IMG/VR virus record: IMGVR_UViG_2541047320_000011
Span: 62,001-126,000 of that record
Reading direction: 5' to 3' (one strand)
Length of the DNA stretch: 64,000 nucleotides
Origin: an uncultured virus (IMG/VR IMGVR_UViG_2541047320_000011)
Lineage: Duplodnaviria; Heunggongvirae; Uroviricota; Caudoviricetes
The position numbers were made by a program, and so were the translations under genes. Positions within the stretch are counted from its first letter, which is position 1; each line of letters starts with the position of its first letter. Below, piece after piece: positions 1-64,000 of the stretch. The notes beneath the pieces were generated by a model. That model saw nothing but the letters and a program-made list of their open reading frames with translations. It was not told the origin of the DNA and made no database searches.

Positions 1-35
1 TTATGATATAATAATAAAATAGGAGTGTGAACGGC

Positions 36-338
36 ATGGATGAAAAAATATTAGAATTATTACAAAAAATGGATACTAGATTTGACAGAATCGAAAATAG
101 ACTAGATAGTATGGATGGTCGTTTTGATGGGATTGAAAATCAACTTAGTGATTTAAAAGAAGGTCAAGAAGAAATTAAAAAGAAACTAGACTTAACTTAT
201 AATCAAGTTGCTAGAAACATGGAAGGCATAACAGAAGTTGGAGAAAAAATAGACACTTTAAAAAATGACATGAACTTTGTAGAAATGGCTACATCTAAAA
301 ATTGGAATGAAATAGCAAAGTTAAAATCAATTAAATAG
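36..338 (+). CDS. Heptad-repeat coiled-coil protein
   Basis: Repeats MDTRFDR/IENRLDS/MDGRFDG; SD AGGAG at 21-25. Confidence 0.7.
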   Translation: MDEKILELLQKMDTRFDRIENRLDSMDGRFDGIENQLSDLKEGQEEIKKKLDLTYNQVARNMEGITEVGEKIDTLKNDMNFVEMATSKNWNEIAKLKSIK

Positions 339-346
339 TAATACAT

Positions 347-377
347 AAAAAGACACTTGAATTATTGAGTGTCTTTT
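347..377. terminator. Intrinsic terminator
   Basis: AAAAGACACTTGA..TTGAGTGTCTTTT hairpin after the stop codon. Confidence 0.7.
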
Positions 378-431
378 CTACAAGCTCTTAGTATGGTATT
401 ATTATAGAATAATAATATTGGAGGAGACAAA

Positions 432-623
432 GTGAAATTATATCTATTAAGAGAAATAAGAGAAGAAAAAAAATACTCTCAGGAAGACGTTGCAAGAGGT
501 ATAAACATTTCATTGCGTTCTTATGTAAGAAAAGAAAAAGGAGAACGTGAATTTTCAATATCTGAATTTGAACGATTAATAACTTTTTTGGACATTGATG
601 CAAATACTTTATTAGAAAAATAA
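432..623 (+). CDS. XRE/Cro-family HTH regulator
   Basis: LREIREEKKYSQEDVARGINIS...EKGER HTH_3 pattern. Confidence 0.85.
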   Translation: MKLYLLREIREEKKYSQEDVARGINISLRSYVRKEKGEREFSISEFERLITFLDIDANTLLEK

Positions 624-658
624 TAAAAATTTTTACAAGAATATATGACCGAATAGAC

Positions 659-687
659 TTGACAATATGGTCTTTGTGAATTATAAT
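659..687 (+). promoter_or_regulatory. Consensus sigma-A promoter of ardA
   Basis: TTGACA(659-664)-N17-TATAAT(682-687). Confidence 0.85.
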
Positions 688-766
688 TAAATTAAGAAAA
701 GGGAAAGCTTTAAATAAATATATGACCAAACGGTCATAGAATAATATAAAAAAGGGAGGATATAAA

Positions 767-1480
767 ATGCTAAATATATACATAACTAATTTAGGGAAAT
801 ATAACGAAGGTGAACTAATAGGGGAATGGGCTGAACTTCCAGTAAACGAGGAAGAATTAGAAGAAATATTAGATAGAATAGGGATAAATGAAGAATATGA
901 GGAGTATTTCATAACAGATTTTGAAACAGATATAGAAGGGTTAGAAATAAGTGAACATAGCAATATAGAGCAACTAAATGAATTAGCAAAAGAGCTTGAA
1001 GAGTTAGAAGAATATGAGATTGAACAATTAAAGGCTTTACTTGGATGTGGATACATTGATTTTTATGACATGCTTGAAGGGGATATTTGCAGATTATCAG
1101 GTAATTATACTTTTATACAACTTGATGACAGGTCACTATTGGATGATGAAAATTTAGGACGTAGTTACATAGAAGAAATATGTTGTGGTGATTTATCTTG
1201 TATAGAAAATATTGCTTACTACTTTGACATAGAAGCATTTTCAAGAGATTTACGTTTTGATAGAGATATGATTATTGAAAATTTATACGAAGAAGATATA
1301 GAATATTATGAAAATATGACAGATATTGAATTTGCAGAGAATTATATTGAACGATTAGGAGATATTGAAGAGTTAGGTCAAGAAACACTTGAAAGATACT
1401 TTAATTATGAGCTATATGGAACTGACTTACGTTATGAGAATATTTGTATAGCATCAAATTATTTAGCTATAGTTTCTTAA
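767..1480 (+). CDS. ardA: Antirestriction protein ArdA (DNA mimic)
   Basis: IYITNLGKYNEGELIGEW..LP, EEYFITDFE, YFDIEAFSRDL; very acidic. Confidence 0.92.
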   Translation: MLNIYITNLGKYNEGELIGEWAELPVNEEELEEILDRIGINEEYEEYFITDFETDIEGLEISEHSNIEQLNELAKELEELEEYEIEQLKALLGCGYIDFYDMLEGDICRLSGNYTFIQLDDRSLLDDENLGRSYIEEICCGDLSCIENIAYYFDIEAFSRDLRFDRDMIIENLYEEDIEYYENMTDIEFAENYIERLGDIEELGQETLERYFNYELYGTDLRYENICIASNYLAIVS

Positions 1481-1546
1481 ATAAAAAGTTTTAGGGCGTT
1501 CTTTAAAAACGCCACTTCCAATAAAAAATTGAAAGGGGAATAAATC

Positions 1547-1687
1547 ATGAAAAAATTAATAATTAAGATAAAATCATTGTTTAAAAAGGATTTAGATAGT
1601 AGCTATTGGAGTACTACAGAAAGTATTATTTTAAAATGTGGAAACAGCAATCAATTAGAATTATTGAAACAAGCTAATAAATTATAA
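1547..1687 (+). CDS. Small hypothetical protein (46 aa)
   Basis: ATG after SD AAGGGG; below the ORF-track cutoff. Confidence 0.5.
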   Translation: MKKLIIKIKSLFKKDLDSSYWSTTESIILKCGNSNQLELLKQANKL

Positions 1688-1699
1688 GGAGGTAATAAC

Positions 1700-1936
1700 A
1701 TGATAAATTATTCTGAATATATGACGGCAACAGATTTAATAAATATATGTGACCTTTTAGAAGGTAAAATAATAGGAGAAGCAGGAACTTATAATTCTTT
1801 AAGTACTAGACTAGGAAACTTAATCGGATTAGATTGGGCTTTAAAAGGAGAAGAATTGAGACAGCAATTAATACAAAATATTAATAATATGATGTATTTA
1901 GATAATAAAAATAAAATGCAATATAAAGAATTTTAA
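1700..1936 (+). CDS. Hypothetical protein
   Basis: ORF with AGGAGG SD. Confidence 0.7.
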   Translation: MINYSEYMTATDLINICDLLEGKIIGEAGTYNSLSTRLGNLIGLDWALKGEELRQQLIQNINNMMYLDNKNKMQYKEF

Positions 1937-1970
1937 ATAAAAAATAATTAATTTATAGGAGGAAAATAAA

Positions 1971-2666
1971 ATGAATAAAATAATCGTATTTTATGATATA
2001 AAAGGGTATCCAGTTTTTCAAGTTCTTGTAAGAAATGTAAAAAAATATACTAGACAAAATATAATATTTGAATTGGTAGAGGATTATATTAAAAATAATA
2101 TAGATGAAATTGATTTAAAAGACGAAGAAATATATAGTAGTGTAAGTTTGAAGGTTTGGACTATATCAGACGCAGCAATATACAATACCTTATTTGATTT
2201 AAGATTAGATTACAATAAATTAATTGAAAGCGAAGAAGAGAACACTGATAATAAGGAATGTGTAAAAGAATTGTTTTGTATAGGTAAAGGATGTAAATGG
2301 ATGGAAACAGTTTTATTATTAAGACAAAATAAAATTGACTCTTTGCAATATAACATTTTAACAATAAATAATTATACATATGTAAAAGCATGGACAGAGC
2401 AGTGCAAAAAGATATTACTGGCTAATAACTATTCTAAAGTATTTAAATTTAATGAGATAATGAAGGATTGTGATAATAATTTAATTGGGGATATATGTTT
2501 TAAATATAATAACAAGGAATATAAGCATAAGTTTACATTTAATATAAAAAAAGATAAGTTAGTAAATATAGATTGTGAATATAAAATACCTTTTTTAAGA
2601 TATGTTTTTAATGATATAGAAAATTTTTTAATAAGATATTCAGAAAATATAAGTAACTTAAAATAA
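1971..2666 (+). CDS. Hypothetical protein
   Basis: ORF with AGGAGG SD. Confidence 0.75.
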   Translation: MNKIIVFYDIKGYPVFQVLVRNVKKYTRQNIIFELVEDYIKNNIDEIDLKDEEIYSSVSLKVWTISDAAIYNTLFDLRLDYNKLIESEEENTDNKECVKELFCIGKGCKWMETVLLLRQNKIDSLQYNILTINNYTYVKAWTEQCKKILLANNYSKVFKFNEIMKDCDNNLIGDICFKYNNKEYKHKFTFNIKKDKLVNIDCEYKIPFLRYVFNDIENFLIRYSENISNLK

Positions 2667-2679
2667 TAGGAGGAAAAAT

Positions 2680-3438
2680 ATGAATAATTTAATGGTATTT
2701 GAAGGTAAAGAGGTAGAAATATTTGAACTTGATGGGAAGGTTTTATTCAATCCAAAGCATGTAGCAGAGTGTTTAGATATAAAAAATGTAAATGAAAATT
2801 TGAGAAATATGAACCAAAAGCAAGTAATTAAGCTAACTAATTCGGATATCAGTTTAACTGACATCCGAAAACTAAATAATGCAGGAGAAAACTTTCTAAC
2901 AGAAAGTGGAGTATATAAATTAATTTTTAAATCTAAAAAGAAAAAGGCTGAAAAATTTCAAGATTGGGTAGTGGATGAGGTATTACCAAATATCCGTAAA
3001 CATGGTTCATTTAGTATTAATCCTAACAACATAAAAGACGTATTAATGCCAGTAATGTTAAATGGTATGTTGGCAGGATTTGAACAATTATCAATCGAAA
3101 ATGATAAAAAGATAGACACTAGATTTAATCAGATAGAAACTAAATTAGATATGAAATATGAAAAACAAGATAGACAATTCCAAGAAATGAAAGATATGGT
3201 GGGATTAAAATCTAAAAATATAAGAACATTATCAACGTTACTAAAAATAAGATTGTCAGAATTAAAAGGATATAATATAAATGCTTATAACTACGACTAT
3301 AGAACTGTAGTTGCAAGACTATTCTCAATATACAATGTTGAGAAGTGGGAGGATATACCTATTGATAAATTTAACGAGATACATGCAATGATAGATGGAA
3401 TAGAAAGTATGGAAGATATTTATAGTTGGAATAATTAG
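2680..3438 (+). CDS. Bro-N domain antirepressor-like protein
   Basis: FNPKHVAECL, FLTESGVYKLIFKS, AEKFQDWVVDEVLPNIRKHG. Confidence 0.9.
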   Translation: MNNLMVFEGKEVEIFELDGKVLFNPKHVAECLDIKNVNENLRNMNQKQVIKLTNSDISLTDIRKLNNAGENFLTESGVYKLIFKSKKKKAEKFQDWVVDEVLPNIRKHGSFSINPNNIKDVLMPVMLNGMLAGFEQLSIENDKKIDTRFNQIETKLDMKYEKQDRQFQEMKDMVGLKSKNIRTLSTLLKIRLSELKGYNINAYNYDYRTVVARLFSIYNVEKWEDIPIDKFNEIHAMIDGIESMEDIYSWNN

Positions 3439-3450
3439 GAGGTGTTGGAA

Positions 3451-3789
3451 ATGAGTATAATAAAATCATCAAAAAAATTTGATGGGAATACACTACAAAG
3501 AAATACACAAAGAATAAAAATGATAAAACGTATAAAAGAGGATAATAACTTGTCAGATGTAATTAAAATGTTCTTTGAAAATGTAAAAGAGTATAATCTA
3601 TATAGCGTAAAATATATAATAGAAAATGAGTTATTTTATGAAATTGTTTCTATTGACATAATTTATAAGTATATAAAATATATTAATATATTTGAAGATA
3701 TACAAAATGATTTTGAAAGAATTTATAGATTAAAAGCACAAAATGGTTTTAGAAGAACTATAGACTATTTAATTAATCAAAATTATTGA
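3451..3789 (+). CDS. Hypothetical protein, paralog of 13592-13930
   Basis: MSIIKSSKKFDGN...LKAQNGFRRTIDYL. Confidence 0.75.
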   Translation: MSIIKSSKKFDGNTLQRNTQRIKMIKRIKEDNNLSDVIKMFFENVKEYNLYSVKYIIENELFYEIVSIDIIYKYIKYINIFEDIQNDFERIYRLKAQNGFRRTIDYLINQNY

Positions 3790-3839
3790 TAAGATAAACT
3801 AAATAAAATTCAACTTTTAATATAAATGGAGGATTTGAA

Positions 3840-4202
3840 ATGGATAAATATTTAATTGGTTGTATAGGTAATTGCTTAAGAAATATAAAAATAATAAAAA
3901 CTAGATTTTTTTTAATAGATAATAATAACATTGAAGATGTCACACTAAAGTTATGCAAAGGAGTAGAGCATATAGCACCATTTAGATATAAATATGGATT
4001 AGCAAATTATAGTTTTGGTTGTGGTTTATCTCATTATTTAGATACATATAATTTAAACACTGTAAATGGATTGGATTTAAATAATACACATTTAATAATG
4101 TTTACTTTAAATGATTTAAAAAATATAGTAGGGTGTAAAACTGTCTTTGATATAGATGTAGAAGAAAAACTATTAAACTATATAAAGAATTGTTACATAT
4201 GA
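3840..4202 (+). CDS. Hypothetical protein
   Basis: ORF with GGAGG SD, flanked by TAAAA-N6-TTTTA sites. Confidence 0.7.
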   Translation: MDKYLIGCIGNCLRNIKIIKTRFFLIDNNNIEDVTLKLCKGVEHIAPFRYKYGLANYSFGCGLSHYLDTYNLNTVNGLDLNNTHLIMFTLNDLKNIVGCKTVFDIDVEEKLLNYIKNCYI

Positions 4203-4255
4203 AAATACAAGTACTTAAAATATTAATTTTAATATAAAATTAGGAGGGCGTAAAA

Positions 4256-4558
4256 ATGAAAAGAACATATAGAACAAAAGAGGAAACAATTGAATACTTT
4301 AGAATAATAGCATCTAGTTATAAGAAAGACGCAGATATAAATAATAATGAAGTAGCAAAGGGGCAAGTTGAAGCATGGGAGATGGCAGCGTTTGAACTGG
4401 AAAGAACCACTAAAACAAAAAATGAAATAGTTAAATATTTTAAACAATTAGAGTTTGAATACGAGAGATATGCATATAGAAACGAGGATGAAATAGCAAA
4501 AGGACAAGCTGAGGCATATGGATTGGTAGCGTTTCAGATAGAAAGAAATATGAAATAA
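4256..4558 (+). CDS. Hypothetical protein with two ~47-aa internal repeats
   Basis: EVAKGQVEAWEMAAFELER / EIAKGQAEAYGLVAFQIER. Confidence 0.75.
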   Translation: MKRTYRTKEETIEYFRIIASSYKKDADINNNEVAKGQVEAWEMAAFELERTTKTKNEIVKYFKQLEFEYERYAYRNEDEIAKGQAEAYGLVAFQIERNMK

Positions 4559-4606
4559 CAACATTTAAATACAAATTGGAGGTTTACAAAATGACTATAG
4601 AAGAAT

Positions 4607-4861
4607 GTGAAAATAGAAGATGTTATGAGAAATGCTATAGAGTGGGCTAATGGTAATGAATGTATGGAATTATATATACTAGATATATTTATTATTAGTG
4701 AATACTTAGACATAAAAATACCAACTTGTTTTGAAAATAATTTTATTGCAACAAAAAATATAAATCAGATAACTACGACTGGAGCAGAAAAAACAATCTT
4801 TAAAATATTAGATAAGATTAAAATTAAATTATTAAAATGTAAGATGGAAAATTATTTATAA
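4607..4861 (+). CDS. Hypothetical protein (5' end uncertain)
   Basis: ORF; the SD-linked ATG at 4591 is out of frame. Confidence 0.5.
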   Translation: MKIEDVMRNAIEWANGNECMELYILDIFIISEYLDIKIPTCFENNFIATKNINQITTTGAEKTIFKILDKIKIKLLKCKMENYL

Positions 4862-4930
4862 TACTTAAAGACAAATGGAGCATTGAAGTGTATAAAAGAA
4901 TGATTTTAATATAAATTAGGAGGGTCAAAG

Positions 4931-5242
4931 ATGAAGGAATCTAAAAGTAAATTAAATATAATAATTGAGTTAATTAAGAAAATAATGTTAGAAGAAGATT
5001 ATGTAAATATAAATGAATATCTTTGTTTAGAAAAAACATGGAATGGAGAAACAAGCAATAGTGTTCTTATTGATTTGTATAATAACACTAATATATATGT
5101 AAAAACAAATGGTGATTATAAATATATTAGTATGGATAGTGCCAAAGATGGAGATTGGAAGGATTACGATATAAAAGACATTTATGAATATGAAGATACT
5201 ATAATTAAATATTTGGAAGATTATATAAATAGGAGTATTTAA
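4931..5242 (+). CDS. Hypothetical protein
   Basis: ORF with AGGAGG SD; stop codon is the TAA of a TAAAA-N6-TTTTA site. Confidence 0.7.
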   Translation: MKESKSKLNIIIELIKKIMLEEDYVNINEYLCLEKTWNGETSNSVLIDLYNNTNIYVKTNGDYKYISMDSAKDGDWKDYDIKDIYEYEDTIIKYLEDYINRSI

Positions 5243-5361
5243 AATTATATTTTTAATATGATATATGAGTTATCAAATCGCTATTGTTATAGCTATATTA
5301 TTATAATTCAAATGATAATGATAGTGATTTGATAAAAGGGTTTTAAAGATTATAAAAATCA

Positions 5362-5420
5362 AAAGGTATAAATACATTAAGATGATTTTTAAACAGCTTA
5401 TAGAGGCTTGTACGAGGTCA
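5362..5420 (+). repeat. 59-bp dispersed element, divergent copy
   Basis: Ungapped similarity to 35795-35853(-) and 61771-61829(+). Confidence 0.55.
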
Positions 5421-5446
5421 TAATTATAAACTAGGAGGATATAAAA

Positions 5447-5944
5447 ATGAAATTTAAAAATATAGTTATGGGAATAGTATTGGGTTTAATTCTTGTTGGA
5501 GTTGCAGGAGCAACAAAAGTTAAGGCTGCCGAATTAGATAATTTTTATGTAGAAACTACAGACAGAGTTATTGAAGTTTTAGAAGATGAAAGTGTAGTTT
5601 TATATGATACTAAAGAGCAAGTTTATAATTTCTATCCTAAATCTTTAGGTGATTGGAACTATAGTTTTGATAATAAAAAAGATTTAGATAGAGCAGTTGC
5701 AACTTACAAAGAGCTGTCAAACAATATAAGTCACTCAAAGGATGTGTATGTGATTAATAAGTTGAATAACAATGGAAACATTAAAGTATTTTTAAGTGAT
5801 GGAAGTTCAATTGTTTATATAAAACAGGATAATAAATATTACTTTTATCCTTCTTGTATGGGTGATTGGTATTTAACATTAGATAGTAAAATTGATTTAA
5901 GTAATTGTGTTGGCACTTATTTTGATAATGAGGTGACAATATGA
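5447..5944 (+). CDS. Secreted protein with two internal repeats
   Basis: Signal peptide ending VKA; YNFYPKSLGDW / YYFYPSCMGDW repeats. Confidence 0.75.
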   Translation: MKFKNIVMGIVLGLILVGVAGATKVKAAELDNFYVETTDRVIEVLEDESVVLYDTKEQVYNFYPKSLGDWNYSFDNKKDLDRAVATYKELSNNISHSKDVYVINKLNNNGNIKVFLSDGSSIVYIKQDNKYYFYPSCMGDWYLTLDSKIDLSNCVGTYFDNEVTI

Positions 5945-6095
5945 TACGCTATATAAAAGATATATATAATATAAGTTTAGAAGATGCTAATATGTTATCA
6001 AAAAAGGGATTTTGTTTTATTATAAAAGATGGTAAATTAAGAGGTTTTAAAATTGAAAAAACAAATAAAAATCAATATATACAGGAGGGAATAAA

Positions 6096-6662
6096 ATGAA
6101 AAAATTTTTAAACTATATTAATGAGGAAAATTATGATTATTTTGTGAATGCTAATACTAAAGAGGAATTGGAAAATAAAATCCAAGAATATTTAAATGAT
6201 GAAGATTTAGATATTGAGGATTTAGACATAAATTGGACTGGGAAAGGAGAATATTGCTTAGTTGGTAAAAACTTTGGGGTAAATATTATATGTAAAGTTG
6301 AGGAATGTGTTGAAAATGAATTAGATAACTTTGAATTTCCTTTTAACTTAAATTTAGATATATTTAATAATTTTGATAAATGGGTAAAAGAAATCAAAGA
6401 AACTGAAAAGTACAAGTATATATATTTAATAAATCATAATAGACATGTAGTTACACCAAACGAATACCAAATAGAGTACATTTTATATTCTAATAAAGAA
6501 ATAAATAATCCTATAGAATATTTATTGAATGAAGAAGATTTATTTATAGGAGAGTTTGGAGAATTTGGAGCAAATTATTTTGTTGAAGAATTAGAAGATT
6601 TTAGTATAGAATGTTTGACTCAATATAAAGTAAGTGAAGATTTAAAAACAATAAGAAACTAA
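6096..6662 (+). CDS. Acidic hypothetical protein
   Basis: ORF with AGGAGG SD. Confidence 0.7.
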   Translation: MKKFLNYINEENYDYFVNANTKEELENKIQEYLNDEDLDIEDLDINWTGKGEYCLVGKNFGVNIICKVEECVENELDNFEFPFNLNLDIFNNFDKWVKEIKETEKYKYIYLINHNRHVVTPNEYQIEYILYSNKEINNPIEYLLNEEDLFIGEFGEFGANYFVEELEDFSIECLTQYKVSEDLKTIRN

Positions 6663-6764
6663 GATATTAATAGGTTTATGAAAGATGATATAATCTAAAT
6701 TAAAAGATACATTATTTCAAGTATATGTATCTTTTAATTTAAGTAAAGAAATGAGGATTTTAAA

Positions 6765-8195
6765 ATGGAGCAGGAATTAAATCTAATACCATTTTTAGCG
6801 GAAGCATTATCAATTAACAAGAAGTGTTATAGTATTATAGATAAGTATTATAGTAAAGATAAATTAAAATACATGGATTTAGCCAAAGAGAGTGTTTTTT
6901 ACAATTCAAAGATTGCTGGTGAGGGAAGTATAATTCAAGAATATTATTTCAAAAAAGCATTAGGCATATTATCAAGTCAAGAAAATGAGACTATATTTGA
7001 AATATATAAATTTGGTTATAAAGTTGCATATAATTATGTAAATTCTATACAAATTTTTAAAGCAAGTAATTTTCTTAAAAAACTATTGAGTAAAGTTAAT
7101 GATTTTAGCGATGATGAATTAAATGGCAATATGTTAGTAGCAATTTCTTTATGTGGAGCATTAGAAAAAGAAGTTGATAGCTCAGATATTATATATAAAA
7201 AAATAATTGATGGATTATTTTTACGAAATGATAGTTATAGTAGAGAAGTATTATCTATAGACAATTTAGATAAAAAGTATAAAAAGATACTTAGTAAAAT
7301 TGAATTAAAGCTAAAATCACTGTACTTAAAAGAATATATACCAAGTTCTTATGTTTTGAATATAGATGCTACAAAAGGATATGAAGGAAATAATTTAACC
7401 TTTTTAGAGAAACAGATATTGGGACTAGATTATATATCTAATTTAGAAGGGATAACATTAATTTCTATTGTTGGAAAAGATATATTTAAATCTAAGCAAA
7501 TACAAGAATTAATTCTAGCATATTGTAATTTACAAGATAATATAGAAGATGAAAATAGCATAAATTATGAGGATTTATTTAGATTTATAATTCCAGCAAT
7601 TGATTTACGCTACTGGGCTAGAGAATATAAAAAAGCAAAGCAATTTTTCTTTAATAATTTTGATGAAGAATTAAAAGAATCTATAGAAGAAAAAGATATT
7701 GAATTAATTACTTTAAAAAAAGAAAATTCTTTATTAAGAGAAGAAAATAAAAACATAAAATTAGAATTGGAATTATTGCAAAAAGACAAACTTAGATTAG
7801 AAAATGAAATCAAAGCACAAATTACATCCAAAGAAGAATTGGTTCAATTAAGAAATTTTATGTTTAGCAAACAACAGGAATATATTGAAAATATTCCCAC
7901 TGATGAAAGAGATTTGAAAAACATAAAAGCGATAATTTTTGGAGGACATCCAAATTGGATTTTAAAAATGAAAGATAAATTAATTAACTTTGAATTTATA
8001 TCAGCAGAAACAATTAATTTTGATGTAAATATATTGAATAGTTATGAGTATGTTTTTATAAATACTAATTATGTAGGACATGCAATGTATTACAAAATTA
8101 TAGAAAATCTAAACGAAAATAATAAACTTAGATATATAAATAATATAAATATAGATAGAGCAATAAGAGATATAAAAGATGCTATTAAAATTTAA
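6765..8195 (+). CDS. Coiled-coil protein with C-terminal DUF2325-like domain
   Basis: Coiled coil followed by IIFGGHPNW...NYVGHAMYYKI. Confidence 0.6.
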   Translation: MEQELNLIPFLAEALSINKKCYSIIDKYYSKDKLKYMDLAKESVFYNSKIAGEGSIIQEYYFKKALGILSSQENETIFEIYKFGYKVAYNYVNSIQIFKASNFLKKLLSKVNDFSDDELNGNMLVAISLCGALEKEVDSSDIIYKKIIDGLFLRNDSYSREVLSIDNLDKKYKKILSKIELKLKSLYLKEYIPSSYVLNIDATKGYEGNNLTFLEKQILGLDYISNLEGITLISIVGKDIFKSKQIQELILAYCNLQDNIEDENSINYEDLFRFIIPAIDLRYWAREYKKAKQFFFNNFDEELKESIEEKDIELITLKKENSLLREENKNIKLELELLQKDKLRLENEIKAQITSKEELVQLRNFMFSKQQEYIENIPTDERDLKNIKAIIFGGHPNWILKMKDKLINFEFISAETINFDVNILNSYEYVFINTNYVGHAMYYKIIENLNENNKLRYINNINIDRAIRDIKDAIKI

Positions 8196-8205
8196 GGAGC
8201 GTATT

Positions 8206-8574
8206 ATGATTGATATAGATACAAATAAAAGAATAAAAGAAATAAGGGAAGATATAAATTTATCACAACAAAAATTCGGAGAAAAGCTTGGTGTGAGTAG
8301 AGATGTTATAAGTAATATAGAAAATAATAGAGTAGAAGTTAAAACAGTATTTATTACTCATATGTGTGAGGTTTTTAGTGTTAATCAAGTGTGGTTAGAA
8401 ACTGGTGAGGGGAGGAAGTTTATTGAACAAGAATGTGATATTGTTTTAGGAGAAGTTTTTGCTAATATAACTGTATCTAAAAATGAAAATTTAAAAGAAT
8501 TGATTATAAATATTTCTAAATTAAATGATACATATATAAATAATTTAAATGAGATTGTAAAAGGTCTAATTTAA
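8206..8574 (+). CDS. XRE-family regulator (1 of 4 tandem)
   Basis: RIKEIRE..LSQQKFGEKLGVSRDVISNIE...WLETGEG. Confidence 0.9.
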   Translation: MIDIDTNKRIKEIREDINLSQQKFGEKLGVSRDVISNIENNRVEVKTVFITHMCEVFSVNQVWLETGEGRKFIEQECDIVLGEVFANITVSKNENLKELIINISKLNDTYINNLNEIVKGLI

Positions 8575-8593
8575 ATAGTGGGAGGTATTATAA

Positions 8594-8974
8594 TTGTCTG
8601 ATGAAACTATAAGCACAAGAATTAGAAAGATAAGGAAAGATGCTAATTTATCTCAACCAGCTTTTGGGGAAAAACTAAGCGTCAGTAAAGATGTTATAAG
8701 TAATATAGAGTATGATAGGGTTGAACCCAAACCTTTACTTATTAATCATTTATGTAGTGTATTTAATATTAATAAGGAATGGCTTATAAATGGTACAGGT
8801 GATATGTATGTTTCTGTAGAAGATGATATTTATTCAACTTTAGGCGAAGTATTCTATAAGATAGCTAGTTCAAAGGATGAAAATTTAAAAGAGCTAATAA
8901 TTAACATTTCTAAATTAGATGCTACATACATAGCGTCTTTGAATGAGATTGTAAAAAGGTCAATACAGAGGTGA
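8594..8974 (+). CDS. XRE-family regulator (2 of 4)
   Basis: LSQPAFGEKLSVSKDVISNIE...INKEWLINGTGDM. Confidence 0.9.
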   Translation: MSDETISTRIRKIRKDANLSQPAFGEKLSVSKDVISNIEYDRVEPKPLLINHLCSVFNINKEWLINGTGDMYVSVEDDIYSTLGEVFYKIASSKDENLKELIINISKLDATYIASLNEIVKRSIQR

Positions 8975-8979
8975 TATTA

Positions 8980-9330
8980 ATGTGCGATATAGGCAAGAGA
9001 ATTAAAATCTTAATAGAAAATGAAAAAATAAAACAAGTTGAGTTTGCAAACAAGATAAAAGTTGACCCATCTTATATATCTAAGTTTCTATCAGATAAAT
9101 CTAAAGTAATACCTAGTGATAGATTAATAGATGATATTTGTAGTACATTCAATGTTAATAAAGAATGGCTTAAAAATGGAGATGGAGAAATGTACATAGA
9201 AAATAAGTATAGTAGGAATATTTCAGAAGCGACTGACTTATTAATGGAACTTTCAATTGAATTTCAAGAATGTGCGATTAATCAAATTAAAGAATTAATA
9301 AAATTGCAACAATCATTAAAAAGTAGGTGA
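8980..9330 (+). CDS. XRE-family regulator (3 of 4)
   Basis: KQVEFANKIKVDPSYISK...VNKEWLKNGDGEM. Confidence 0.88.
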   Translation: MCDIGKRIKILIENEKIKQVEFANKIKVDPSYISKFLSDKSKVIPSDRLIDDICSTFNVNKEWLKNGDGEMYIENKYSRNISEATDLLMELSIEFQECAINQIKELIKLQQSLKSR

Positions 9331-9335
9331 GGTTA

Positions 9336-9833
9336 ATGTCTGAAAAAGATGGAATTATAAGATTAAATTTAATAGAATTAAGAAAGATTTTAAAACTTAC
9401 ACAAGAACAAATGTCTGCATCATTAAAAATAAGTCGCTCAAATTATGGAAATATTGAAACTGGCAAAGTAGGGTTGACTGAACGTGTTAAATCAGATATT
9501 TGTGATATATATAATGTTAATAAAAAATGGTTAGAGATTGGAAGTGGTGAAGTTTTTGTAGAGATGTCTGAAAAGGACAAAATTAAACAAGTTGAAAGTA
9601 AACTTAAAGAAGTAGATAGTAAACTACTTAATACAATACTTTTACTTACAAATATTTCAATTCCAAAAGATAAATTGAATGAAAAAGAGATTAACAGAAA
9701 TGAAAAATATATTGAACTGATAAACATATTTACACAACTTACACCAGATTTTCAGAATTATGCCTTACATCAAATAAAAGAATTACAAAAACTACAAATT
9801 TCATTTATTAAAGACGTTAAAAATGAAAAATAA
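9336..9833 (+). CDS. XRE-family regulator (4 of 4)
   Basis: LTQEQMSASLKISRSNYGNIETG...VNKKWLEIGSGEV. Confidence 0.88.
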   Translation: MSEKDGIIRLNLIELRKILKLTQEQMSASLKISRSNYGNIETGKVGLTERVKSDICDIYNVNKKWLEIGSGEVFVEMSEKDKIKQVESKLKEVDSKLLNTILLLTNISIPKDKLNEKEINRNEKYIELINIFTQLTPDFQNYALHQIKELQKLQISFIKDVKNEK

Positions 9834-9858
9834 TTTTAAAATAAAAGGAGTGATTTAT

Positions 9859-10191
9859 ATGAAAAAGTATTTTAAAGAAGAATGGAACTATATTGCTGAT
9901 GCAGGATATTAAATAGACAACATAGAAAGCACTAAGATAATGGTAGATGATTTTGAAGTAAGCATAAAAATGAGTGAAGATTTTAAACATAAAGGTGACA
10001 TAGAATATACTTTTAATATCCCATATTACCATGAAATTTTTACAAAAGAATATAGTGAAGTTTTAAATTTAGAACAACCTTGTGATTGTGACGAATTTTG
10101 CGACGAGTTATCAGAGCTAAGATGTGAAATTGAAGAAGGAATTGAGAAGTATCTAAAAGATAATAATAAATTAGTGGAAATAGAATATTAG
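9859..10191 (+). pseudogene. Hypothetical gene with in-frame nonsense codon
   Basis: SD plus ATG 9859 is in frame with ORF 9940-10191; TAA at 9910-9912. Confidence 0.6.
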
Positions 10192-10300
10192 ATATAATTT
10201 AATTAATTTTTAAAAGTTATAAAGCCTAAAAAACTGTATTATTAAGATGCAGTTTTTTAATATAAAAGACATTAAAATAACCATTTTAAAAGGAGAAAAA

Positions 10301-10483
10301 ATGCTTAAAACGTTATTTGTTTCATTAGCAATTTGTGTAATTATAAGACTATCTATATCAATATTTAATAAAACTTTGAAGTTCTTAAATATGTTTGAAA
10401 GTAGGAAAGAAAGTTTTGTTGGTTGGCTTATTTTAGTCGTATCAAGTTTAATTATCTATTGTTTGATGGATATAATATTGTAA
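10301..10483 (+). CDS. Small two-TM membrane protein
   Basis: AAGGAG SD directly after a TAAAA-N6-TTTTA site; two hydrophobic stretches. Confidence 0.65.
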   Translation: MLKTLFVSLAICVIIRLSISIFNKTLKFLNMFESRKESFVGWLILVVSSLIIYCLMDIIL

Positions 10484-10591
10484 AAAAATGATACAGTTTA
10501 GAAATATATGTAGATAAAAGATGGAATTAAAAGATGAACATAGTATGACAATCATAATCTCATATAGTATACTTAATTTAGAGGTGAGTAT

Positions 10592-11164
10592 ATGACTTGG
10601 AATGATTTAAAAAATAATGATATAACATATATAGTTGAATATATTAATAGTAAGTTAAATGATAGTAAGAGTTTGACTAAAGTTGCAATAGAGCTTGGTG
10701 TGTCTGAAAGCAGTATAAGAAAATATCTCACTAAAAGAGGTTATAAGCGTATAAATGATGAGTACATATTTATTGGTGACAATAGTATGACAAAGGTAGT
10801 AAACAACAGACAACAGAGTAATAATGATAATAGATTTAATATGACAATAGAAGATGACAACAATCACAACATAGTAATTGACAACCAATTTAAAAATAAT
10901 ATAATCTCTTTAGCAAAAGACTATGATAAAATACAAGATGTATTAAACTGGTTTGAGAATAAAGAAGATACAAATGTAATAGAAGTTGTACAGGATGGTA
11001 TTAAAATTGATTTACCTTCAAAAGATGCTATAAGAACTACAGTTAGGTTGAATAAAGATGCATGGAACTTATTTGATGAGTTTTGTGAAAAATTCAGAGA
11101 GTTTAATAAGTCTGATTTGATGAGCATGGCATTATTAGAATACATAAAGAAGTATGATAAATAA
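10592..11164 (+). CDS. DNA-binding protein, N-terminal HTH plus C-terminal ribbon-helix-helix-like domain
   Basis: SLTKVAIELGVSESSIRKYL; RTTVRLNKDAWNLFDEFC...KSDLMSMALLEY. Confidence 0.7.
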   Translation: MTWNDLKNNDITYIVEYINSKLNDSKSLTKVAIELGVSESSIRKYLTKRGYKRINDEYIFIGDNSMTKVVNNRQQSNNDNRFNMTIEDDNNHNIVIDNQFKNNIISLAKDYDKIQDVLNWFENKEDTNVIEVVQDGIKIDLPSKDAIRTTVRLNKDAWNLFDEFCEKFREFNKSDLMSMALLEYIKKYDK

Positions 11165-11271
11165 AAATAACAATAAAATCGTAGTTTTTAATTTAATATC
11201 TTATCAAAAAAAATTTTTATATTTTGGTAAGATTAATTAAACTAAATAAAATATAAAATTACTTAAAAATA

Positions 11272-11300
11272 TTGACAACTAAATAAAATAGGTATATGAT
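11272..11300 (+). promoter_or_regulatory. Sigma-A promoter with AACTAAATAAAAT box in the spacer
   Basis: TTGACA(11272)-N17-TATGAT(11295); boxes at 11240 and 11277. Confidence 0.75.
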
Positions 11301-11350
11301 ATATATATAATATAAAAAAGAATTTAGCTCTATAAAAGGATGTGATACAT

Positions 11351-12340
11351 ATGACTGGAATAGAAGCTCTGGAAGAATTTTTATTAAATTTAAAGTTATA
11401 TAATGATAGAGATGAGAAAACAATAAAAGCATATAGAACTGATGTAAAAGAAGGCATAAGGTATTTATTTAAAAAAGAAAATTGTACAATGGAAGAACTT
11501 GATAAAGTGCTTTTTACAGATATACAAGAAAAGTGGCTTATCTTATTAAAAGAAAAAGGAATGAAAGCAGCTACAATAAACAGAAAAAGAGCATCATTTA
11601 AAGCTTATTGTGCTTTCCTTAAAGCTAAAGGTAAAATTAAAGATAATCCAGTTAATTACGTTAAAAAATTACAAGATAAAATTCAATCTGAGAAAAAGAT
11701 ATTAACTAAAGATGAAATTATTAAGCTATTAGAAACTATGGATAAAGTATGTGTTGATAATAAAAATTATAATACTTATAGAGATATGCTAATTATAAAT
11801 ATACTTGTGTTTACTGGTATGAGAATACATGAAGTAGAAAAAATGAATATAAAAGATATAAATTTCTCGAATGGAGATTTTGAAGTAATAGGAAAAAGAA
11901 AATTAAAAAGAAATGTGGGTTTAAATGAACAAGTATTAAAAATGTATAGAGATTTTTTATACTTTAGAAATCAAATTGAAGGTAAAAAAGATAATAAAGA
12001 TAGCAACAATGCTTTGTTCTTATCCAGAAATAATTCAAGATTAACAACAAGGTCGATTGAAAGACTTGTAGAAAAAGCATTGAAGTTAGCTGGATTGCCC
12101 CATGTGACGCCTCATAGCTTTAAACATAGTTTTGTTTCAATAATGTCTGAAACAGATGCAAAATTAGAAGATATAGGAAAGTTTACAGGTAATAAAAATA
12201 TACAGACAATGTATAAACATTACAAGCATCAGGACAAAGAGAGTAATACAAAAAAAATGACTGAAGGTAATCCATTATATCAGTCAATTATTAAAAATAG
12301 GAGGTTGTCTTTAGTTAATAAAAAATATAGACAAATATAG
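11351..12340 (+). CDS. Tyrosine recombinase (XerC/D-like) with atypical active-site residues
   Basis: SAM-like N-terminus, TGMRIHE, IGKRK, TPHSFKHSF, GNKNIQTMYKHY. Confidence 0.88.
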   Translation: MTGIEALEEFLLNLKLYNDRDEKTIKAYRTDVKEGIRYLFKKENCTMEELDKVLFTDIQEKWLILLKEKGMKAATINRKRASFKAYCAFLKAKGKIKDNPVNYVKKLQDKIQSEKKILTKDEIIKLLETMDKVCVDNKNYNTYRDMLIINILVFTGMRIHEVEKMNIKDINFSNGDFEVIGKRKLKRNVGLNEQVLKMYRDFLYFRNQIEGKKDNKDSNNALFLSRNNSRLTTRSIERLVEKALKLAGLPHVTPHSFKHSFVSIMSETDAKLEDIGKFTGNKNIQTMYKHYKHQDKESNTKKMTEGNPLYQSIIKNRRLSLVNKKYRQI

Positions 12341-12537
12341 TTATTTATAGTCAAGAGGTGATTATATGGAAAACAATAAATATAAATCAAAAGAATGTTA
12401 ATTAATACTGGTAGATAAATTTTTTACATTATAAAATTATAGAACAATTAAGCTAAATAAAACATAATAATATGTACTTATAGATTGTGTTGTACTATAA
12501 TTTATTATATATGCTTAAAAAGGGAGTGAATTAAAAA

Positions 12538-13431
12538 ATGGTTAATAAATTAGAAAGTACAATAAGAGAGGAAGAAGTAAGACGTAACAGAATAAATGGA
12601 TACTTAGAAGAGTTTATAACTAAAGCTAAAATAGATAAAATAAGTAATTTAAATGAACAAAATATAGATAGTTTTATAAAAGGAAGATTAATAGGAGAAT
12701 CTACTACAACTGTATATACTAATTTAAGAATTTTAAGAGAGATATTAAAAGAAAATAATTGTAATATTAGTATAGATACTAACAAATACACAGATATGAT
12801 AAAATTTAATGCCAATAAATATTTTACAAGAAATCAAATAAAAAATATATGTAGTGCATTTTTAAATGCTCAAGATAAATTTATAGTATATGCTCTCTTT
12901 GAGGGTATCATGGGAAAAGATTATATAGAATTAAGATATTTGAAAGTGTCAGATATAGCAAAAGATTATTCATATATAGACCTTCCAGACAGAAGATTTA
13001 TTTGTGATGATTATATGAAGGAAATATTAGAAGATGTTATTGTAGAAGATTATTATACTAAAAGCGAAATAAAAGGAAGTAGTAAAGAAACAGAATATAA
13101 ATTTAACATGGATTGTGAATATATAATAAAAACTAGACCTACCAAATTAACTGATAATGGTATGAAGGCTATTAGTAAGAATGGAATACAAAATAGGTTA
13201 AAAACTTTATCAGTAGCATTTTCAGATTTAGACATACATCTGACTGGTAAGACTTTACAAAAATCAGGGATAATATACGATATGTATGAACAAGAAGCTT
13301 ATGAGTGTGTATCTTGGTCTATCCCTGAAATAAAAAAATATTTAGAGTTAAAGTGCTTGAAAGGTGATGCAAATAATATATATAAAGCATATCATCAGAG
13401 GTATCATAATTTAAAGACTAATCGAGAATAA
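12538..13431 (+). CDS. Degenerate recombinase-fold protein, MrpR/YopR(SroF)-like phage repressor
   Basis: NAQDKFIVYALFEGIMG..ELRYLKVSDI (box I lacking Arg), KTLQKSG in place of HxxR; adjacent to a recombinase. Confidence 0.65.
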   Translation: MVNKLESTIREEEVRRNRINGYLEEFITKAKIDKISNLNEQNIDSFIKGRLIGESTTTVYTNLRILREILKENNCNISIDTNKYTDMIKFNANKYFTRNQIKNICSAFLNAQDKFIVYALFEGIMGKDYIELRYLKVSDIAKDYSYIDLPDRRFICDDYMKEILEDVIVEDYYTKSEIKGSSKETEYKFNMDCEYIIKTRPTKLTDNGMKAISKNGIQNRLKTLSVAFSDLDIHLTGKTLQKSGIIYDMYEQEAYECVSWSIPEIKKYLELKCLKGDANNIYKAYHQRYHNLKTNRE

Positions 13432-13432
13432 A

Positions 13433-13476
13433 AATCTTTTTATAAATGTGCATGTTAGTGCATTTATAAAAAGATT
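13433..13476. terminator. Hairpin / probable terminator
   Basis: AATCTTTTTATAAATG...CATTTATAAAAAGATT inverted repeat. Confidence 0.55.
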
Positions 13477-13535
13477 CAACAAATCTATAAAATCAAAAAT
13501 CAAAAAAATAAAAATAATTTTAGAAAAAATATACA

Positions 13536-13547
13536 GAACGGTTGTTC
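13536..13547. promoter_or_regulatory. LexA/DinR SOS box
   Basis: GAAC-GGTT-GTTC just upstream of TG-A-TATAAT (13555-13560). Confidence 0.7.
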
Positions 13548-13591
13548 GATATGATATAATATAAATATAATGGGTTAGAGAGGAGAAGCAG

Positions 13592-13930
13592 ATGAGTATA
13601 ATAAAAGCGACAAATAAATTTCAGGGAAATTCATTGGAGAAGAATGAGCAACGTATTGAAATGATTAAAATAACAAAAGATGATGCTGATTTGCCAATTA
13701 AAATTAAAAAACTTATAAAGTACATAGAAGAAAAGAATTTAGAAAAAATTCAATATGTCATAGAAAATATATTGTTTTTTGAAATAGTTTCATTTGATAC
13801 AATAATTAAGTACATAAATAAATTAAATGGATATGAAAATATAGAAAACGATTTTAAAGAAGTTTATATATTAAAGGCAGAGAATGGATTTAGAAGGACT
13901 ATGGATTATTTAGTTAGAAGAATACAATGA
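13592..13930 (+). CDS. Hypothetical protein, probably SOS-regulated; paralog of 3451-3789
   Basis: MSIIKATNKFQGN...LKAENGFRRTMDYL. Confidence 0.75.
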   Translation: MSIIKATNKFQGNSLEKNEQRIEMIKITKDDADLPIKIKKLIKYIEEKNLEKIQYVIENILFFEIVSFDTIIKYINKLNGYENIENDFKEVYILKAENGFRRTMDYLVRRIQ

Positions 13931-14226
13931 TTAAAGTTATTTATCATAGAGAAATTAAGCTATTCTAAGTCACTATTAAATCTTAGAATAGCTGATAGAA
14001 TATATTGTAAATTTATATTTTTAATAAAATCAACAAATAAATAAAATGCAAAATGGAATGTATGGAGTGTGAAAAGTGGAAGAATATCAGTTTAACTTAA
14101 TAAAAAAGCTTTGTGCTGAAAGAAAAATACACAAAGGCTGGTTTAGAAATATTGAAAAATGTGGTTGTGGAGGTAAATGTAATAAGAAAAATTGTAAGAT
14201 GTTAGAAAAATTATAGGGAGGTACAT

Positions 14227-14460
14227 ATGGAAAATCAAACTGAATTAACAGAAAAAGATATAGAGAAAACTTTAAGTGCTTTAAATATTATTAAATATAT
14301 TTGTATAATATCTAAACATTGCAAAAATTGTCCTCTTGGATATATGAAAAATCTTGATGAACATAATTGTATGCTATATGAATTAGTAGACAAGGGTTTA
14401 CTTCCATGTGATTGGTCTGTAAAAAAAGTTACAAGATTGTTAGATACGACAGAAGAATAA
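14227..14460 (+). CDS. Small Cys-rich hypothetical protein
   Basis: CKNCPL; GGAGG SD. Confidence 0.65.
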   Translation: MENQTELTEKDIEKTLSALNIIKYICIISKHCKNCPLGYMKNLDEHNCMLYELVDKGLLPCDWSVKKVTRLLDTTEE

Positions 14461-14478
14461 AACAAAGGAGCTGGTTAA

Positions 14479-14892
14479 GTGGAGTTAGATTTCAGAATTT
14501 GGAATGGATTTAGAATGATACATGGAGAAGAATTAAGATTACTAACAGAAGAGATGTTTATAAAAAGTGGATATTCTGAACAATACTATAACGATATTTG
14601 TATACCAAGAGTAGAAGATTTGAAAATAATGCAATACATAGGGCTAAAAGATTGTTTTGAAAAAAAGATATTTCAATATGATATTGTTAAATTTATCTTT
14701 GATGGTGTTTGGAAAGTATGTTTAGTAAATTTATCTTTGCCAAAAGGAGCAACAGTTACATTTGAAAGCATAGGTGGAAAATATACTTTTAATTTAAGTG
14801 AAGTATTTTCAAAAGATAGGAAATTAGAAATCATAGGTAATTTTTATGAAAATAAAGATGTAATCAAAAAATATAATCTTAGTATTGAATAG
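14479..14892 (+). CDS. YopX family protein
   Basis: FRIWNG, MQYIGLKD..KKIFQYDIV, LEIIGNFYEN. Confidence 0.85.
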   Translation: MELDFRIWNGFRMIHGEELRLLTEEMFIKSGYSEQYYNDICIPRVEDLKIMQYIGLKDCFEKKIFQYDIVKFIFDGVWKVCLVNLSLPKGATVTFESIGGKYTFNLSEVFSKDRKLEIIGNFYENKDVIKKYNLSIE

Positions 14893-14901
14893 GAGAAGAA
14901 A

Positions 14902-15096
14902 ATGGATGAAATGATAATTAGGGTGAAAATGGGAGAACCATTACCAACACTAGGAAAGATAATCAAATGTACTACATGTTTAACTAATGAAGAGAAATGT
15001 TTTAAGGTTAATAAGATATGTAAATTAAGTTGGATCAACGATAGGAATAGTGAAGGGTTAATTGTAGAATGCAAAGGTAAATATATTAAATATTAA
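14902..15096 (+). CDS. Hypothetical protein
   Basis: ORF with AGGAG SD. Confidence 0.6.
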   Translation: MDEMIIRVKMGEPLPTLGKIIKCTTCLTNEEKCFKVNKICKLSWINDRNSEGLIVECKGKYIKY

Positions 15097-15302
15097 TAAG
15101 AATAATGAAGTTAAAATCAAGATTTTAATAGAAAAGGAGTGATTAAAAATGAAGAAAAATCCAATAAGAATTAAAAAATGTGACTGCGGTGGAGATATAT
15201 ATGAACTTAATACACAATTAGGTACTATGTATCAATGTAAAAGCTGTGGGGAGATGTATAGATAGTGCTAAAATATTAGCTAAAGAAGATGAGGTGAAGT
15301 CA

Positions 15303-15844
15303 ATGAGTAAAAAAGATAAGTTATCTATTTTTATAAGTTTAATATTAAGACATAAACCAGAAATTATTGGAATTAAACTAGATGATTATGGATATGCAGA
15401 TGTTAATAAATTGATTGAAAAATAAATAATACTGGTAGAAATATTAATATAGAAATCCTTGAGCAAATAGTTAAAGAAGATAATAAGCAAAGGTACAGTT
15501 TTAATAAGGATAGAAGTAATATTAGAGCAAATCAAGGACATTCAATTAATGTTAATGTGGAATTGAGGGAATTAGAACCACCAAGGTTTCTCTATCATGG
15601 GACAGCGACTAGATTTTTAGATAATATTAAAAAGGAAGGTATTATTAGCAAAAGTAGATTATATGTACATTTATCTAACGACATAGATACTGCTGTTCAC
15701 GTTGGGAAAAGGCATGGTATATCTATAGTTCTAAAAATTAATACAGGAAAAATGTATGAAAATGGTTATAAATTTTACTTATCTGAAAACAATATTTGGT
15801 TATGTGAGTATATACCATTTAAATATGTAGAGATTTTTGGGTAG
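15303..15844 (+). pseudogene. kptA: RNA 2'-phosphotransferase KptA/Tpt1, frameshifted
   Basis: [35 protein letters not shown]; one A missing in the run at 15418-15422 gives TAA at 15423. Confidence 0.9.
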
Positions 15845-15986
15845 ATAAATCAAGGTATTCAACTTTTAGAAATTTTAAAATAAAGGTGTTTTCAATAGAA
15901 AATATTAAATTGTAAAAAATAGGGTACTAAAAATGATTAACTTTAAAATTATAAAATATCTAATTACAGTTTAGGAGGAATGGGTT

Positions 15987-16250
15987 ATGAAATATGAAGA
16001 ATATGAGGTAGCTTTAAAAAGAATTGAAGAGTTTGAAGAAATAACAGAATACAAACAAATTGCTGACGAAGTATTAGAAAAATTAGATTCTAATAATTGT
16101 ATATTAAAAATAAAATTTGATTTTGGCGATTGTCTAACATACGACTTAAATTTAAGTTCTGACAATGATGGACATTTTATAAAAAAAGAAATGTATTGTG
16201 CATTTAGAAATATCAAAAATAAACTTGAAGAAATGATGGAAGAAATATAA
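15987..16250 (+). CDS. Hypothetical protein flanked by direct repeats
   Basis: AGGAGG SD; AAAATATCTAATTA at 15953 and 16254. Confidence 0.7.
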   Translation: MKYEEYEVALKRIEEFEEITEYKQIADEVLEKLDSNNCILKIKFDFGDCLTYDLNLSSDNDGHFIKKEMYCAFRNIKNKLEEMMEEI

Positions 16251-16619
16251 GTAAAAATATCTAATTAAAACAGTTTAGAAAATTGCAAAGTGTCTTTTGA
16301 TCTAAAATTGCTGAAGTGTTTTTAACTGGAAATGCGAATGATAGAGAGGAAAAAAGTTTCTTATACTTTGTGAAGAAAATAAGGTGTGTGTCAGATGTGG
16401 AGATGAATTAAAAGAGGGATGGTATAAAGTGAACATAGAATTGTGTAATAAATGCTATGAAATATTTGATACTGAGTATAAAAATAAAAAGATAATTAGA
16501 GAATTATTTTTTAGAGATAAAGATGTAAATATAGAGTTATTTTAAAAGATGCTTGTTAATGAAAACTAGTATTTTTAAAGATGACAACAGTATGACAAGA
16601 ATAATGAGTATATAAAGGA

Positions 16620-16943
16620 GTGATATTTATTAAAAGTTTTAGATGTATATTCAGACATAAGTTTTCAAGGATAAAAGATTGTCAATTAATTACAACAAGG
16701 AGTCAACAATATACTTGTAAAATTTGGATGTGTAAATATTGTGGACAAATTGTAGCTGGGTCAACGCCTGTTTATCATCCTAATATGAAAGTCAATGAGT
16801 ATTGTATAAAGTGTGAGTTTTCGGCATGTGCAAATAATTATGAGGGATATTGTAACTCTAAAGATAAAGAAATTGAATTTAAGTCTATTTGCTTAGAAGA
16901 TAATAAAGAGATTTTGCAGTGTAAAAATCTTGATTTAGAATAA
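16620..16943 (+). CDS. Cys-rich hypothetical protein (possible ATT start at 16629)
   Basis: CKYCG and CIKCEF motifs. Confidence 0.6.
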   Translation: MIFIKSFRCIFRHKFSRIKDCQLITTRSQQYTCKIWMCKYCGQIVAGSTPVYHPNMKVNEYCIKCEFSACANNYEGYCNSKDKEIEFKSICLEDNKEILQCKNLDLE

Positions 16944-17129
16944 AGTTTAAATTAAATAGGAGGATTTTAAAATATGAAAATAAATGTATATGTTAAAACT
17001 AATAGAGTTGGTTCAGGCTGTGAACTGGAGCTTATGCGAGACCTATTGAAATGTTTTTATCTAAAGTAGATAAAGAAAAATATCCTAGTGTTATTCAAGA
17101 ATATAGGTTTGAAGAAGTGTAAATAAGTA

Positions 17130-18176
17130 ATGATACATAGTTTATTAAACAAGGAGGGTGTGATTTTGGACATTAAATCAAGGTTAGAATCAAAAGAATA
17201 TAATTTTCTTAGAGAAGAAGAAAGATTAAAAAATAGAATGATACTTCTTACAACTGGAGGAAGTTTTGCATATGGAACTAATATAGATACTCCTGAGCAT
17301 ATATCTGATTTAGACATAAGAGGGATATATTTAAATTCAGCACAAGAAATATTAACTATGAATTGTATAAATAAGCCATATGAAAATAAACAAACAGATA
17401 CAGTTATATATCCATTAAAACAAATAATAACATTATTATTAAATGTAAATCCAAATGTAATAGAAATATTAGGTACGAGAAAAGAAGACTTATTTGTTTG
17501 TACTGAAGAAGGGAAGCTTTTAAAAGATAATGTAGATTTATTTTTAACTAAAAGAGCTGCTAATAGTTTTGGTGGATATGCAATATCTCAACTAAGAAGA
17601 TTACAAAATGCTTTAGCAAGAGATAACTATAAACAAAAAGAAAAAGAAGAACACATAATGAACAGTGTAAAAAGGCAAATGAAAACATTTGAAGATAGAT
17701 ATAAAGTCGTATCCGAGGAAGAAATAAAATTGTATATTGAAGAATCTAAAAGAACAGATTTAGAAGAAGAAATTTTTATAGATGTTAATCTGAAAAAATA
17801 TCCACTCAGAGATTTAAAAGGTATGTGGAGTGAAATGAATAATATACTAAAAGATTATTCTAAATTAAATCATAGAAATAATAAAAAAGATGAATTACAC
17901 CTTAATAAACATGCTATGCATTTAATTAGATTATTTTTAATGGGCATAGAAATACTAGAAGGAAAAGGGATTAATACATATCGAGAGAATGATAAGGAGT
18001 TTTTATTAGATATAAGAAAGGGAAAATATACCTATAATGAAATATTTGAGATAGTAAATGAATTAGATAAAAACTTTAAGTATGCAGAAAAAAATTCTTG
18101 TCTACCTAATTCTCCAGATATGAAAAAAGTAAATGAACTGGTCATGTATATGACTAATAGAGTATTAAACAGATAG
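17130..18176 (+). CDS. Pol-beta superfamily nucleotidyltransferase (RlaP/Nuc-transf-like)
   Basis: GGSFAYGT...SDLDIRGIY, NPNVIEIL, KHAMHLIRL; start probably TTG 17166. Confidence 0.85.
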   Translation: MIHSLLNKEGVILDIKSRLESKEYNFLREEERLKNRMILLTTGGSFAYGTNIDTPEHISDLDIRGIYLNSAQEILTMNCINKPYENKQTDTVIYPLKQIITLLLNVNPNVIEILGTRKEDLFVCTEEGKLLKDNVDLFLTKRAANSFGGYAISQLRRLQNALARDNYKQKEKEEHIMNSVKRQMKTFEDRYKVVSEEEIKLYIEESKRTDLEEEIFIDVNLKKYPLRDLKGMWSEMNNILKDYSKLNHRNNKKDELHLNKHAMHLIRLFLMGIEILEGKGINTYRENDKEFLLDIRKGKYTYNEIFEIVNELDKNFKYAEKNSCLPNSPDMKKVNELVMYMTNRVLNR

Positions 18177-18325
18177 ATAATCAAAGAGGTATAAACATGA
18201 GCGTAATCAATAAAAAAAATAAAGACATTCATTTTTACGAAGAGAAAATATCTATTCCTAATGAGCTATGTATTTATTTTAATAAGTGGTTGGAAACTAG
18301 CAAAATCAAATAAGGAGGTATTAGT

Positions 18326-18676
18326 TTGAATATAAATAAATTAAAAAAAATAAAAGAAAGAAAAACAAAAAGATGGAATATAGAAAAAATTACTAATAGG
18401 ATAAATGACCATATGAATATTCAGGAGGATATAGAAAAATGGGATAAATTTGAAACACCAATTATTAGTAAGGAGGTAGATTTTTATTTATTGAAAATAG
18501 GATTTCAATATGGAAGGAATAATGGGAGGAATGTCTTGGTAGGAATTAAGGATATGCGTCATATATCAATAAGTAAAGTTAATTCTAACTTATTATCAAT
18601 AGATATATATAAATTTATTAAACAAGAAGATGGCAAATTTAGTGAATTTAAAGCACATGAATATATAGAAAAGTAA
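18326..18676 (+). CDS. Hypothetical protein
   Basis: ORF with AGGAGG SD. Confidence 0.65.
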   Translation: MNINKLKKIKERKTKRWNIEKITNRINDHMNIQEDIEKWDKFETPIISKEVDFYLLKIGFQYGRNNGRNVLVGIKDMRHISISKVNSNLLSIDIYKFIKQEDGKFSEFKAHEYIEK

Positions 18677-18729
18677 TTAAAACAAATGTTTTAATGTGAT
18701 TTTACCTAGTAGATACAAGGAGGTTTTTA

Positions 18730-20013
18730 ATGAAAGAACTTTTAGAAGTAAAAAAAATATTCGATAGTTTAGCAGCTACATCTAGTAGAAAAGAAAAAGA
18801 GAGAATATTAGAAAAATATAAAAATAATAGAATGTTTGTTGAATGCTTGCAATTTCTTTTAGATACATATATTGTAACTGGAATATCTAAAAAGAAGATA
18901 TCTAAGTCATTAAATAGTGTTAATTATAGTAATTTAAATAATGTATATGATATGATTGATTACCTATCTAAAAATAACACAGGAAGAGACATTGACATTA
19001 AAACTATACAAGTATTTGCGAATCAAAATGAAGAATTGAAAAAATTTATAATTGGATTAGCTACAAAATCAATTAAATTAGGCTTGACATCAAAAACTGC
19101 AAACAAAATAATGCCAGGACTTGTAAGAGAATTTGGGGTAATGTTAGCAGAAAATTATGATAAAAATAAAGATAAACTTGGTAATAAAGAATTTATTTTA
19201 ACACCTAAACTGGATGGAACAAGAATAATAGTAGTTAAAGATAAAAACTCCATTAAAATATTTAGTAGACAAGGACAGATAATAGAAAATTTAATTGATA
19301 TAGAGAAAGATTTTATTAAAATGCCTGTAGGAGTTTATGATGGTGAATTACTTGCAGAAGGTATCTATAAAAATTCTAAAGAGCGATTTAAAGATACTTT
19401 AAAAAGATGTAGAATTAAAGGTACTAAAACAGGATTAAAAATGGTTTGTTATGACTATATTCAAAATATAAATGACTTTTATGCAGGAGAAGATAAAACA
19501 CCATGTTATATTAGAAAAAACAAACTTGAAAGGATATTTAAAAGACTTATCAATGAACTAAAATATATTGAATATTTAGAACCATTATATCAAGGTAGAG
19601 ATGTTACAATGATTACTAAATATTTAAGTGAAATGATATCCAATAATGAAGAGGGAGTAATGATTAATATATCTGATGAATCATATCAATGTAAACGTGT
19701 AAAAAGCTTACTTAAAGTAAAGGTGTTTAATACATGTGATATAAGATGTATTGATATAGAGGAAGGTGATGGTAAATACAAGGATTTGTTAGGCAACATA
19801 ATATGTGATTATAAAGGATATAGATTAGGAGTTGGCTCTGGATTTACAGATGAACAACGTAAGTATTATTTTATTAATCAAAATAAGATATTAGGAAGAG
19901 TTATAGAAGTAAAATTTTTCGAGGAAACCAACAATGAAAAAGGTGAACTATCCTTAAGATTTCCTGTTTTTCTAAGAGTTAGAGAGGAAGGTAAAGAAGT
20001 TTCTTATTATTAA
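18730..20013 (+). CDS. lig: ATP-dependent DNA ligase
   Basis: KLDGTR, YDGEL, EGVMI, LLKVK, GSGF, SLRFPVF. Confidence 0.95.
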   Translation: MKELLEVKKIFDSLAATSSRKEKERILEKYKNNRMFVECLQFLLDTYIVTGISKKKISKSLNSVNYSNLNNVYDMIDYLSKNNTGRDIDIKTIQVFANQNEELKKFIIGLATKSIKLGLTSKTANKIMPGLVREFGVMLAENYDKNKDKLGNKEFILTPKLDGTRIIVVKDKNSIKIFSRQGQIIENLIDIEKDFIKMPVGVYDGELLAEGIYKNSKERFKDTLKRCRIKGTKTGLKMVCYDYIQNINDFYAGEDKTPCYIRKNKLERIFKRLINELKYIEYLEPLYQGRDVTMITKYLSEMISNNEEGVMINISDESYQCKRVKSLLKVKVFNTCDIRCIDIEEGDGKYKDLLGNIICDYKGYRLGVGSGFTDEQRKYYFINQNKILGRVIEVKFFEETNNEKGELSLRFPVFLRVREEGKEVSYY

Positions 20014-20064
20014 AAAGATATACACAAAGTATTTAATTGTGCGAATATAAATAATAAAATTATA

Positions 20065-20175
20065 AACTAAATAAAATACAAAATAACTATTGAAATAAAT
20101 AAGAAGTTATGTTATTATTATAAATAAGGAAGAGGAACTAAATACAATATGTTAAAGATATAAACTAAATAAAAT
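20065..20175 (+). promoter_or_regulatory. Sigma-A promoter with three AACTAAATAAAAT-type boxes
   Basis: TTGAAA(20090)-N17-TATTAT(20113) with TG extension; boxes at 20065, 20136, 20163. Confidence 0.75.
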
Positions 20176-20199
20176 ACAAAATGATAGAGGTATAAATGT

Positions 20200-20400
20200 A
20201 TGAATAGGATTTATTTTGCGAAAAATAAAGATATGGAAGATTTTTATATAGGTAATGGTAATAGAATTGGTTTTAAGACATTAGGAGGCTTGAGAGCTTC
20301 GTTAACTCTTAAAAATAAAAATATTGAACAATATGATTTATATTATATAGATTTAAATTTTAATATTCATAAATTTGTAGATTGGGAGAAGATAAAATGA
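20200..20400 (+). CDS. Hypothetical protein
   Basis: ORF with GAGG SD. Confidence 0.6.
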   Translation: MNRIYFAKNKDMEDFYIGNGNRIGFKTLGGLRASLTLKNKNIEQYDLYYIDLNFNIHKFVDWEKIK

Positions 20401-20984
20401 TAAATGTAACTAACCATGCACTAAGAAGATATATAGAGAGAATTAAAGAGTGTGAGAAAAATTGTGTAGAGCAGAATCTAAATTTAAACAAAGAACAATA
20501 TCAAAAAGATTTAAATAAGATGTTTGAACAAAGTAGATTGATTTACACAGGAAGGTTTAATGATAAATATACTGAAACAAATTTTAGGCTAGTTGACAAT
20601 ATCATACTAATAACAGATTTGAGAGATACAAAAATAATAACATTGTATAGAGTTGAATATGGAATTGATAGAGAAACTGATTTAATGATAATTGAAAATT
20701 TATTGAAAAAGTTAGACAAAACCGAAAAAGAATATATTAATATAATGGATGAAATATCATCTGAAAAGGACAAATTATTAGCTGAAAGAGAAGGATTAAC
20801 ATCTGAAATAGAAACGCTAAAAGAGACTTTAGATACTATGAATGAAAGTTTAAAAGTACTTAGTGAGTATATTAATACATTTTCCTATAAAGAAAAACAA
20901 GCTAAATCAGAAATGGAGATAATAGCAAAGAAAATAGTTTATAGCAGTATATATAGAAAAGAAATGTTAGAATGTATGAATTAA
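20397..20984 (+). CDS. Hypothetical protein (TNHALRRY.ER N-terminus, coiled-coil C-terminus)
   Basis: ORF translationally coupled to the upstream gene. Confidence 0.7.
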   Translation: MINVTNHALRRYIERIKECEKNCVEQNLNLNKEQYQKDLNKMFEQSRLIYTGRFNDKYTETNFRLVDNIILITDLRDTKIITLYRVEYGIDRETDLMIIENLLKKLDKTEKEYINIMDEISSEKDKLLAEREGLTSEIETLKETLDTMNESLKVLSEYINTFSYKEKQAKSEMEIIAKKIVYSSIYRKEMLECMN

Positions 20985-21005
20985 AAAAGTATTTAGGAGA
21001 GATTC

Positions 21006-21194
21006 ATGAAAACAATAGAGCTAAATCAAAACGAAATAAGAGCTATAGATGCTTATATGTCATCAAATCCTTGTCGTAGTGGATGTGTTTATGATGAAAT
21101 GCGAAATTCAAGAAAAGATTGTGAAGAATGCGAACTTGAAAGTGCGAGAATAAGTATATTAGAAAAACTAGGATTATTAAGTAATTCTATATAG
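21006..21194 (+). CDS. Small Cys-rich hypothetical protein
   Basis: CRSGC...CEEC. Confidence 0.6.
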   Translation: MKTIELNQNEIRAIDAYMSSNPCRSGCVYDEMRNSRKDCEECELESARISILEKLGLLSNSI

Positions 21195-21205
21195 AAAGGG
21201 ATGCT

Positions 21206-22216
21206 ATGAATAATATATTTATACCTAAAGAAATAATTATAGGATTCCAAAATAGAAATGGGACTTATACAGGTAAACTTGCTTATGTAATATATAAGGA
21301 TGAAAATGGAAAATTGAGAAAAGAACAATCTTGGAATTCTTGGAGAGATAAAAATATAGAACCTTTAATATATAAAAATACTCCAATGTCAGGATTTGTA
21401 TTAAATAAAAAAATAGGTGGTTATAATACAGGATGGAATCATAGACAAACTTATGTTAGGATTTATGATTCAAGAGGATTTGAATTTGAAATAACAGTAG
21501 AAAATTTATTATATATATTAGAAAATACAAGCTCTATAAAAGGAAAAGGATTAGAGGGAGAATTTGTATATGGATGGGATGGTAAGGATTTAATACTAAT
21601 ACCAATATCATCTCCAGATTATAAAGAAATCACCGAATTTAATAAGATATTACATAATAAACAAATTATAAAAGCAAAAGATTTAATTATTGGGGCAACA
21701 TATAGAACTAAACAAAATCAAACTTTTATTTACATTGGGAAATTTGATTATTATAGTTTGTATGGTAAAAAATGTACAGGTAAATATCATTGGTTTTATA
21801 ATGTTGAGAGGGATGATTTTGAACAATTTAGAAGTGTACTAAATAAGTTAATAAGTATTATAGATAGTGATTGTCATGAAAATTACGCTGATATATTTCA
21901 TAAAATGGAAGGAAGTTATTTTTATTCACCAATAGATGAATCCAAAAATGAATATATAGAGTATTCATTAGAAGAATTTAAAGAAAAAATGAAAGATGAT
22001 AAAACATGTTGGGGAATTGAATTTTATGCAAATAGAGAAAAAGTAAGAATATATTCTGATGGTAGAATTAAATATTTAAAAGGACGTAGCACACTCTATA
22101 CTTATGGTTATAGAGAAGAAAAATATAACAATTTAGAAGAATTATATAACAAAATAAGACCACAATATTTAAACACATATTTATTAAATGGAAGATTATA
22201 TAGAGAGGGGAAATAA
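21206..22216 (+). CDS. Phage hypothetical protein
   Basis: 336-aa ORF, TGKLAYVIYKDENGKLRKEQSWNSWRD. Confidence 0.8.
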   Translation: MNNIFIPKEIIIGFQNRNGTYTGKLAYVIYKDENGKLRKEQSWNSWRDKNIEPLIYKNTPMSGFVLNKKIGGYNTGWNHRQTYVRIYDSRGFEFEITVENLLYILENTSSIKGKGLEGEFVYGWDGKDLILIPISSPDYKEITEFNKILHNKQIIKAKDLIIGATYRTKQNQTFIYIGKFDYYSLYGKKCTGKYHWFYNVERDDFEQFRSVLNKLISIIDSDCHENYADIFHKMEGSYFYSPIDESKNEYIEYSLEEFKEKMKDDKTCWGIEFYANREKVRIYSDGRIKYLKGRSTLYTYGYREEKYNNLEELYNKIRPQYLNTYLLNGRLYREGK

Positions 22217-22219
22217 TTA

Positions 22220-22615
22220 ATGAATAGTGATAATAAAATAATAACTTTAAAAGAACAAATAAAATTAAAAAAAGAAAAGTTAGATTCAATAAAAAAATTT
22301 ACACCAAAAACTAATTGTATATTGAATTGGAATAATAAGAAAATTAATATACAAGTACTAAAAAAAGATGAATTAATATTATTAGCATCTATGTTACATT
22401 CTTATAATATGTCATCTAAAAATTTAGGCTTCAATCTTGTAATGAGTGGTTATGATGTACAAGATTGGATAGATGATATAAAAAGTAAATTAGATATATT
22501 AACTATAAATGAGGAAAGAAGTAAACTTGAAGAGATGGAAATAAAATTAATGGAATTATTATCTAATGAAAAGAAGGTTGAATTAGAGATAAATAAAATA
22601 GAGTCTATGTTATAA
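22220..22615 (+). CDS. Hypothetical protein
   Basis: ORF coupled to the upstream gene. Confidence 0.7.
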   Translation: MNSDNKIITLKEQIKLKKEKLDSIKKFTPKTNCILNWNNKKINIQVLKKDELILLASMLHSYNMSSKNLGFNLVMSGYDVQDWIDDIKSKLDILTINEERSKLEEMEIKLMELLSNEKKVELEINKIESML

Positions 22616-22634
22616 ATATAAAAGGAGTGATACT

Positions 22635-22952
22635 GTGAGGTTTTGGTGCGAGAATTGTAATAAATACTTCAATGTAGAAGAAACATTACAAGAATACTAT
22701 TATTTCTTAAATGAAGATGTAATAGTATGTCCTAGTTGCAAAAGAGATTTAATACCTATAGCTAGTAAAACAGAATTATCATTAGGTTCTGATAGTGATA
22801 CAAACCAATTAGCTTATGTTGAATATGATTGTGGTGATTATAGTTTACTTAGAAAGGTAAATGCAGATATTGAAGATGTAGTAAAACCCATAATACATTA
22901 CATAAAAAGTTTAAATAAAAATAGTTTAGATTTAAATGGGATTACAGAATAG
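22635..22952 (+). CDS. Zn-ribbon protein with its C-terminus interrupted by the IS; paralog of 27304-27660
   Basis: CENC...CPSC; removing 22946-25033 restores ...NGITITMNGNI* ending at 25058. Confidence 0.75.
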   Translation: MRFWCENCNKYFNVEETLQEYYYFLNEDVIVCPSCKRDLIPIASKTELSLGSDSDTNQLAYVEYDCGDYSLLRKVNADIEDVVKPIIHYIKSLNKNSLDLNGITE

Positions 22953-23036
22953 TGCGGAAAGCCCACTCCTTTAGGTGTGGGATGGATAGCACAAACAGTG
23001 TATAAAAAGTATTGACACATACACGTATAATGTTAA

Positions 23037-23387
23037 TACTTTGTATTCTGCCCTAGATATAAAAGAAAAATATTTAATATAGAAGGTTTAGAAGATAGAT
23101 TTAAAACATTAGTTAAAAATAAGTGTAAGGAAATGGATATCGAAATTGTTGCAATAGAATGCGATAAAGACCATACACATATGTTTTTAAATAGTCTTCC
23201 GACTCTAAATCCTTCTGATATAATGCAAAATATAAAAGGCTATACAAGTAAAATATTAAGAGAAGAATTTATTGAATTATCAAAAATGCCTAGTTTATGG
23301 ACTAGAAGCTATTTTGTATCTACAGCAGGAAACGTATGTAGTGAAACTATTAAAAAATATGTGAAAAACCAGAAAACAAGATACTAG
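23037..23387 (+). pseudogene. tnpA: IS200-type Y1 transposase TnpA, 5'-truncated
   Basis: FVFCPRYKRKIF, DHTHMF (HUH), LWTRSYFVST, YVKNQ; in-frame TAA at 23034 and no SD/start for the N-terminal part. Confidence 0.8.
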
Positions 23388-23395
23388 AAAGTGAG

Positions 23396-24844
23396 GTGAA
23401 CACTATGTCAAATTATATATTAACATTGCAATTAAAAACAGAAAAGTTTCAAGAAGACATTATATGTAATGCTTTTGATAAGTATAGAAAAGTATATAAT
23501 TCATGTTTATCAGAGCTATTTAAAAGATATAACCACATGATAGAATCTAAAGAACACCAAGCAAATTGTAAATATAAGGGTAAAGATAGAAATAAAATAT
23601 TTAGTGAAATTAATAAGAAGTATAATTTAACAGAGTATTCACTTCATAAGTTTGTTAAATTTATTGGTAAATATTATAAACTACATTCTGCTATAACTCA
23701 GAAGATAGCTACAAGATGTTTTAATGCTTTTAATAAGTATATCTATCATCAAGCTAAACGAGTTAATTATATTAGATATAATGAATTAACATCAATAGAA
23801 GGGAAACAAAATTCAACTGGTATTAGTTATAAAGATGGTATTATTAAATTTAATAAGATGACTATTCCAGTAATAATAAAGAATAATGACAATTATGCTC
23901 AAAGAGCGATACAAGATAAAATAAAATATTGTAGAATACTTAAAAAAGAAATTAAGGGTAAAATTAAATGGTATGTACAATTAGTCTTAGAAGGAATTCC
24001 ACCTAAAAAAACAACCAATCAAGGAAAAATAAAAGGACAAATTGGTTTAGGTAATGTAGGTATAGATATTGGAACTCAAACTATAGCTATATCTAGTAAA
24101 TGTGATGTTAAGTTATTGGAGTTAGCTCCTAATGTTAATAATATAGATAGGCAAATAAAGTTAATTCAACGTAAAATGGATAGAAGTAAACGTGCAACTA
24201 ATCTTAATAAATTCAATGCTAATGGTACTATAAAACAAGGAAATAGAGATAAGTGGATATTTAGTAATCACTATCTTAAATTAAAAAGACTAAGAAAAGA
24301 GTTATATAGAAAACAAGCTGAAATAAGAAAACAAGACCACTATATATTAATTAACAAATTACTAAATTTAGGCAATAAGTTTTATGTTGAAACGATGAGT
24401 TATAAAAGACTTCAAACTAGAGTCAAGGATACTACTATTAATGAAAAAACTGGTAGAATTAATAAAAAGAAACGTTTTGGAAAATCATTAGCAAATAAAG
24501 CACCATCAATGTTTTTGACTATGTTAGACAATAAGTTAAAATATAATAATGAAAGATTATATAAGATAGATACTGCTAAATGTAGAGCCAGTCAATATAA
24601 TCACTTTTCAGATGAGTACAATAAGAAGGAATTAAAAGATAGATGGAATAATGGTATGGACATTCAAAGAGATTGCTATTCTGCATTTTTAATAATGAAT
24701 GTTAATGAAGATTTAAAATCAATCAACAGAGAATTGTGTGTTAAAACATATGATAACTTTAAAATATTACATGATAAAGAGATAAATAGATTAAAAAAAT
24801 TAAAATTAAATGGTTATAAATTAATATCTAGTATGGGGATATAA
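23396..24844 (+). CDS. tnpB: RNA-guided endonuclease TnpB
   Basis: WYVQLVLEG, GIDIG (D), FYVETM (E), QRDCYSA (D); downstream of tnpA. Confidence 0.9.
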   Translation: MNTMSNYILTLQLKTEKFQEDIICNAFDKYRKVYNSCLSELFKRYNHMIESKEHQANCKYKGKDRNKIFSEINKKYNLTEYSLHKFVKFIGKYYKLHSAITQKIATRCFNAFNKYIYHQAKRVNYIRYNELTSIEGKQNSTGISYKDGIIKFNKMTIPVIIKNNDNYAQRAIQDKIKYCRILKKEIKGKIKWYVQLVLEGIPPKKTTNQGKIKGQIGLGNVGIDIGTQTIAISSKCDVKLLELAPNVNNIDRQIKLIQRKMDRSKRATNLNKFNANGTIKQGNRDKWIFSNHYLKLKRLRKELYRKQAEIRKQDHYILINKLLNLGNKFYVETMSYKRLQTRVKDTTINEKTGRINKKKRFGKSLANKAPSMFLTMLDNKLKYNNERLYKIDTAKCRASQYNHFSDEYNKKELKDRWNNGMDIQRDCYSAFLIMNVNEDLKSINRELCVKTYDNFKILHDKEINRLKKLKLNGYKLISSMGI

Positions 24845-25033
24845 AAACTATATAGGTTGAGAAACGAGCCTAATATTAATGTTAATGGTGTCAACAGATA
24901 CTTTGTTAATAAAAGTCTTAGGGAATATGATTAGTGATAATATGTTGTAGGTTATGATTTATTATAACTGAGAGTATTGTAGAAATTCATGTAGTACCTA
25001 AGAACCCCACGCCTTTAGGCGTAGGAGTTTCAG
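24845..25033 (+). ncRNA. Putative TnpB omegaRNA (reRNA) scaffold
   Basis: Non-coding region between tnpB and the IS right end; assigned by position, 5' boundary unknown. Confidence 0.5.
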
Positions 25034-25092
25034 AATAACAATGAATGGTAATATATAAGAATAAAAAGAAGGATATTATAAGAGATGAGTCG

Positions 25093-25269
25093 ATGTATGA
25101 TTATGGGATGTCTTTGTCATCTATTATGAAGGTTATCTTAAATCATCAAGAAGATATAGAAAAGTTAAAAGAAGAGGAGGTAGCAGAATTTATAAAAAAT
25201 AAATTAGAAAATGAGCATGATTGTGATGAATTAAAAATAATAAGTGAGGTATTTAATGAAATATATTAA
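25093..25269 (+). CDS. Hypothetical protein
   Basis: ORF; start uncertain. Confidence 0.5.
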   Translation: MYDYGMSLSSIMKVILNHQEDIEKLKEEEVAEFIKNKLENEHDCDELKIISEVFNEIY

Positions 25270-25385
25270 ACATGTAGATAATGGAGTAATGAGAGCAATA
25301 GGTATTGATAATTATAAACCTTTATTAAACATCATAAAAGAAAAAGTGAATTTAGAATCTAATTAAAACAGTTTTAATTAGCGAG

Positions 25386-25862
25386 GTGATACATATGGGA
25401 TTAGATTTAGGTTTTTATTCAGTAAAAACAAAAGTTACAGATTTAGATATTTATTTAAATAAAACAAGAGGTGAGAAATATAAGGAATTGAATAATGATG
25501 AAGAAGAGTTTTATAAGTTTGAAGAATTATTAGATATTGATATATCTTTAGAAGATTGGTCAGTTATTCGTATGATATATAAAGCCAAATGGGAAAAAGG
25601 TTATGAAAGTTATGAAGATGAAGCCATACTTATTACAAAGGAAGATTTGGAAGATTATATAATTCCTTTTCTTAAACAAAAAGATATAAATTCTAAGATA
25701 TACAATAAGGATAAAGAGTATTATTATAAAAATGATAAAAAAGTAACAGTTGATGATAGGTATACACAGGAGTTTTGGGATTTAGTATTAAAAGAATTTC
25801 AAAAAATGTTAAACATAATTGATTTTGAAAAACATAGTTTAATTATTATGTATTGGTATTAA
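25386..25862 (+). CDS. Hypothetical protein
   Basis: MGLD N-terminus after GAGGTG SD. Confidence 0.7.
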   Translation: MIHMGLDLGFYSVKTKVTDLDIYLNKTRGEKYKELNNDEEEFYKFEELLDIDISLEDWSVIRMIYKAKWEKGYESYEDEAILITKEDLEDYIIPFLKQKDINSKIYNKDKEYYYKNDKKVTVDDRYTQEFWDLVLKEFQKMLNIIDFEKHSLIIMYWY

Positions 25863-25897
25863 GATAATAATTTTAATTTATTTGGAGGTTTATAATA

Positions 25898-26278
25898 ATG
25901 AAAAAAATGTACATAGCAATTAATTCAGACTTAAATATGAGTCCAGGCAAAGTTGGAGCACAAGTTGCACATGCAGTTTATGATTATTTGTATAACAAAA
26001 TTTTAGACACTGTTTCTTGCTCTTATGAAACAGAAATAATAGCACATGAATTAATAGATTTAAAATGTGATTTAACGTCATTTAAGAATAATGGGGATAC
26101 AATATGTATATTAAAAGCTAAAGAGGCACAATTATTAAAATTTAAAGAAAAAGGTTATTTAACTATAGTGGATAGAGGATTAACAGAAATTCCTAAAAAT
26201 AGCATAACATGTGTTAACTTAGGAATATTTAATGAGGATGAAATACCATCTACAATTAAAAGATTGAGATTATATTAA
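25898..26278 (+). CDS. Peptidyl-tRNA hydrolase type 2 (PTH2-like)
   Basis: DLNMSPGKVGAQVAHA, IVDRGLTEIP, LRLY. Confidence 0.88.
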   Translation: MKKMYIAINSDLNMSPGKVGAQVAHAVYDYLYNKILDTVSCSYETEIIAHELIDLKCDLTSFKNNGDTICILKAKEAQLLKFKEKGYLTIVDRGLTEIPKNSITCVNLGIFNEDEIPSTIKRLRLY

Positions 26279-26475
26279 GGAGAAAGACAATAAATGTATT
26301 CTAAAGGTGATGTAGTAAAAGTATGGTGTTATCAATGTGAAAGGATAGAATTTCAAGAATTTGTAGGATATTTTAATTGTTATTTTGATAATTATAAATT
26401 AAAGAAACGATGGAAATGCTCTAAGTGTGGTGTTATCAATAATTTTTAAGAATTTAATTAATGGAGGAGTGAGTT

Positions 26476-27084
26476 ATGAAAATTACAGAAGCAATAGAAA
26501 AGTATGAAAGAATAAAGAAAAATGATTGGGAAAATGGGAAGTATTTATTAGTATGTGAAGATGCTTTTACACTTGTTGAAAATAATGAATTTTTAGTAGG
26601 TGTTAATATTCCAAAAGAATGGTTAGTTAATAATAATTGGGAAGAGTATACTGGCAAATTTAAAACTAATTTTGAAAGAAGCAAAATGTATTTTACTATA
26701 CAAAGAGATGGAAAGGTTCATGAATATAGAGATTGTAAATGTCCAGCAGAAGATATTTTCTTTAAGAATTTTAACTATTTTCCAAATAGAGAATTAGCAG
26801 AATATATTAATAAAAAGCAATTATTAGAAAGACAACTGATGGTTTTTAGTTATTTAAATGGTGCAGATAAAATTAATTGGAATGATGATAGTGAAAAGTA
26901 TAGTGTAGATTTTTATATATCTTCTATAACTGATTCTTTTGATATAGATAGAATTTATCCTATTGTATGTAAATCTTTAAATGAAATATGTTTTGTAACA
27001 AAGGAAGTACGAGATAAAGCAGTAGAGTTATATAAAAAAGAGATTGAAGAAGTATTAAGAATGTCATTCAAGTTTGGGTTTTAA
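26476..27084 (+). CDS. Hypothetical protein
   Basis: ORF with GGAGG SD. Confidence 0.7.
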   Translation: MKITEAIEKYERIKKNDWENGKYLLVCEDAFTLVENNEFLVGVNIPKEWLVNNNWEEYTGKFKTNFERSKMYFTIQRDGKVHEYRDCKCPAEDIFFKNFNYFPNRELAEYINKKQLLERQLMVFSYLNGADKINWNDDSEKYSVDFYISSITDSFDIDRIYPIVCKSLNEICFVTKEVRDKAVELYKKEIEEVLRMSFKFGF

Positions 27085-27118
27085 ATTATATATGAATTAA
27101 GTAAAGGAAGTGTTATTA

Positions 27119-27291
27119 ATGATTATTGATGAACAAAGGTATCATGATTTGCTAGAAAAAATATAGAACTGAGTACAAAAGTTGATGAATTACATGAGGA
27201 TATAAATATTTTAAAAGAAGAGAATGCTGAGTATGCTAAAGAATTAGAAGCTACTTTAGAAAAATTAAATCAACTAAGTTGTAAAAGTTAA
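27119..27291 (+). pseudogene. Frameshifted coiled-coil gene, paralog of 35901-36122
   Basis: MIIDEQRYHDLLEK, then -1 in the A6 run 27156-27161; continues NIELSTKVDEL in another frame. Confidence 0.65.
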
Positions 27292-27303
27292 AGAGGTGAT
27301 GTT

Positions 27304-27660
27304 ATGAAATTTTTATGTGAAGGATGCAATATGATTTATGATATTGATGAGTTGTCAAAAAAGTATAATTATTATTTAAATTATACCATTTTGTTATGTC
27401 CAAATGAAGATTGTGATTATGACAAATTGACTCCAATATATGAAGATACTAAAATATCTTTAGCTACTGACGAAAATGATATGTGTAATTTAATTTATGT
27501 TGAATATATAGACAATGAAAAAAATGATAGTTGTGATATAGTTAGGGTTCAGCATGAAGATATTGAAAATATAGTAGAGCCTATAGTTTCTTACATGAAT
27601 AGTTTAAACACACATAGATTGGATTTAAATGGTATTACAGTAATAATGGAAGGTGAATAA
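27304..27660 (+). CDS. Zn-ribbon hypothetical protein, paralog of 22635
   Basis: MKFLCEGC...IVEPIVSYMNSLNTHRLDLNGITVIM. Confidence 0.75.
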   Translation: MKFLCEGCNMIYDIDELSKKYNYYLNYTILLCPNEDCDYDKLTPIYEDTKISLATDENDMCNLIYVEYIDNEKNDSCDIVRVQHEDIENIVEPIVSYMNSLNTHRLDLNGITVIMEGE

Positions 27661-28141
27661 AATGAAATTAAACATATTTGATATGATAATAAATAAAGAT
27701 ATATTTAAGTACAATAAAGAAAATATCTATGATACATTGATAAATAGTTTTGCTAATGAAATTCACGAGGATGATATTAAGATAGAATACTCAATAATAA
27801 TTTTTACTATAAACAAGCAATTTATCTATGAAGAATTAATAAAAGCAACTATGAAAAATAAATATATTACGATAAAGCATATAAACAGAATAGCACATTA
27901 TATAGAAATAGAGTTAAAATGTTTTAATACAGATAGATTAATAAAAGTTTTAATATTTGATAGAGGTATAAAAAGTCGTGAGTTAAGAGGTTACAGTTGT
28001 GAATGTGTAATAGTAGATGTAAATACATCAAACGAAATTATCATAAATTCCATTACAGAGCAAATAGAACCAGTTTTATTTTCTATGAATGTATATAAAA
28101 AAGAGTATAAGCCTTTTCATGGAGTCTTACTATTTAAATAA
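27653..28141 (+). CDS. Hypothetical protein
   Basis: ORF overlapping the upstream stop. Confidence 0.65.
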   Translation: MNKMKLNIFDMIINKDIFKYNKENIYDTLINSFANEIHEDDIKIEYSIIIFTINKQFIYEELIKATMKNKYITIKHINRIAHYIEIELKCFNTDRLIKVLIFDRGIKSRELRGYSCECVIVDVNTSNEIIINSITEQIEPVLFSMNVYKKEYKPFHGVLLFK

Positions 28142-28164
28142 AATTAAAAAGGAGAAAAAAGGAT

Positions 28165-29064
28165 ATGATAAAATTAATAACACATAATGATTTAGATGGT
28201 GTAAGTTGCTGTATTATAGCAAAGTATATTTTACGAGAACAAATAGATGTTAACTATTGTAATTATAAAAATATAAATGATGTAGTATTAGATACATTAA
28301 AAAATCACGATAAATATGAACAAATATTAATAACAGATATATCAGTAAATGAAGAAGTTGCAAAGAAGTTAGATAAGATTAAAAATAAAGTTCAATTACT
28401 TGACCATCATTCAACTGCACTATTTTTAAATGATTATGAATGGGCTAATGTAGAAATAGAGTGTAATAAAGGTAAAACATGTGGGACTCAAATGTTGTTT
28501 GATTACCTACAAAGATATTGTAGTGATATCTCAGAACCTACATTAAAATATTTTATAGAACTTGTTAGAAGGTATGATACATGGGAATGGAAAGATAAAT
28601 ATAATGATTTAGATGCCAAATATTTAAATGATTTAATGTATATTATGGGAATAGAGGATTTTATAATAGATATGTTAACCAAAATAGATAATGATGAGAT
28701 GTGTCTATTTGATAAATTGAGTTTAAAATTATTAGAAATAAAACAAAAAGAAATAGATAGATATGTAGAGAAAAAAGATGAAAATATGATGGTTAAAGAA
28801 ATTCTAGGATATAATGCAGGAATTGTATTTGCAGAAAACCATATAAGCGAATTAGGAAATAAATTAAGTGAGTTACATCCAGAACTTGATTTTATAGTTA
28901 TAATTAATCGAGAAATCATTTCATATAGAACCATAAAAGATAATATAAATTTAAGTGAAATTGCTAAAGTATTTGGAGGTGGAGGACATCCTAAAACATC
29001 AGGAAGTCAAATTGATGAGTGTTGTATAGATAATTATATAAAAAATATATTTAAGATAAAATAA
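28165..29064 (+). CDS. DHH-family phosphoesterase (NrnB-like)
   Basis: THNDLDG, ITDIS, LDHH, GGGGH. Confidence 0.9.
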   Translation: MIKLITHNDLDGVSCCIIAKYILREQIDVNYCNYKNINDVVLDTLKNHDKYEQILITDISVNEEVAKKLDKIKNKVQLLDHHSTALFLNDYEWANVEIECNKGKTCGTQMLFDYLQRYCSDISEPTLKYFIELVRRYDTWEWKDKYNDLDAKYLNDLMYIMGIEDFIIDMLTKIDNDEMCLFDKLSLKLLEIKQKEIDRYVEKKDENMMVKEILGYNAGIVFAENHISELGNKLSELHPELDFIVIINREIISYRTIKDNINLSEIAKVFGGGGHPKTSGSQIDECCIDNYIKNIFKIK

Positions 29065-29087
29065 AAAATCTAAAAGGATATGATTAT

Positions 29088-29276
29088 ATGGATGAACAAG
29101 ATACATATTTAAAATTAGGTGAACAAATGATATTTGATGGAGTTCTTAATGGAATATTAGATATATCAGAGAGGTATCCTGTTATAGGAATACAAATGCT
29201 AAAATTTTGGAATGGTGAAATATCATGGGAAGAACAAATAGATATGATAATTGATGAGATTCAAAAAAAGACTTAG
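29088..29276 (+). CDS. Hypothetical protein
   Basis: ORF with SD. Confidence 0.55.
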   Translation: MDEQDTYLKLGEQMIFDGVLNGILDISERYPVIGIQMLKFWNGEISWEEQIDMIIDEIQKKT

Positions 29277-29316
29277 AGAGTATATAAATAAAATCTTAAT
29301 TTTATAAGAAAGGTAA

Positions 29317-29733
29317 TTGAATATGTGTAAGTTTTGTGAAAGTATAATTGATAATACAAAAAATATACTTTTAACCTCAAGAAGTAGATTATTAGAAGAC
29401 AATACATGTGAAATTATAGCAGGAGATAATTGTGATAATTGCGATGATGGATGTTATGAATATTTCAAACTAAACGGATATAAAAGTAGAGGAAATATAT
29501 ATATTAATATTGACTACTACAAGAATATTAGAAAAGTAATAATTGCTCCATGTTCAGAATCATTACATATAAACTATTGCCCATATTGTGGCAAACAAAT
29601 ATCTAAAGATATAAAAGATTTTAATAATATTCCTGAACACATTGTAGATATTAGATATAAAAATGGTGATGTATATGATTATGATATGGAAAAATCTGTA
29701 CAAGAAGTCATGGATAATACAAGCGATAATTAA
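29317..29733 (+). CDS. Zn-binding hypothetical protein
   Basis: MCKFC...INYCPYCG; flanked by TAAAA-N6-TTTTA sites at 29289 and 29735. Confidence 0.7.
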   Translation: MNMCKFCESIIDNTKNILLTSRSRLLEDNTCEIIAGDNCDNCDDGCYEYFKLNGYKSRGNIYINIDYYKNIRKVIIAPCSESLHINYCPYCGKQISKDIKDFNNIPEHIVDIRYKNGDVYDYDMEKSVQEVMDNTSDN

Positions 29734-29771
29734 TTAAAATGATACTTTTAATGTAAAGGAGATTGTAAATT

Positions 29772-30092
29772 ATGAAAGAATTTAAAGAATATCAAAAACA
29801 GGCTGAAAGAACTAGAAATTTTAAAAGTACTGAATTAGTGAATTACACATTAGGGTTAGTATGTGAAGCTGGAAAATGTGGTGATATTATAAAAAAATAT
29901 TTATATCATGGGTATAAGCCTGATAAAGATGAAATAAAAAAGGAATTAGGAGATACACTTTGGTATATGGCTAATTTGTGTAATGTAATAGGTATAGAAT
30001 TAGAAGATGTTGCAAATTCAAATATAGAAAAACTTTTAAAAAGATATCCTGATGGTTTTTCTATATTAGATAGTTTAAATAGAGAAGACTAG
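29772..30092 (+). CDS. MazG-like nucleotide pyrophosphohydrolase
   Basis: EYQKQA.RT, LGLVCEAG, KKELGDTLWY, NIEKLLKRYPDGF. Confidence 0.88.
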   Translation: MKEFKEYQKQAERTRNFKSTELVNYTLGLVCEAGKCGDIIKKYLYHGYKPDKDEIKKELGDTLWYMANLCNVIGIELEDVANSNIEKLLKRYPDGFSILDSLNRED

Positions 30093-30127
30093 TTAAAAGC
30101 ATCATTTAATAATAGGAGGTAAATAAA

Positions 30128-30592
30128 ATGATTGTAATTTATAAAAATTCAAATGGAGATACAAGAACAGCAAAAAAAGATGTAAGTTTTCAAGAGTTTC
30201 AAGAAGCAAATGATATGCATATACAGGATGTTAAAAATGTTATGAATGAATTAGCTTTGAAATTAATTGTCGCTGGAGCTACACATGATTATACTAAAAA
30301 ATCTGATGAAAAATTATTTTACAAAAACTTTCTATCAACTATAAATAATAATACAGATTTTGTTAATGATGAATGGTATCAATTACATATAAGAAATGAA
30401 AGACATCATTTGTTATCAAGATGTCCAGAAGATGTTAATTTAATAGATATTTTAGAAATGATAACAGATTGTGTATGTGCTGGTATGGCTAGAAGTGATA
30501 ATATGAGACCAATTGAAATAGATAATGATATTTTAAATAGAGCATTAGTAAATACTACTGAAATGATTAAAAATATGATAACTGTAAAATAA
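30128..30592 (+). CDS. HD-like phosphohydrolase domain protein
   Basis: H...HDYTK...H...ERHH...DILEMITD. Confidence 0.55.
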   Translation: MIVIYKNSNGDTRTAKKDVSFQEFQEANDMHIQDVKNVMNELALKLIVAGATHDYTKKSDEKLFYKNFLSTINNNTDFVNDEWYQLHIRNERHHLLSRCPEDVNLIDILEMITDCVCAGMARSDNMRPIEIDNDILNRALVNTTEMIKNMITVK

Positions 30593-30763
30593 AAATAATA
30601 GGTGAGGAGATATTTAAAATGAATAAAGAAATTAAAAACTATATAACAGCAGTAAATTACTTACTTGATAACTTAGAATATATGATGGAGGATGACGAAT
30701 TTGATAATGAAAGGCTACAGAAAAGAATTGATGTAATTAGAAAGTTTGAGGGAGGGTTATAAG

Positions 30764-30940
30764 ATGGAAAAAGTAAGAATTGTTAAACATAAAATTTTAG
30801 CTGATTCATTAGTGTGGTTAGGATTTGAATATATAAAAAATGAAGAAGGTAAGTATATATTTAAAAGAGACAGTAAATTTGATAGAGCATGGAAAGATTT
30901 ACATTACTTAAGAGCTATGTATGATGAAAGAGTAAAATAA
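30764..30940 (+). CDS. Hypothetical protein
   Basis: ORF with GGAGG SD. Confidence 0.6.
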   Translation: MEKVRIVKHKILADSLVWLGFEYIKNEEGKYIFKRDSKFDRAWKDLHYLRAMYDERVK

Positions 30941-30959
30941 TATTTAATTGGAGGGAGCT

Positions 30960-31163
30960 ATGGATTTTGAAAGAAATGTTATATTGAAAAATGGCAACTT
31001 GCAAGTTACGTTAGTTAATGATATGAAAACAAATAGTTATAGCATAGGCGTTAGGCAAATAGGAGGGAAACTAGAATTTAAGTATATAAGTAAAGAATTA
31101 TATAATAAATTGCTAGAAGAATTGTTAAATCAGGATGAAGTTAAATTTAGAGGAGGTATATAA
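30960..31163 (+). CDS. Hypothetical protein
   Basis: ORF with GGAGG SD. Confidence 0.55.
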   Translation: MDFERNVILKNGNLQVTLVNDMKTNSYSIGVRQIGGKLEFKYISKELYNKLLEELLNQDEVKFRGGI

Positions 31164-31164
31164 A

Positions 31165-31410
31165 ATGAAAAAATTAGATAGAAATTTAGGATTTGGAATT
31201 GCTTTTGAGGAAATAAAGAGTAGTAGCAAAGAATTAGGAATGAGATTGCCACAATGGAGCGAGGATGTTGTTGTAAAAATACAAAGACCAGATGAACATA
31301 GCAAAATGACAGCACCTTATTTATATATTGAAAGTAAGTATGGCAGAGTGCCATGGAAAGAAAATATAGTAGAAATGTTTATTGGCGAGTGGGAAGTAGT
31401 AGAAATTTAA
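31165..31410 (+). CDS. DUF2829 / Thoeris anti-defence 2 (Tad2)-like protein
   Basis: GFGIAFEEIK..GMRLPQW...PYLY...VPW...EMF..EWEVV pattern. Confidence 0.6.
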   Translation: MKKLDRNLGFGIAFEEIKSSSKELGMRLPQWSEDVVVKIQRPDEHSKMTAPYLYIESKYGRVPWKENIVEMFIGEWEVVEI

Positions 31411-31430
31411 TATTAAACTGGAGGACAAAT

Positions 31431-31685
31431 ATGGATTTTGAAGAAGAGGCAAAAAGAGTTAAAGCTATACAAATTAAAAGAAATAGAATGATTCAAGATA
31501 TAGTTAATGAAAAATATGTACATAAAGATAAACTGGTTAAATGGCTAAATGACAGTATAGATAAAATACAATATGATATAGCTCATGGTTTATTACAAAG
31601 TAAAGAAGAAAAATATATTGCTAAAGGAAGGTTAAGTATTATAAAAGAAATAAAAGAACAAATGTGTTTGGAAAAAATAATTTAA
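31431..31685 (+). CDS. Hypothetical protein
   Basis: ORF with GGAGG SD. Confidence 0.65.
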   Translation: MDFEEEAKRVKAIQIKRNRMIQDIVNEKYVHKDKLVKWLNDSIDKIQYDIAHGLLQSKEEKYIAKGRLSIIKEIKEQMCLEKII

Positions 31686-31701
31686 TAGGAGAAAAATAAT
31701 T

Positions 31702-32055
31702 ATGAAATTAATAAACGGAGCTAGACAAAGTGGAAAAACTACAGAATTAATAAAGTATGCTTATGAAAATAATGCACTTATATTATGTTATTCGTGTAGA
31801 AATTTGAACTATATAATTGAAAAAGCGAAGGAACTGAAACTAGATATAATTATACCAAGAGTATTTAAAACTTATATAGAGTCTAATCATAAAATAGAAT
31901 ATATGAAAACTATAAATGGAAATATTATTAACGATACTTCTAATATAAGATTAGTCATAGATGAAATAGATTATTGTTTGGGTTCTATTATTAGAGAAGG
32001 TATAGATTGCGTTACTGGAACAATTCAAGTGAAAAACTTAGATAATCATATTTAA
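31702..32055 (+). CDS. Small P-loop NTPase-like protein
   Basis: GARQSGKTT Walker A, LVIDE Walker B. Confidence 0.65.
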   Translation: MKLINGARQSGKTTELIKYAYENNALILCYSCRNLNYIIEKAKELKLDIIIPRVFKTYIESNHKIEYMKTINGNIINDTSNIRLVIDEIDYCLGSIIREGIDCVTGTIQVKNLDNHI

Positions 32056-32155
32056 GAGAGTTATTTATTACATATCAAAAAAATCTTTTATATCAAATCA
32101 AAATTTCTAAAAAATCTTATTTACAATTCAATCAAAACAAAGGAGTGAAATTATA

Positions 32156-32440
32156 TTGAAAAAGTTTTTATTAATAGGTATAGTAGGCACAATGTTAATA
32201 GGCATGTCTGGATGTACAGGAATACAAAGCTCAATGAAAGATGCTGAAAGTGATGTATCAGGGCTTAATAGAACTGTAAATGTATATTCAGATAATGGCG
32301 AGGTATTAAAAACATATACAAGTAAAAGCATGAGAGTTAAAGATGGAGATGGTGGTACTATAACACTAGATTTTGATGGTAAGAGGGTGATTATATGTAA
32401 TGCTCATGTAGTAATAGAAGAAAATCAATCTAACAAATAA
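32156..32440 (+). CDS. Putative lipoprotein
   Basis: Signal peptide with MSGC lipobox. Confidence 0.7.
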   Translation: MKKFLLIGIVGTMLIGMSGCTGIQSSMKDAESDVSGLNRTVNVYSDNGEVLKTYTSKSMRVKDGDGGTITLDFDGKRVIICNAHVVIEENQSNK

Positions 32441-32636
32441 AGGAGAACTAAATGTTTAAAGTCTTAAAAACAATTCTTATAATAATTTGGGTAGTAGATA
32501 TTTTAAACTTCCCACAATTTCAATTCTTAGATACAACATATCCAATCAATACCTTAGCATGGTTGCTAATCTGGATTCTTATACCATCAAGTAGTATATA
32601 CATCAATAAAGAAGAATAAAAGAAAGGAGTATTAAT

Positions 32637-32771
32637 TTGATTTTAAATATCGCTGCAATTTTTAATTTAGTCTGTATGATAGGTAATTACTTGCAAGGCA
32701 GTACTAATGGGATGTTACTTAATGGATTTTGTCTTGTAGCATTATTATTAGTTAATAATGACTTAGATTAA
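32637..32771 (+). CDS. Small hydrophobic protein (44 aa)
   Basis: TTG after AAGGAG; stop is the TAA of the site at 32769. Confidence 0.5.
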   Translation: MILNIAAIFNLVCMIGNYLQGSTNGMLLNGFCLVALLLVNNDLD

Positions 32772-32963
32772 AAGTATTATTTTAAGGAGATTAAAAGATG
32801 AAAATAACAATATCAATTCAAGAAGCAATGGATATTATTAAACAGCATTATAAGGATAAAGGAATTGAAATCAAAGACTTAAGTTTTAATTTAGAAAAAA
32901 CGGGAATGGTTAGAAATATTAAATTTAAGGGAGAACTAATACTTAAATAGGAGGTATTTATAT

Positions 32964-33241
32964 TTGATTAAAAGGATAAAAAAGAAAAGGAATAACATTA
33001 ATCATATAACTTCAATTATTATTTTTATAATAGGATTTATAATAGCAGCATATGTAGGAGGAAAAGTATTTTTTTAGATGGATTTGTAAATGCAATCAAT
33101 CTGTTAAAATCTAGTGATTATAGTGGATTAGAGCTAGGGAAAAATATTTTAAGAATATTAGTAGCTTATCCTGTTTGTGGAGTAATAAATGCTGTATTCA
33201 TATTTATAGATGTATCAGTAAATGAAATATTAGATAAATAG
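32964..33241 (+). pseudogene. Membrane-protein gene frameshifted in a T7 run
   Basis: TAG at 33075 after T7 (33069-33075); one extra T restores a continuous ORF. Confidence 0.55.
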
Positions 33242-33243
33242 AG

Positions 33244-33864
33244 GTGATACCTATAAGTAGTACAAATAGAAGTAATGTTAGAGATTTTCATGTAAGTGAT
33301 TATTATAGAACTCCGATTCCTAAAATAAAAGAATTTCTAAGTGAGTTCAGTAGATATGAAAATATACTCAATTCAAATATAAGGATATTAGACCCATGTG
33401 CAGGTGGAGATAATACAAATCCAATGAGCTACCCAACTGCAATTCAAGAATTTTCAAATCAAGAAATTTCAATAGATACAGTAGATATAAGAGATGATTC
33501 AAGAGCAAATCTAAAGCAAGATTATCTAAAGTTTCAATCCAAAGAAAAATACGATGTAATCATTACTAATCCTCCATTTAATATCAGTTTAGATATAATT
33601 AATAAAGCCTTAAATGATGTTAAAGAAGATGGTTTTGTTATTATGCTACTAAGATTAAATTACCTTGGAGGAAAAGTAAGACAAGAACTGTGGAAAAATA
33701 ATATGCCTAAGTATATTTTTGTTCACAACAAAAGAATGAGTTTTACAGATGATAAAAAGACAGACAGTATTGAATATGCTCATTTTGTATGGCAGAAGGG
33801 GTACAATCCAAAATTTTCAAAGTTAAAAGTATTAATAAGTCAAAAAAATGGAGGTACAAAATGA
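33244..33864 (+). CDS. Amino (N6-A/N4-C) DNA methyltransferase; probable ATA start at 33253
   Basis: ILDPCAG motif I, IITNPPF motif IV. Confidence 0.85.
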   Translation: MIPISSTNRSNVRDFHVSDYYRTPIPKIKEFLSEFSRYENILNSNIRILDPCAGGDNTNPMSYPTAIQEFSNQEISIDTVDIRDDSRANLKQDYLKFQSKEKYDVIITNPPFNISLDIINKALNDVKEDGFVIMLLRLNYLGGKVRQELWKNNMPKYIFVHNKRMSFTDDKKTDSIEYAHFVWQKGYNPKFSKLKVLISQKNGGTK

Positions 33865-34070
33865 AAATTAAATATGTGGTAATTGAAGGATATATTACAT
33901 CAAAAAATGATGGCCAAAAACATTTTATAAATTTTAGGGATTTAATTAAATTATATGGAGTGTCGCCAAGAGAATGTATAAGAGCAAAGGATTTTTACGA
34001 GAGAGATGGTTTAGACCTTAAAGATATAAAATTTCTATATCCAAGGAATGATGGAAAATATAAACTATAA
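33861..34070 (+). CDS. Hypothetical protein
   Basis: GGAGG SD; stop is the TAA of the site at 34068. Confidence 0.65.
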   Translation: MKIKYVVIEGYITSKNDGQKHFINFRDLIKLYGVSPRECIRAKDFYERDGLDLKDIKFLYPRNDGKYKL

Positions 34071-34192
34071 AATCATGGTTTTAAATGATTATAAGGTATC
34101 AATTCTAAATGACCAAACAAATCTAAAAGTTTAATTCCATATAAAACAATTCAAAGAAGCCAATCAATATTCAATTCAAAGGAGATGGTATT

Positions 34193-35758
34193 ATAAGAGA
34201 GTTAAAATTACTAAGTTTATTTTCGGGAATAGGAGCATTTGAAAAAGCACTAGGAAATATTAATGTAAGGTATAAATTAATAAATTATTGTGAAATTAAT
34301 AAATATGCAAGTAAATCATATTCAGTTATACATGATGTAAGTGAAGATATGAATTTAGGTGATATAACAAAAATTGATATATCTAAGCTTTCACGAGATG
34401 TAGATATAATTACTCATGGAAGTCCATGCACGAACTATTCTGTGGCTGGAAAAGGAGATGGAGGGGATAAAGGAAGTGGGACTGCTTCTTCTCTAATGTG
34501 GAATACGGTTGAAATAGTTAAGTATATTAAACCAAAATATGTAGTTTGGGAAAATGTAAAAAATGTACTAAGTAAAAAACATAAACATAATTTTGAACAA
34601 TATATAAATGATTTAAAAGGATTGGGATACACTTCATATTATCAAATCTTAAATGCAAAAGATTTTGGAATACCTCAAAATCGAGAAAGAATTTTCTGTA
34701 TATCAATACTAGGAGAACATACTCCTTATGAATTTCCAATAGGTTTTACATTACAATATAGATTAAGAGATTTTCTTGAAGAAGAAGTTGAAGAAAAATA
34801 TTATTTATCAAAAGAAATACAAGATAGATTTACTAAATTTCCAACAGATAGATTAAACAATGAGGATTTAAAGGTTATTGGGACTACTACGCCAAATCCA
34901 TACAATGATAATGGAGATTTAATATTTGATAAATGTACATCTGCATGGTGTTATAATCCAGATAAATGCATATCAACCCTATCTGCAAGAGACTATAAAC
35001 AACCCAAACAAATTATAGATAAAATAATTAAAGAAGGTAATGTATCTCAACATCCTAAATCTCAAGCAGGTCAAGTTATATCAGATGAAGGATTATCTAT
35101 GACTTTATGCAGTGGTACACATGGATATGCTATGGGGTATATTAAAGAAAAGAATGTTTCTAATGGAGCTATAAGAGGAAGATATAATGAACAAGGTGAT
35201 ATTGAACAGAAATTAGAAATAAGAAAAGATGAATGTTCTAATACAATAACTACAGTTCAAAAAGATAATGTTATTATTGAGCCTAGAATAAATGAAGTAG
35301 GAGAATTAGATATAAAGGGATATGATTTATTAAAAAGAGTTTATGGGGCTGATGGAATATCTCCAACATTAAATGCTATGACTGGTGGGAATAGGCAACC
35401 TAAGATATTAGAAGAAAAAGCAATTAAAGAGGGATATTTTAAATATCCAAATAGCAACAAAGCCCATCAAAGTAATACTTGTTATAATCCTAAAGGATTA
35501 AGTCCATCTTTAGATACTTGTCAAGGTGGAAATAGGCAGACTAAAATAGTGGAAAATTTAGATAATAATTTTAGGATAAGAAAACTTACACCCAAAGAAT
35601 GCTGGAGATTAATGGGTTTTGATGATGAAGATATAGATAAATGTATAAGAGCTAAATTGTCCAATACTCAGCTCTATAAACAAGCAGGTAATTCAATCTG
35701 TGTACCAGTCTTAGAAGAAATATTCAAAAAATTATTACAGGAATACATATATAATTAA
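34193..35758 (+). CDS. C5-cytosine DNA methyltransferase with a long multi-TRD variable region; non-canonical ATA/ATT start
   Basis: In-frame SLFSGIGAFE upstream of ORF 34349; GSPC, WENVKN, PQNRERIF, KLTPKECWRLMGF, QAGNSI. Confidence 0.92.
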   Translation: MRELKLLSLFSGIGAFEKALGNINVRYKLINYCEINKYASKSYSVIHDVSEDMNLGDITKIDISKLSRDVDIITHGSPCTNYSVAGKGDGGDKGSGTASSLMWNTVEIVKYIKPKYVVWENVKNVLSKKHKHNFEQYINDLKGLGYTSYYQILNAKDFGIPQNRERIFCISILGEHTPYEFPIGFTLQYRLRDFLEEEVEEKYYLSKEIQDRFTKFPTDRLNNEDLKVIGTTTPNPYNDNGDLIFDKCTSAWCYNPDKCISTLSARDYKQPKQIIDKIIKEGNVSQHPKSQAGQVISDEGLSMTLCSGTHGYAMGYIKEKNVSNGAIRGRYNEQGDIEQKLEIRKDECSNTITTVQKDNVIIEPRINEVGELDIKGYDLLKRVYGADGISPTLNAMTGGNRQPKILEEKAIKEGYFKYPNSNKAHQSNTCYNPKGLSPSLDTCQGGNRQTKIVENLDNNFRIRKLTPKECWRLMGFDDEDIDKCIRAKLSNTQLYKQAGNSICVPVLEEIFKKLLQEYIYN

Positions 35759-35794
35759 ATGATTATAAAATGTCAGTTTTAAATTAAAAAAATA

Positions 35795-35853
35795 TGGTCT
35801 CGTATATGACATTCTAAGGATGTATATAAATGACTACTTGTGTTTATACCTTG
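35795..35853 (-). repeat. 59-bp dispersed element
   Basis: Reverse complement shares AAGGTATAAACA and CCTTAGAATG.CATATA with 61771-61829. Confidence 0.7.
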
Positions 35854-35900
35854 CAATCTTAAATTGGCATATACGAAGTCTGAGAAAGGTAGTGATTTCA

Positions 35901-36122
35901 ATACTTATAGACGAGCAAAGATATTATAATTTACTAGAGAAGAACAGAGAATTAAATATTAAAATTAGTGAACTAAATGAAGAAAATATTTTTTTGAAAC
36001 AAGAAAATAAGGAATATGAAGAAATTTTAGATAAGTGGAGAAGTATAAAGGGAGAAATTAAATCTGCATATGAAATTAGAAGAAGGCTAAATAGAAAACA
36101 TGGAAAGTTAGAAATGATATAG
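35901..36122 (+). CDS. Coiled-coil hypothetical protein (probable ATA start)
   Basis: (M)LIDEQRYYNLLEK aligns with paralog MIIDEQRYHDLLEK at 27119. Confidence 0.6.
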   Translation: MLIDEQRYYNLLEKNRELNIKISELNEENIFLKQENKEYEEILDKWRSIKGEIKSAYEIRRRLNRKHGKLEMI

Positions 36123-36142
36123 CATAAAATTGAGGATTTGTA

Positions 36143-36451
36143 ATGGATACAAATAAAATATATGAGAAAAAAGAATATATTATTATCAAATCTAAAACTG
36201 GATATATTGTTTATAATACAAATAAAAAATTTGAAGAAGGGCATACTCATTTAAAAAGTTATAATGCTGCCAGAACAGTAATTGATTTAGCTATCAGAAA
36301 GAAGATACCAAGAAGTTATTCTATTTATTTTATAACAAGTCTTAAGAGAATCTCTAATGATATAAACTATATAAAATCTATAAATAAGCTCATGGAAACA
36401 AGAGGTAATAAAGGTTTAAAAGAAAAATATATAAATTCTAAAAAAATCTAA
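36143..36451 (+). CDS. Phage hypothetical protein
   Basis: GYIVYNTNKKFEEGHTHLKS. Confidence 0.75.
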   Translation: MDTNKIYEKKEYIIIKSKTGYIVYNTNKKFEEGHTHLKSYNAARTVIDLAIRKKIPRSYSIYFITSLKRISNDINYIKSINKLMETRGNKGLKEKYINSKKI

Positions 36452-36525
36452 AATGATTATTACATAGGTAGAAAAATAACTTATGTCATACAATTGTCAT
36501 CAAGATGTAAAGGAGTGATTAATAT

Positions 36526-37647
36526 TTGAAAGCTTATAAAAACAAACAATTTTTAGTGTTTGAATTTGAGGATGGTAAAAATGTAAAATACAATTTGGCA
36601 ACAGGAGAATGCATTGGTAAATCTGGAAGGATTGTAAAAGATGTGCGTACTCAACTTAGAGGATATAATTTACATGAGGTAATGAATTCTTTTGAAGATG
36701 AAAATTATAAGTGTTTTTTAAATTTTGTGGATAGAAGAGTAAATAGAAGTAAGAGTAGCAGAGCTTGGGGAATGAGAGTTGAAAGAATAAGAAATATAGG
36801 AAGTTTTTTAAATGAAATAAATAATTATTCTAAGTATGAACAATTATTCTCAGCAGGATTAAAAAAAGTAATTTATCCGATATATTGTGATATTAAGAGT
36901 ATACCTAAAGGTCTTATTTCTATTTGTAGGAATCATAGTATTACTTTGAGTGACCGATTGATACAAAAGTATAGTAAAAACCCCAATTTGTATAATAATT
37001 TATTAAGCTTAGAATTGAATTCAATAAGAAAAACTAATTTAATTTCAATTCTTGATTCTGGTTATGATAGAGTGATATTTGATAGATTAATATATACATA
37101 TAAATATAAGCCTCAATCACTTATAAATTATATAGATAATCTAATGACATATGAAGCATTGAATGGGCTTGAAAGTACTCTAAATGAATTATATGACTAT
37201 GTTGTTATGATGAGTGCAATAAGTGATAAATATGAAAAATATCCAAGACATTTCTTAACAACTCATAAAATAGCAACTCGAAATTATAATCGTCTTAAAA
37301 CTCAATTTAAAGAAGAAGTATTTAATAAAAGAATAGACAAGTCACTAGAATATTCATATCAAGATTATAAATTCATATATCCAAAAAGCACAAGTGAAAT
37401 TAAAGATGAAGCAGTACAACAAAATAATTGTGTAAGTAGTTATATTCAAAATGTTATAGATGGAAAATGTCATATATTATTTATGAGAAAAAAGGATAAT
37501 CCAAGTAAAAGTTTAGTAACAATTGAAGTTAGAGATGGCAAAATAGTCCAAGCTAAAGGTAAATATAATAGAGATGTCAATGAAATAGAGCAAGAAGCAA
37601 TCGATAAATATAATAATAGAATAGAAAGGATGAAGAAAGTATGTTAA
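36526..37647 (+). CDS. PcfJ-domain protein
   Basis: EIKDEAVQQNNCVSSY...ILFMRK...LVTIEV..IVQAKGKYN. Confidence 0.8.
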   Translation: MKAYKNKQFLVFEFEDGKNVKYNLATGECIGKSGRIVKDVRTQLRGYNLHEVMNSFEDENYKCFLNFVDRRVNRSKSSRAWGMRVERIRNIGSFLNEINNYSKYEQLFSAGLKKVIYPIYCDIKSIPKGLISICRNHSITLSDRLIQKYSKNPNLYNNLLSLELNSIRKTNLISILDSGYDRVIFDRLIYTYKYKPQSLINYIDNLMTYEALNGLESTLNELYDYVVMMSAISDKYEKYPRHFLTTHKIATRNYNRLKTQFKEEVFNKRIDKSLEYSYQDYKFIYPKSTSEIKDEAVQQNNCVSSYIQNVIDGKCHILFMRKKDNPSKSLVTIEVRDGKIVQAKGKYNRDVNEIEQEAIDKYNNRIERMKKVC

Positions 37648-38078
37648 TAGAAGGAACTAAAATAAGATTAATGAAAGAAATACAAGGTTTTGAGATGTTA
37701 AAAATAGGAGATATATTTGTTATTACATCTGTGGGAAATAATGGAGCTATACATTTTAAAACAGATTATGGGATGGGATTCATGAATTATAGTGAATTGA
37801 AAAAATATTTTGAAGTTGCAATAAAGACTAAGAAAAAAGAACGTATTTGGAGTGAGTGGAGAACTGCGACTGTACTTGGAACAAATAAGACTTGTAAGTA
37901 TAGAACAAATGGAAAGAAAGTAGAAGTTAGAATGGGAGATTTTAAAGCATCAGCTACTTGCCATGATTCAGATGAGTTTGATTTCAATAAAGGTATTAAG
38001 TTATGTCTGGCAAGAATTGAAGTTAAAAAAGCAAAGAAACAAGTAAATTTAGTATTAGATGAAATAAATAATAAATAA
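37641..38078 (+). CDS. Hypothetical protein
   Basis: ASATCHDSDEFDFNKGIKLC. Confidence 0.7.
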   Translation: MLIEGTKIRLMKEIQGFEMLKIGDIFVITSVGNNGAIHFKTDYGMGFMNYSELKKYFEVAIKTKKKERIWSEWRTATVLGTNKTCKYRTNGKKVEVRMGDFKASATCHDSDEFDFNKGIKLCLARIEVKKAKKQVNLVLDEINNK

Positions 38079-38282
38079 ATTTAGGGGGAGTTAGAATGAC
38101 TTGTAAACTTAAAGATATATGTGAAAATAAGAATACTGATTGTGATTATTGTTGTTATAATCCAAATGCATATTTAGAGGATGCTTTTGAATGGAATGGA
38201 GAAGGAAAAGAACCATCTAGTGAAGAATTGAATGATGCTCTTGCAGAATAAATAAGTATTTAAAATGATAATTTTAATATGA

Positions 38283-38855
38283 TTGGAGGTCTTTATGAGG
38301 TGGAGAAATATATTAGTAACAAGTGTTTTAGTAATGGGTAGTAGCATACATATATTTGCTAATACTAAAGAAATGAGTACTAGCAGGATGGATAAAAATA
38401 TTGTAGCAGATACAGCTAAAAATATTAACTTAATGTATAAATATGAGTGGGAGCAACACAAAAATAGTTCTGAATATAAATTAGAAATTAAGAGAATTAA
38501 TTTAGAAAAGGACTTAGGAATAAAAATAGAAAAATTAATTCCTGTAACATGGGAAGTAAGTTACTATACTTCTTTAAACTGTGAAAATAGTAGATATGGA
38601 GCTATTACAGCTACAGGAGAAAAATTACAATATGGGTTTGTGGCCAATAATCATCTTAAATTCGGAACTAAAATATTAGTTGATGGAAATTTAAAGGTGG
38701 TTAAAGACAGAGGTTCTAATAAATATTTTGGAAATTCTAATGCAATAGATGTATTTGTGCCAAGAATAAAAGGGGAGAGTGATTATAAGTATTATAAAAG
38801 GGTGAACAATATGGGAAGACATTATAAAGAAGGTTATATTATTGTGGAAGGTTAG
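38283..38855 (+). CDS. Secreted 3D-domain (cell-wall lytic-like) protein
   Basis: Signal peptide; TATG, FGTKI, VKDRG, IDVF. Confidence 0.75.
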   Translation: MEVFMRWRNILVTSVLVMGSSIHIFANTKEMSTSRMDKNIVADTAKNINLMYKYEWEQHKNSSEYKLEIKRINLEKDLGIKIEKLIPVTWEVSYYTSLNCENSRYGAITATGEKLQYGFVANNHLKFGTKILVDGNLKVVKDRGSNKYFGNSNAIDVFVPRIKGESDYKYYKRVNNMGRHYKEGYIIVEG

Positions 38856-38866
38856 GAGTTGATAAA

Positions 38867-39532
38867 TTGAAAGTAAATGGAATAAAAATACCAGGAATTA
38901 TTGATGTATCAAATGTGTGTGTTTATGGAATTAAAGAAAGTATAATTTCGAGTGGTTATCCTATGCAGCAACAGATTAAAGATATGAGAGAAGTAAATAT
39001 TTCAGAAAAAGATTTACAACGAGCATGTCAATTAGGCAAATCAAAACAAGGTTCAGGCCATGATTGCTTCTCTAAAGGAATTATTGTCCAAATGGATTTG
39101 CAATGGTCAGAATATATGTGGAGACAGTGGGATAGATATCATCATAATGACTATGTATCTAGTCAAAGTAAAATGCACAGATTAACCAAATTTAATATTG
39201 ATGATATGTGTAATAAGTATGTTGTTAAAAATACAATAAATTTCCTGAATGAATTGATTTACGATTATAATAATTTTCAGGAATTAAAATTAACCGCATC
39301 TGATGAAGTCACTCTTAGAAATGGAGAAAATATTAGAGCCACAAAGGAAACTCTTTGGAAAATTATAATATCAAATTGCCCATCAGGATTAATGTTAACT
39401 GCAAGAGTTACATTAAATTATCTACAAATAAAATCTATGATAAATCAAAGAGAAAATCATAAAATGGAAGAATGGAGAATTTTATGTGATTTCTTTAAAA
39501 CATTACCAAAATATAAAGAATTAATGATGTAA
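38867..39532 (+). CDS. Divergent ThyX-like protein
   Basis: SGHD, QWDRYH, SSQSKMHR, LNYLQIKSMINQRENH..EW. Confidence 0.5.
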   Translation: MKVNGIKIPGIIDVSNVCVYGIKESIISSGYPMQQQIKDMREVNISEKDLQRACQLGKSKQGSGHDCFSKGIIVQMDLQWSEYMWRQWDRYHHNDYVSSQSKMHRLTKFNIDDMCNKYVVKNTINFLNELIYDYNNFQELKLTASDEVTLRNGENIRATKETLWKIIISNCPSGLMLTARVTLNYLQIKSMINQRENHKMEEWRILCDFFKTLPKYKELMM

Positions 39533-39724
39533 TCATATTAAAAGGAGAGGTTAAATGAAATTAGGAATACCACAAATTTTAGTAATAATAATATACATTA
39601 TGCAATTAGGAGCGTCTTTAGCTAATAATGGAAAGGTAAAAGAAATGAAAATAAGTTTTGGAGTATCTACAATTTCAAAGCTAATAATTTTTGGTTTATT
39701 GTATTGGGGAGGATTTTTTAGTTA

Positions 39725-39820
39725 AAATAAATAAAATTAAAAATAAGTATTGAAATAATAAATAGAACATGTTATTATAAGTATATAGAAAAATTAAGAA
39801 TAATTACAACTAAATAAAAT
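39725..39820 (+). promoter_or_regulatory. Replication-operon promoter with operator boxes
   Basis: TTGAAA(39750)-N17-TATTAT(39773); boxes at 39725 and 39808; same layout as the 20065 promoter. Confidence 0.75.
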
Positions 39821-39844
39821 ACAAAATTAAAGAGGAGAATATTT

Positions 39845-40690
39845 ATGGCGAAAAAAAATGTAAATTACAATGAGGTTTTTGTTAGTGGGGAAGTGTTAGA
39901 TATATTAGCAGCAGAAAGAGTAAAAGAAGGAACTCCACAAGAAGCAATAAAGTTTAAACTTAATGTTGCTATATCACAAGATAAGAATGAAATAGTTGAT
40001 TATTATGGAAGCATATACACATCTGCTGGAGGAGTTAATAAGATATCACAGGGATTAGAAACAGTTGTGAATGATATTGTAACTAGAGCAGAAGAGGGTA
40101 GAGGAGAAATAGTTAGATGTACTTGTCAGTTAGATGATAATACATATTATAGTGATGGAGAAAAACATGAAGGATTTAGAATACAAGGTAAATTTTGTAA
40201 CAGACAAAAAGATGCAAAACTACCTATAAAGGCAGGTATATTATGGAGGGCATATGTATACTTGGAGGAAATAATAAAAATAGAAGAAGGATTAGAAGTA
40301 ATAGGAATAATAAATAAATACAATGATAATGGATTTAGAGTTAGACTTGTAATTGATAATACAGAAGTAATAAAAGAATTTGAAAAGCTATATAAAGTGG
40401 GAGATGTACCACAATTAGAAGGAGATATAGTAACTGAGATAATAGAAGGAACTGGTGGATTTGGTACAGGGAAAAAAGATAAAATAATAAAATATCTTAG
40501 AATAACTGGAGGTTCAGGAAATAAGATATCAAAAGAAAATGATTTTGGTGAAGATGGGAAGCCTAATCCATTCTATAAGGATAATATAGTAGCCATGATA
40601 GATAAAATGGAAGAAAAAGAAAATGCCATGAAAGAAAAAGATGCACAAAAGAATAACATAAATATTGAAGAATCAGATTTACCATTTTAA
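39845..40690 (+). CDS. Single-stranded DNA-binding protein-like
   Basis: NEVFVSG N-terminus, acidic tail ESDLPF, first gene of the replication block. Confidence 0.65.
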   Translation: MAKKNVNYNEVFVSGEVLDILAAERVKEGTPQEAIKFKLNVAISQDKNEIVDYYGSIYTSAGGVNKISQGLETVVNDIVTRAEEGRGEIVRCTCQLDDNTYYSDGEKHEGFRIQGKFCNRQKDAKLPIKAGILWRAYVYLEEIIKIEEGLEVIGIINKYNDNGFRVRLVIDNTEVIKEFEKLYKVGDVPQLEGDIVTEIIEGTGGFGTGKKDKIIKYLRITGGSGNKISKENDFGEDGKPNPFYKDNIVAMIDKMEEKENAMKEKDAQKNNINIEESDLPF

Positions 40691-40730
40691 TTAATATTTA
40701 TAAACTAAATAAAATTTAAAGGAGAGTTTT

Positions 40731-41306
40731 ATGGAAGAACAAATAGCTAACATAGAGAGTGAAGTAAAACAATTAAAAGATGTAATAAGAAAAATGGTTG
40801 GAGATTTAAAAGAAAATGAGAATAAAGATTCATTAATACCATTTCGCAGAAGTGAAAATATAAAAGATTTATTAGTAAGTTTAGTTGATTTTCAAAAAGA
40901 GGTAGAAAGTATTGAAAAGAGTTCTAATAATCCATTTTATAATAGCAAATATGCAAATTTAGATGATATTCTAATAACAATAAGACCAATATTAGCAAAA
41001 TTTGATTTATGTATAACTCAATTTCCCATTTCTGGTGGAAACAATTCAGTATCAATTAAAACTGTATTATGGCATTCTAGTGGTCAGTTTATGGAGTCCG
41101 ATAGTGTACCTATAAAACCGAGTAAATTAGATATTCAAGGATATGGAGCAACAGAAACATATAGTAAGCGTTATGCACTAGGTGGCTTACTTCAATTATC
41201 ATTTTGCGAGGATGATGATGGCAATTCTCAAGTTGAACCTCCTAATAAAAAAAATACATCTCAAAATATTCAAAGTACCCAACCTAAGCGTTCTGGAAGA
41301 ATATAG
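40731..41306 (+). CDS. ERF-family ssDNA-annealing recombinase
   Basis: NPFYNSKYANLDDI, HSSGQF, TYSKRYAL, EDDDGN. Confidence 0.9.
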   Translation: MEEQIANIESEVKQLKDVIRKMVGDLKENENKDSLIPFRRSENIKDLLVSLVDFQKEVESIEKSSNNPFYNSKYANLDDILITIRPILAKFDLCITQFPISGGNNSVSIKTVLWHSSGQFMESDSVPIKPSKLDIQGYGATETYSKRYALGGLLQLSFCEDDDGNSQVEPPNKKNTSQNIQSTQPKRSGRI

Positions 41307-41312
41307 AATAAT

Positions 41313-41345
41313 TTAAAAGGTCGCTCAATTAGGGCGACTTTTAAA
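41313..41345. terminator. Intrinsic terminator
   Basis: TTAAAAGGTCGCTC..GGGCGACTTTTAA hairpin. Confidence 0.7.
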
Positions 41346-41372
41346 CATCAACAATAAGAAGGAGGAGAATTA

Positions 41373-41930
41373 TTGGGAAGAAAAATAACTTGTAGATACT
41401 GTAAAGAAAAATTTCTAGCTGAAGATATATACTCAGTGATTCATATTACTAAAACGGGTAGAGAAGAAAAACGAAATTATTGTTGTGAATTACACTATAG
41501 ATTAGAAGAAAGAGAGAAATGGCTATGGAATCAAATTTTATTAGGAATAGATAGTATTATTGGTTACAAATGTATCGCAAAAAATAAGACTAAAATGATA
41601 AAAGAGATGTTAGATAACGGTTATACAAGAGAAGATGTTTATAATTGTATTTTAGAAATGAAAAATCAAATAATTGACGCTTTAGAGTTTAGAAAAGATA
41701 TAGAAAATGAATATCAAAAACTATGCTATATATTTACAATATTAAAAAATAACATAAGAGATGTTACAATTGTAAAGAAAAATATACAAAGAAAAGAGAA
41801 AAAAGAAACTGAGATGGATTTAGTAGACATACCTGAAGAAACAATGAAAATTCCAGTAGCGAGAAAAAAAAGAACAACAACCTTAAAGGATTTAATAAAG
41901 GAGGTTGGAGAAAATGGTATTAGAAAATAG
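41373..41930 (+). CDS. Zn-finger replication-associated protein (YorH-like position)
   Basis: CRYC...YCC..H; precedes the helicase. Confidence 0.6.
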   Translation: MGRKITCRYCKEKFLAEDIYSVIHITKTGREEKRNYCCELHYRLEEREKWLWNQILLGIDSIIGYKCIAKNKTKMIKEMLDNGYTREDVYNCILEMKNQIIDALEFRKDIENEYQKLCYIFTILKNNIRDVTIVKKNIQRKEKKETEMDLVDIPEETMKIPVARKKRTTTLKDLIKEVGENGIRK

Positions 41931-43506
41931 AGGGAATATTGAAAGCCTTGTGATATCGGTTCTGTTGCAAGATATAAGTATAATTGCTGACTATCCTCTA
42001 TCTGAAAATGACTTTACTTTTCCGAAAACTAAATTTTTTTACAATCTCATAAGAGAATTAAGTACAAAATATAAAGAGATAGATGAAGTGACGGTATCAG
42101 CATTTGTAGGAATGTCTCCTTCATTAAATGAATTATATGAAAAATATGGTGGTTGGGAAAGCATACAAAAAGTTAGAGATTTAGGAAATATACACAATCA
42201 AAAAAAATATATAGATGATTTAGAAAAATCTAATCTTATAATAAGGCTAGAAAGTAAAGGCTTTAATATAGATAAGGAAATTGAAGTGGAAGGTGTAAAA
42301 GTAAAACCAATAGACTTATTTCCTTCTATGACTGCATCTCAAGTTCATGATTTTTATGAAATGTTATTAGCAGATAGTAGTATTAATTTAGTTGGAAATG
42401 ATGTTGTTATAGAAGACTTGCATTATACTTCAGAAGAAATATTAAAAAAGAAAAATAATGAAGATGATAACTCAGCTAGTTTTGCAATAGCTTTAAGATG
42501 GCAAACTGATACTGGAGAAGAAAGATATGTTCAGGGTATGCCTATGTTGAGTAACATAATAGATGGAGTAGGGCACTCAAATGGTATATATTTTATAGCA
42601 GGTCATAGTGGCACTGGAAAAACAACTTTTACTTTAAATATGGCTATGGGGCTAGTAGAATCTGATTGTAAAGTCTTGATAATAAGTAACGAACAACAAA
42701 GTGAATACTACAAACAGATATTAATAACATATATATCAAATGCTATATTTAATTGTCATACAATGACTAGGAGAAAAGTTAAAAATTTTGATTTTACAAT
42801 TGAAGAAGAAAAAACTTTCTACTTAGCAAATAAGTTTATTGAAGAGAAATATTCAATACCAGGAAAACTTAAATTCATATCAATGTATGATTTTAACACC
42901 GAAAAAATAAAAAAAATAGCTAAAAAATTAAGTTTGAGTGAAGGCTATGATACTTTGATACTTGATACTTTTAAAGCTGAAGATGCCTCATCAGGAAATT
43001 CTACAGGTGAAATGAATGAAGCAGCTAGAGATTTTGATAAGTTTGGAAAACAAATGAGGATGAGAATAATTTTTCCTATACAATTAGCAACTTATACTGA
43101 AGGAAAAGTCAGTTATTTGACTGCTGCTTGTATATCAAATGCAAAACAAATTAAAGAGGTTGGGCATACAATAACATTGATGAGAAAAATAATACCAGAT
43201 GAACTAAATCCCGAAAAAGATAGATATTTTTTAAAACCTTACAGATGGAAAAAAGGTAGGTTAGAAGGGAAACTTCAAAAGTCATATTTAGAGATTATAG
43301 ATAGTTCCACAAAAGAAGGAAAAGAAAGAGAATTTGATAAAAATTGTATAGATATTAGAAAAAAACACATCTTGTTATTTGTAAATAAAACTAGGTCTGG
43401 TGATGACGATAATAAAATATTATTGTATGAAATGGATGGAAGGTCAGGAAGATTTATAGAAAAAGCATATTGTGATAATGTATTTGTTGGGCAATTAACC
43501 TATTAG
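41914..43506 (+). CDS. DnaB-like replicative helicase
   Basis: AGHSGTGKTT, ISNEQ, ILDTFK, PIQL, NKTRSG. Confidence 0.88.
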   Translation: MVLENRGNIESLVISVLLQDISIIADYPLSENDFTFPKTKFFYNLIRELSTKYKEIDEVTVSAFVGMSPSLNELYEKYGGWESIQKVRDLGNIHNQKKYIDDLEKSNLIIRLESKGFNIDKEIEVEGVKVKPIDLFPSMTASQVHDFYEMLLADSSINLVGNDVVIEDLHYTSEEILKKKNNEDDNSASFAIALRWQTDTGEERYVQGMPMLSNIIDGVGHSNGIYFIAGHSGTGKTTFTLNMAMGLVESDCKVLIISNEQQSEYYKQILITYISNAIFNCHTMTRRKVKNFDFTIEEEKTFYLANKFIEEKYSIPGKLKFISMYDFNTEKIKKIAKKLSLSEGYDTLILDTFKAEDASSGNSTGEMNEAARDFDKFGKQMRMRIIFPIQLATYTEGKVSYLTAACISNAKQIKEVGHTITLMRKIIPDELNPEKDRYFLKPYRWKKGRLEGKLQKSYLEIIDSSTKEGKEREFDKNCIDIRKKHILLFVNKTRSGDDDNKILLYEMDGRSGRFIEKAYCDNVFVGQLTY

Positions 43507-43525
43507 GAGGTGGTTATATATAGAT

Positions 43526-44581
43526 GTGAAAGAGCTTTTAAAAAGCATAACTGAAGAAGATATAATAAAAATACTTAGTGAACTTGGAAGTGATTTATCT
43601 GAAAAAAGTAATGACAAAGAATTAATATTTAAAACAATATGTCATAATAATCCAAATGATGAATGTAGCTATAAATTATATTATCACAAAGATTCAAAGT
43701 TATTTACTTGTTTTACTAACTGTGGAAATATGTCTTTATTTGATTTGGTTATGACATCTAAAAATATAGATTTTAAAAGTTCCATTAAATTCATCATAGA
43801 TATAGTGAAATGCACATATTGTTATGAACCAAAAGTAGGTTTTGGTACACTTAATGTAACTAAAAGCAAATCCATATTAGATATAGAAGTTGAAATATTA
43901 AATCGTATAGATAAGCCTTTTTTACACAGGATATACCCACAAAAACGCATTAAGCAATGGGAAGAGGAAGGAATATCATTTGAAGCTATAAAAAATTTTG
44001 ATGTAAGGTATGATATAGAGAACAATAGGGTTATAATTCCACATATGAATATTAATAATGAAGTTGTAGGTATAAGAGTAAGAGCATTTAATAAATATCT
44101 AACAAAAAGGTATGGAAAATATTATCCATTATGGTTAGATGATAAAGGATATAACCATCCATTAGGAAATAATTTGTATGGATTAAATAAAAACAAAGAA
44201 AATATAAGACATAAGAAAAAAGTTTTTATATTCGAAGGCGAAAAATCAGTATTAAAGTTTGAGACCATATATCCTAAAAATAATATAGCAGTTGCGACCT
44301 GTGGAAGTTCATTTTCTAATTATCAGAAAAAAATGATTTTGGATTTAGGAGTAACAGAAATCATAATAGCATATGATAGACAATTTCAAGAACTAGAAGA
44401 TGATGATTGTACTAAATGGTGGAATAAAATAAAAAAAATGACTAAAAATCTATCTGGGTTAGTAGATGTATATGTGTTATGGGATGTAGAGAATTTATTG
44501 TCGTACAAAGACTCTCCAATAGATAAAGGGAAAGACGTTTTTGAAAGATTATTAAAAAATAAAATTAAAGTAGGTGATTGA
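43526..44581 (+). CDS. DNA primase
   Basis: TICHN...CFTNC Zn motif; LYGL, IFEGEKS, IAYD TOPRIM. Confidence 0.88.
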   Translation: MKELLKSITEEDIIKILSELGSDLSEKSNDKELIFKTICHNNPNDECSYKLYYHKDSKLFTCFTNCGNMSLFDLVMTSKNIDFKSSIKFIIDIVKCTYCYEPKVGFGTLNVTKSKSILDIEVEILNRIDKPFLHRIYPQKRIKQWEEEGISFEAIKNFDVRYDIENNRVIIPHMNINNEVVGIRVRAFNKYLTKRYGKYYPLWLDDKGYNHPLGNNLYGLNKNKENIRHKKKVFIFEGEKSVLKFETIYPKNNIAVATCGSSFSNYQKKMILDLGVTEIIIAYDRQFQELEDDDCTKWWNKIKKMTKNLSGLVDVYVLWDVENLLSYKDSPIDKGKDVFERLLKNKIKVGD

Positions 44582-46282
44582 TTGGAATGGAAACTAAAAA
44601 ATCATATAGAAGATACAGTATTAAATACTGTTTTAAAAAATAGAGGTCTTAATAATCAAAAAATAAATTGGCTTTTAAATGCAGATATTTTAAATTGGGA
44701 AGATTATAATAATTACACCAACATTGATAGAGCCTACAATTGTTTATTAAAAAATATTAGGAATAATAATAAAATAGGTATACTCGTGGATACAGATGTT
44801 GATGGTTATTGTAGTTCTTCAATGATATATATGTTTATTAAATTTGACCTACAATATGATAATGTGTATTATATACAACATACTGAAAAGGCAAAAGTTC
44901 ATGGACTAACAAAGGAGGTTATGGATAAAGTAATTGAAAACAACACAAAACTATTAATCACTCCAGATAGCTCATCAGAAAATTTTAAAGAACAAATAGA
45001 ATTAAATAAAAATGGAATAGATTTCATTGCATTAGACCATCATATGTATGATTTAACTAAAGTGCCAGATACAAGCATAATAATTAATAATAAAGATGGA
45101 GAAGTAGAAAATATAGATGGTAGTGGAGCAATGGTTACATATAAATTTATAAGATACATAGTAGATAAAGTAAATTTAGATATAGGATATAAATATATTG
45201 ATTTGGCTAATCTTGCAAATATAAGTGACTCTATGGATATGAGGTCATTAGAAAACAGATATGTATTCAATATAGGTAAGCAAGTAAACTATATAACCAA
45301 TCCCTTAATATTATCATTTGTTCATGATTTAAAAATAAAAAATTATTTAAAGATAGACAATGTTGTTTGGGGTATTTCGCCCATAATAAATGCAATAATT
45401 AGAAATGGAACAATAGAAGATAAAGAATTGTTGTTTAGAGCTTTTATAGGTAAAGAAAAAACAATTATCTATAAATCAAAAGGTGAAATTAAAAAACAGA
45501 AATTACAAGATGCTATTATAAGGATAGGTAAAAACTATAAAAGAAAGCAAAAAGATATAACTGATAAAGCAATAAAGGGAAATGTAAAGCTATTTTCAGT
45601 GGAGAATGATAAGGTTGTACTAATTGATTCAAATAGTATAGATGCAAAAGTAACAGGATTGGTAGCAAATAAATTTATGAATGTATTCAACAAGCCAATA
45701 CTTATGATAAGAGAAGCTGATAATAAAAATAATTATACAGGTTCAGTAAGATGCCCTAATTATATAGATAATTTTAAATCTATTTGCGAAGACAGCAAAT
45801 TATTTAATTGGTGTAAAGGACATGAATCTAGTTTTGGATATGAGCTTCCCAAAGAAAATATAAATAAGTTTATAAAATATACAAATGATAAATTTAAAAA
45901 TACAACAGTAATAAGTAATGTAGAAGTAGATTTTGTATTTGACAACAATATAAACATAAATGATTTAATATGTATAGGAGAATTAGAAGATGTTTGGTGT
46001 GGGACAATTGAAAGACCTAAATTTATAATTAAAGACTTAAGAATAAATACAATGGATATAAAAAAATATGGAAATGCTAATTATAGTTTTATGAAAGATA
46101 AAATTTTATTTAAAAAAGATTTTTGTAGTAAAAAATTTTTTAGCAAAATGATTGACGAAGATAATAATAATCTTAAATCTAAGGATTTAATAATGGATAT
46201 TTTATTTTCTATTAAAAACAATGAAAATGGATATTCTTATATAGATATAATAGATGTTGAAAGTGGTGTTATAAATGAATAA
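44582..46282 (+). CDS. recJ: RecJ-like ssDNA exonuclease
   Basis: VDTDVDG, ITPD, LDHH, GSVR, GHE. Confidence 0.88.
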   Translation: MEWKLKNHIEDTVLNTVLKNRGLNNQKINWLLNADILNWEDYNNYTNIDRAYNCLLKNIRNNNKIGILVDTDVDGYCSSSMIYMFIKFDLQYDNVYYIQHTEKAKVHGLTKEVMDKVIENNTKLLITPDSSSENFKEQIELNKNGIDFIALDHHMYDLTKVPDTSIIINNKDGEVENIDGSGAMVTYKFIRYIVDKVNLDIGYKYIDLANLANISDSMDMRSLENRYVFNIGKQVNYITNPLILSFVHDLKIKNYLKIDNVVWGISPIINAIIRNGTIEDKELLFRAFIGKEKTIIYKSKGEIKKQKLQDAIIRIGKNYKRKQKDITDKAIKGNVKLFSVENDKVVLIDSNSIDAKVTGLVANKFMNVFNKPILMIREADNKNNYTGSVRCPNYIDNFKSICEDSKLFNWCKGHESSFGYELPKENINKFIKYTNDKFKNTTVISNVEVDFVFDNNININDLICIGELEDVWCGTIERPKFIIKDLRINTMDIKKYGNANYSFMKDKILFKKDFCSKKFFSKMIDEDNNNLKSKDLIMDILFSIKNNENGYSYIDIIDVESGVINE

Positions 46283-49200
46283 AATACAAAAAAAAATCTC
46301 AATGAATAATTATGTTGTATACCACTTACATGATGATACTTCTAATTGTAATGGTTTTGCTGACTCCTGTAGCAAATATGATGAATATATATCATTAGCA
46401 AAAAAAAATAACATGAAAGCAATAGCATTTAGCAATCATGGTGGTATTTATGACTGGGTAAAAAAGAAACAAGCATGTGATAAAGCAGAAATAAAGTATA
46501 TTCATGGTGTAGAACTATATACATGCATAAATTTAGAAGATAATAATAGAGGTTGGCATATTGGCTTATATGCAAAAAATTTAAAAGGTGTTAGAGAGTT
46601 AAATTCTCTAATGTCAAAAGCTACATCTAAAGGGATTTTAAAGGATAATAGTGACCGTCATTTTTATTTCAATCCAAGAATATCATTTGATGAATTAATG
46701 AATACAAGTGACAATATAATAATAACTTCTGCTTGTCTAGCATCACCATTATGGAAGCTAGGTGATACAAATATAATAGATACTGAGGGTATTGAGAAAT
46801 ATAATTATAATATAAGAAAAAGACAAGAGTTGCTGGAATGGATGTCTAAAAATAATCATAGATGTTTTTTAGAAATACAATATCACAACTGTGATAGTCA
46901 AAAAGAGTATAATAAAATGCTCTATGAGTGGAGCAACTTATATGGAATACCATTGATAGCAGGGACAGACACTCATTCATCATCTAAATATAAAGCAGAA
47001 TGTAGAAAAGTGCTTCAAAAATCTAAAAATAGCTTCTATGGAGAAGAAGATGAATTTGACTTAACATGGAAAAATTATGATGATTTAGTTGATGAGTTTA
47101 AAAAACAAAATATTCTACCTACTGATATTATATTGGAAGCAATTAATAATACAAATAAATTAGCTGCTATGGTTGAAGATTTTACACTAGATAAAACTTT
47201 TAAATACCCTAATTTATATGGGGAAAATGCCAATCAAACATGGAAAGATTACATAGATGAAAAACTTTTAAAATTAATAAATGTAAATGCTATTGAAAAA
47301 GAAAAAATAAATATATATAAACTAAGAGTACAAGAAGAATATGAAATAATGTGTAATCAAGGCATGGCTAGTTTCATGCTGTTTGTAGCTGAATTAGTAA
47401 ATTGGTGCAAAGATAATGATATTCATGTTAGCCCATGTAGAGGTTCTGTTGGTGGTTCTTTAATAGCATACATAACAGGAATAACAGATGTGGATGCTAT
47501 TAAATGGAAAACTGCATTTTCAAGGTTCTGCAATGCTGATAGAATATCACTTGGAGATATAGATTTAGATTTTAGTCCATCAGATAGACAAAAGGTTTAT
47601 GAATATATAATTAATAGATTTGGAAAAGATAAAGTATCATATATACTAACATTTCAAACTATAAAGGATAGAGGCAGTATAGATGTACTTGCTAAAGGAT
47701 TAAATTATGATAATTTGAAGTTGGTTAAAAATATAAAAGACACATTTGATAATATCTTTAAGGAATATTCCAAAATAATTATAGAAGAAATAAACATAGA
47801 AGAGCTGGAAGGCAAAGAAAGTAAATCGCCAGACTTTATAGACCATGAATTATATTTGTATACAATAAGAAACAATAAGAAAAAACAAAGATTAATTAAA
47901 TTAAAAGAAATGTGGGATGAGTTAAGAGAACATAATAAGGATTTATTTTATTATTTTGATGGAATTAGAGGAGTAATAACTTCTAAAGGTACACATCCAG
48001 CAGGAATGATTGGTAGTCCAATAACTTTGTATGATAATTTGGGTGTATTTTATAAAGATGGAAATGAAAACAGTCCAGTATCATTTTGCACAATGAAAGC
48101 AGTAGATTCATTGAATTATGTAAAATTTGATATATTAGGATTAAAAACTATAGGTATAATTCAAGATACGTATAAACTTATAAATAAAAAATGGAAGTAT
48201 GCTCACGAAATAAATTGGAATGATAAAAATGTTTGGGAAGATATAAATAGAATCAATGTTGGAATCTTTCAATTTGAAGGTGATTACGCTTTTGATTTGT
48301 TAAGTACATATAAAGCAAAATGTGTAAATGATATGTCTTTGGTAAATGCAAGTTTAAGACCTAGTGGAAAATCATATAGAGAAAGATTAATAAATAGAGA
48401 ATTTAATAAAAATCCATCAAAAGAAATAGATGAATTATTAAAAGATAATAATGGGTTTTTAGTATTTCAAGAAGATACAATAAAGTTCTTAACAGACATA
48501 TGTGATTTTGATGGTTCTTTAGCTGATACAACTAGAAGAGCAATAGGAAAAAAAGATGATGTTGAATTAGAAAAACAATTGCCAAAGATTTTAAATGGCT
48601 ATTGTAAACATTCAAATAAACCCAAAGAAATAGCTGAAAAAGAAGCGAAAGAATTTATACAAATAATATCAGATTCTTCAGAATATCAATTTGGATATAA
48701 CCATTCGACTGGATACTCTATGAATGGTTATATATGTGGAATGTTAAGATACTACTATCCTTTAGAATTTACAACATCATATTTAAATTGGGCAGATAAT
48801 GAAGAAGATTTGAATAATGGAATAAAGTTGGCAAAAGAATATGGGATAGAAGTTAAAAATTGTAAATTTAGATATTCAAGAGCAGAGTATTTCATGGACA
48901 AAAAAACAAATACTATATATAAAGGTATATCAAGTATTAAATATTTAAATACTGAAGTTGCTGAGTATTTATATTCATTAAGAAATAATGAATATAATAC
49001 TTTTACTAAATTGTTAATTGATTTAAATAAAAACATCAATAGTAGACAATTAGAAATATTAATTAAGTTAAACTTTTTTGAAGAGTTTGGTAAGACATGT
49101 AAATTATTAAATATTGTTCAAGTATTTAGTGCTTTTTATGAAAAAAAACAATTAAAGAAAACTAATATCTATGCGAAATATATAGAAAAATTCGCAAATA

Positions 49201-49607
49201 GAAAAACTGAAAAAATGTTCATGGATGTAAATATTTTAGCATTGTGTGAATACATGGAAGATGTTTTTGAAAATAAAGATATTCCAATTGAAGAATTAAT
49301 TAAAGCTCATTATGAAAATGTAGGAAGTTGTAATATTATTAAATCTGATGAAAATCCAAGACATTGTATAGCTGTAGATATTAATACGAAGTACTCCCCT
49401 AAAATTACATTTTATAATATACGCTCTGGAAGAATAAAAGAATGTAAGATAAAGAAAAAAACATTTAAAAACAATCCAATTAAATTGTTTGACAAAGTAT
49501 ATTTAAATAAAACTAGAACTGAATCAAAAAAGAGATTTATAAATGATGATTATGTAGATGTAGAGGGAATTGATATATGGGTAAGTTCTTACTGGATAAT
49601 TGAATAG
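46275..49607 (+). CDS. dnaE: DNA polymerase III alpha subunit
   Basis: PHP domain HLH, RGSVGGS, DIDLDF, HPAG, KFDILGL, GIFQFE, FGYNHSTGY. Confidence 0.95.
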   Translation: MNKIQKKISMNNYVVYHLHDDTSNCNGFADSCSKYDEYISLAKKNNMKAIAFSNHGGIYDWVKKKQACDKAEIKYIHGVELYTCINLEDNNRGWHIGLYAKNLKGVRELNSLMSKATSKGILKDNSDRHFYFNPRISFDELMNTSDNIIITSACLASPLWKLGDTNIIDTEGIEKYNYNIRKRQELLEWMSKNNHRCFLEIQYHNCDSQKEYNKMLYEWSNLYGIPLIAGTDTHSSSKYKAECRKVLQKSKNSFYGEEDEFDLTWKNYDDLVDEFKKQNILPTDIILEAINNTNKLAAMVEDFTLDKTFKYPNLYGENANQTWKDYIDEKLLKLINVNAIEKEKINIYKLRVQEEYEIMCNQGMASFMLFVAELVNWCKDNDIHVSPCRGSVGGSLIAYITGITDVDAIKWKTAFSRFCNADRISLGDIDLDFSPSDRQKVYEYIINRFGKDKVSYILTFQTIKDRGSIDVLAKGLNYDNLKLVKNIKDTFDNIFKEYSKIIIEEINIEELEGKESKSPDFIDHELYLYTIRNNKKKQRLIKLKEMWDELREHNKDLFYYFDGIRGVITSKGTHPAGMIGSPITLYDNLGVFYKDGNENSPVSFCTMKAVDSLNYVKFDILGLKTIGIIQDTYKLINKKWKYAHEINWNDKNVWEDINRINVGIFQFEGDYAFDLLSTYKAKCVNDMSLVNASLRPSGKSYRERLINREFNKNPSKEIDELLKDNNGFLVFQEDTIKFLTDICDFDGSLADTTRRAIGKKDDVELEKQLPKILNGYCKHSNKPKEIAEKEAKEFIQIISDSSEYQFGYNHSTGYSMNGYICGMLRYYYPLEFTTSYLNWADNEEDLNNGIKLAKEYGIEVKNCKFRYSRAEYFMDKKTNTIYKGISSIKYLNTEVAEYLYSLRNNEYNTFTKLLIDLNKNINSRQLEILIKLNFFEEFGKTCKLLNIVQVFSAFYEKKQLKKTNIYAKYIEKFANRKTEKMFMDVNILALCEYMEDVFENKDIPIEELIKAHYENVGSCNIIKSDENPRHCIAVDINTKYSPKITFYNIRSGRIKECKIKKKTFKNNPIKLFDKVYLNKTRTESKKRFINDDYVDVEGIDIWVSSYWIIE

Positions 49608-49725
49608 ATATACTATAAATAAAATTCTAGTGGTGATTTTGAAGAATAAGTAAATAAAATCTAAAAACAAGATAAAACATATAAATATAGAAGAATTAAA
49701 TTTTTATAAATAAAAGGGGATTCAA

Positions 49726-50026
49726 ATGGGATTAAGAATAGAATTAAATAATTTAAAAGATTGGACTAAAGAATATGCTAAATCATTCAAAGCATGTTTT
49801 ACTATAACATATTCAAAAAATATTTAGAAAAATTTGCAAATGATAGATTTCAAAATATCGTAGATGAACAAGAGTTAGATTTGACTAATAAAGAATTTAA
49901 AAATTATAAAAAATATTTGTAAAAACCTTTATTGATACTATGATTGAATTAATAGAAGATGAAGCAAAAAATTTAAAAAATAAGAAAAAGACAGAGGAAG
50001 AATCTAAGAAGAAAAAAAGTAATTAA
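49726..50026 (+). pseudogene. Degraded hypothetical gene (two frameshifts)
   Basis: SD plus ATG; coding-like sequence switches frame twice; final TAA is the site at 50024. Confidence 0.45.
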
Positions 50027-50141
50027 AATCACTATTTTAATAAGATTTAAAACTTAGGATTATGTATAAAATAAGGATGTTAGAGTAAATTATAAACTAA
50101 ATAAAAAACAGATAAATTGTTTAAAGTCTATTTTTATTCAG

Positions 50142-50170
50142 TTGAAAATGGTATATAATAATAATATAAT
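50142..50170 (+). promoter_or_regulatory. Sigma-A promoter of the DndB-like gene
   Basis: TTGAAA-N17-TATAAT; box variant at 50095. Confidence 0.7.
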
Positions 50171-50196
50171 AAAATACAAAATAAGGAGAGATTTAA

Positions 50197-51336
50197 TTGG
50201 CGATAACATTTGATAATATATATAATCCTAATGAACATAAACTTACTGAGAACTACACATTTCAAGGAGTAGACCACTTATATAAAAAAATGTGGACTAT
50301 AAATATTTCTGCATATGAAATAGCAAAATTATGGGATGAACAAAAAATAATATACTATCCTGCAACACAGCGTGGTCTATTAGCAAAAAAACAAGCAGAT
50401 GGAACATTTAAATATAAAGCAGTTTTTAATAAAACAAGAGTCAAAAGTATTCAAAAAAAGATATTACAAGAAAAATATTTTCCAGACCAACTAACAATAA
50501 ATATACTTGATGAAAATGGGAAAGAAGGAAAAGTAATATATGATGAATATACTTCGCAACTAACAATAATACTAGGTTTAATGTGTATGCAAGATGGTCA
50601 ACATAGAACAAAAGCAATACATAATATATATCAGGATGCCAAAATAATAGGAGGAGAAGATGAAAATAGAATAATAAAAATATTAAAAACTCTTAAATTT
50701 CCTGTTCTAATAACTTGTCATAACATGGAAGTTGCAATGGAACATTTCTGGCAATTAAACTTGCACGAAACTCTTTCTAAGTCGAGAATTGAATCTTTTA
50801 ATAAACAGGATGCAGTAAATCGTATTATGATAAAATTAAATGAAAAAGGGGCATTAAAGAATAAAATAGATATGGTTAAAACATCTATTGCAAAAAATGA
50901 TATGATGAATATTGTTACTTTAAATACACTTGTAACAGCATTTAAAAATACTTTTAGTGATATCGAAGACAAAAATATGGAAGAAGAATGTTTTAAATTT
51001 TTAAAAGAGTTTTTTGAAGAATTAGTTAAAATTTATCCTGAGATGATGTCTTATGAAGGAAGAAAAATGTCTAAAGAAATTTCATTAACTTGTGAGAATT
51101 TCATGTTTTATGCATATCTAGGTCTTGCGCATAATTTATATTTATGGAGACACTCAAATTGGAAAAAGAAGATGCAATGTATTAAGTATATAGATATGGA
51201 TAAAGGCAGTTCTATTTGGAGCAGAGTTATGAGAGAAACAAGTTCTGGATTAAGTATTATTAATAATACAAGTACAAGAAGAACCTTGAAAGATATATAT
51301 TTAGAGCAATTTGCAATTCAGCAGCAAAAACAATAG
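50197..51336 (+). CDS. DGQHR-domain (DndB-like) protein
   Basis: TQRG...QDGQHR...FWQLN motifs. Confidence 0.82.
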   Translation: MAITFDNIYNPNEHKLTENYTFQGVDHLYKKMWTINISAYEIAKLWDEQKIIYYPATQRGLLAKKQADGTFKYKAVFNKTRVKSIQKKILQEKYFPDQLTINILDENGKEGKVIYDEYTSQLTIILGLMCMQDGQHRTKAIHNIYQDAKIIGGEDENRIIKILKTLKFPVLITCHNMEVAMEHFWQLNLHETLSKSRIESFNKQDAVNRIMIKLNEKGALKNKIDMVKTSIAKNDMMNIVTLNTLVTAFKNTFSDIEDKNMEEECFKFLKEFFEELVKIYPEMMSYEGRKMSKEISLTCENFMFYAYLGLAHNLYLWRHSNWKKKMQCIKYIDMDKGSSIWSRVMRETSSGLSIINNTSTRRTLKDIYLEQFAIQQQKQ

Positions 51337-51340
51337 AGAT

Positions 51341-51381
51341 AATACTAGATTTTAAAATGAAAATTTTTAAAATCTAGTATT
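51341..51381. terminator. 17-bp-arm inverted repeat
   Basis: AATACTAGATTTTAAAA-N7-TTTTAAAATCTAGTATT. Confidence 0.6.
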
Positions 51382-51457
51382 GCATTTTATCTAGTTGAGT
51401 GTTATACTTATATTAAACTTAATTAAATTTATAAAATTTTTATAAACTAAATAAAAT
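51380..51457 (+). promoter_or_regulatory. nrdD promoter with operator box
   Basis: TTGCAT-N17-TATACT with TG extension; AACTAAATAAAAT at 51445. Confidence 0.7.
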
Positions 51458-51475
51458 ACAAAGGAGTGGTATTTA

Positions 51476-53701
51476 ATGTTAAACGTAATTAAAAGAGATG
51501 GGAGAATAGTTCCCTTTGATGAAAACAAAATAATAGACGCAATAGAAAAAAGCTTTTTATCATTAAGGAATAAAGGAAAAAGTGAAGCATTTGATAGAGA
51601 ATTAGCAACGCTAATAGCTAAAAAAATAAAAAATAAACCATGTGAAAAAATGCATATAGAAGATATACAAGATATAATCGAATTTAGCTTAATGGCTAGT
51701 AAAAAGAAAGATGTCGCTAAAGAATATATAACATACAGAGAGAAAAGAAATATAGCAAGAGGAAGAAAAACTTATAATGATTATATGTCTATTGTAAATA
51801 CTGAAAGTAATGATATAACTAAAGAAAATGCAAATATGAATGCAGATACTCCAGCAGGTATGATGATGAAGTTTGCAAGTGAAGCTACTAAAACTTTTAC
51901 TGACCATGTACTTTTATCTGAAGAAGCAAAAGAAGCAATGATGGATAATTATATACATATACATGATAAAGACTATTATCCTACGAAATCATTAACTTGT
52001 ATCCAACATCCTTTAGATAAAATTTTTAATAATGGTTTTAGAGCGGGACATGGCTCTAGTAGACCTACTAAAAGAATAGAGACTTCAAGTATATTAGGAT
52101 GTATTAGTTTAGAGACTGTACAAAATGAAATGCATGGAGGACAGGCGATACCAGCTTTTGATTTTTATAATGCTCCGAGTGTAAGAAAAACATTTATAGA
52201 AGAAATAAAAAATATAGAAATAAAGGATGATATTGATTTATCTCATTTATACAATATAGAAATAGAGGATTATATAATTAAGGACTTAAAAGAATTAGAC
52301 AGCGAAAAAAGAAATGTTCAACATGCTATAAACAGAACTGTATGGAGAGTTCATCAATCAATGGAGTCATTTATACATAATATGAACACAATTCATTCAA
52401 GGGGTGGAAATCAGGTCGTGTTTAGTTCTATAAATTATGGTACAGATACTTCAGCAGAAGGTAGATGTATAATAAGAGAAATACTAAAATCTACTTATGA
52501 AGGAGTCGGAAATGGAGAAACACCAATTTTCCCAATTCAAATCTGGAAAGTGAAAGAAGGTGTGAACTATAATCCTACTGATAGAAATTATGACTTATAT
52601 GAATTAGCATGTAAAGTATCAGCTAAAAGATTTTTCCCTAATTTTTTAAATTTAGATGCAACCTTCAATAAGCATGTAAAATGGAAAATGTGTGACCCAA
52701 ACAGATATATTTATGAAGTAGCAACAATGGGGTGTCGTACAAGGGTATTTGAAGATTTGCATGGAGAAAAAACAAGTATAGGAAGAGGAAATCTATCTTT
52801 TACGACTCTTAATTTAGTAAAAATGGCATTAGAGGCTAAAGAAAAATATCCAAATAATGAAGCTAATAGAGTTGCAGAGTTTATTTTTCTTCTTGATAAA
52901 TATTCAGATGTAGTAGCAAGACAATTATATGATAGATACTTATTTCAATGTACTGCTAAAGCAAAACAGTTTCCACTATTAATGAGTGGGTTATGGAAAA
53001 ACTCAGAAAATTTAAATCCAAATGATGATGTAAGCGAAGTTTTAAAGCATGGAACACTTGGGGTAGGATTTATAGGTCTAGCAGAATGTTTAATAGCTCT
53101 TATAGGTGAACATCATGGTGAAAGCGAAAAGGCACAAAAATTAGGTTTAGAAATCATATCATTTTTAAAGTCTAAAGTAGAAAAATATAAAAAGAAATAT
53201 AACCTCAATTATTCTGTATTAGGCACACCCGCAGAAGGTCTTTCTGGAAAATTTACTCAAAAAGATAAAAAAATATTTGGAGAAATAAAAAATATTACAG
53301 ACAAAGATTATTATACTAATAGTTCTCATGTTCCAGTTTGGTATAACTGCAATGTTGAACATAAAGCGAAAATAGAAGCATCTTACCATGAATTAGAAGG
53401 TGGTGGCCACATATTTTATGTTGAATTAGATGGGGATGCAACACATAATCCTAAAGCTATAATGAAGGTTGTGGATTTAATAAAAAAATACAATATGGGT
53501 TATGGTTCTGTAAACCATACAAGAAGCAGATGTCTTAATTGTGGTTTTGAAAATGCAGATTCAGAGTTAAAAGAATGCCCAAAATGTGGAAGTCATAACA
53601 TAAATATTATACAAAGAATTACAGGATATCTAGTTGGAACTACGGATAGCTGGAATAATGCAAAATTAGCTGAGTTAAAGGATAGAGTCACACATGGATA
53701 A
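51476..53701 (+). CDS. nrdD: Anaerobic ribonucleoside-triphosphate reductase
   Basis: ATP cone VIKRDG, MGCRT, TPAEG, YYTNS, CxxC..CPKCGS, RITGYL. Confidence 0.97.
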   Translation: MLNVIKRDGRIVPFDENKIIDAIEKSFLSLRNKGKSEAFDRELATLIAKKIKNKPCEKMHIEDIQDIIEFSLMASKKKDVAKEYITYREKRNIARGRKTYNDYMSIVNTESNDITKENANMNADTPAGMMMKFASEATKTFTDHVLLSEEAKEAMMDNYIHIHDKDYYPTKSLTCIQHPLDKIFNNGFRAGHGSSRPTKRIETSSILGCISLETVQNEMHGGQAIPAFDFYNAPSVRKTFIEEIKNIEIKDDIDLSHLYNIEIEDYIIKDLKELDSEKRNVQHAINRTVWRVHQSMESFIHNMNTIHSRGGNQVVFSSINYGTDTSAEGRCIIREILKSTYEGVGNGETPIFPIQIWKVKEGVNYNPTDRNYDLYELACKVSAKRFFPNFLNLDATFNKHVKWKMCDPNRYIYEVATMGCRTRVFEDLHGEKTSIGRGNLSFTTLNLVKMALEAKEKYPNNEANRVAEFIFLLDKYSDVVARQLYDRYLFQCTAKAKQFPLLMSGLWKNSENLNPNDDVSEVLKHGTLGVGFIGLAECLIALIGEHHGESEKAQKLGLEIISFLKSKVEKYKKKYNLNYSVLGTPAEGLSGKFTQKDKKIFGEIKNITDKDYYTNSSHVPVWYNCNVEHKAKIEASYHELEGGGHIFYVELDGDATHNPKAIMKVVDLIKKYNMGYGSVNHTRSRCLNCGFENADSELKECPKCGSHNINIIQRITGYLVGTTDSWNNAKLAELKDRVTHG

Positions 53702-54194
53702 AGACTATATTTATATTTTAGATATAAAACATGACACAATTGTTGATGGAGAAGGGTTTAGAACATCTATTTATTGTTCTGGATGTAATCATATGTGTAG
53801 AGGCTGCCACAATCCTCAATCTTGGGATATAAAAAATGGAACTTTAACTAAAGTATTAGATATTTATAAGGAAATCATTTCAAATAAATTTTCAGATGTA
53901 ACATTTTCAGGAGGAGACCCACTTCTACAACTGCAAGGATTTGTTCATTTAGCTAAATTAATTAAAAAGAATACAAACAAAACAATATGGTGTTATACAG
54001 GTTTTAAGTTTGAAGAACTCATAACAGACAATGAAAAGCTAGAATTGTTAAAATTAATAGATGTTCTTGTAGATGGAAAATTTGAAGAAGATAAAAAATC
54101 TTTAGAGTTAATTTTTAAAGGTTCATCAAATCAAAGGATAATTGATGTTCAACAATCATTAAATAAAAAACAAGTAATACTATATATGAATTAA
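53694..54194 (+). CDS. nrdG: Anaerobic RNR activating protein
   Basis: DGEGFR, CNHMCRGCHN radical-SAM motif, GSSNQR. Confidence 0.96.
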   Translation: MDKDYIYILDIKHDTIVDGEGFRTSIYCSGCNHMCRGCHNPQSWDIKNGTLTKVLDIYKEIISNKFSDVTFSGGDPLLQLQGFVHLAKLIKKNTNKTIWCYTGFKFEELITDNEKLELLKLIDVLVDGKFEEDKKSLELIFKGSSNQRIIDVQQSLNKKQVILYMN

Positions 54195-54215
54195 GAAGGG
54201 AAATTTCCCTTCTTA
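54192..54215. terminator. Palindromic hairpin
   Basis: TAAGAAGGGAAATTTCCCTTCTTA. Confidence 0.55.
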
Positions 54216-54273
54216 GGAGGTGATTTTTGACTAAAGAAGAATTTATGAAATAAAATATGTGTTTTAATATGAA

Positions 54274-54822
54274 TTGGAGGTAAAATTTATGTTGAATTTA
54301 TTAATAAAAGATATACATGGTGGAGATACGATATATTGTATAAAAGATATTGAATGTTATAAAAAAGGAGAATTTTATACAGTAGGTACTGGAGAATATA
54401 TAAGTCAATTTTATAAAATGAGAGGTGGGACTACAATAGGGTATTGTTTCATTCGTGTGCCAACTGAAGATGAGCTAGAAAATGAATTTATTCAATTGAA
54501 GTTTTTAAAAGATGATTTATCTAAAGATAATATTGCAGAAATAAATTGTAAAAATTTTCAAGAATTTAAAGATAAGATAGCATCTTGTGATTCAATATGT
54601 TTTTTACATAATAAAGATTTCAATTTTAGTGATTTGGATGATAATTTCATGAAAGATGTAATAATAGAATTTGGAGAAATAATAGATTGGGGAAGAAGAG
54701 TAAATCAATTGATTAATTTCACTAATTTATATATTAGGTCAGAAGATAAGCTTAAATCAATGACTAAAGAAGAAATAGAAGATGAATTAGGATATAAAAT
54801 TAAAATAGCTTCTAAACAATAA
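54274..54822 (+). CDS. Hypothetical protein (start probably ATG 54289)
   Basis: C-terminal MTKEEIEDELGYKIKI. Confidence 0.7.
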   Translation: MEVKFMLNLLIKDIHGGDTIYCIKDIECYKKGEFYTVGTGEYISQFYKMRGGTTIGYCFIRVPTEDELENEFIQLKFLKDDLSKDNIAEINCKNFQEFKDKIASCDSICFLHNKDFNFSDLDDNFMKDVIIEFGEIIDWGRRVNQLINFTNLYIRSEDKLKSMTKEEIEDELGYKIKIASKQ

Positions 54823-54839
54823 AGCGAGGTGATATTATA

Positions 54840-55646
54840 TTGAATATCTTCAATAAAAAATATGGTAGAAATGTAAAAATAACAGAGGCAGAACCTCCTT
54901 CTCCTCCTCCCAAACAACCAAACTTCGATATGGATAATATACAATATGATAAAGAAATGAAAAGAAAGCTATTAGAAATGGAAAAAATAAAAATAGACTC
55001 AGAAATGAAAAAAAATAGTGAAGAATGGATTTGGATTGAAGGATATAAGGGTACAGATAGAGATATGAAATGTAGAAACTTTCAGTATGAACTAAATAAA
55101 ACTTATAGTGTTGAAGAAATACATAGAGGAAATATAAATATATATGACTATGGATTCCATTTGTGTTTAGATTTAAAAGATGTTTTCAGATGTTATAATT
55201 TAAATTTAAGTAATAGATTTTTCAAAGTAAAAGCCTTAGTTAGAAGAGAGGATAAATATAAGTATGAGATGGAACAATCTTTTTCATCAATACGTCCAGG
55301 AGCAAAATATAGCATAGGTGCTAAAGAAATAATACTTTTTAGAGAATTAACTTTTGAAGAATTAAAACAAGATATCCAAGACAAGTTTCCTAAAATAAAC
55401 AATGAACTGGAATGGAATCTTATCAAAAAATTAGGTATTTATAAATATTACAATAAAATATTTATAAATAAAATGAAAGAAATTGGTTATTCAGATATTT
55501 TTTCACAGGTTTTATTTGATGAATATCATCCGTTAATAAATCCACATAGAACTATGAATATACTTGACAAGGCAATTGCATATTCAAAAGAAAATTTATC
55601 TAAAGATATGATAATATATTTGCTTATGAAAGATATAAGAAAGTAA
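54840..55646 (+). CDS. Phage hypothetical protein
   Basis: GYKGTDRDMKCRNFQYE...GFHLC. Confidence 0.75.
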   Translation: MNIFNKKYGRNVKITEAEPPSPPPKQPNFDMDNIQYDKEMKRKLLEMEKIKIDSEMKKNSEEWIWIEGYKGTDRDMKCRNFQYELNKTYSVEEIHRGNINIYDYGFHLCLDLKDVFRCYNLNLSNRFFKVKALVRREDKYKYEMEQSFSSIRPGAKYSIGAKEIILFRELTFEELKQDIQDKFPKINNELEWNLIKKLGIYKYYNKIFINKMKEIGYSDIFSQVLFDEYHPLINPHRTMNILDKAIAYSKENLSKDMIIYLLMKDIRK

Positions 55647-55669
55647 CATCTTAAAAGAATGGAGATAAT

Positions 55670-56113
55670 ATGGACAAAATAAATAAGATAGATTTGATTA
55701 AGTTAAAAGAAATGAACATATATGATAATTATCAATTAAAAAAAATAGCAAGTAAAATGATATTACATCTAAGATATGAAATAATGGATTTTTGTGGTTG
55801 TGGTTCTCCTGATGATATATCTTTTATGATAAAAGGAGTACTGACTGCAATACAAAATAAAGAGAAAAATTGTAATTTAGAATACACAGAAAGATGTTAC
55901 ATATTTGAAATAGAGTTTAATAATGTTTGTGGAATAATTGGTAGTAAAAATAATTTGATACAAGAATTTATATTAAATGCTTTAAATTCATATGGGTTGT
56001 TAGAACATGGTAGTAGTATTTGGGGGTCATGGCTATCTGATTATGGTAAACAAATATTATGTGCTTTTGAAATAGTTGGTGACTGTATTTTAGATGTTAG
56101 CTATTTAGATTAA
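55670..56113 (+). CDS. Hypothetical protein
   Basis: FCGCGSP...LEHGSSIWGSWL. Confidence 0.7.
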   Translation: MDKINKIDLIKLKEMNIYDNYQLKKIASKMILHLRYEIMDFCGCGSPDDISFMIKGVLTAIQNKEKNCNLEYTERCYIFEIEFNNVCGIIGSKNNLIQEFILNALNSYGLLEHGSSIWGSWLSDYGKQILCAFEIVGDCILDVSYLD

Positions 56114-56142
56114 AAAGTTAGTTTTAATAGGAGGTGGTAATT

Positions 56143-56799
56143 ATTAAATATGTAATGAGTGACCTACATGGTATGTATGATAAATTCATTTCAATGTTAG
56201 AGAAAATCAATTTCAATTCAAATGACCATTTATATATTTTAGGAGATGTATTAGATAGAGGGGATAAATCTTTAGAGATTATAGATTATATAAGAAAGTA
56301 TAAGAATATAACTCTTCTAAAAGGTAATCATGAGTTAATGTTTCAAGAAAGTTATACAGATGTAAATAGTAGTTTTCTTTGGTTTTATAATGGAGGTAAA
56401 GATACATTTTATGATTTAGGAATGAAGTCTTATGAATATAAAGAAAATTTTTATAAATATATTAAGAACCTTCCATATTTAGAGATAATAGATAATTTTA
56501 TATTAGTTCATGCTGGACTATACCTTCCAAATAACTATGAAAATCTCAGTATAGAGCAAATAATTGAGTTACAAGAAGAAGATATTTGTGTGTGGGATAG
56601 AGCAATATTAAATACTAATAAACATATAAAAGGATACACAATTATTATTGGTCATACACCAACTCAAAACATTAAAGATTATGAAAAGGCTGAAATATAT
56701 AAACAAGAAGGAATTATAGATATAGACTGTGGAGCATGTTTTGATAATGGTAAGTTAGCTTGTTTAAGATTAGATGATATGAAAGAATTTTATATTTAG
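56143..56799 (+). CDS. Metallophosphoesterase (phage Ser/Thr phosphatase-like); probable ATT start
   Basis: SDLHG, GDVLDRG, GNHE, VHAG, GHTP, IDCGA. Confidence 0.92.
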   Translation: MKYVMSDLHGMYDKFISMLEKINFNSNDHLYILGDVLDRGDKSLEIIDYIRKYKNITLLKGNHELMFQESYTDVNSSFLWFYNGGKDTFYDLGMKSYEYKENFYKYIKNLPYLEIIDNFILVHAGLYLPNNYENLSIEQIIELQEEDICVWDRAILNTNKHIKGYTIIIGHTPTQNIKDYEKAEIYKQEGIIDIDCGACFDNGKLACLRLDDMKEFYI

Positions 56800-56808
56800 G
56801 AGGTATAT

Positions 56809-57063
56809 ATGATACAAGAAGTCAGACAAGAAATGCAATTAAAAAATGGTTTAGTTTTATATACAGGAGATATTATAAATGTAAAATATAAAACTATAGA
56901 AGATATAAAAGAACAATTTTGTAAGGGAAGATTAAAAAATGTAGATGAGCAATTTATACAACTAGATACAAGTGAAAAATATAATGCAACAGAAAAAACA
57001 ATCTATGCATGGGATTTAATAGATATAAAAAAGGTGAGTGATGAAAATGAAAAAAATAATTAA
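56809..57063 (+). CDS. Hypothetical protein
   Basis: AGGAGG SD. Confidence 0.65.
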   Translation: MIQEVRQEMQLKNGLVLYTGDIINVKYKTIEDIKEQFCKGRLKNVDEQFIQLDTSEKYNATEKTIYAWDLIDIKKVSDENEKNN

Positions 57064-57382
57064 TAGTAAATATAGAGCCTTGTATTTGATAATATTTTTT
57101 CTAATATTTAATTTTGGATATAGTTTATATTTTGGAAGAAATACTGAAATTGGATTCTATTCTAATCCATCCTGTGTGGAAGAATATATATTAGATATTA
57201 TAGTATTGATAGGAATATTCTTCTCAGTCATGTTAGCTAGTTTTGATATTACAAATAATTTTATTAATAATTTTAATAAAACAACAGCAGAAGAAAGTAT
57301 TGAAATAAATGCTACAATTTCTAAAGAATTATATAAAGAAATTAAAGATGAAATAATGAAAGAAAATAGCATTAAAAATTAA
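57038..57382 (+). CDS. Two-TM membrane protein
   Basis: Two hydrophobic segments. Confidence 0.65.
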   Translation: MMKMKKIINSKYRALYLIIFFLIFNFGYSLYFGRNTEIGFYSNPSCVEEYILDIIVLIGIFFSVMLASFDITNNFINNFNKTTAEESIEINATISKELYKEIKDEIMKENSIKN

Positions 57383-57538
57383 TTAAAACAGCTAGATTTC
57401 AACGATGAGAGTGTTTGGTGCAAAAATGATGACAAAAGTAATCTGTAAAGAAAAGATTATAACACAAGGAAAACAAGGGTTTTAGAAAATCTAAATCACA
57501 ATAAAATGTGAATTTTAATAGGATTGGAGAGTGTTTAA

Positions 57539-58111
57539 ATGAATAAAATATTTGTATTTTTAGGATATTCAGGTTCAGGCAAAGACAGTATAGTAACAGA
57601 AATTTCAAAGCAATTCAATATTCCAATTCTAATATCACATACAACAAGACCTCCTCGTGGCCAATCAGAAATCATCAATAAAACCTATCATTTTGTAGAT
57701 AATAAATTCTTTAAAAAAGAAAAAAATAATTTTATAGAAATGAGAAAATATATAGTTCATGATGGCGGCACTTGGCTATATGGTATACATAAATCTGAAT
57801 TAGAGAATAAAAGATATGCTTTGGCTATAGTAGATGCAAGTGGATATAAGGCGTTAGAAAAATATTTTATAGGAACAAAAACTAAGTTAATACCATTTTT
57901 TATAAATACAGATGAAAATATATTGAGAAAGAGACTTATTAATAGGGGTGATAATCCTAAAGAAATTGAGAGAAGATTAAAAGATGATAAGCTTAAGTTT
58001 AAAGATTTCCTAAATAATGAAAATTATATTGCAATACCAAATAACACTAATCTAATTAATGCAGTAGAGCAAGTTAAAATACATATGAAAGAAGGGATTA
58101 AATGGTATTAG
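57539..58111 (+). CDS. gmk: Guanylate kinase-like
   Basis: GYSGSGKD, ISHTTRPPR, YHFV, RLINRGD. Confidence 0.9.
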   Translation: MNKIFVFLGYSGSGKDSIVTEISKQFNIPILISHTTRPPRGQSEIINKTYHFVDNKFFKKEKNNFIEMRKYIVHDGGTWLYGIHKSELENKRYALAIVDASGYKALEKYFIGTKTKLIPFFINTDENILRKRLINRGDNPKEIERRLKDDKLKFKDFLNNENYIAIPNNTNLINAVEQVKIHMKEGIKWY

Positions 58112-58596
58112 CCTTAGATGTATCGCTATCTTCAACTGGATGGGCAATTATAAATAGTAATAAAGAAATATTAGAATATGGAAAAATAGTAACTAAAAAG
58201 GAAAACTTCGATACTGAAGATGAGAGAATGTGCTATATCTGTAATACAATTCAAGAGATAATTACAACTCATAATATTCAAATAGTTTTAGTTGAAGACC
58301 AATTCACTTCAAGAAATTCTAAAACAATTCTTAGTTTAAGAAAACTCTTAGGAGCAATAATGAGAACTGTTAAATTAAATAATATAGAAATTGAATATAT
58401 GTATCCAGTTTCTATTAGAAAATATCTTATGAATAGTGGTAAAGTAAAAAAAGAAGAAGTAGCTATTTATGTAAGAGAAAATATTATTGATATTGGAGAG
58501 TACATTGATAGGACTTGTAAGGCTAAAACAAGTGATATATATGATGCTATAGCACTTGGGATAGCTTATTTAAACAAACTTAATACTAATAAATAA
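58102..58596 (+). CDS. ruvC: RuvC-like Holliday junction resolvase
   Basis: LALDVSLSSTGWA, VLVED, DIYDAIALG. Confidence 0.82.
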   Translation: MVLALDVSLSSTGWAIINSNKEILEYGKIVTKKENFDTEDERMCYICNTIQEIITTHNIQIVLVEDQFTSRNSKTILSLRKLLGAIMRTVKLNNIEIEYMYPVSIRKYLMNSGKVKKEEVAIYVRENIIDIGEYIDRTCKAKTSDIYDAIALGIAYLNKLNTNK

Positions 58597-58619
58597 TTTT
58601 AAAAAGGGAGATTAAATTA

Positions 58620-59126
58620 ATGAGTATAAATATTAAAGTAAAAAAATTAAACCAAGATGCAATAGTACCATCTTATGCAAAAGAAGGTGATAGTGGGATA
58701 GATTTATATACACTGAAAGATACAGTAATTCCAGCTAAGTCAACAGTAGCAATACCTACAGGTATAGCATTAGAAATTCCATATGGATATGAAATGCAAG
58801 TCAGACCTAGAAGTGGTATAAGCTTAAAAGGAATGTTATTTACAAGAGATGCGACTGTATGTGATAAAGAGCAACTTAAAAAACAAATTAGAAAAGCTTT
58901 TGTAGTACATCCAACTGTGCGACTAGGTACGATAGATTCGGGATATCGAGGTGAAATTAAAATAATTACATATAATGAAGAGAATTTTGAGATTCTAATT
59001 TCTAAGAACACTAAATTAGCTCAAGGTGTATTTCAACAAGTTCCAAGAGCTATATTAAAAGTTGTAGATGAATTGACTAGCTCTGAAAGAGGTAATAGTG
59101 GTTTTGGAAGTACTGGTATAAAATAA
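58620..59126 (+). CDS. dut: Trimeric dUTPase
   Basis: SGIDL, RPRSG, GTIDSGYRGEI, LAQ, RGNSGFGSTG. Confidence 0.96.
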   Translation: MSINIKVKKLNQDAIVPSYAKEGDSGIDLYTLKDTVIPAKSTVAIPTGIALEIPYGYEMQVRPRSGISLKGMLFTRDATVCDKEQLKKQIRKAFVVHPTVRLGTIDSGYRGEIKIITYNEENFEILISKNTKLAQGVFQQVPRAILKVVDELTSSERGNSGFGSTGIK

Positions 59127-59572
59127 TGCCTAAATATATAATCCTAGAAAAATACAATTATTACTATGATGACAAGTGTCATACTTTATATCATTTAGAA
59201 AATATCTATACAGGATTAAGATTTTCTATTGAAAAAAATGAATTAGAGTACTATAATATATCCTAGACTAACTTTGGGAGGAGTATTAAATGTACAGATA
59301 TGATGATTATGTAAATTTAATAAATGACTTAGAGTTACCAGAAGAAATTAGGAATAAATGTGTTAGAGTTGTAATGACATTGGAAAATATGCAAGATATT
59401 ATGGTTGTTCATAAATTTAAAACGTATGTTGTTAATGAAAAATACATTGAAAAAGTAGCATAAAACTGATTAAGTCATCTATTAATTTAGGTGGCTTTTT
59501 TATTTATGTCGAATATTTCATCTACTTCATATTGTATTAGACGCTATAATTAAAATATATGTCGAAAGGTAG

Positions 59573-60331
59573 ATGGTGAGGATGTTTAAGGAGATATTTG
59601 AAAAGGTATTTATGTCAGAAGAGATTAGTAAAACTGTAAAAGAAGTTAATAATATTATTAAGGATACTAAGATACAAGTAAAAGGTGGATTTGGAGAACT
59701 TAGATTAGATTTTATACTTAGCAGATTAGGCAAAGATTACATAATAATTAAAGACATTATTGTACCAGGCTCAAATAAGACTACACAAATTGATAGTATT
59801 GTGATTTCTATGTATGGAATATTTGTTATAGAATGTAAAAATTTTAGTGGATATATTTACGGAAATGATAAAGATAAAGTATGGACTCAAATTGTAGGAA
59901 AAACTAAAAGTACATTCTATAATCCGGTAAGACAAAATTATGCTCATATTAAAGCAATAGAAAATATAATAGGAAATAAATATAATATATATTCAATAAT
60001 TGTTTTTTCAGACAAAGCTACACTAAAAAATGTAATGATAAGTGGAAATAATATTAGAGTTATAAATGAAAGTGAAATATTAAGTACAATAAGTAAATGC
60101 AAAGATGTGACTATTGATAAAGAAGAAATAAAAATTATCAGAGATAAAATTTTTGATTGTATGAAAACCACTAATCAAAATACTAGAGAGCATGTTAGAA
60201 ATTTAAAAAATATTACTGAAGAGGATAAATGTCCTAGATGTCAAATTGGACATTTGATTAAAAGAAAAGGTCAGTATGGTGAATTTTGGGGATGTAGTCA
60301 ATATCCAAAATGTAAATATACTAGAAAATAA
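59573..60331 (+). CDS. NERD nuclease-domain protein with topoisomerase-type Zn ribbon
   Basis: KGGFGE, TQIDSI, VIECKN, NPVRQN; CPRC...FWGCSQYPKC. Confidence 0.9.
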   Translation: MVRMFKEIFEKVFMSEEISKTVKEVNNIIKDTKIQVKGGFGELRLDFILSRLGKDYIIIKDIIVPGSNKTTQIDSIVISMYGIFVIECKNFSGYIYGNDKDKVWTQIVGKTKSTFYNPVRQNYAHIKAIENIIGNKYNIYSIIVFSDKATLKNVMISGNNIRVINESEILSTISKCKDVTIDKEEIKIIRDKIFDCMKTTNQNTREHVRNLKNITEEDKCPRCQIGHLIKRKGQYGEFWGCSQYPKCKYTRK

Positions 60332-60335
60332 AAAA

Positions 60336-60394
60336 CAACCTCTTAAATTCGATTTTAAGGCTTTGTAAAAATTAATACTTATAATTAATCCTAT
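60336..60394 (-). repeat. 59-bp dispersed element upstream of the integrase
   Basis: 60356-60373 is the exact 18-bp inverse of 61792-61809. Confidence 0.7.
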
Positions 60395-60619
60395 TCAGAA
60401 ATTTGATTGCTTAAAACGCAAAATATAAAAAAATAATAAATTACTAGTATAAGACATAGAATTGTGTATTCTATGTCTTATTTCTTTATAATTAAGTAAT
60501 TTCAATAATTATATAAATAAAAGAATTAAAAAAGTCAGTTGAAAGTCAGCTAAAATGACTATTTTTTGCCTCCTCTGTATGGTATAATAAGTATATGAAT
60601 TTTCATAGGAGGGATAACC

Positions 60620-61732
60620 ATGAACGCTTTTATAAGAAAAAGAAATAAAAATTATGTAGTGTACTTAGAATTTAGAGATGATGAATCAGGAAAAAGAAAA
60701 CAAAAAAATATGGGAGCATTTGATAAAAAAAGAGATGCTAATAAAAGATTGGCTGAAGTTAAGGACAGTATATATAAAGATAGTTTTCTTGTCCCAAATG
60801 AAATCACTCTAGCTGGATTTCTATTAGACTTTCTTGAAAAATATAAAGATAATATTTCGGCATCTACATATAAAAGCTATATTGCTATTTGTAAAAATCA
60901 TATTAATCCTTCTATTGGAAAATATCGTCTTCAAGAGTTGAGAAATATTCATATACAGAATTATATAGATGATTTAGCTGGTAACTTAAACCCTCAAACT
61001 ATTAAAGTACATATAAATGTATTGAGACTTGCAATAAAGAGAGCGTATAGAATTAAGTTAATAAAAGAAAATATTATAGATGGAATAGAGAGTCCAAGAA
61101 TTAAAAAATTTAAAAATGAAATTTATGATAAAGAGCATATGTTAAAATTATTAGAAGTAGCTAAAGGAACTAATCTTGAGCTTCCTATTAGTTTGGCTAT
61201 AGGTCTAGGATTGAGACTTTCAGAAGTTTTGGGATTAACTTGGGATAATATTGATTTTGATGAAAATACAATAACAGTAAATAAGATAACTAGTAGATTA
61301 GATGGTTCTGTTATACTTAAAGAGCCAAAGACAGAAAGCTCTGTTAGAAAAATATTTGCACCAATAGAGCTTATGAATTTACTAAAAAATTATAGGCTGG
61401 AGCAGAATAAGAAGTTATTGAGAAGTATTGTTAGAAATGAATATAACTTACTATTTTTTGATAGAAAAGGGAATCCAATTGCTGAAGATGTAATGAGTAA
61501 GAAATTTAGAAAATTCTTAGAGAATAATGACTTGCCTCATATTAGATTTCATGACTTAAGACATTCGCACGTTACTTTACTTATAAATTCTAAAGTACCT
61601 ATAAAAGTTATATCTGAAAGGGTAGGACATTCAAATATTAATACTACTCTTAATGTATATTCTCATGTACTTAAAGAAATGGACAAAGAAGCTTCTGATA
61701 GAATATCTGAAAACTTATTTAAGGCTAATTAA
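60620..61732 (+). CDS. int: Tyrosine integrase (arm-binding domain, ICE/phage type)
   Basis: GLRLSE, PKTESS, IRFHDLRHSH, GHSNINTTLNVYSH; full catalytic set. Confidence 0.95.
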   Translation: MNAFIRKRNKNYVVYLEFRDDESGKRKQKNMGAFDKKRDANKRLAEVKDSIYKDSFLVPNEITLAGFLLDFLEKYKDNISASTYKSYIAICKNHINPSIGKYRLQELRNIHIQNYIDDLAGNLNPQTIKVHINVLRLAIKRAYRIKLIKENIIDGIESPRIKKFKNEIYDKEHMLKLLEVAKGTNLELPISLAIGLGLRLSEVLGLTWDNIDFDENTITVNKITSRLDGSVILKEPKTESSVRKIFAPIELMNLLKNYRLEQNKKLLRSIVRNEYNLLFFDRKGNPIAEDVMSKKFRKFLENNDLPHIRFHDLRHSHVTLLINSKVPIKVISERVGHSNINTTLNVYSHVLKEMDKEASDRISENLFKAN

Positions 61733-61770
61733 TAATTATTATCAATAAATACAAAATTAATAATAAAAGC

Positions 61771-61829
61771 AAAGGTATAAACATAAAGGGGAATTTTTAC
61801 AAAGCCTTAGAATGGCATATAGAGCGTCA
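61771..61829 (+). repeat. 59-bp dispersed element downstream of the integrase
   Basis: AAAGGTATAAACA...AATTTTTACAAAGCCTTAGAATGGCATATA. Confidence 0.7.
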
Positions 61830-61968
61830 GATTTTAGAAGATATTAAAATTTTATATTTCCAATATTTATGATATAATAAACATAGCAAGGAATAAATAT
61901 TTGAAAAAAGCTGTGAGTGGTGTTTCCATAGAAATTTCCTCACTTTCTTATGAAAGGAGGTGAAAACT

Positions 61969-62103
61969 ATGGAAAATCTAATGATGAGTATTATAGCTGG
62001 TGTTATAGCTAGTTATATCTACGATAAATTAAAATGCCACTCTGAGCGACCAACTAAGAGTGGCTGGGAACTTAATATTAAGTTCCATAAAAACAAACAT
62101 TAA
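61969..62103 (+). CDS. Type I toxin-antitoxin toxin (44 aa)
   Basis: MENLMMSIIAGVIASYIYDKLKCHSERPTKSGWELNIKFHKNKH; strong SD with upstream anti-SD; 5'/3' UTR pairing. Confidence 0.78.
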   Translation: MENLMMSIIAGVIASYIYDKLKCHSERPTKSGWELNIKFHKNKH

Positions 62104-62153
62104 TAACTAATTAATGGAAACATCACTCAAAGTTAAGTAAAATATGTTTCCTT
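62040..62153 (-). ncRNA. Putative antisense antitoxin RNA
   Basis: Minus-strand TGGTATAAT at 62160-62168 pointing into the toxin 3' end; boundaries approximate. Confidence 0.5.
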
Positions 62154-62308
62154 GCTTTTATTATACCACAAATTAAGAATATTAAAACAAAATTTTGTAA
62201 ATACATACTTAATTATCAATTTAATCATTTGGAAAAAATTGGATTTGATTGTATGAAATTATTGCTGTAATATTTAAATTAAATAAACAAATGATGGGAG
62301 AGATAATT

Positions 62309-62686
62309 ATGTATTTAAGAAAATTATCAAAGTCAGAATTAATTGTAATGAAATTTATATGGAATTTAGATACAAAAGTAAAATCATATCAAATCATTAA
62401 TTATATGAAAGAAAAATATAGTTGGTCAGAAAAAACAACATTAAAAACTTTATCTAAGTTATCAAATAAAAGGTTCATATATGTTCAAGAAACAAGTCAA
62501 TGTACATACTATACAATTTCAATTAAAGAAGATAAGTATCATGAATTTATATCACAAAAAATACATAAGCTCTTAGGGTGCAATTCTATAAAAAGCCTTT
62601 TAGCATCATTGTTTCAAGAAGAATTAACAGATGAAAAAATAACTTCATTGGAAGAATGGGTAAAAAACTGGGAAGAAGAGGAATAA
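62309..62686 (+). CDS. BlaI/MecI/CopY-family repressor
   Basis: LSKSELIVMKFIW...WSEKTTLKTLSKL. Confidence 0.88.
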   Translation: MYLRKLSKSELIVMKFIWNLDTKVKSYQIINYMKEKYSWSEKTTLKTLSKLSNKRFIYVQETSQCTYYTISIKEDKYHEFISQKIHKLLGCNSIKSLLASLFQEELTDEKITSLEEWVKNWEEEE

Positions 62687-62826
62687 AGATAATATATACT
62701 ATTCCTTAAAAATCTATTTAAAGAATAATTGAAATTTTGATTTTAATATAATTTCTTTAATCAACTCTAACATACAAAAATAAGACTCTTTTCAATATTA
62801 ACTAAAGAGCCTTATTTTATAATTGA

Positions 62827-64000
62827 TTATATTTTAGTTAACTTTTGTGTATCAAAACTATACTCATATACTTCTAATGTTTCAGAATTTACAATTAGAG
62901 TTCCTACTGTTTTAATGCTATCTTCTTTATCAGTATAAGTATCAGAACCATCAGTGCTAGATTCATCTTGTTTAACATTTTTAACACTGATTATTTCAAA
63001 CTCATAGTGTGGAAAATCTATATTTTCAGCTTTTTTATATCTTGAGTTACCATAATTATATGTATAACAATATTCATGTGCTTTTGAACCTTTTGCTTTA
63101 TATATAGCATCTAAAGCTTTTGAGATGTCACTTCTTTTAGTATTACCAGTTAACATATAATCTGGAGTTAAGCATTGGTCTAAAATTTCATTTTTTATAT
63201 CACCTATTATTATTGGGAAATTAGCACTAGTAACTAATGATTTGTCATTAGTTTCATTTACTAAAAATACAGGATATTCTTTGTGTATTGTAGAAGATAA
63301 TAGTGCATCTATTAAATTATCAGAACTTACAATACATATTTGATTTGGATGTTTTAATTCATCTTTATAAAAATGCTTAATTATTTTTTCATTAGTGTCA
63401 AGTCTATCAACACCACCAATTCTAGTTGCTTTTGTACTGTTCACTAAAGAGTCGTTTATTGATGCTGTTCCTCCAATAGCATATGTTTTTACCCCATCTG
63501 TTTTAAATGGTATATTCTTTCCATTTGTTAATACAACTGGATTTTTATATTTAGCAGCAACTGGAGATATACTTATAGAATCAGCTTCTCCTTGATAAGC
63601 ATTTGTAAAATATACTTCATCAACCTTTTTTAGATTGCTTATTTCTTTTGCAACATTATAACTTGTGTCTATTCTGTCTCTTCCTTCTATCCTAATAACC
63701 TTTATTTTTTTGTTTTTTAGTATATTTTCTACATTTTTGCTTATAGAATTAACTCCACCTATTAAATAGATTTTTTTAAATTTATCTAATCTTTTAAGAG
63801 TAGAATTTGGTATAGAATTTTGTTTAGTAAGTAATATTGGCGAGTTAGAAGCTCCAGCTAAACCACTAGCACTCAACCCATCTGCAAGACTTTTATCTGT
63901 GTTTATAATTATTGCTTGGGTGTATTTTCTTCTGTCTGCTATTAAACCTGCTGTTTCATACTTATTTGCTCCTTGTATTCTATGAGCTGGAGGTCTAAAT
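62827..64000 (-). CDS. Cell-wall-binding repeat 2 (CWB2) protein; 5' end outside the window
   Basis: RIQGANKYETA, LADGLSAS, PILLT, RIEGRDRIDTS, RIGGVDRLDTN. Confidence 0.9.
   Translation of the reverse strand, partial: FRPPAHRIQGANKYETAGLIADRRKYTQAIIINTDKSLADGLSASGLAGASNSPILLTKQNSIPNSTLKRLDKFKKIYLIGGVNSISKNVENILKNKKIKVIRIEGRDRIDTSYNVAKEISNLKKVDEVYFTNAYQGEADSISISPVAAKYKNPVVLTNGKNIPFKTDGVKTYAIGGTASINDSLVNSTKATRIGGVDRLDTNEKIIKHFYKDELKHPNQICIVSSDNLIDALLSSTIHKEYPVFLVNETNDKSLVTSANFPIIIGDIKNEILDQCLTPDYMLTGNTKRSDISKALDAIYKAKGSKAHEYCYTYNYGNSRYKKAENIDFPHYEFEIISVKNVKQDESSTDGSDTYTDKEDSIKTVGTLIVNSETLEVYEYSFDTQKLTKI

Follow-up and report, generated by a model that had tools for sequence, protein, structure and literature searches.

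The window, a 64,000-nucleotide stretch of DNA, comes from a phiCD5763-like Clostridioides difficile phage-plasmid, whose early arm it represents, and its features are given below in plus-strand coordinates. It contains 18 exact copies of TAAAA-N6-TTTTA, here called boxes, against a mean of 2.36 in 100 dinucleotide shuffles (standard deviation 1.53, maximum 8); the 135.8-kb genome has 23 boxes, 18 of them in this arm. All 17 copies listed in the original prediction were recovered with their positions and spacers, as were its four one-mismatch copies (11174, 25860, 30094 and 62730), and its claim that spacers never repeat extends to all 18. The additional exact match (2582..2597, assigned to no strand) lies within ORF 1971-2666, lacks the leader described below and is probably due to chance. 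The spacing profile of the whole window from N0 to N12 is 3, 7, 5, 2, 5, 1, 18, 5, 2, 3, 2, 3, 3, and that of non-ORF DNA (the 10,788 bases outside plus-strand ORFs of at least 60 aa) from N2 to N11 is 2, 2, 2, 0, 16, 3, 0, 0, 0, 0; the 16 boxes in this fraction compare with a mean of 0.66 and a maximum of 5 in 1000 simulations of a first-order Markov null. N6 is the only spacing enriched, in non-ORF DNA as well, and when all 5-mer inverted pairs with spacings of 2–10 are scanned without bias, TAAAA/N6 ranks first with 18 copies. The motif enrichment and N6 specificity are thus genuine, confirming the earlier observation.

The extended box reads (a/t)T-TAAAAT-N5-TTTTAATAKRA, about 22–24 bp, and usually occupies the few bases separating a stop codon from the ribosome-binding site that follows. 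Of 81 unique site contexts, 51 have a Shine–Dalgarno (SD) sequence and start codon no more than 30 nt away, and the proposed shared leader is borne out in these by A at +16 in 48, T at +17 in 35, A at +18 in 35 and A at +21 in 47; the commonest box-to-SD distance is 8 nt (14/51). Most boxes are mid-operon and lack recognisable sigma-A -35/-10 elements around them, a point against reading them as operators. A stable hairpin was ruled out (5-bp arms, mean dG +0.6 kcal/mol). The suggestion that boxes supply the TAA of the preceding gene holds for ORFs of 93–158 aa at 5240 (ORF 4931-5242), 25860 (25386-25862), 34068 (33789-34070) and 56111 (55670-56113); it also holds at 32769, for a 44-aa ORF, and at 50024 and 54251 the only frames ending there have 28 and 8 aa. 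Single genes are bracketed by boxes just as described. The core replication block, said to be free of them, has no exact copy between 38.3 and 50.0 kb but does have a one-mismatch copy at 40716, which overlaps the erf ribosome-binding site and is exact in LIBA6276.

Where genes have been gained, lost or replaced among eight close genomes, the change often ends at a box; the boxes do punctuate accessory cassettes, and relatives differ by whole box-bounded genes. Among seven compared genomes, 13 of 16 box junctions have a homology breakpoint. An identical box and spacer can be retained while the gene on one side or both is replaced. The box at 3804..3819 (spacer TTCAAC; SD 8 nt downstream, gene 3840-4202) is retained although its right flank differs in LIBA6276 and its left flank in G001 and G003, that at 4893..4908 (GAATGA; gene 4931-5242) keeps its spacer while both flanks differ in B2945, G002 and G004, and the same spacer with other flanks is seen at 29289..29304 (TCTTAA; gene 29317-29733) in G001–G004. 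At 54251..54266 (TATGTG; gene 54274-54822) the left flank is swapped in LIBA6276, G001 and G002 and the right flank in B2945 and G004, and at 4216..4231 (TATTAA; gene 4256-4558) the right-hand cassette is replaced in B2945, G002 and G004, with the break after +21. Homology starts at -2 for 5240..5255 (TTATAT; 7/7 relatives) and 56111..56126 (AGTTAG, phosphatase gene at 56134; LIBA6276), and at -1 for 15112..15127 (TCAAGA, start codon at 15149; G001, G003 and G004). It stops at +17 for 29735..29750 (TGATAC, MazG-like gene 29772-30092; G001–G004) and at +25 to +35 for 32769..32784 (GTATTA, SD immediately downstream; LIBA6276, B2945 and G001). Six relatives lack the box at 57502..57517 (TGTGAA, guanylate kinase gene at 57539), their homology starting at the start codon. 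Two spacers occur as reverse complements in relatives: the box at 18678..18693 (CAAATG; DNA ligase gene 18730-20013) has exactly CATTTG in G002 and G004, with both flanks conserved, and that at 38261..38276 (TGATAA; gene 38283-38855) has TTATCA. Further boxes lie at 10273..10288 (TAACCA; SD 1 nt downstream, start probably 10301) and 50024..50039 (TCACTA; followed 118 nt on by TTGAAA-17-TATAAT and then a DndB-like gene), and one-mismatch boxes precede the PTH2 gene at 25898 (25860..25875) and gene 30128-30592 (30094..30109), with a weaker candidate at 1569..1584 in the gap downstream of an ArdA gene.

The C5 cytosine methyltransferase (MTase) cassette (34084..35765; gene 34349-35758), which all seven compared relatives lack, is bordered by boxes at 34068..34083 (TCATGG) and 35766..35781 (TGTCAG), the latter forming the left edge of a module common to phiCD211-like plasmids (~89% identity). 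Three alleles of this locus exist: one has the cassette framed by a pair of boxes, one has two boxes separated by 8 bp, and one has a single box. A 14-bp direct repeat in the inter-box linker, TTAAATGATTATAA, marks the limits of the insertion/deletion. Deletion between two boxes yields one chimeric box, and one gene follows either of two different boxes, the joint lying within TTTTAATATAA..GGAGG.

The original prediction inferred an integron-like system recombining at the boxes, and proposed to test whether gene gain/loss breakpoints fall inside the spacer. A dedicated site-specific system of this kind is not supported: homology starts at -1 to -17 or ends at +17 to +42 from the box start, crossovers vary among either arm, the leader and the inter-box linker with no fixed spacer position, and the MTase repeat lies outside both box cores. 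Breakpoints also occur at 36 of 86 junctions that have no box, and with gap size controlled for, boxes show no significant excess (13/16 versus 29/47, p = 0.22). Differing spacers block recombination between sites of canonical tyrosine recombinases, and all box spacers differ. An integron-type integrase is absent, and none of the three tyrosine recombinases reaches the integron-integrase cutoff; in the XerC-like/YopP-like protein (11342..12340) Lys replaces Arg-II and Asn replaces His-III, and 60620..61732 encodes a canonical tyrosine integrase (R..HxxRH..GH..Y) whose nearest solved relatives are of the Tn1549/Tn916-type Int. The alternative offered in the same prediction, that of a regulator site, is better supported.

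The box is enriched in both big C. difficile phage groups and in some distant uncultured relatives, with 19–25 copies in G001–G005 (control 6–9), 26 in a phiCD211-like plasmid (control 6), 25 in G009 (control 4), 13 in G007 (control 3) and, the highest count, 60 in G006 (control 4). DnaE identity to box-bearing relatives is 32–66%, and the box is conserved where almost all else has diverged. Host enrichment was not found in one 4.4-Mb C. difficile genome (192 versus 202 in the reversed control). Of the 60 boxes in G006, 48 are intergenic, and boxes adjoin genes of both strands; 23 have the SD on the gene side, and no intergenic one has it on the wrong side.

A candidate for the protein that presumably binds these boxes is encoded at 12538..13431 (297 aa). 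A profile of this protein matches PDB 8A0A over its full length (E = 4.9e-41) and YopR (E = 3e-40), and hhalign against SPbeta YopR gives 99.6% probability. In a Foldseek search with its AlphaFold model (pLDDT 73), the seven best matches are to SroF, YopR and MrpR (E 3e-8 to 4e-7), with XerA and Cre ranking lower. Other residues stand at the Arg-I, His-II and Arg-II positions, and the protein is clearly homologous to MrpR/SroF, which has a recombinase fold and acts as master repressor in the Bacillus phages SPbeta and phi3T. The protein itself has a tyrosine-recombinase fold lacking the catalytic Arg/His residues. The intuition of recombinase-site geometry was therefore apt, since the best candidate binder has this fold. 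MrpR is reported to have lost recombinase function and to bind dispersed SPBRE, with ten intergenic peaks, in SPbeta only (PMC10516654), while the phi3T SroF monomer is described as clamping a 26-bp AT-rich box, of which 24 bp are read, at several sites over the phage genome (bioRxiv 10.1101/2025.11.27.690993). The 50 kb of SPbeta examined here contain seven intergenic SPBRE copies, those at yonX, yopM and yopV lying 1–5 nt upstream of the SD and another preceding the aimR promoter, a layout like that of the boxes in the window. In both big-phage groups a box lies upstream of the operon with the MrpR-like gene, much as an SPBRE precedes yopM of the SPbeta yopMNOPQR operon; here it is the one-mismatch box at 11174..11189 (exact in LIBA6276 and the phiCD211-like plasmid), upstream of a promoter-like TTGACA-17-TATGAT (11272-11300) and the recombinase-like/MrpR-like gene pair.

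The assignment of this protein as binder is a tentative one, to which we give slightly less than an even chance. MrpR (PMC10516654) and SroF (bioRxiv 10.1101/2025.11.27.690993) are described as monomers on asymmetric boxes, whereas the core of the present box is perfectly palindromic, with dyad flanks that covary by lineage (T(-1)/A(+16) in this group; A(-1) in 39/48 and T(+16) in 29/48 in G006). Such symmetry suggests a dimer, such as one of the XRE proteins encoded by four tandem genes at 8179-9833, and in a tblastn profile of 155 proteins the CI-like XRE protein (present in G006 and G009, not in G010 or G011) is equally compatible; we nevertheless consider it unlikely that a regulator other than the MrpR-like protein is the binder. 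MrpR-like genes also occur in G011 and G012, where the motif is weak or absent (5 versus 4 and 4 versus 2), and in G013 (9 versus 0), and the motif-bearing fragments G007 (54% complete) and G008 (21% complete) yielded none, so the phylogenetic profile does not single out 12538-13431. A CI/Cro-like switch heading the early arm lacks a box and carries repeats of another kind, and a second repressor therefore exists.

We thus propose, with belief and doubt evenly balanced, that the boxes are dispersed operators, probably of the 12538-13431 repressor, that also serve as short-homology junctions at which cassettes are exchanged. An MrpR/SroF-type repressor would occupy boxes along the rightward early arm, and its binding would silence about 20 downstream genes or gene groups in the plasmid-prophage state, either by occluding a box-overlapping promoter or by blocking read-through polymerases as stoperators do. 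The box, together with a similar leader, is repeated in the same direction roughly every 3 kb, and in every related phage; because this is the sole sequence common to otherwise unrelated cassettes, homology-driven recombination in arm, leader or linker could delete, insert or replace single genes there. The cassette dynamics fit such short-homology recombination, for which the ERF-family single-strand annealing protein (40731..41306) is a candidate, and the box junctions resemble the PeSLs of T4-type phages, described as short-homology points of gene exchange (PMC2839356).

The box, TAAAA-N6-TTTTA over 16 bp, is a real, specific and conserved motif. The window contains 18 exact copies against 2.36 expected from shuffles, and a count of all arm spacings from N0 to N12 gives these 18 at N6 and 1–7 at each other spacing. 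Outside the long plus-strand ORFs (10.8 kb) there are 16 boxes against 0.66 under an intergenic Markov model, with 0–3 at the other spacings, and TAAAA with N6 takes rank 1 in a blind scan of all 5-mer dyads. These counts bear out the original prediction that the copies are real and intergenic, and the comparison of spacings proposed with it shows enrichment at N6 only. Its statement that the spacers never repeat also holds, with no repeat within one genome. The whole genome has 23 copies, and the five outside the window lack the downstream extension of the motif or lie in coding DNA.

When 51 unique copies, drawn from eight genomes, are aligned, conservation is seen to reach further, giving (a/t)T-TAAAAT-N4-(a/g)-TTTTA-A-T-A-(T/G)-(G/A)-A, with a distance from core to SD that is most often 8 nt. 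The preceding ORF stops 0–15 nt upstream of the box in 12 of 17 copies, some boxes overlap stop codons, and most copies sit 0–11 nt from the SD, on the sense side; in six cases the next start is 34 to ~265 nt away, and the box is tied instead to the upstream stop. The positions just outside the arms covary between lineages, being T...A here and A...T in the uncultured relative G006. The core replication block had been described as having no sites, which is correct for exact copies; however, a one-mismatch box with spacer GGAGAG, the sole copy within the block, covers the SD and start of the erf gene at 40716–40731, and this box is exact in the relatives LIBA6276 and G002. At two slots the spacer is inverted between relatives. 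The spacer at 18678–18693 is CAAATG here and its exact reverse complement, CATTTG, in G001, G002, G004 and the phiCD211-like plasmid (the comparison that required both flanks to be conserved paired this box with G002 only), and that at 38261–38276 is TGATAA here and TTATCA, again the exact reverse complement, in LIBA6276 and the phiCD211-like plasmid. Judged from the aligned spacers, these flips have the look of either a pair of symmetric substitutions or a template switch on the dyad.

The box is also found in related phages. Five further complete close relatives have 19–25 boxes each, and a reversed control pattern (T-run, N6, A-run) stays at background with 6–9 per genome. The phiCD211-like plasmid NZ_CP020426, which represents the second big C. 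difficile phage group (DnaE 32% identical), has 26 boxes against 6 of the control, with 16 boxes in 44 kb of early arm and enrichment again at N6 only. Among uncultured relatives with DnaE 56–66% identical, boxes outnumber the control by 60 to 4 in G006, 25 to 4 in G009, 13 to 3 in G007 and 6 to 1 in G008, and a further relative, G013, has 9 against 0. Box counts are at background in G010, G011, G012 and G014, and no alternative palindrome stood out at the loci examined in the motif-poor relatives. The boxes of G006 are intergenic in 48 of 60 cases and lie beside genes on either strand, with the SD on the gene side in 23 intergenic boxes and on the other side in 0. A 4.4-Mb C. difficile genome, itself with a related plasmid, has 192 boxes against 202 of the control and hence no enrichment, so the box is a feature of the phages and not of the host, and a host transcription-factor site is ruled out.

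The window (bases 62001–126000 of one 135,822-bp contig) is 95–98% identical in its shared parts to the Clostridioides phages LIBA6276 and LIBA2945. Both are 'big plasmidial' siphophages of the phiCD5763 type, circular and 132–134 kb in size (PMC5786514). The GC content of the window is 25%, the plus strand holds nearly all of its genes, and the set is that of an early/replication arm: replication and nucleotide metabolism are represented by DNA ligase, DnaB, primase, RecJ, DnaE, NrdDG, Gmk, dUTPase and MazG, recombination by a XerC-like recombinase, ERF, RuvC and an integrase, and defence or regulation by ArdA, Bro-N, four tandem XRE regulators, MTases and DndB. The XRE/HTH_19 genes are consecutive, partly overlapping and 119–168 aa in product length (8179–9833); this stretch is homologous in LIBA2945, which has at least three annotated HTH/regulator genes in the equivalent stretch, and has other content in LIBA6276. 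A further HTH gene, among others, lies at 62249–62686. Just left of the window, at 61310–62036 in the coordinates of the whole genome (G000), a TTGACA-17-TATAAT promoter is faced by a CI-like XRE gene (60997–61308, minus strand). The region has three (A/T)CTGCGT repeats, and the first early gene is preceded by a ~570-nt leader that could accommodate an RNA element. G000 56270–56340 and 56400–56560 contain iteron-like repeats (TTGATAAGTTGTTAGTAAG..) together with a long inverted repeat, between the sigma-like gene and a DnaD/replication-initiator-like gene and adjoining a ParM-like actin gene; this is probably the plasmid origin and partition region.

A candidate for the protein that reads the box is the 297-aa product of 12538–13431 (plus strand), which has a PHROG 'integrase' match and no Pfam or NCBIfam match. 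A profile built from this protein and four homologues matches PDB 8A0A (MrpR) with E=4.9e-41 and YopR with 3e-40, over the full length, and hhalign gives a 99.6% probability against YopR. With an AlphaFold model from a six-sequence alignment (pLDDT 73), the best seven Foldseek matches in the PDB are to SroF of phi3T, YopR and MrpR, with XerA and Cre ranking lower. The residues at Arg-I, His-II and Arg-II differ from the catalytic ones: FEGIMGKD replaces the TG.R..E box, and LTGKTLQKSG aligns to LTPNTIVRSG of MrpR, with K and Q/K at the His-II and Arg-II positions. To our knowledge, integrase-fold master repressors were recognised only in 2023–2025, in SPbeta-like phages of Bacillus and nowhere else. 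In SPbeta the master repressor is MrpR, which has a tyrosine-recombinase fold without recombinase activity; its ten ChAP-seq sites are all within the prophage and have the 15-bp SPBRE (PMC10516654). SroF is described as clamping a 26-bp AT-rich box as a monomer, reading 24 bp with its core-binding (CB) domain over the central 6 bp, and as having many sites across the phage genome (bioRxiv 10.1101/2025.11.27.690993).

The likeness to SPbeta and phi3T extends beyond the protein. Like the phage here, they are large temperate siphophages (~130 kb) that infect Firmicutes and have small early genes in long rows; a recombinase-fold protein that appears to lack the catalytic Arg/His residues is encoded here too, and a second, YopP-like recombinase gene lies nearby. 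Both boxes are AT-rich, 15–26 bp long, repeated at many intergenic sites and confined to the phage, and in both systems a box stands ahead of the operon of the repressor or candidate repressor (at 11174 here; in the phiCD211-like plasmid the gap to the gene is 110 nt). Seven intergenic copies of the SPBRE core occur in the 50 kb of SPbeta sequence examined, of which those before yonX, yopM and yopV lie 1–5 nt ahead of the SD and the aimR copy lies ahead of the aimR promoter; the consensus, reconstructed from SPbeta sequence only, has by our reading a weak dyad, ATACA-N7-TGTAT, with 6 of 8 positions symmetric. This spacing resembles the ~22-bp box followed by an SD at many early-arm junctions here, and the layouts therefore match. 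The differences are also clear. Protein identity to MrpR and SroF is only ~18–26%, the box sequences are unrelated, and a perfect 5-bp dyad with a free 6-bp centre stands here against the 24 of 26 bp read by monomeric SroF. There are 17–25 copies here and 60 in G006, whereas ChAP-seq gave ~10 peaks in SPbeta. The prophage here is also a plasmid, in Clostridioides, and binding of its box is a prediction. No arbitrium genes were seen in the annotated regions.

Searching the genome collection with the single MrpR-like protein returned one locus, on a C. difficile plasmid. Homologues are also present in G013 and in two relatives with no clear motif, G011 and G012; the incomplete records of G007 and G008 yielded none. 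A 155-protein profile run against two motif-rich and two motif-poor relatives isolated no single candidate. In three distant relatives (G009, G012 and G013; loci L074, L075 and L076) the MrpR-like gene is immediately 3′ of a DGQHR/DndB-like gene (362–378 aa), and in the window the DndB-like gene (50197–51336) is 37 kb from the MrpR-like gene, with a box and a sigma-A-like promoter upstream. Directly after the MrpR-like gene comes 13592–13930 (112 aa), one of four phrog_16601 paralogues of 112–122 aa that are 53–61% identical (the others being 3442–3789, G000 28022–28360 and G000 31394–31762), two of which directly follow Bro-N (antirepressor-type) genes. By analogy, the position of 13592–13930 may recall that of the small antirepressor Sar/YopT just downstream of SroF in phi3T/SPbeta.

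Taking these comparisons together, we put at about even the chance that the boxes are operators, with the MrpR/SroF-like protein as the likeliest candidate binder. A caution is that the perfect dyad and the symmetric flank covariation would suit a dimer, such as an XRE protein, and that the known members of the MrpR/SroF family are monomers. Binding by another dimeric phage protein, with the same consequences otherwise, is rather unlikely in our estimation; the candidates would be one of the four tandem XRE proteins, a BlaI-type repressor or an HU-like protein on phased A/T tracts. Half-sites one helical turn apart, an uninformative centre and the many HTH genes (8179–9833, 62249–62686 and others) would fit such a binder, and a CI-like XRE protein is found in the motif-rich G006 and G009 and not in G010 or G011. 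However, the XRE matches between these distant phages are 28–31% identical and need not be orthologues, and we found no precedent for such a protein with 20–60 dispersed sites, while the MrpR/SroF family provides one. The CI-like switch region itself has other repeats and no box. A CI/Cro-like switch operator was accordingly rejected as an identity for the box, the switch at the arm head having three CTGCGT-type repeats around TTGACA-17-TATAAT.

Every box is upstream of a gene start and shares its orientation, as would a phage-specific promoter or promoter core used by the host RNA polymerase with a phage factor. Transcription would then begin anew at every box for the gene that follows, and the series of promoters would double as recombination junctions similar to PeSLs, the ~100-bp units of the T4-type phages RB49/phi1 that have a consensus sigma-70 promoter and a G/C-rich terminator hairpin (PMC2839356). 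This proposal keeps some weight because PHROGs labels a phage-encoded 433-aa GerE-domain protein as a sigma factor (phrog_5767, E=1e-117), with weak region-4 matches. The left half of the box, TAAAAT, fits the TAnnnT of –10 elements, a TTGACT lies 18 bp upstream at 54251, and terminator-like hairpins precede some boxes (10273, 1569). Furthermore, 60 kb show almost no visible intrinsic terminators or strong sigma-A promoters: scans of the window for consensus sigma-70 promoters and for terminators gave counts at shuffle level, and a separate terminator scan found one site, at 59474–59495. However, no –35 is conserved at any spacing in the 51 aligned contexts, and position 5, the would-be invariant final T of the –10, is T in 14 of 18 boxes here and in only 3 of 10 at the G006 locus, which together rule out a canonical sigma-A promoter. 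What is conserved is the dyad and not a hexamer, and sigma region 4 binds DNA as a monomer rather than at a palindrome. A start 7 nt after TAAAAT would leave a leader of 0–15 nt, and a –10 in TAATAT would place the start within the SD. We consider a phage-specific promoter unlikely. The RNA runs retrieved were three raw-read runs with 24, 65 and 55 partial low-identity reads and one run with contigs, which contains a 9.4-kb contig of a relative; none of them gave transcript starts or ends, and they favour no model over another.

The closeness of most copies to an SD (0–11 nt, always on the sense side) and their overlap with stop codons would also fit a box that acts in the mRNA. Such an AU-rich leader 5′ of the SD could offer the ribosome a standby site or act as an enhancer bound by S1; alternatively, a phage endoribonuclease or RNA-binding protein could recognise it when processing or tuning the long polycistronic early transcripts. 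The T/A versus A/T covariation of the flanks would preserve a base pair, and RNA-repair or processing genes are present (Tpt1, RlaP and PTH2 in the window, and RtcB in relatives). Against this, the stem formed by the arms has a mean of +0.6 kcal/mol, the best folds are mostly 0 to –2.5, and the one-mismatch copies are uncompensated. The boxes 34 to ~265 nt from the next start are tied to the upstream stop, and an exact dyad at exactly N6 would be needless for an enhancer. We regard action in the mRNA as quite improbable. The arm-stem energy and the uncompensated mismatches also led us to reject a stable RNA or DNA hairpin or terminator.

We then consider how homology between relatives ends with respect to the boxes. 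Comparison of the window with seven relatives (G005 being essentially LIBA6276) gives 105 positions where homology ends, and 83 of these fall in gene junctions. Breakpoints occur in 13 of 16 box junctions and 36 of 86 box-free junctions (odds ratio 6.0, p=0.005); tightly packed junctions have one in 7 of 39 cases. When only gaps of at least 20 bp are counted, the comparison becomes 13/16 with 29/47 (p=0.22), and for gaps of 20–80 bp it is 8/10 with 8/20 (p=0.058). The proposal that boxes mark cassette borders is therefore upheld in that most box junctions break, but the excess is not significant once gaps of at least 20 bp are compared. Homology starts at –1 to –17 of the box at 5240, 15112, 18678, 35766, 54251 and 56111, and ends at +17 to +42 at 3804, 4216, 29735, 32769 and 54251, and therefore the spacer travels with either neighbour. 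In six slots (TTCAAC, TATTAA, GAATGA, TCTTAA, TATGTG and AGTTAG) the box and its spacer are kept while one or both neighbours are replaced, and orthologous slots share spacers in 180 of 210 pairwise comparisons with both flanks conserved. An insertion at 22946–25044 that is not in LIBA6276, LIBA2945, G002 or G003 has its borders away from boxes and is of IS200/IS605 type, with a truncated Y1 transposase (23133–23387, 84 aa) and a 482-aa TnpB-like ORF (23396–24844).

Two loci give the joints at base level. The C5 methyltransferase (MTase) cassette, with its gene at 34349–35758, lies here between boxes with spacers ending CATGG and GTCAG; at this locus the two boxes are separated by just 8 bp in G003, G004 and the phiCD211-like plasmid, and five genomes have a single box. 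What bounds the cassette is not the spacers but a direct repeat of 14 bp (TTAAATGATTATAA) lying across the inter-box linker, and the one-box allele is joined within the left arm. No near-identical copy that could be the source of the cassette was found in the phage collection, where the best match has 68% identity over 27% of the query. At the second locus, gene Z and the same leader stand behind the TTCAAC box in LIBA6276 and behind the GAATGA box in LIBA2945 and G002, which reads as a deletion joined somewhere in TTTTAATATAA..GGAGG. The joints at both loci lie in whatever short identity was on hand (8–20 bp), between boxes of unlike spacers, and the phage encodes an ERF annealing protein and RuvC. 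For PeSLs, mini-circles have been shown and recombination has been proposed in the AT-rich part (PMC2839356). By this analogy, the joints here behave as described for PeSLs and not as for a site-specific recombinase. The two systems share a repeated intergenic unit that runs from the upstream stop codon to the downstream SD, with flanking ORFs that vary between close relatives, and in both a two-unit cassette in one genome is one chimeric unit in another (the MTase locus, and TTCAAC/GAATGA in LIBA6276 compared with LIBA2945 and G002). They differ in that the unit here is ~22–35 bp, has no recognisable –35/–10 and has no stable hairpin (~+0.6 kcal/mol).

The boxes had originally been proposed as core sites of a tyrosine recombinase system that moves SD+ORF cassettes in the manner of an integron. 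Inverted arms around a 6-bp spacer, breakpoints in most box junctions, a spacer kept at its slot despite differing neighbour genes, and the existence of single-box, double-box and box-cassette-box alleles would all be expected of such sites. The genome has three tyrosine recombinases and one recombinase-fold protein; the integrase at 60620–61732 has canonical catalytic residues by sequence, is of the Tn916/Tn1549 type and has its own promoter-like TGGTATAAT. However, neither this integrase nor the XerC-like recombinase (11342–12340), the two drivers that had been named, resembles an integron integrase: the three tyrosine recombinases score 44.6, 67.0 and 29.8 bits with TIGR02249 against a cutoff of 265. 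In the XerC-like protein, HSFKH and GN replace the canonical HxxRH and GH, so that Arg-II is Lys and His-III is Asn; YopP, beside MrpR in SPbeta, likewise has HSFK with Lys at Arg-II. The XerC-like protein may itself be a recombinase-fold protein, the second here, whose catalysis is changed or lost.

The sites themselves also argue against site-specific recombination. The cores of dif, lox and att have arms of 11–13 bp, and only 5–7 bp per arm are conserved here. Breakpoints had been expected inside the 6-bp spacer; instead they are scattered from –17 to +42, the MTase insertion/deletion joint is in the linker repeat outside both cores, and deletions joined unlike spacers (TTCAAC with GAATGA, and CATGG with GTCAG). 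Box-free junctions break as well, and a fixed place before the SD, on the gene side and on both strands, would be unexpected for a recombination site. Targets of the Tn916 type have the order T-run, 6 variable bp, A-run. The box has an A-run followed by a T-run on both strands and the reverse order is at background, which excludes a Tn916-type target or coupling site. We consider it very unlikely that the boxes are tyrosine recombinase core sites. Integron attC sites are 57–141 bp long, take part in recombination in folded single-stranded form and depend on an IntI-type integrase beside attI and Pc. As in integrons, promoterless SD+ORF cassettes that vary between relatives lie here between imperfectly conserved palindromic sites, but the box is 16 bp, IntI is absent, crossovers are variable, and the boxes are spread over 54 kb (3.8–57.5 kb) of an essential phage arm, with the integrase at 60.6 kb, beyond the array, and no attC-type array beside intI, attI and Pc. 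The integron-like system is thus not sustained, and the evidence favours a regulatory box exploited by recombination.

A sharper form of the recombination proposal treats the non-repeating spacers as addresses, such that only same-spacer boxes of co-infecting relatives recombine and gene order is left unscrambled. Heterospecific lox/FRT sites and Xer dif sites have arms of 11–13 bp, use catalytically intact recombinases and let the spacer set partner choice; they share with the box the inverted arms around a 6–8 bp spacer, and non-repeating spacers would likewise block recombination within one genome. The short conserved arms here and the deletions that joined unlike spacers set the box apart from them. 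In such a scheme, recombinase-fold phage proteins would pair same-spacer boxes only and carry out in-register cassette exchange between co-infecting big phage-plasmids; the YopP-like enzyme (Lys at Arg-II), the canonical integrase or both would act, with the MrpR-like protein as a non-catalytic partner. We think this most improbable. If true, nature would have its own version of recombinase-mediated cassette exchange, in which one site serves both regulation and recombination.

If the boxes are operators for the MrpR/SroF-like protein, a functional parallel may be the stoperators of cluster A mycobacteriophages (L5, Bxb1), many dispersed repressor sites at which binding stops elongating polymerase (PMC9283540). 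Both systems have many sites in short intergenic gaps, oriented with transcription, although the repressor here is a candidate only, and stoperators are asymmetric ~13-bp sites bound by a monomeric two-domain HTH repressor; their sequence, protein and host are unrelated to the box system. By analogy, a block to elongation of this type could be how boxes without an adjoining promoter act. What the sequences point to is a distant MrpR/SroF homologue in 130-kb C. difficile phage-plasmids and their uncultured relatives, with a candidate operator at 17–60 copies per genome. If binding is confirmed, this would give a first handle on the silencing and induction of ~100 early genes in big C. difficile phages, and would show that repressors of this class, differing considerably in DNA specificity, are spread widely among phages of Firmicutes. 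The genome comparisons further provide a clean base-level case, outside the T4-like phages, of a repeated regulatory box that channels the gain, loss and replacement of single accessory genes, among them a DNA methyltransferase and candidate anti-defence genes. A description of the motif was not found in the literature retrieved on these phages, mainly the phiCD5763 paper (PMC5786514), in whose accessible text the words 'promoter', 'palindrom' and 'intergenic' do not occur, and a titles-level search for phiCD211 with sigma factor found nothing relevant.

Candidate counter-defence cargo among the cassettes includes the ArdA antirestriction protein (767–1480) and the orphan C5 methyltransferase (34349–35758), and 31135–31410 has a weak Tad2-like (anti-Thoeris) match under the Pfam cutoff. 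Six phiCD211-like plasmids contain a larger module, 35781–39533, at 87–90% identity, although identity across their replication genes is otherwise only ~32%. The module extends from box 35766 on the left to the end of ORF 38867–39532 on the right, and its sequence points to exchange between the two big-phage groups.
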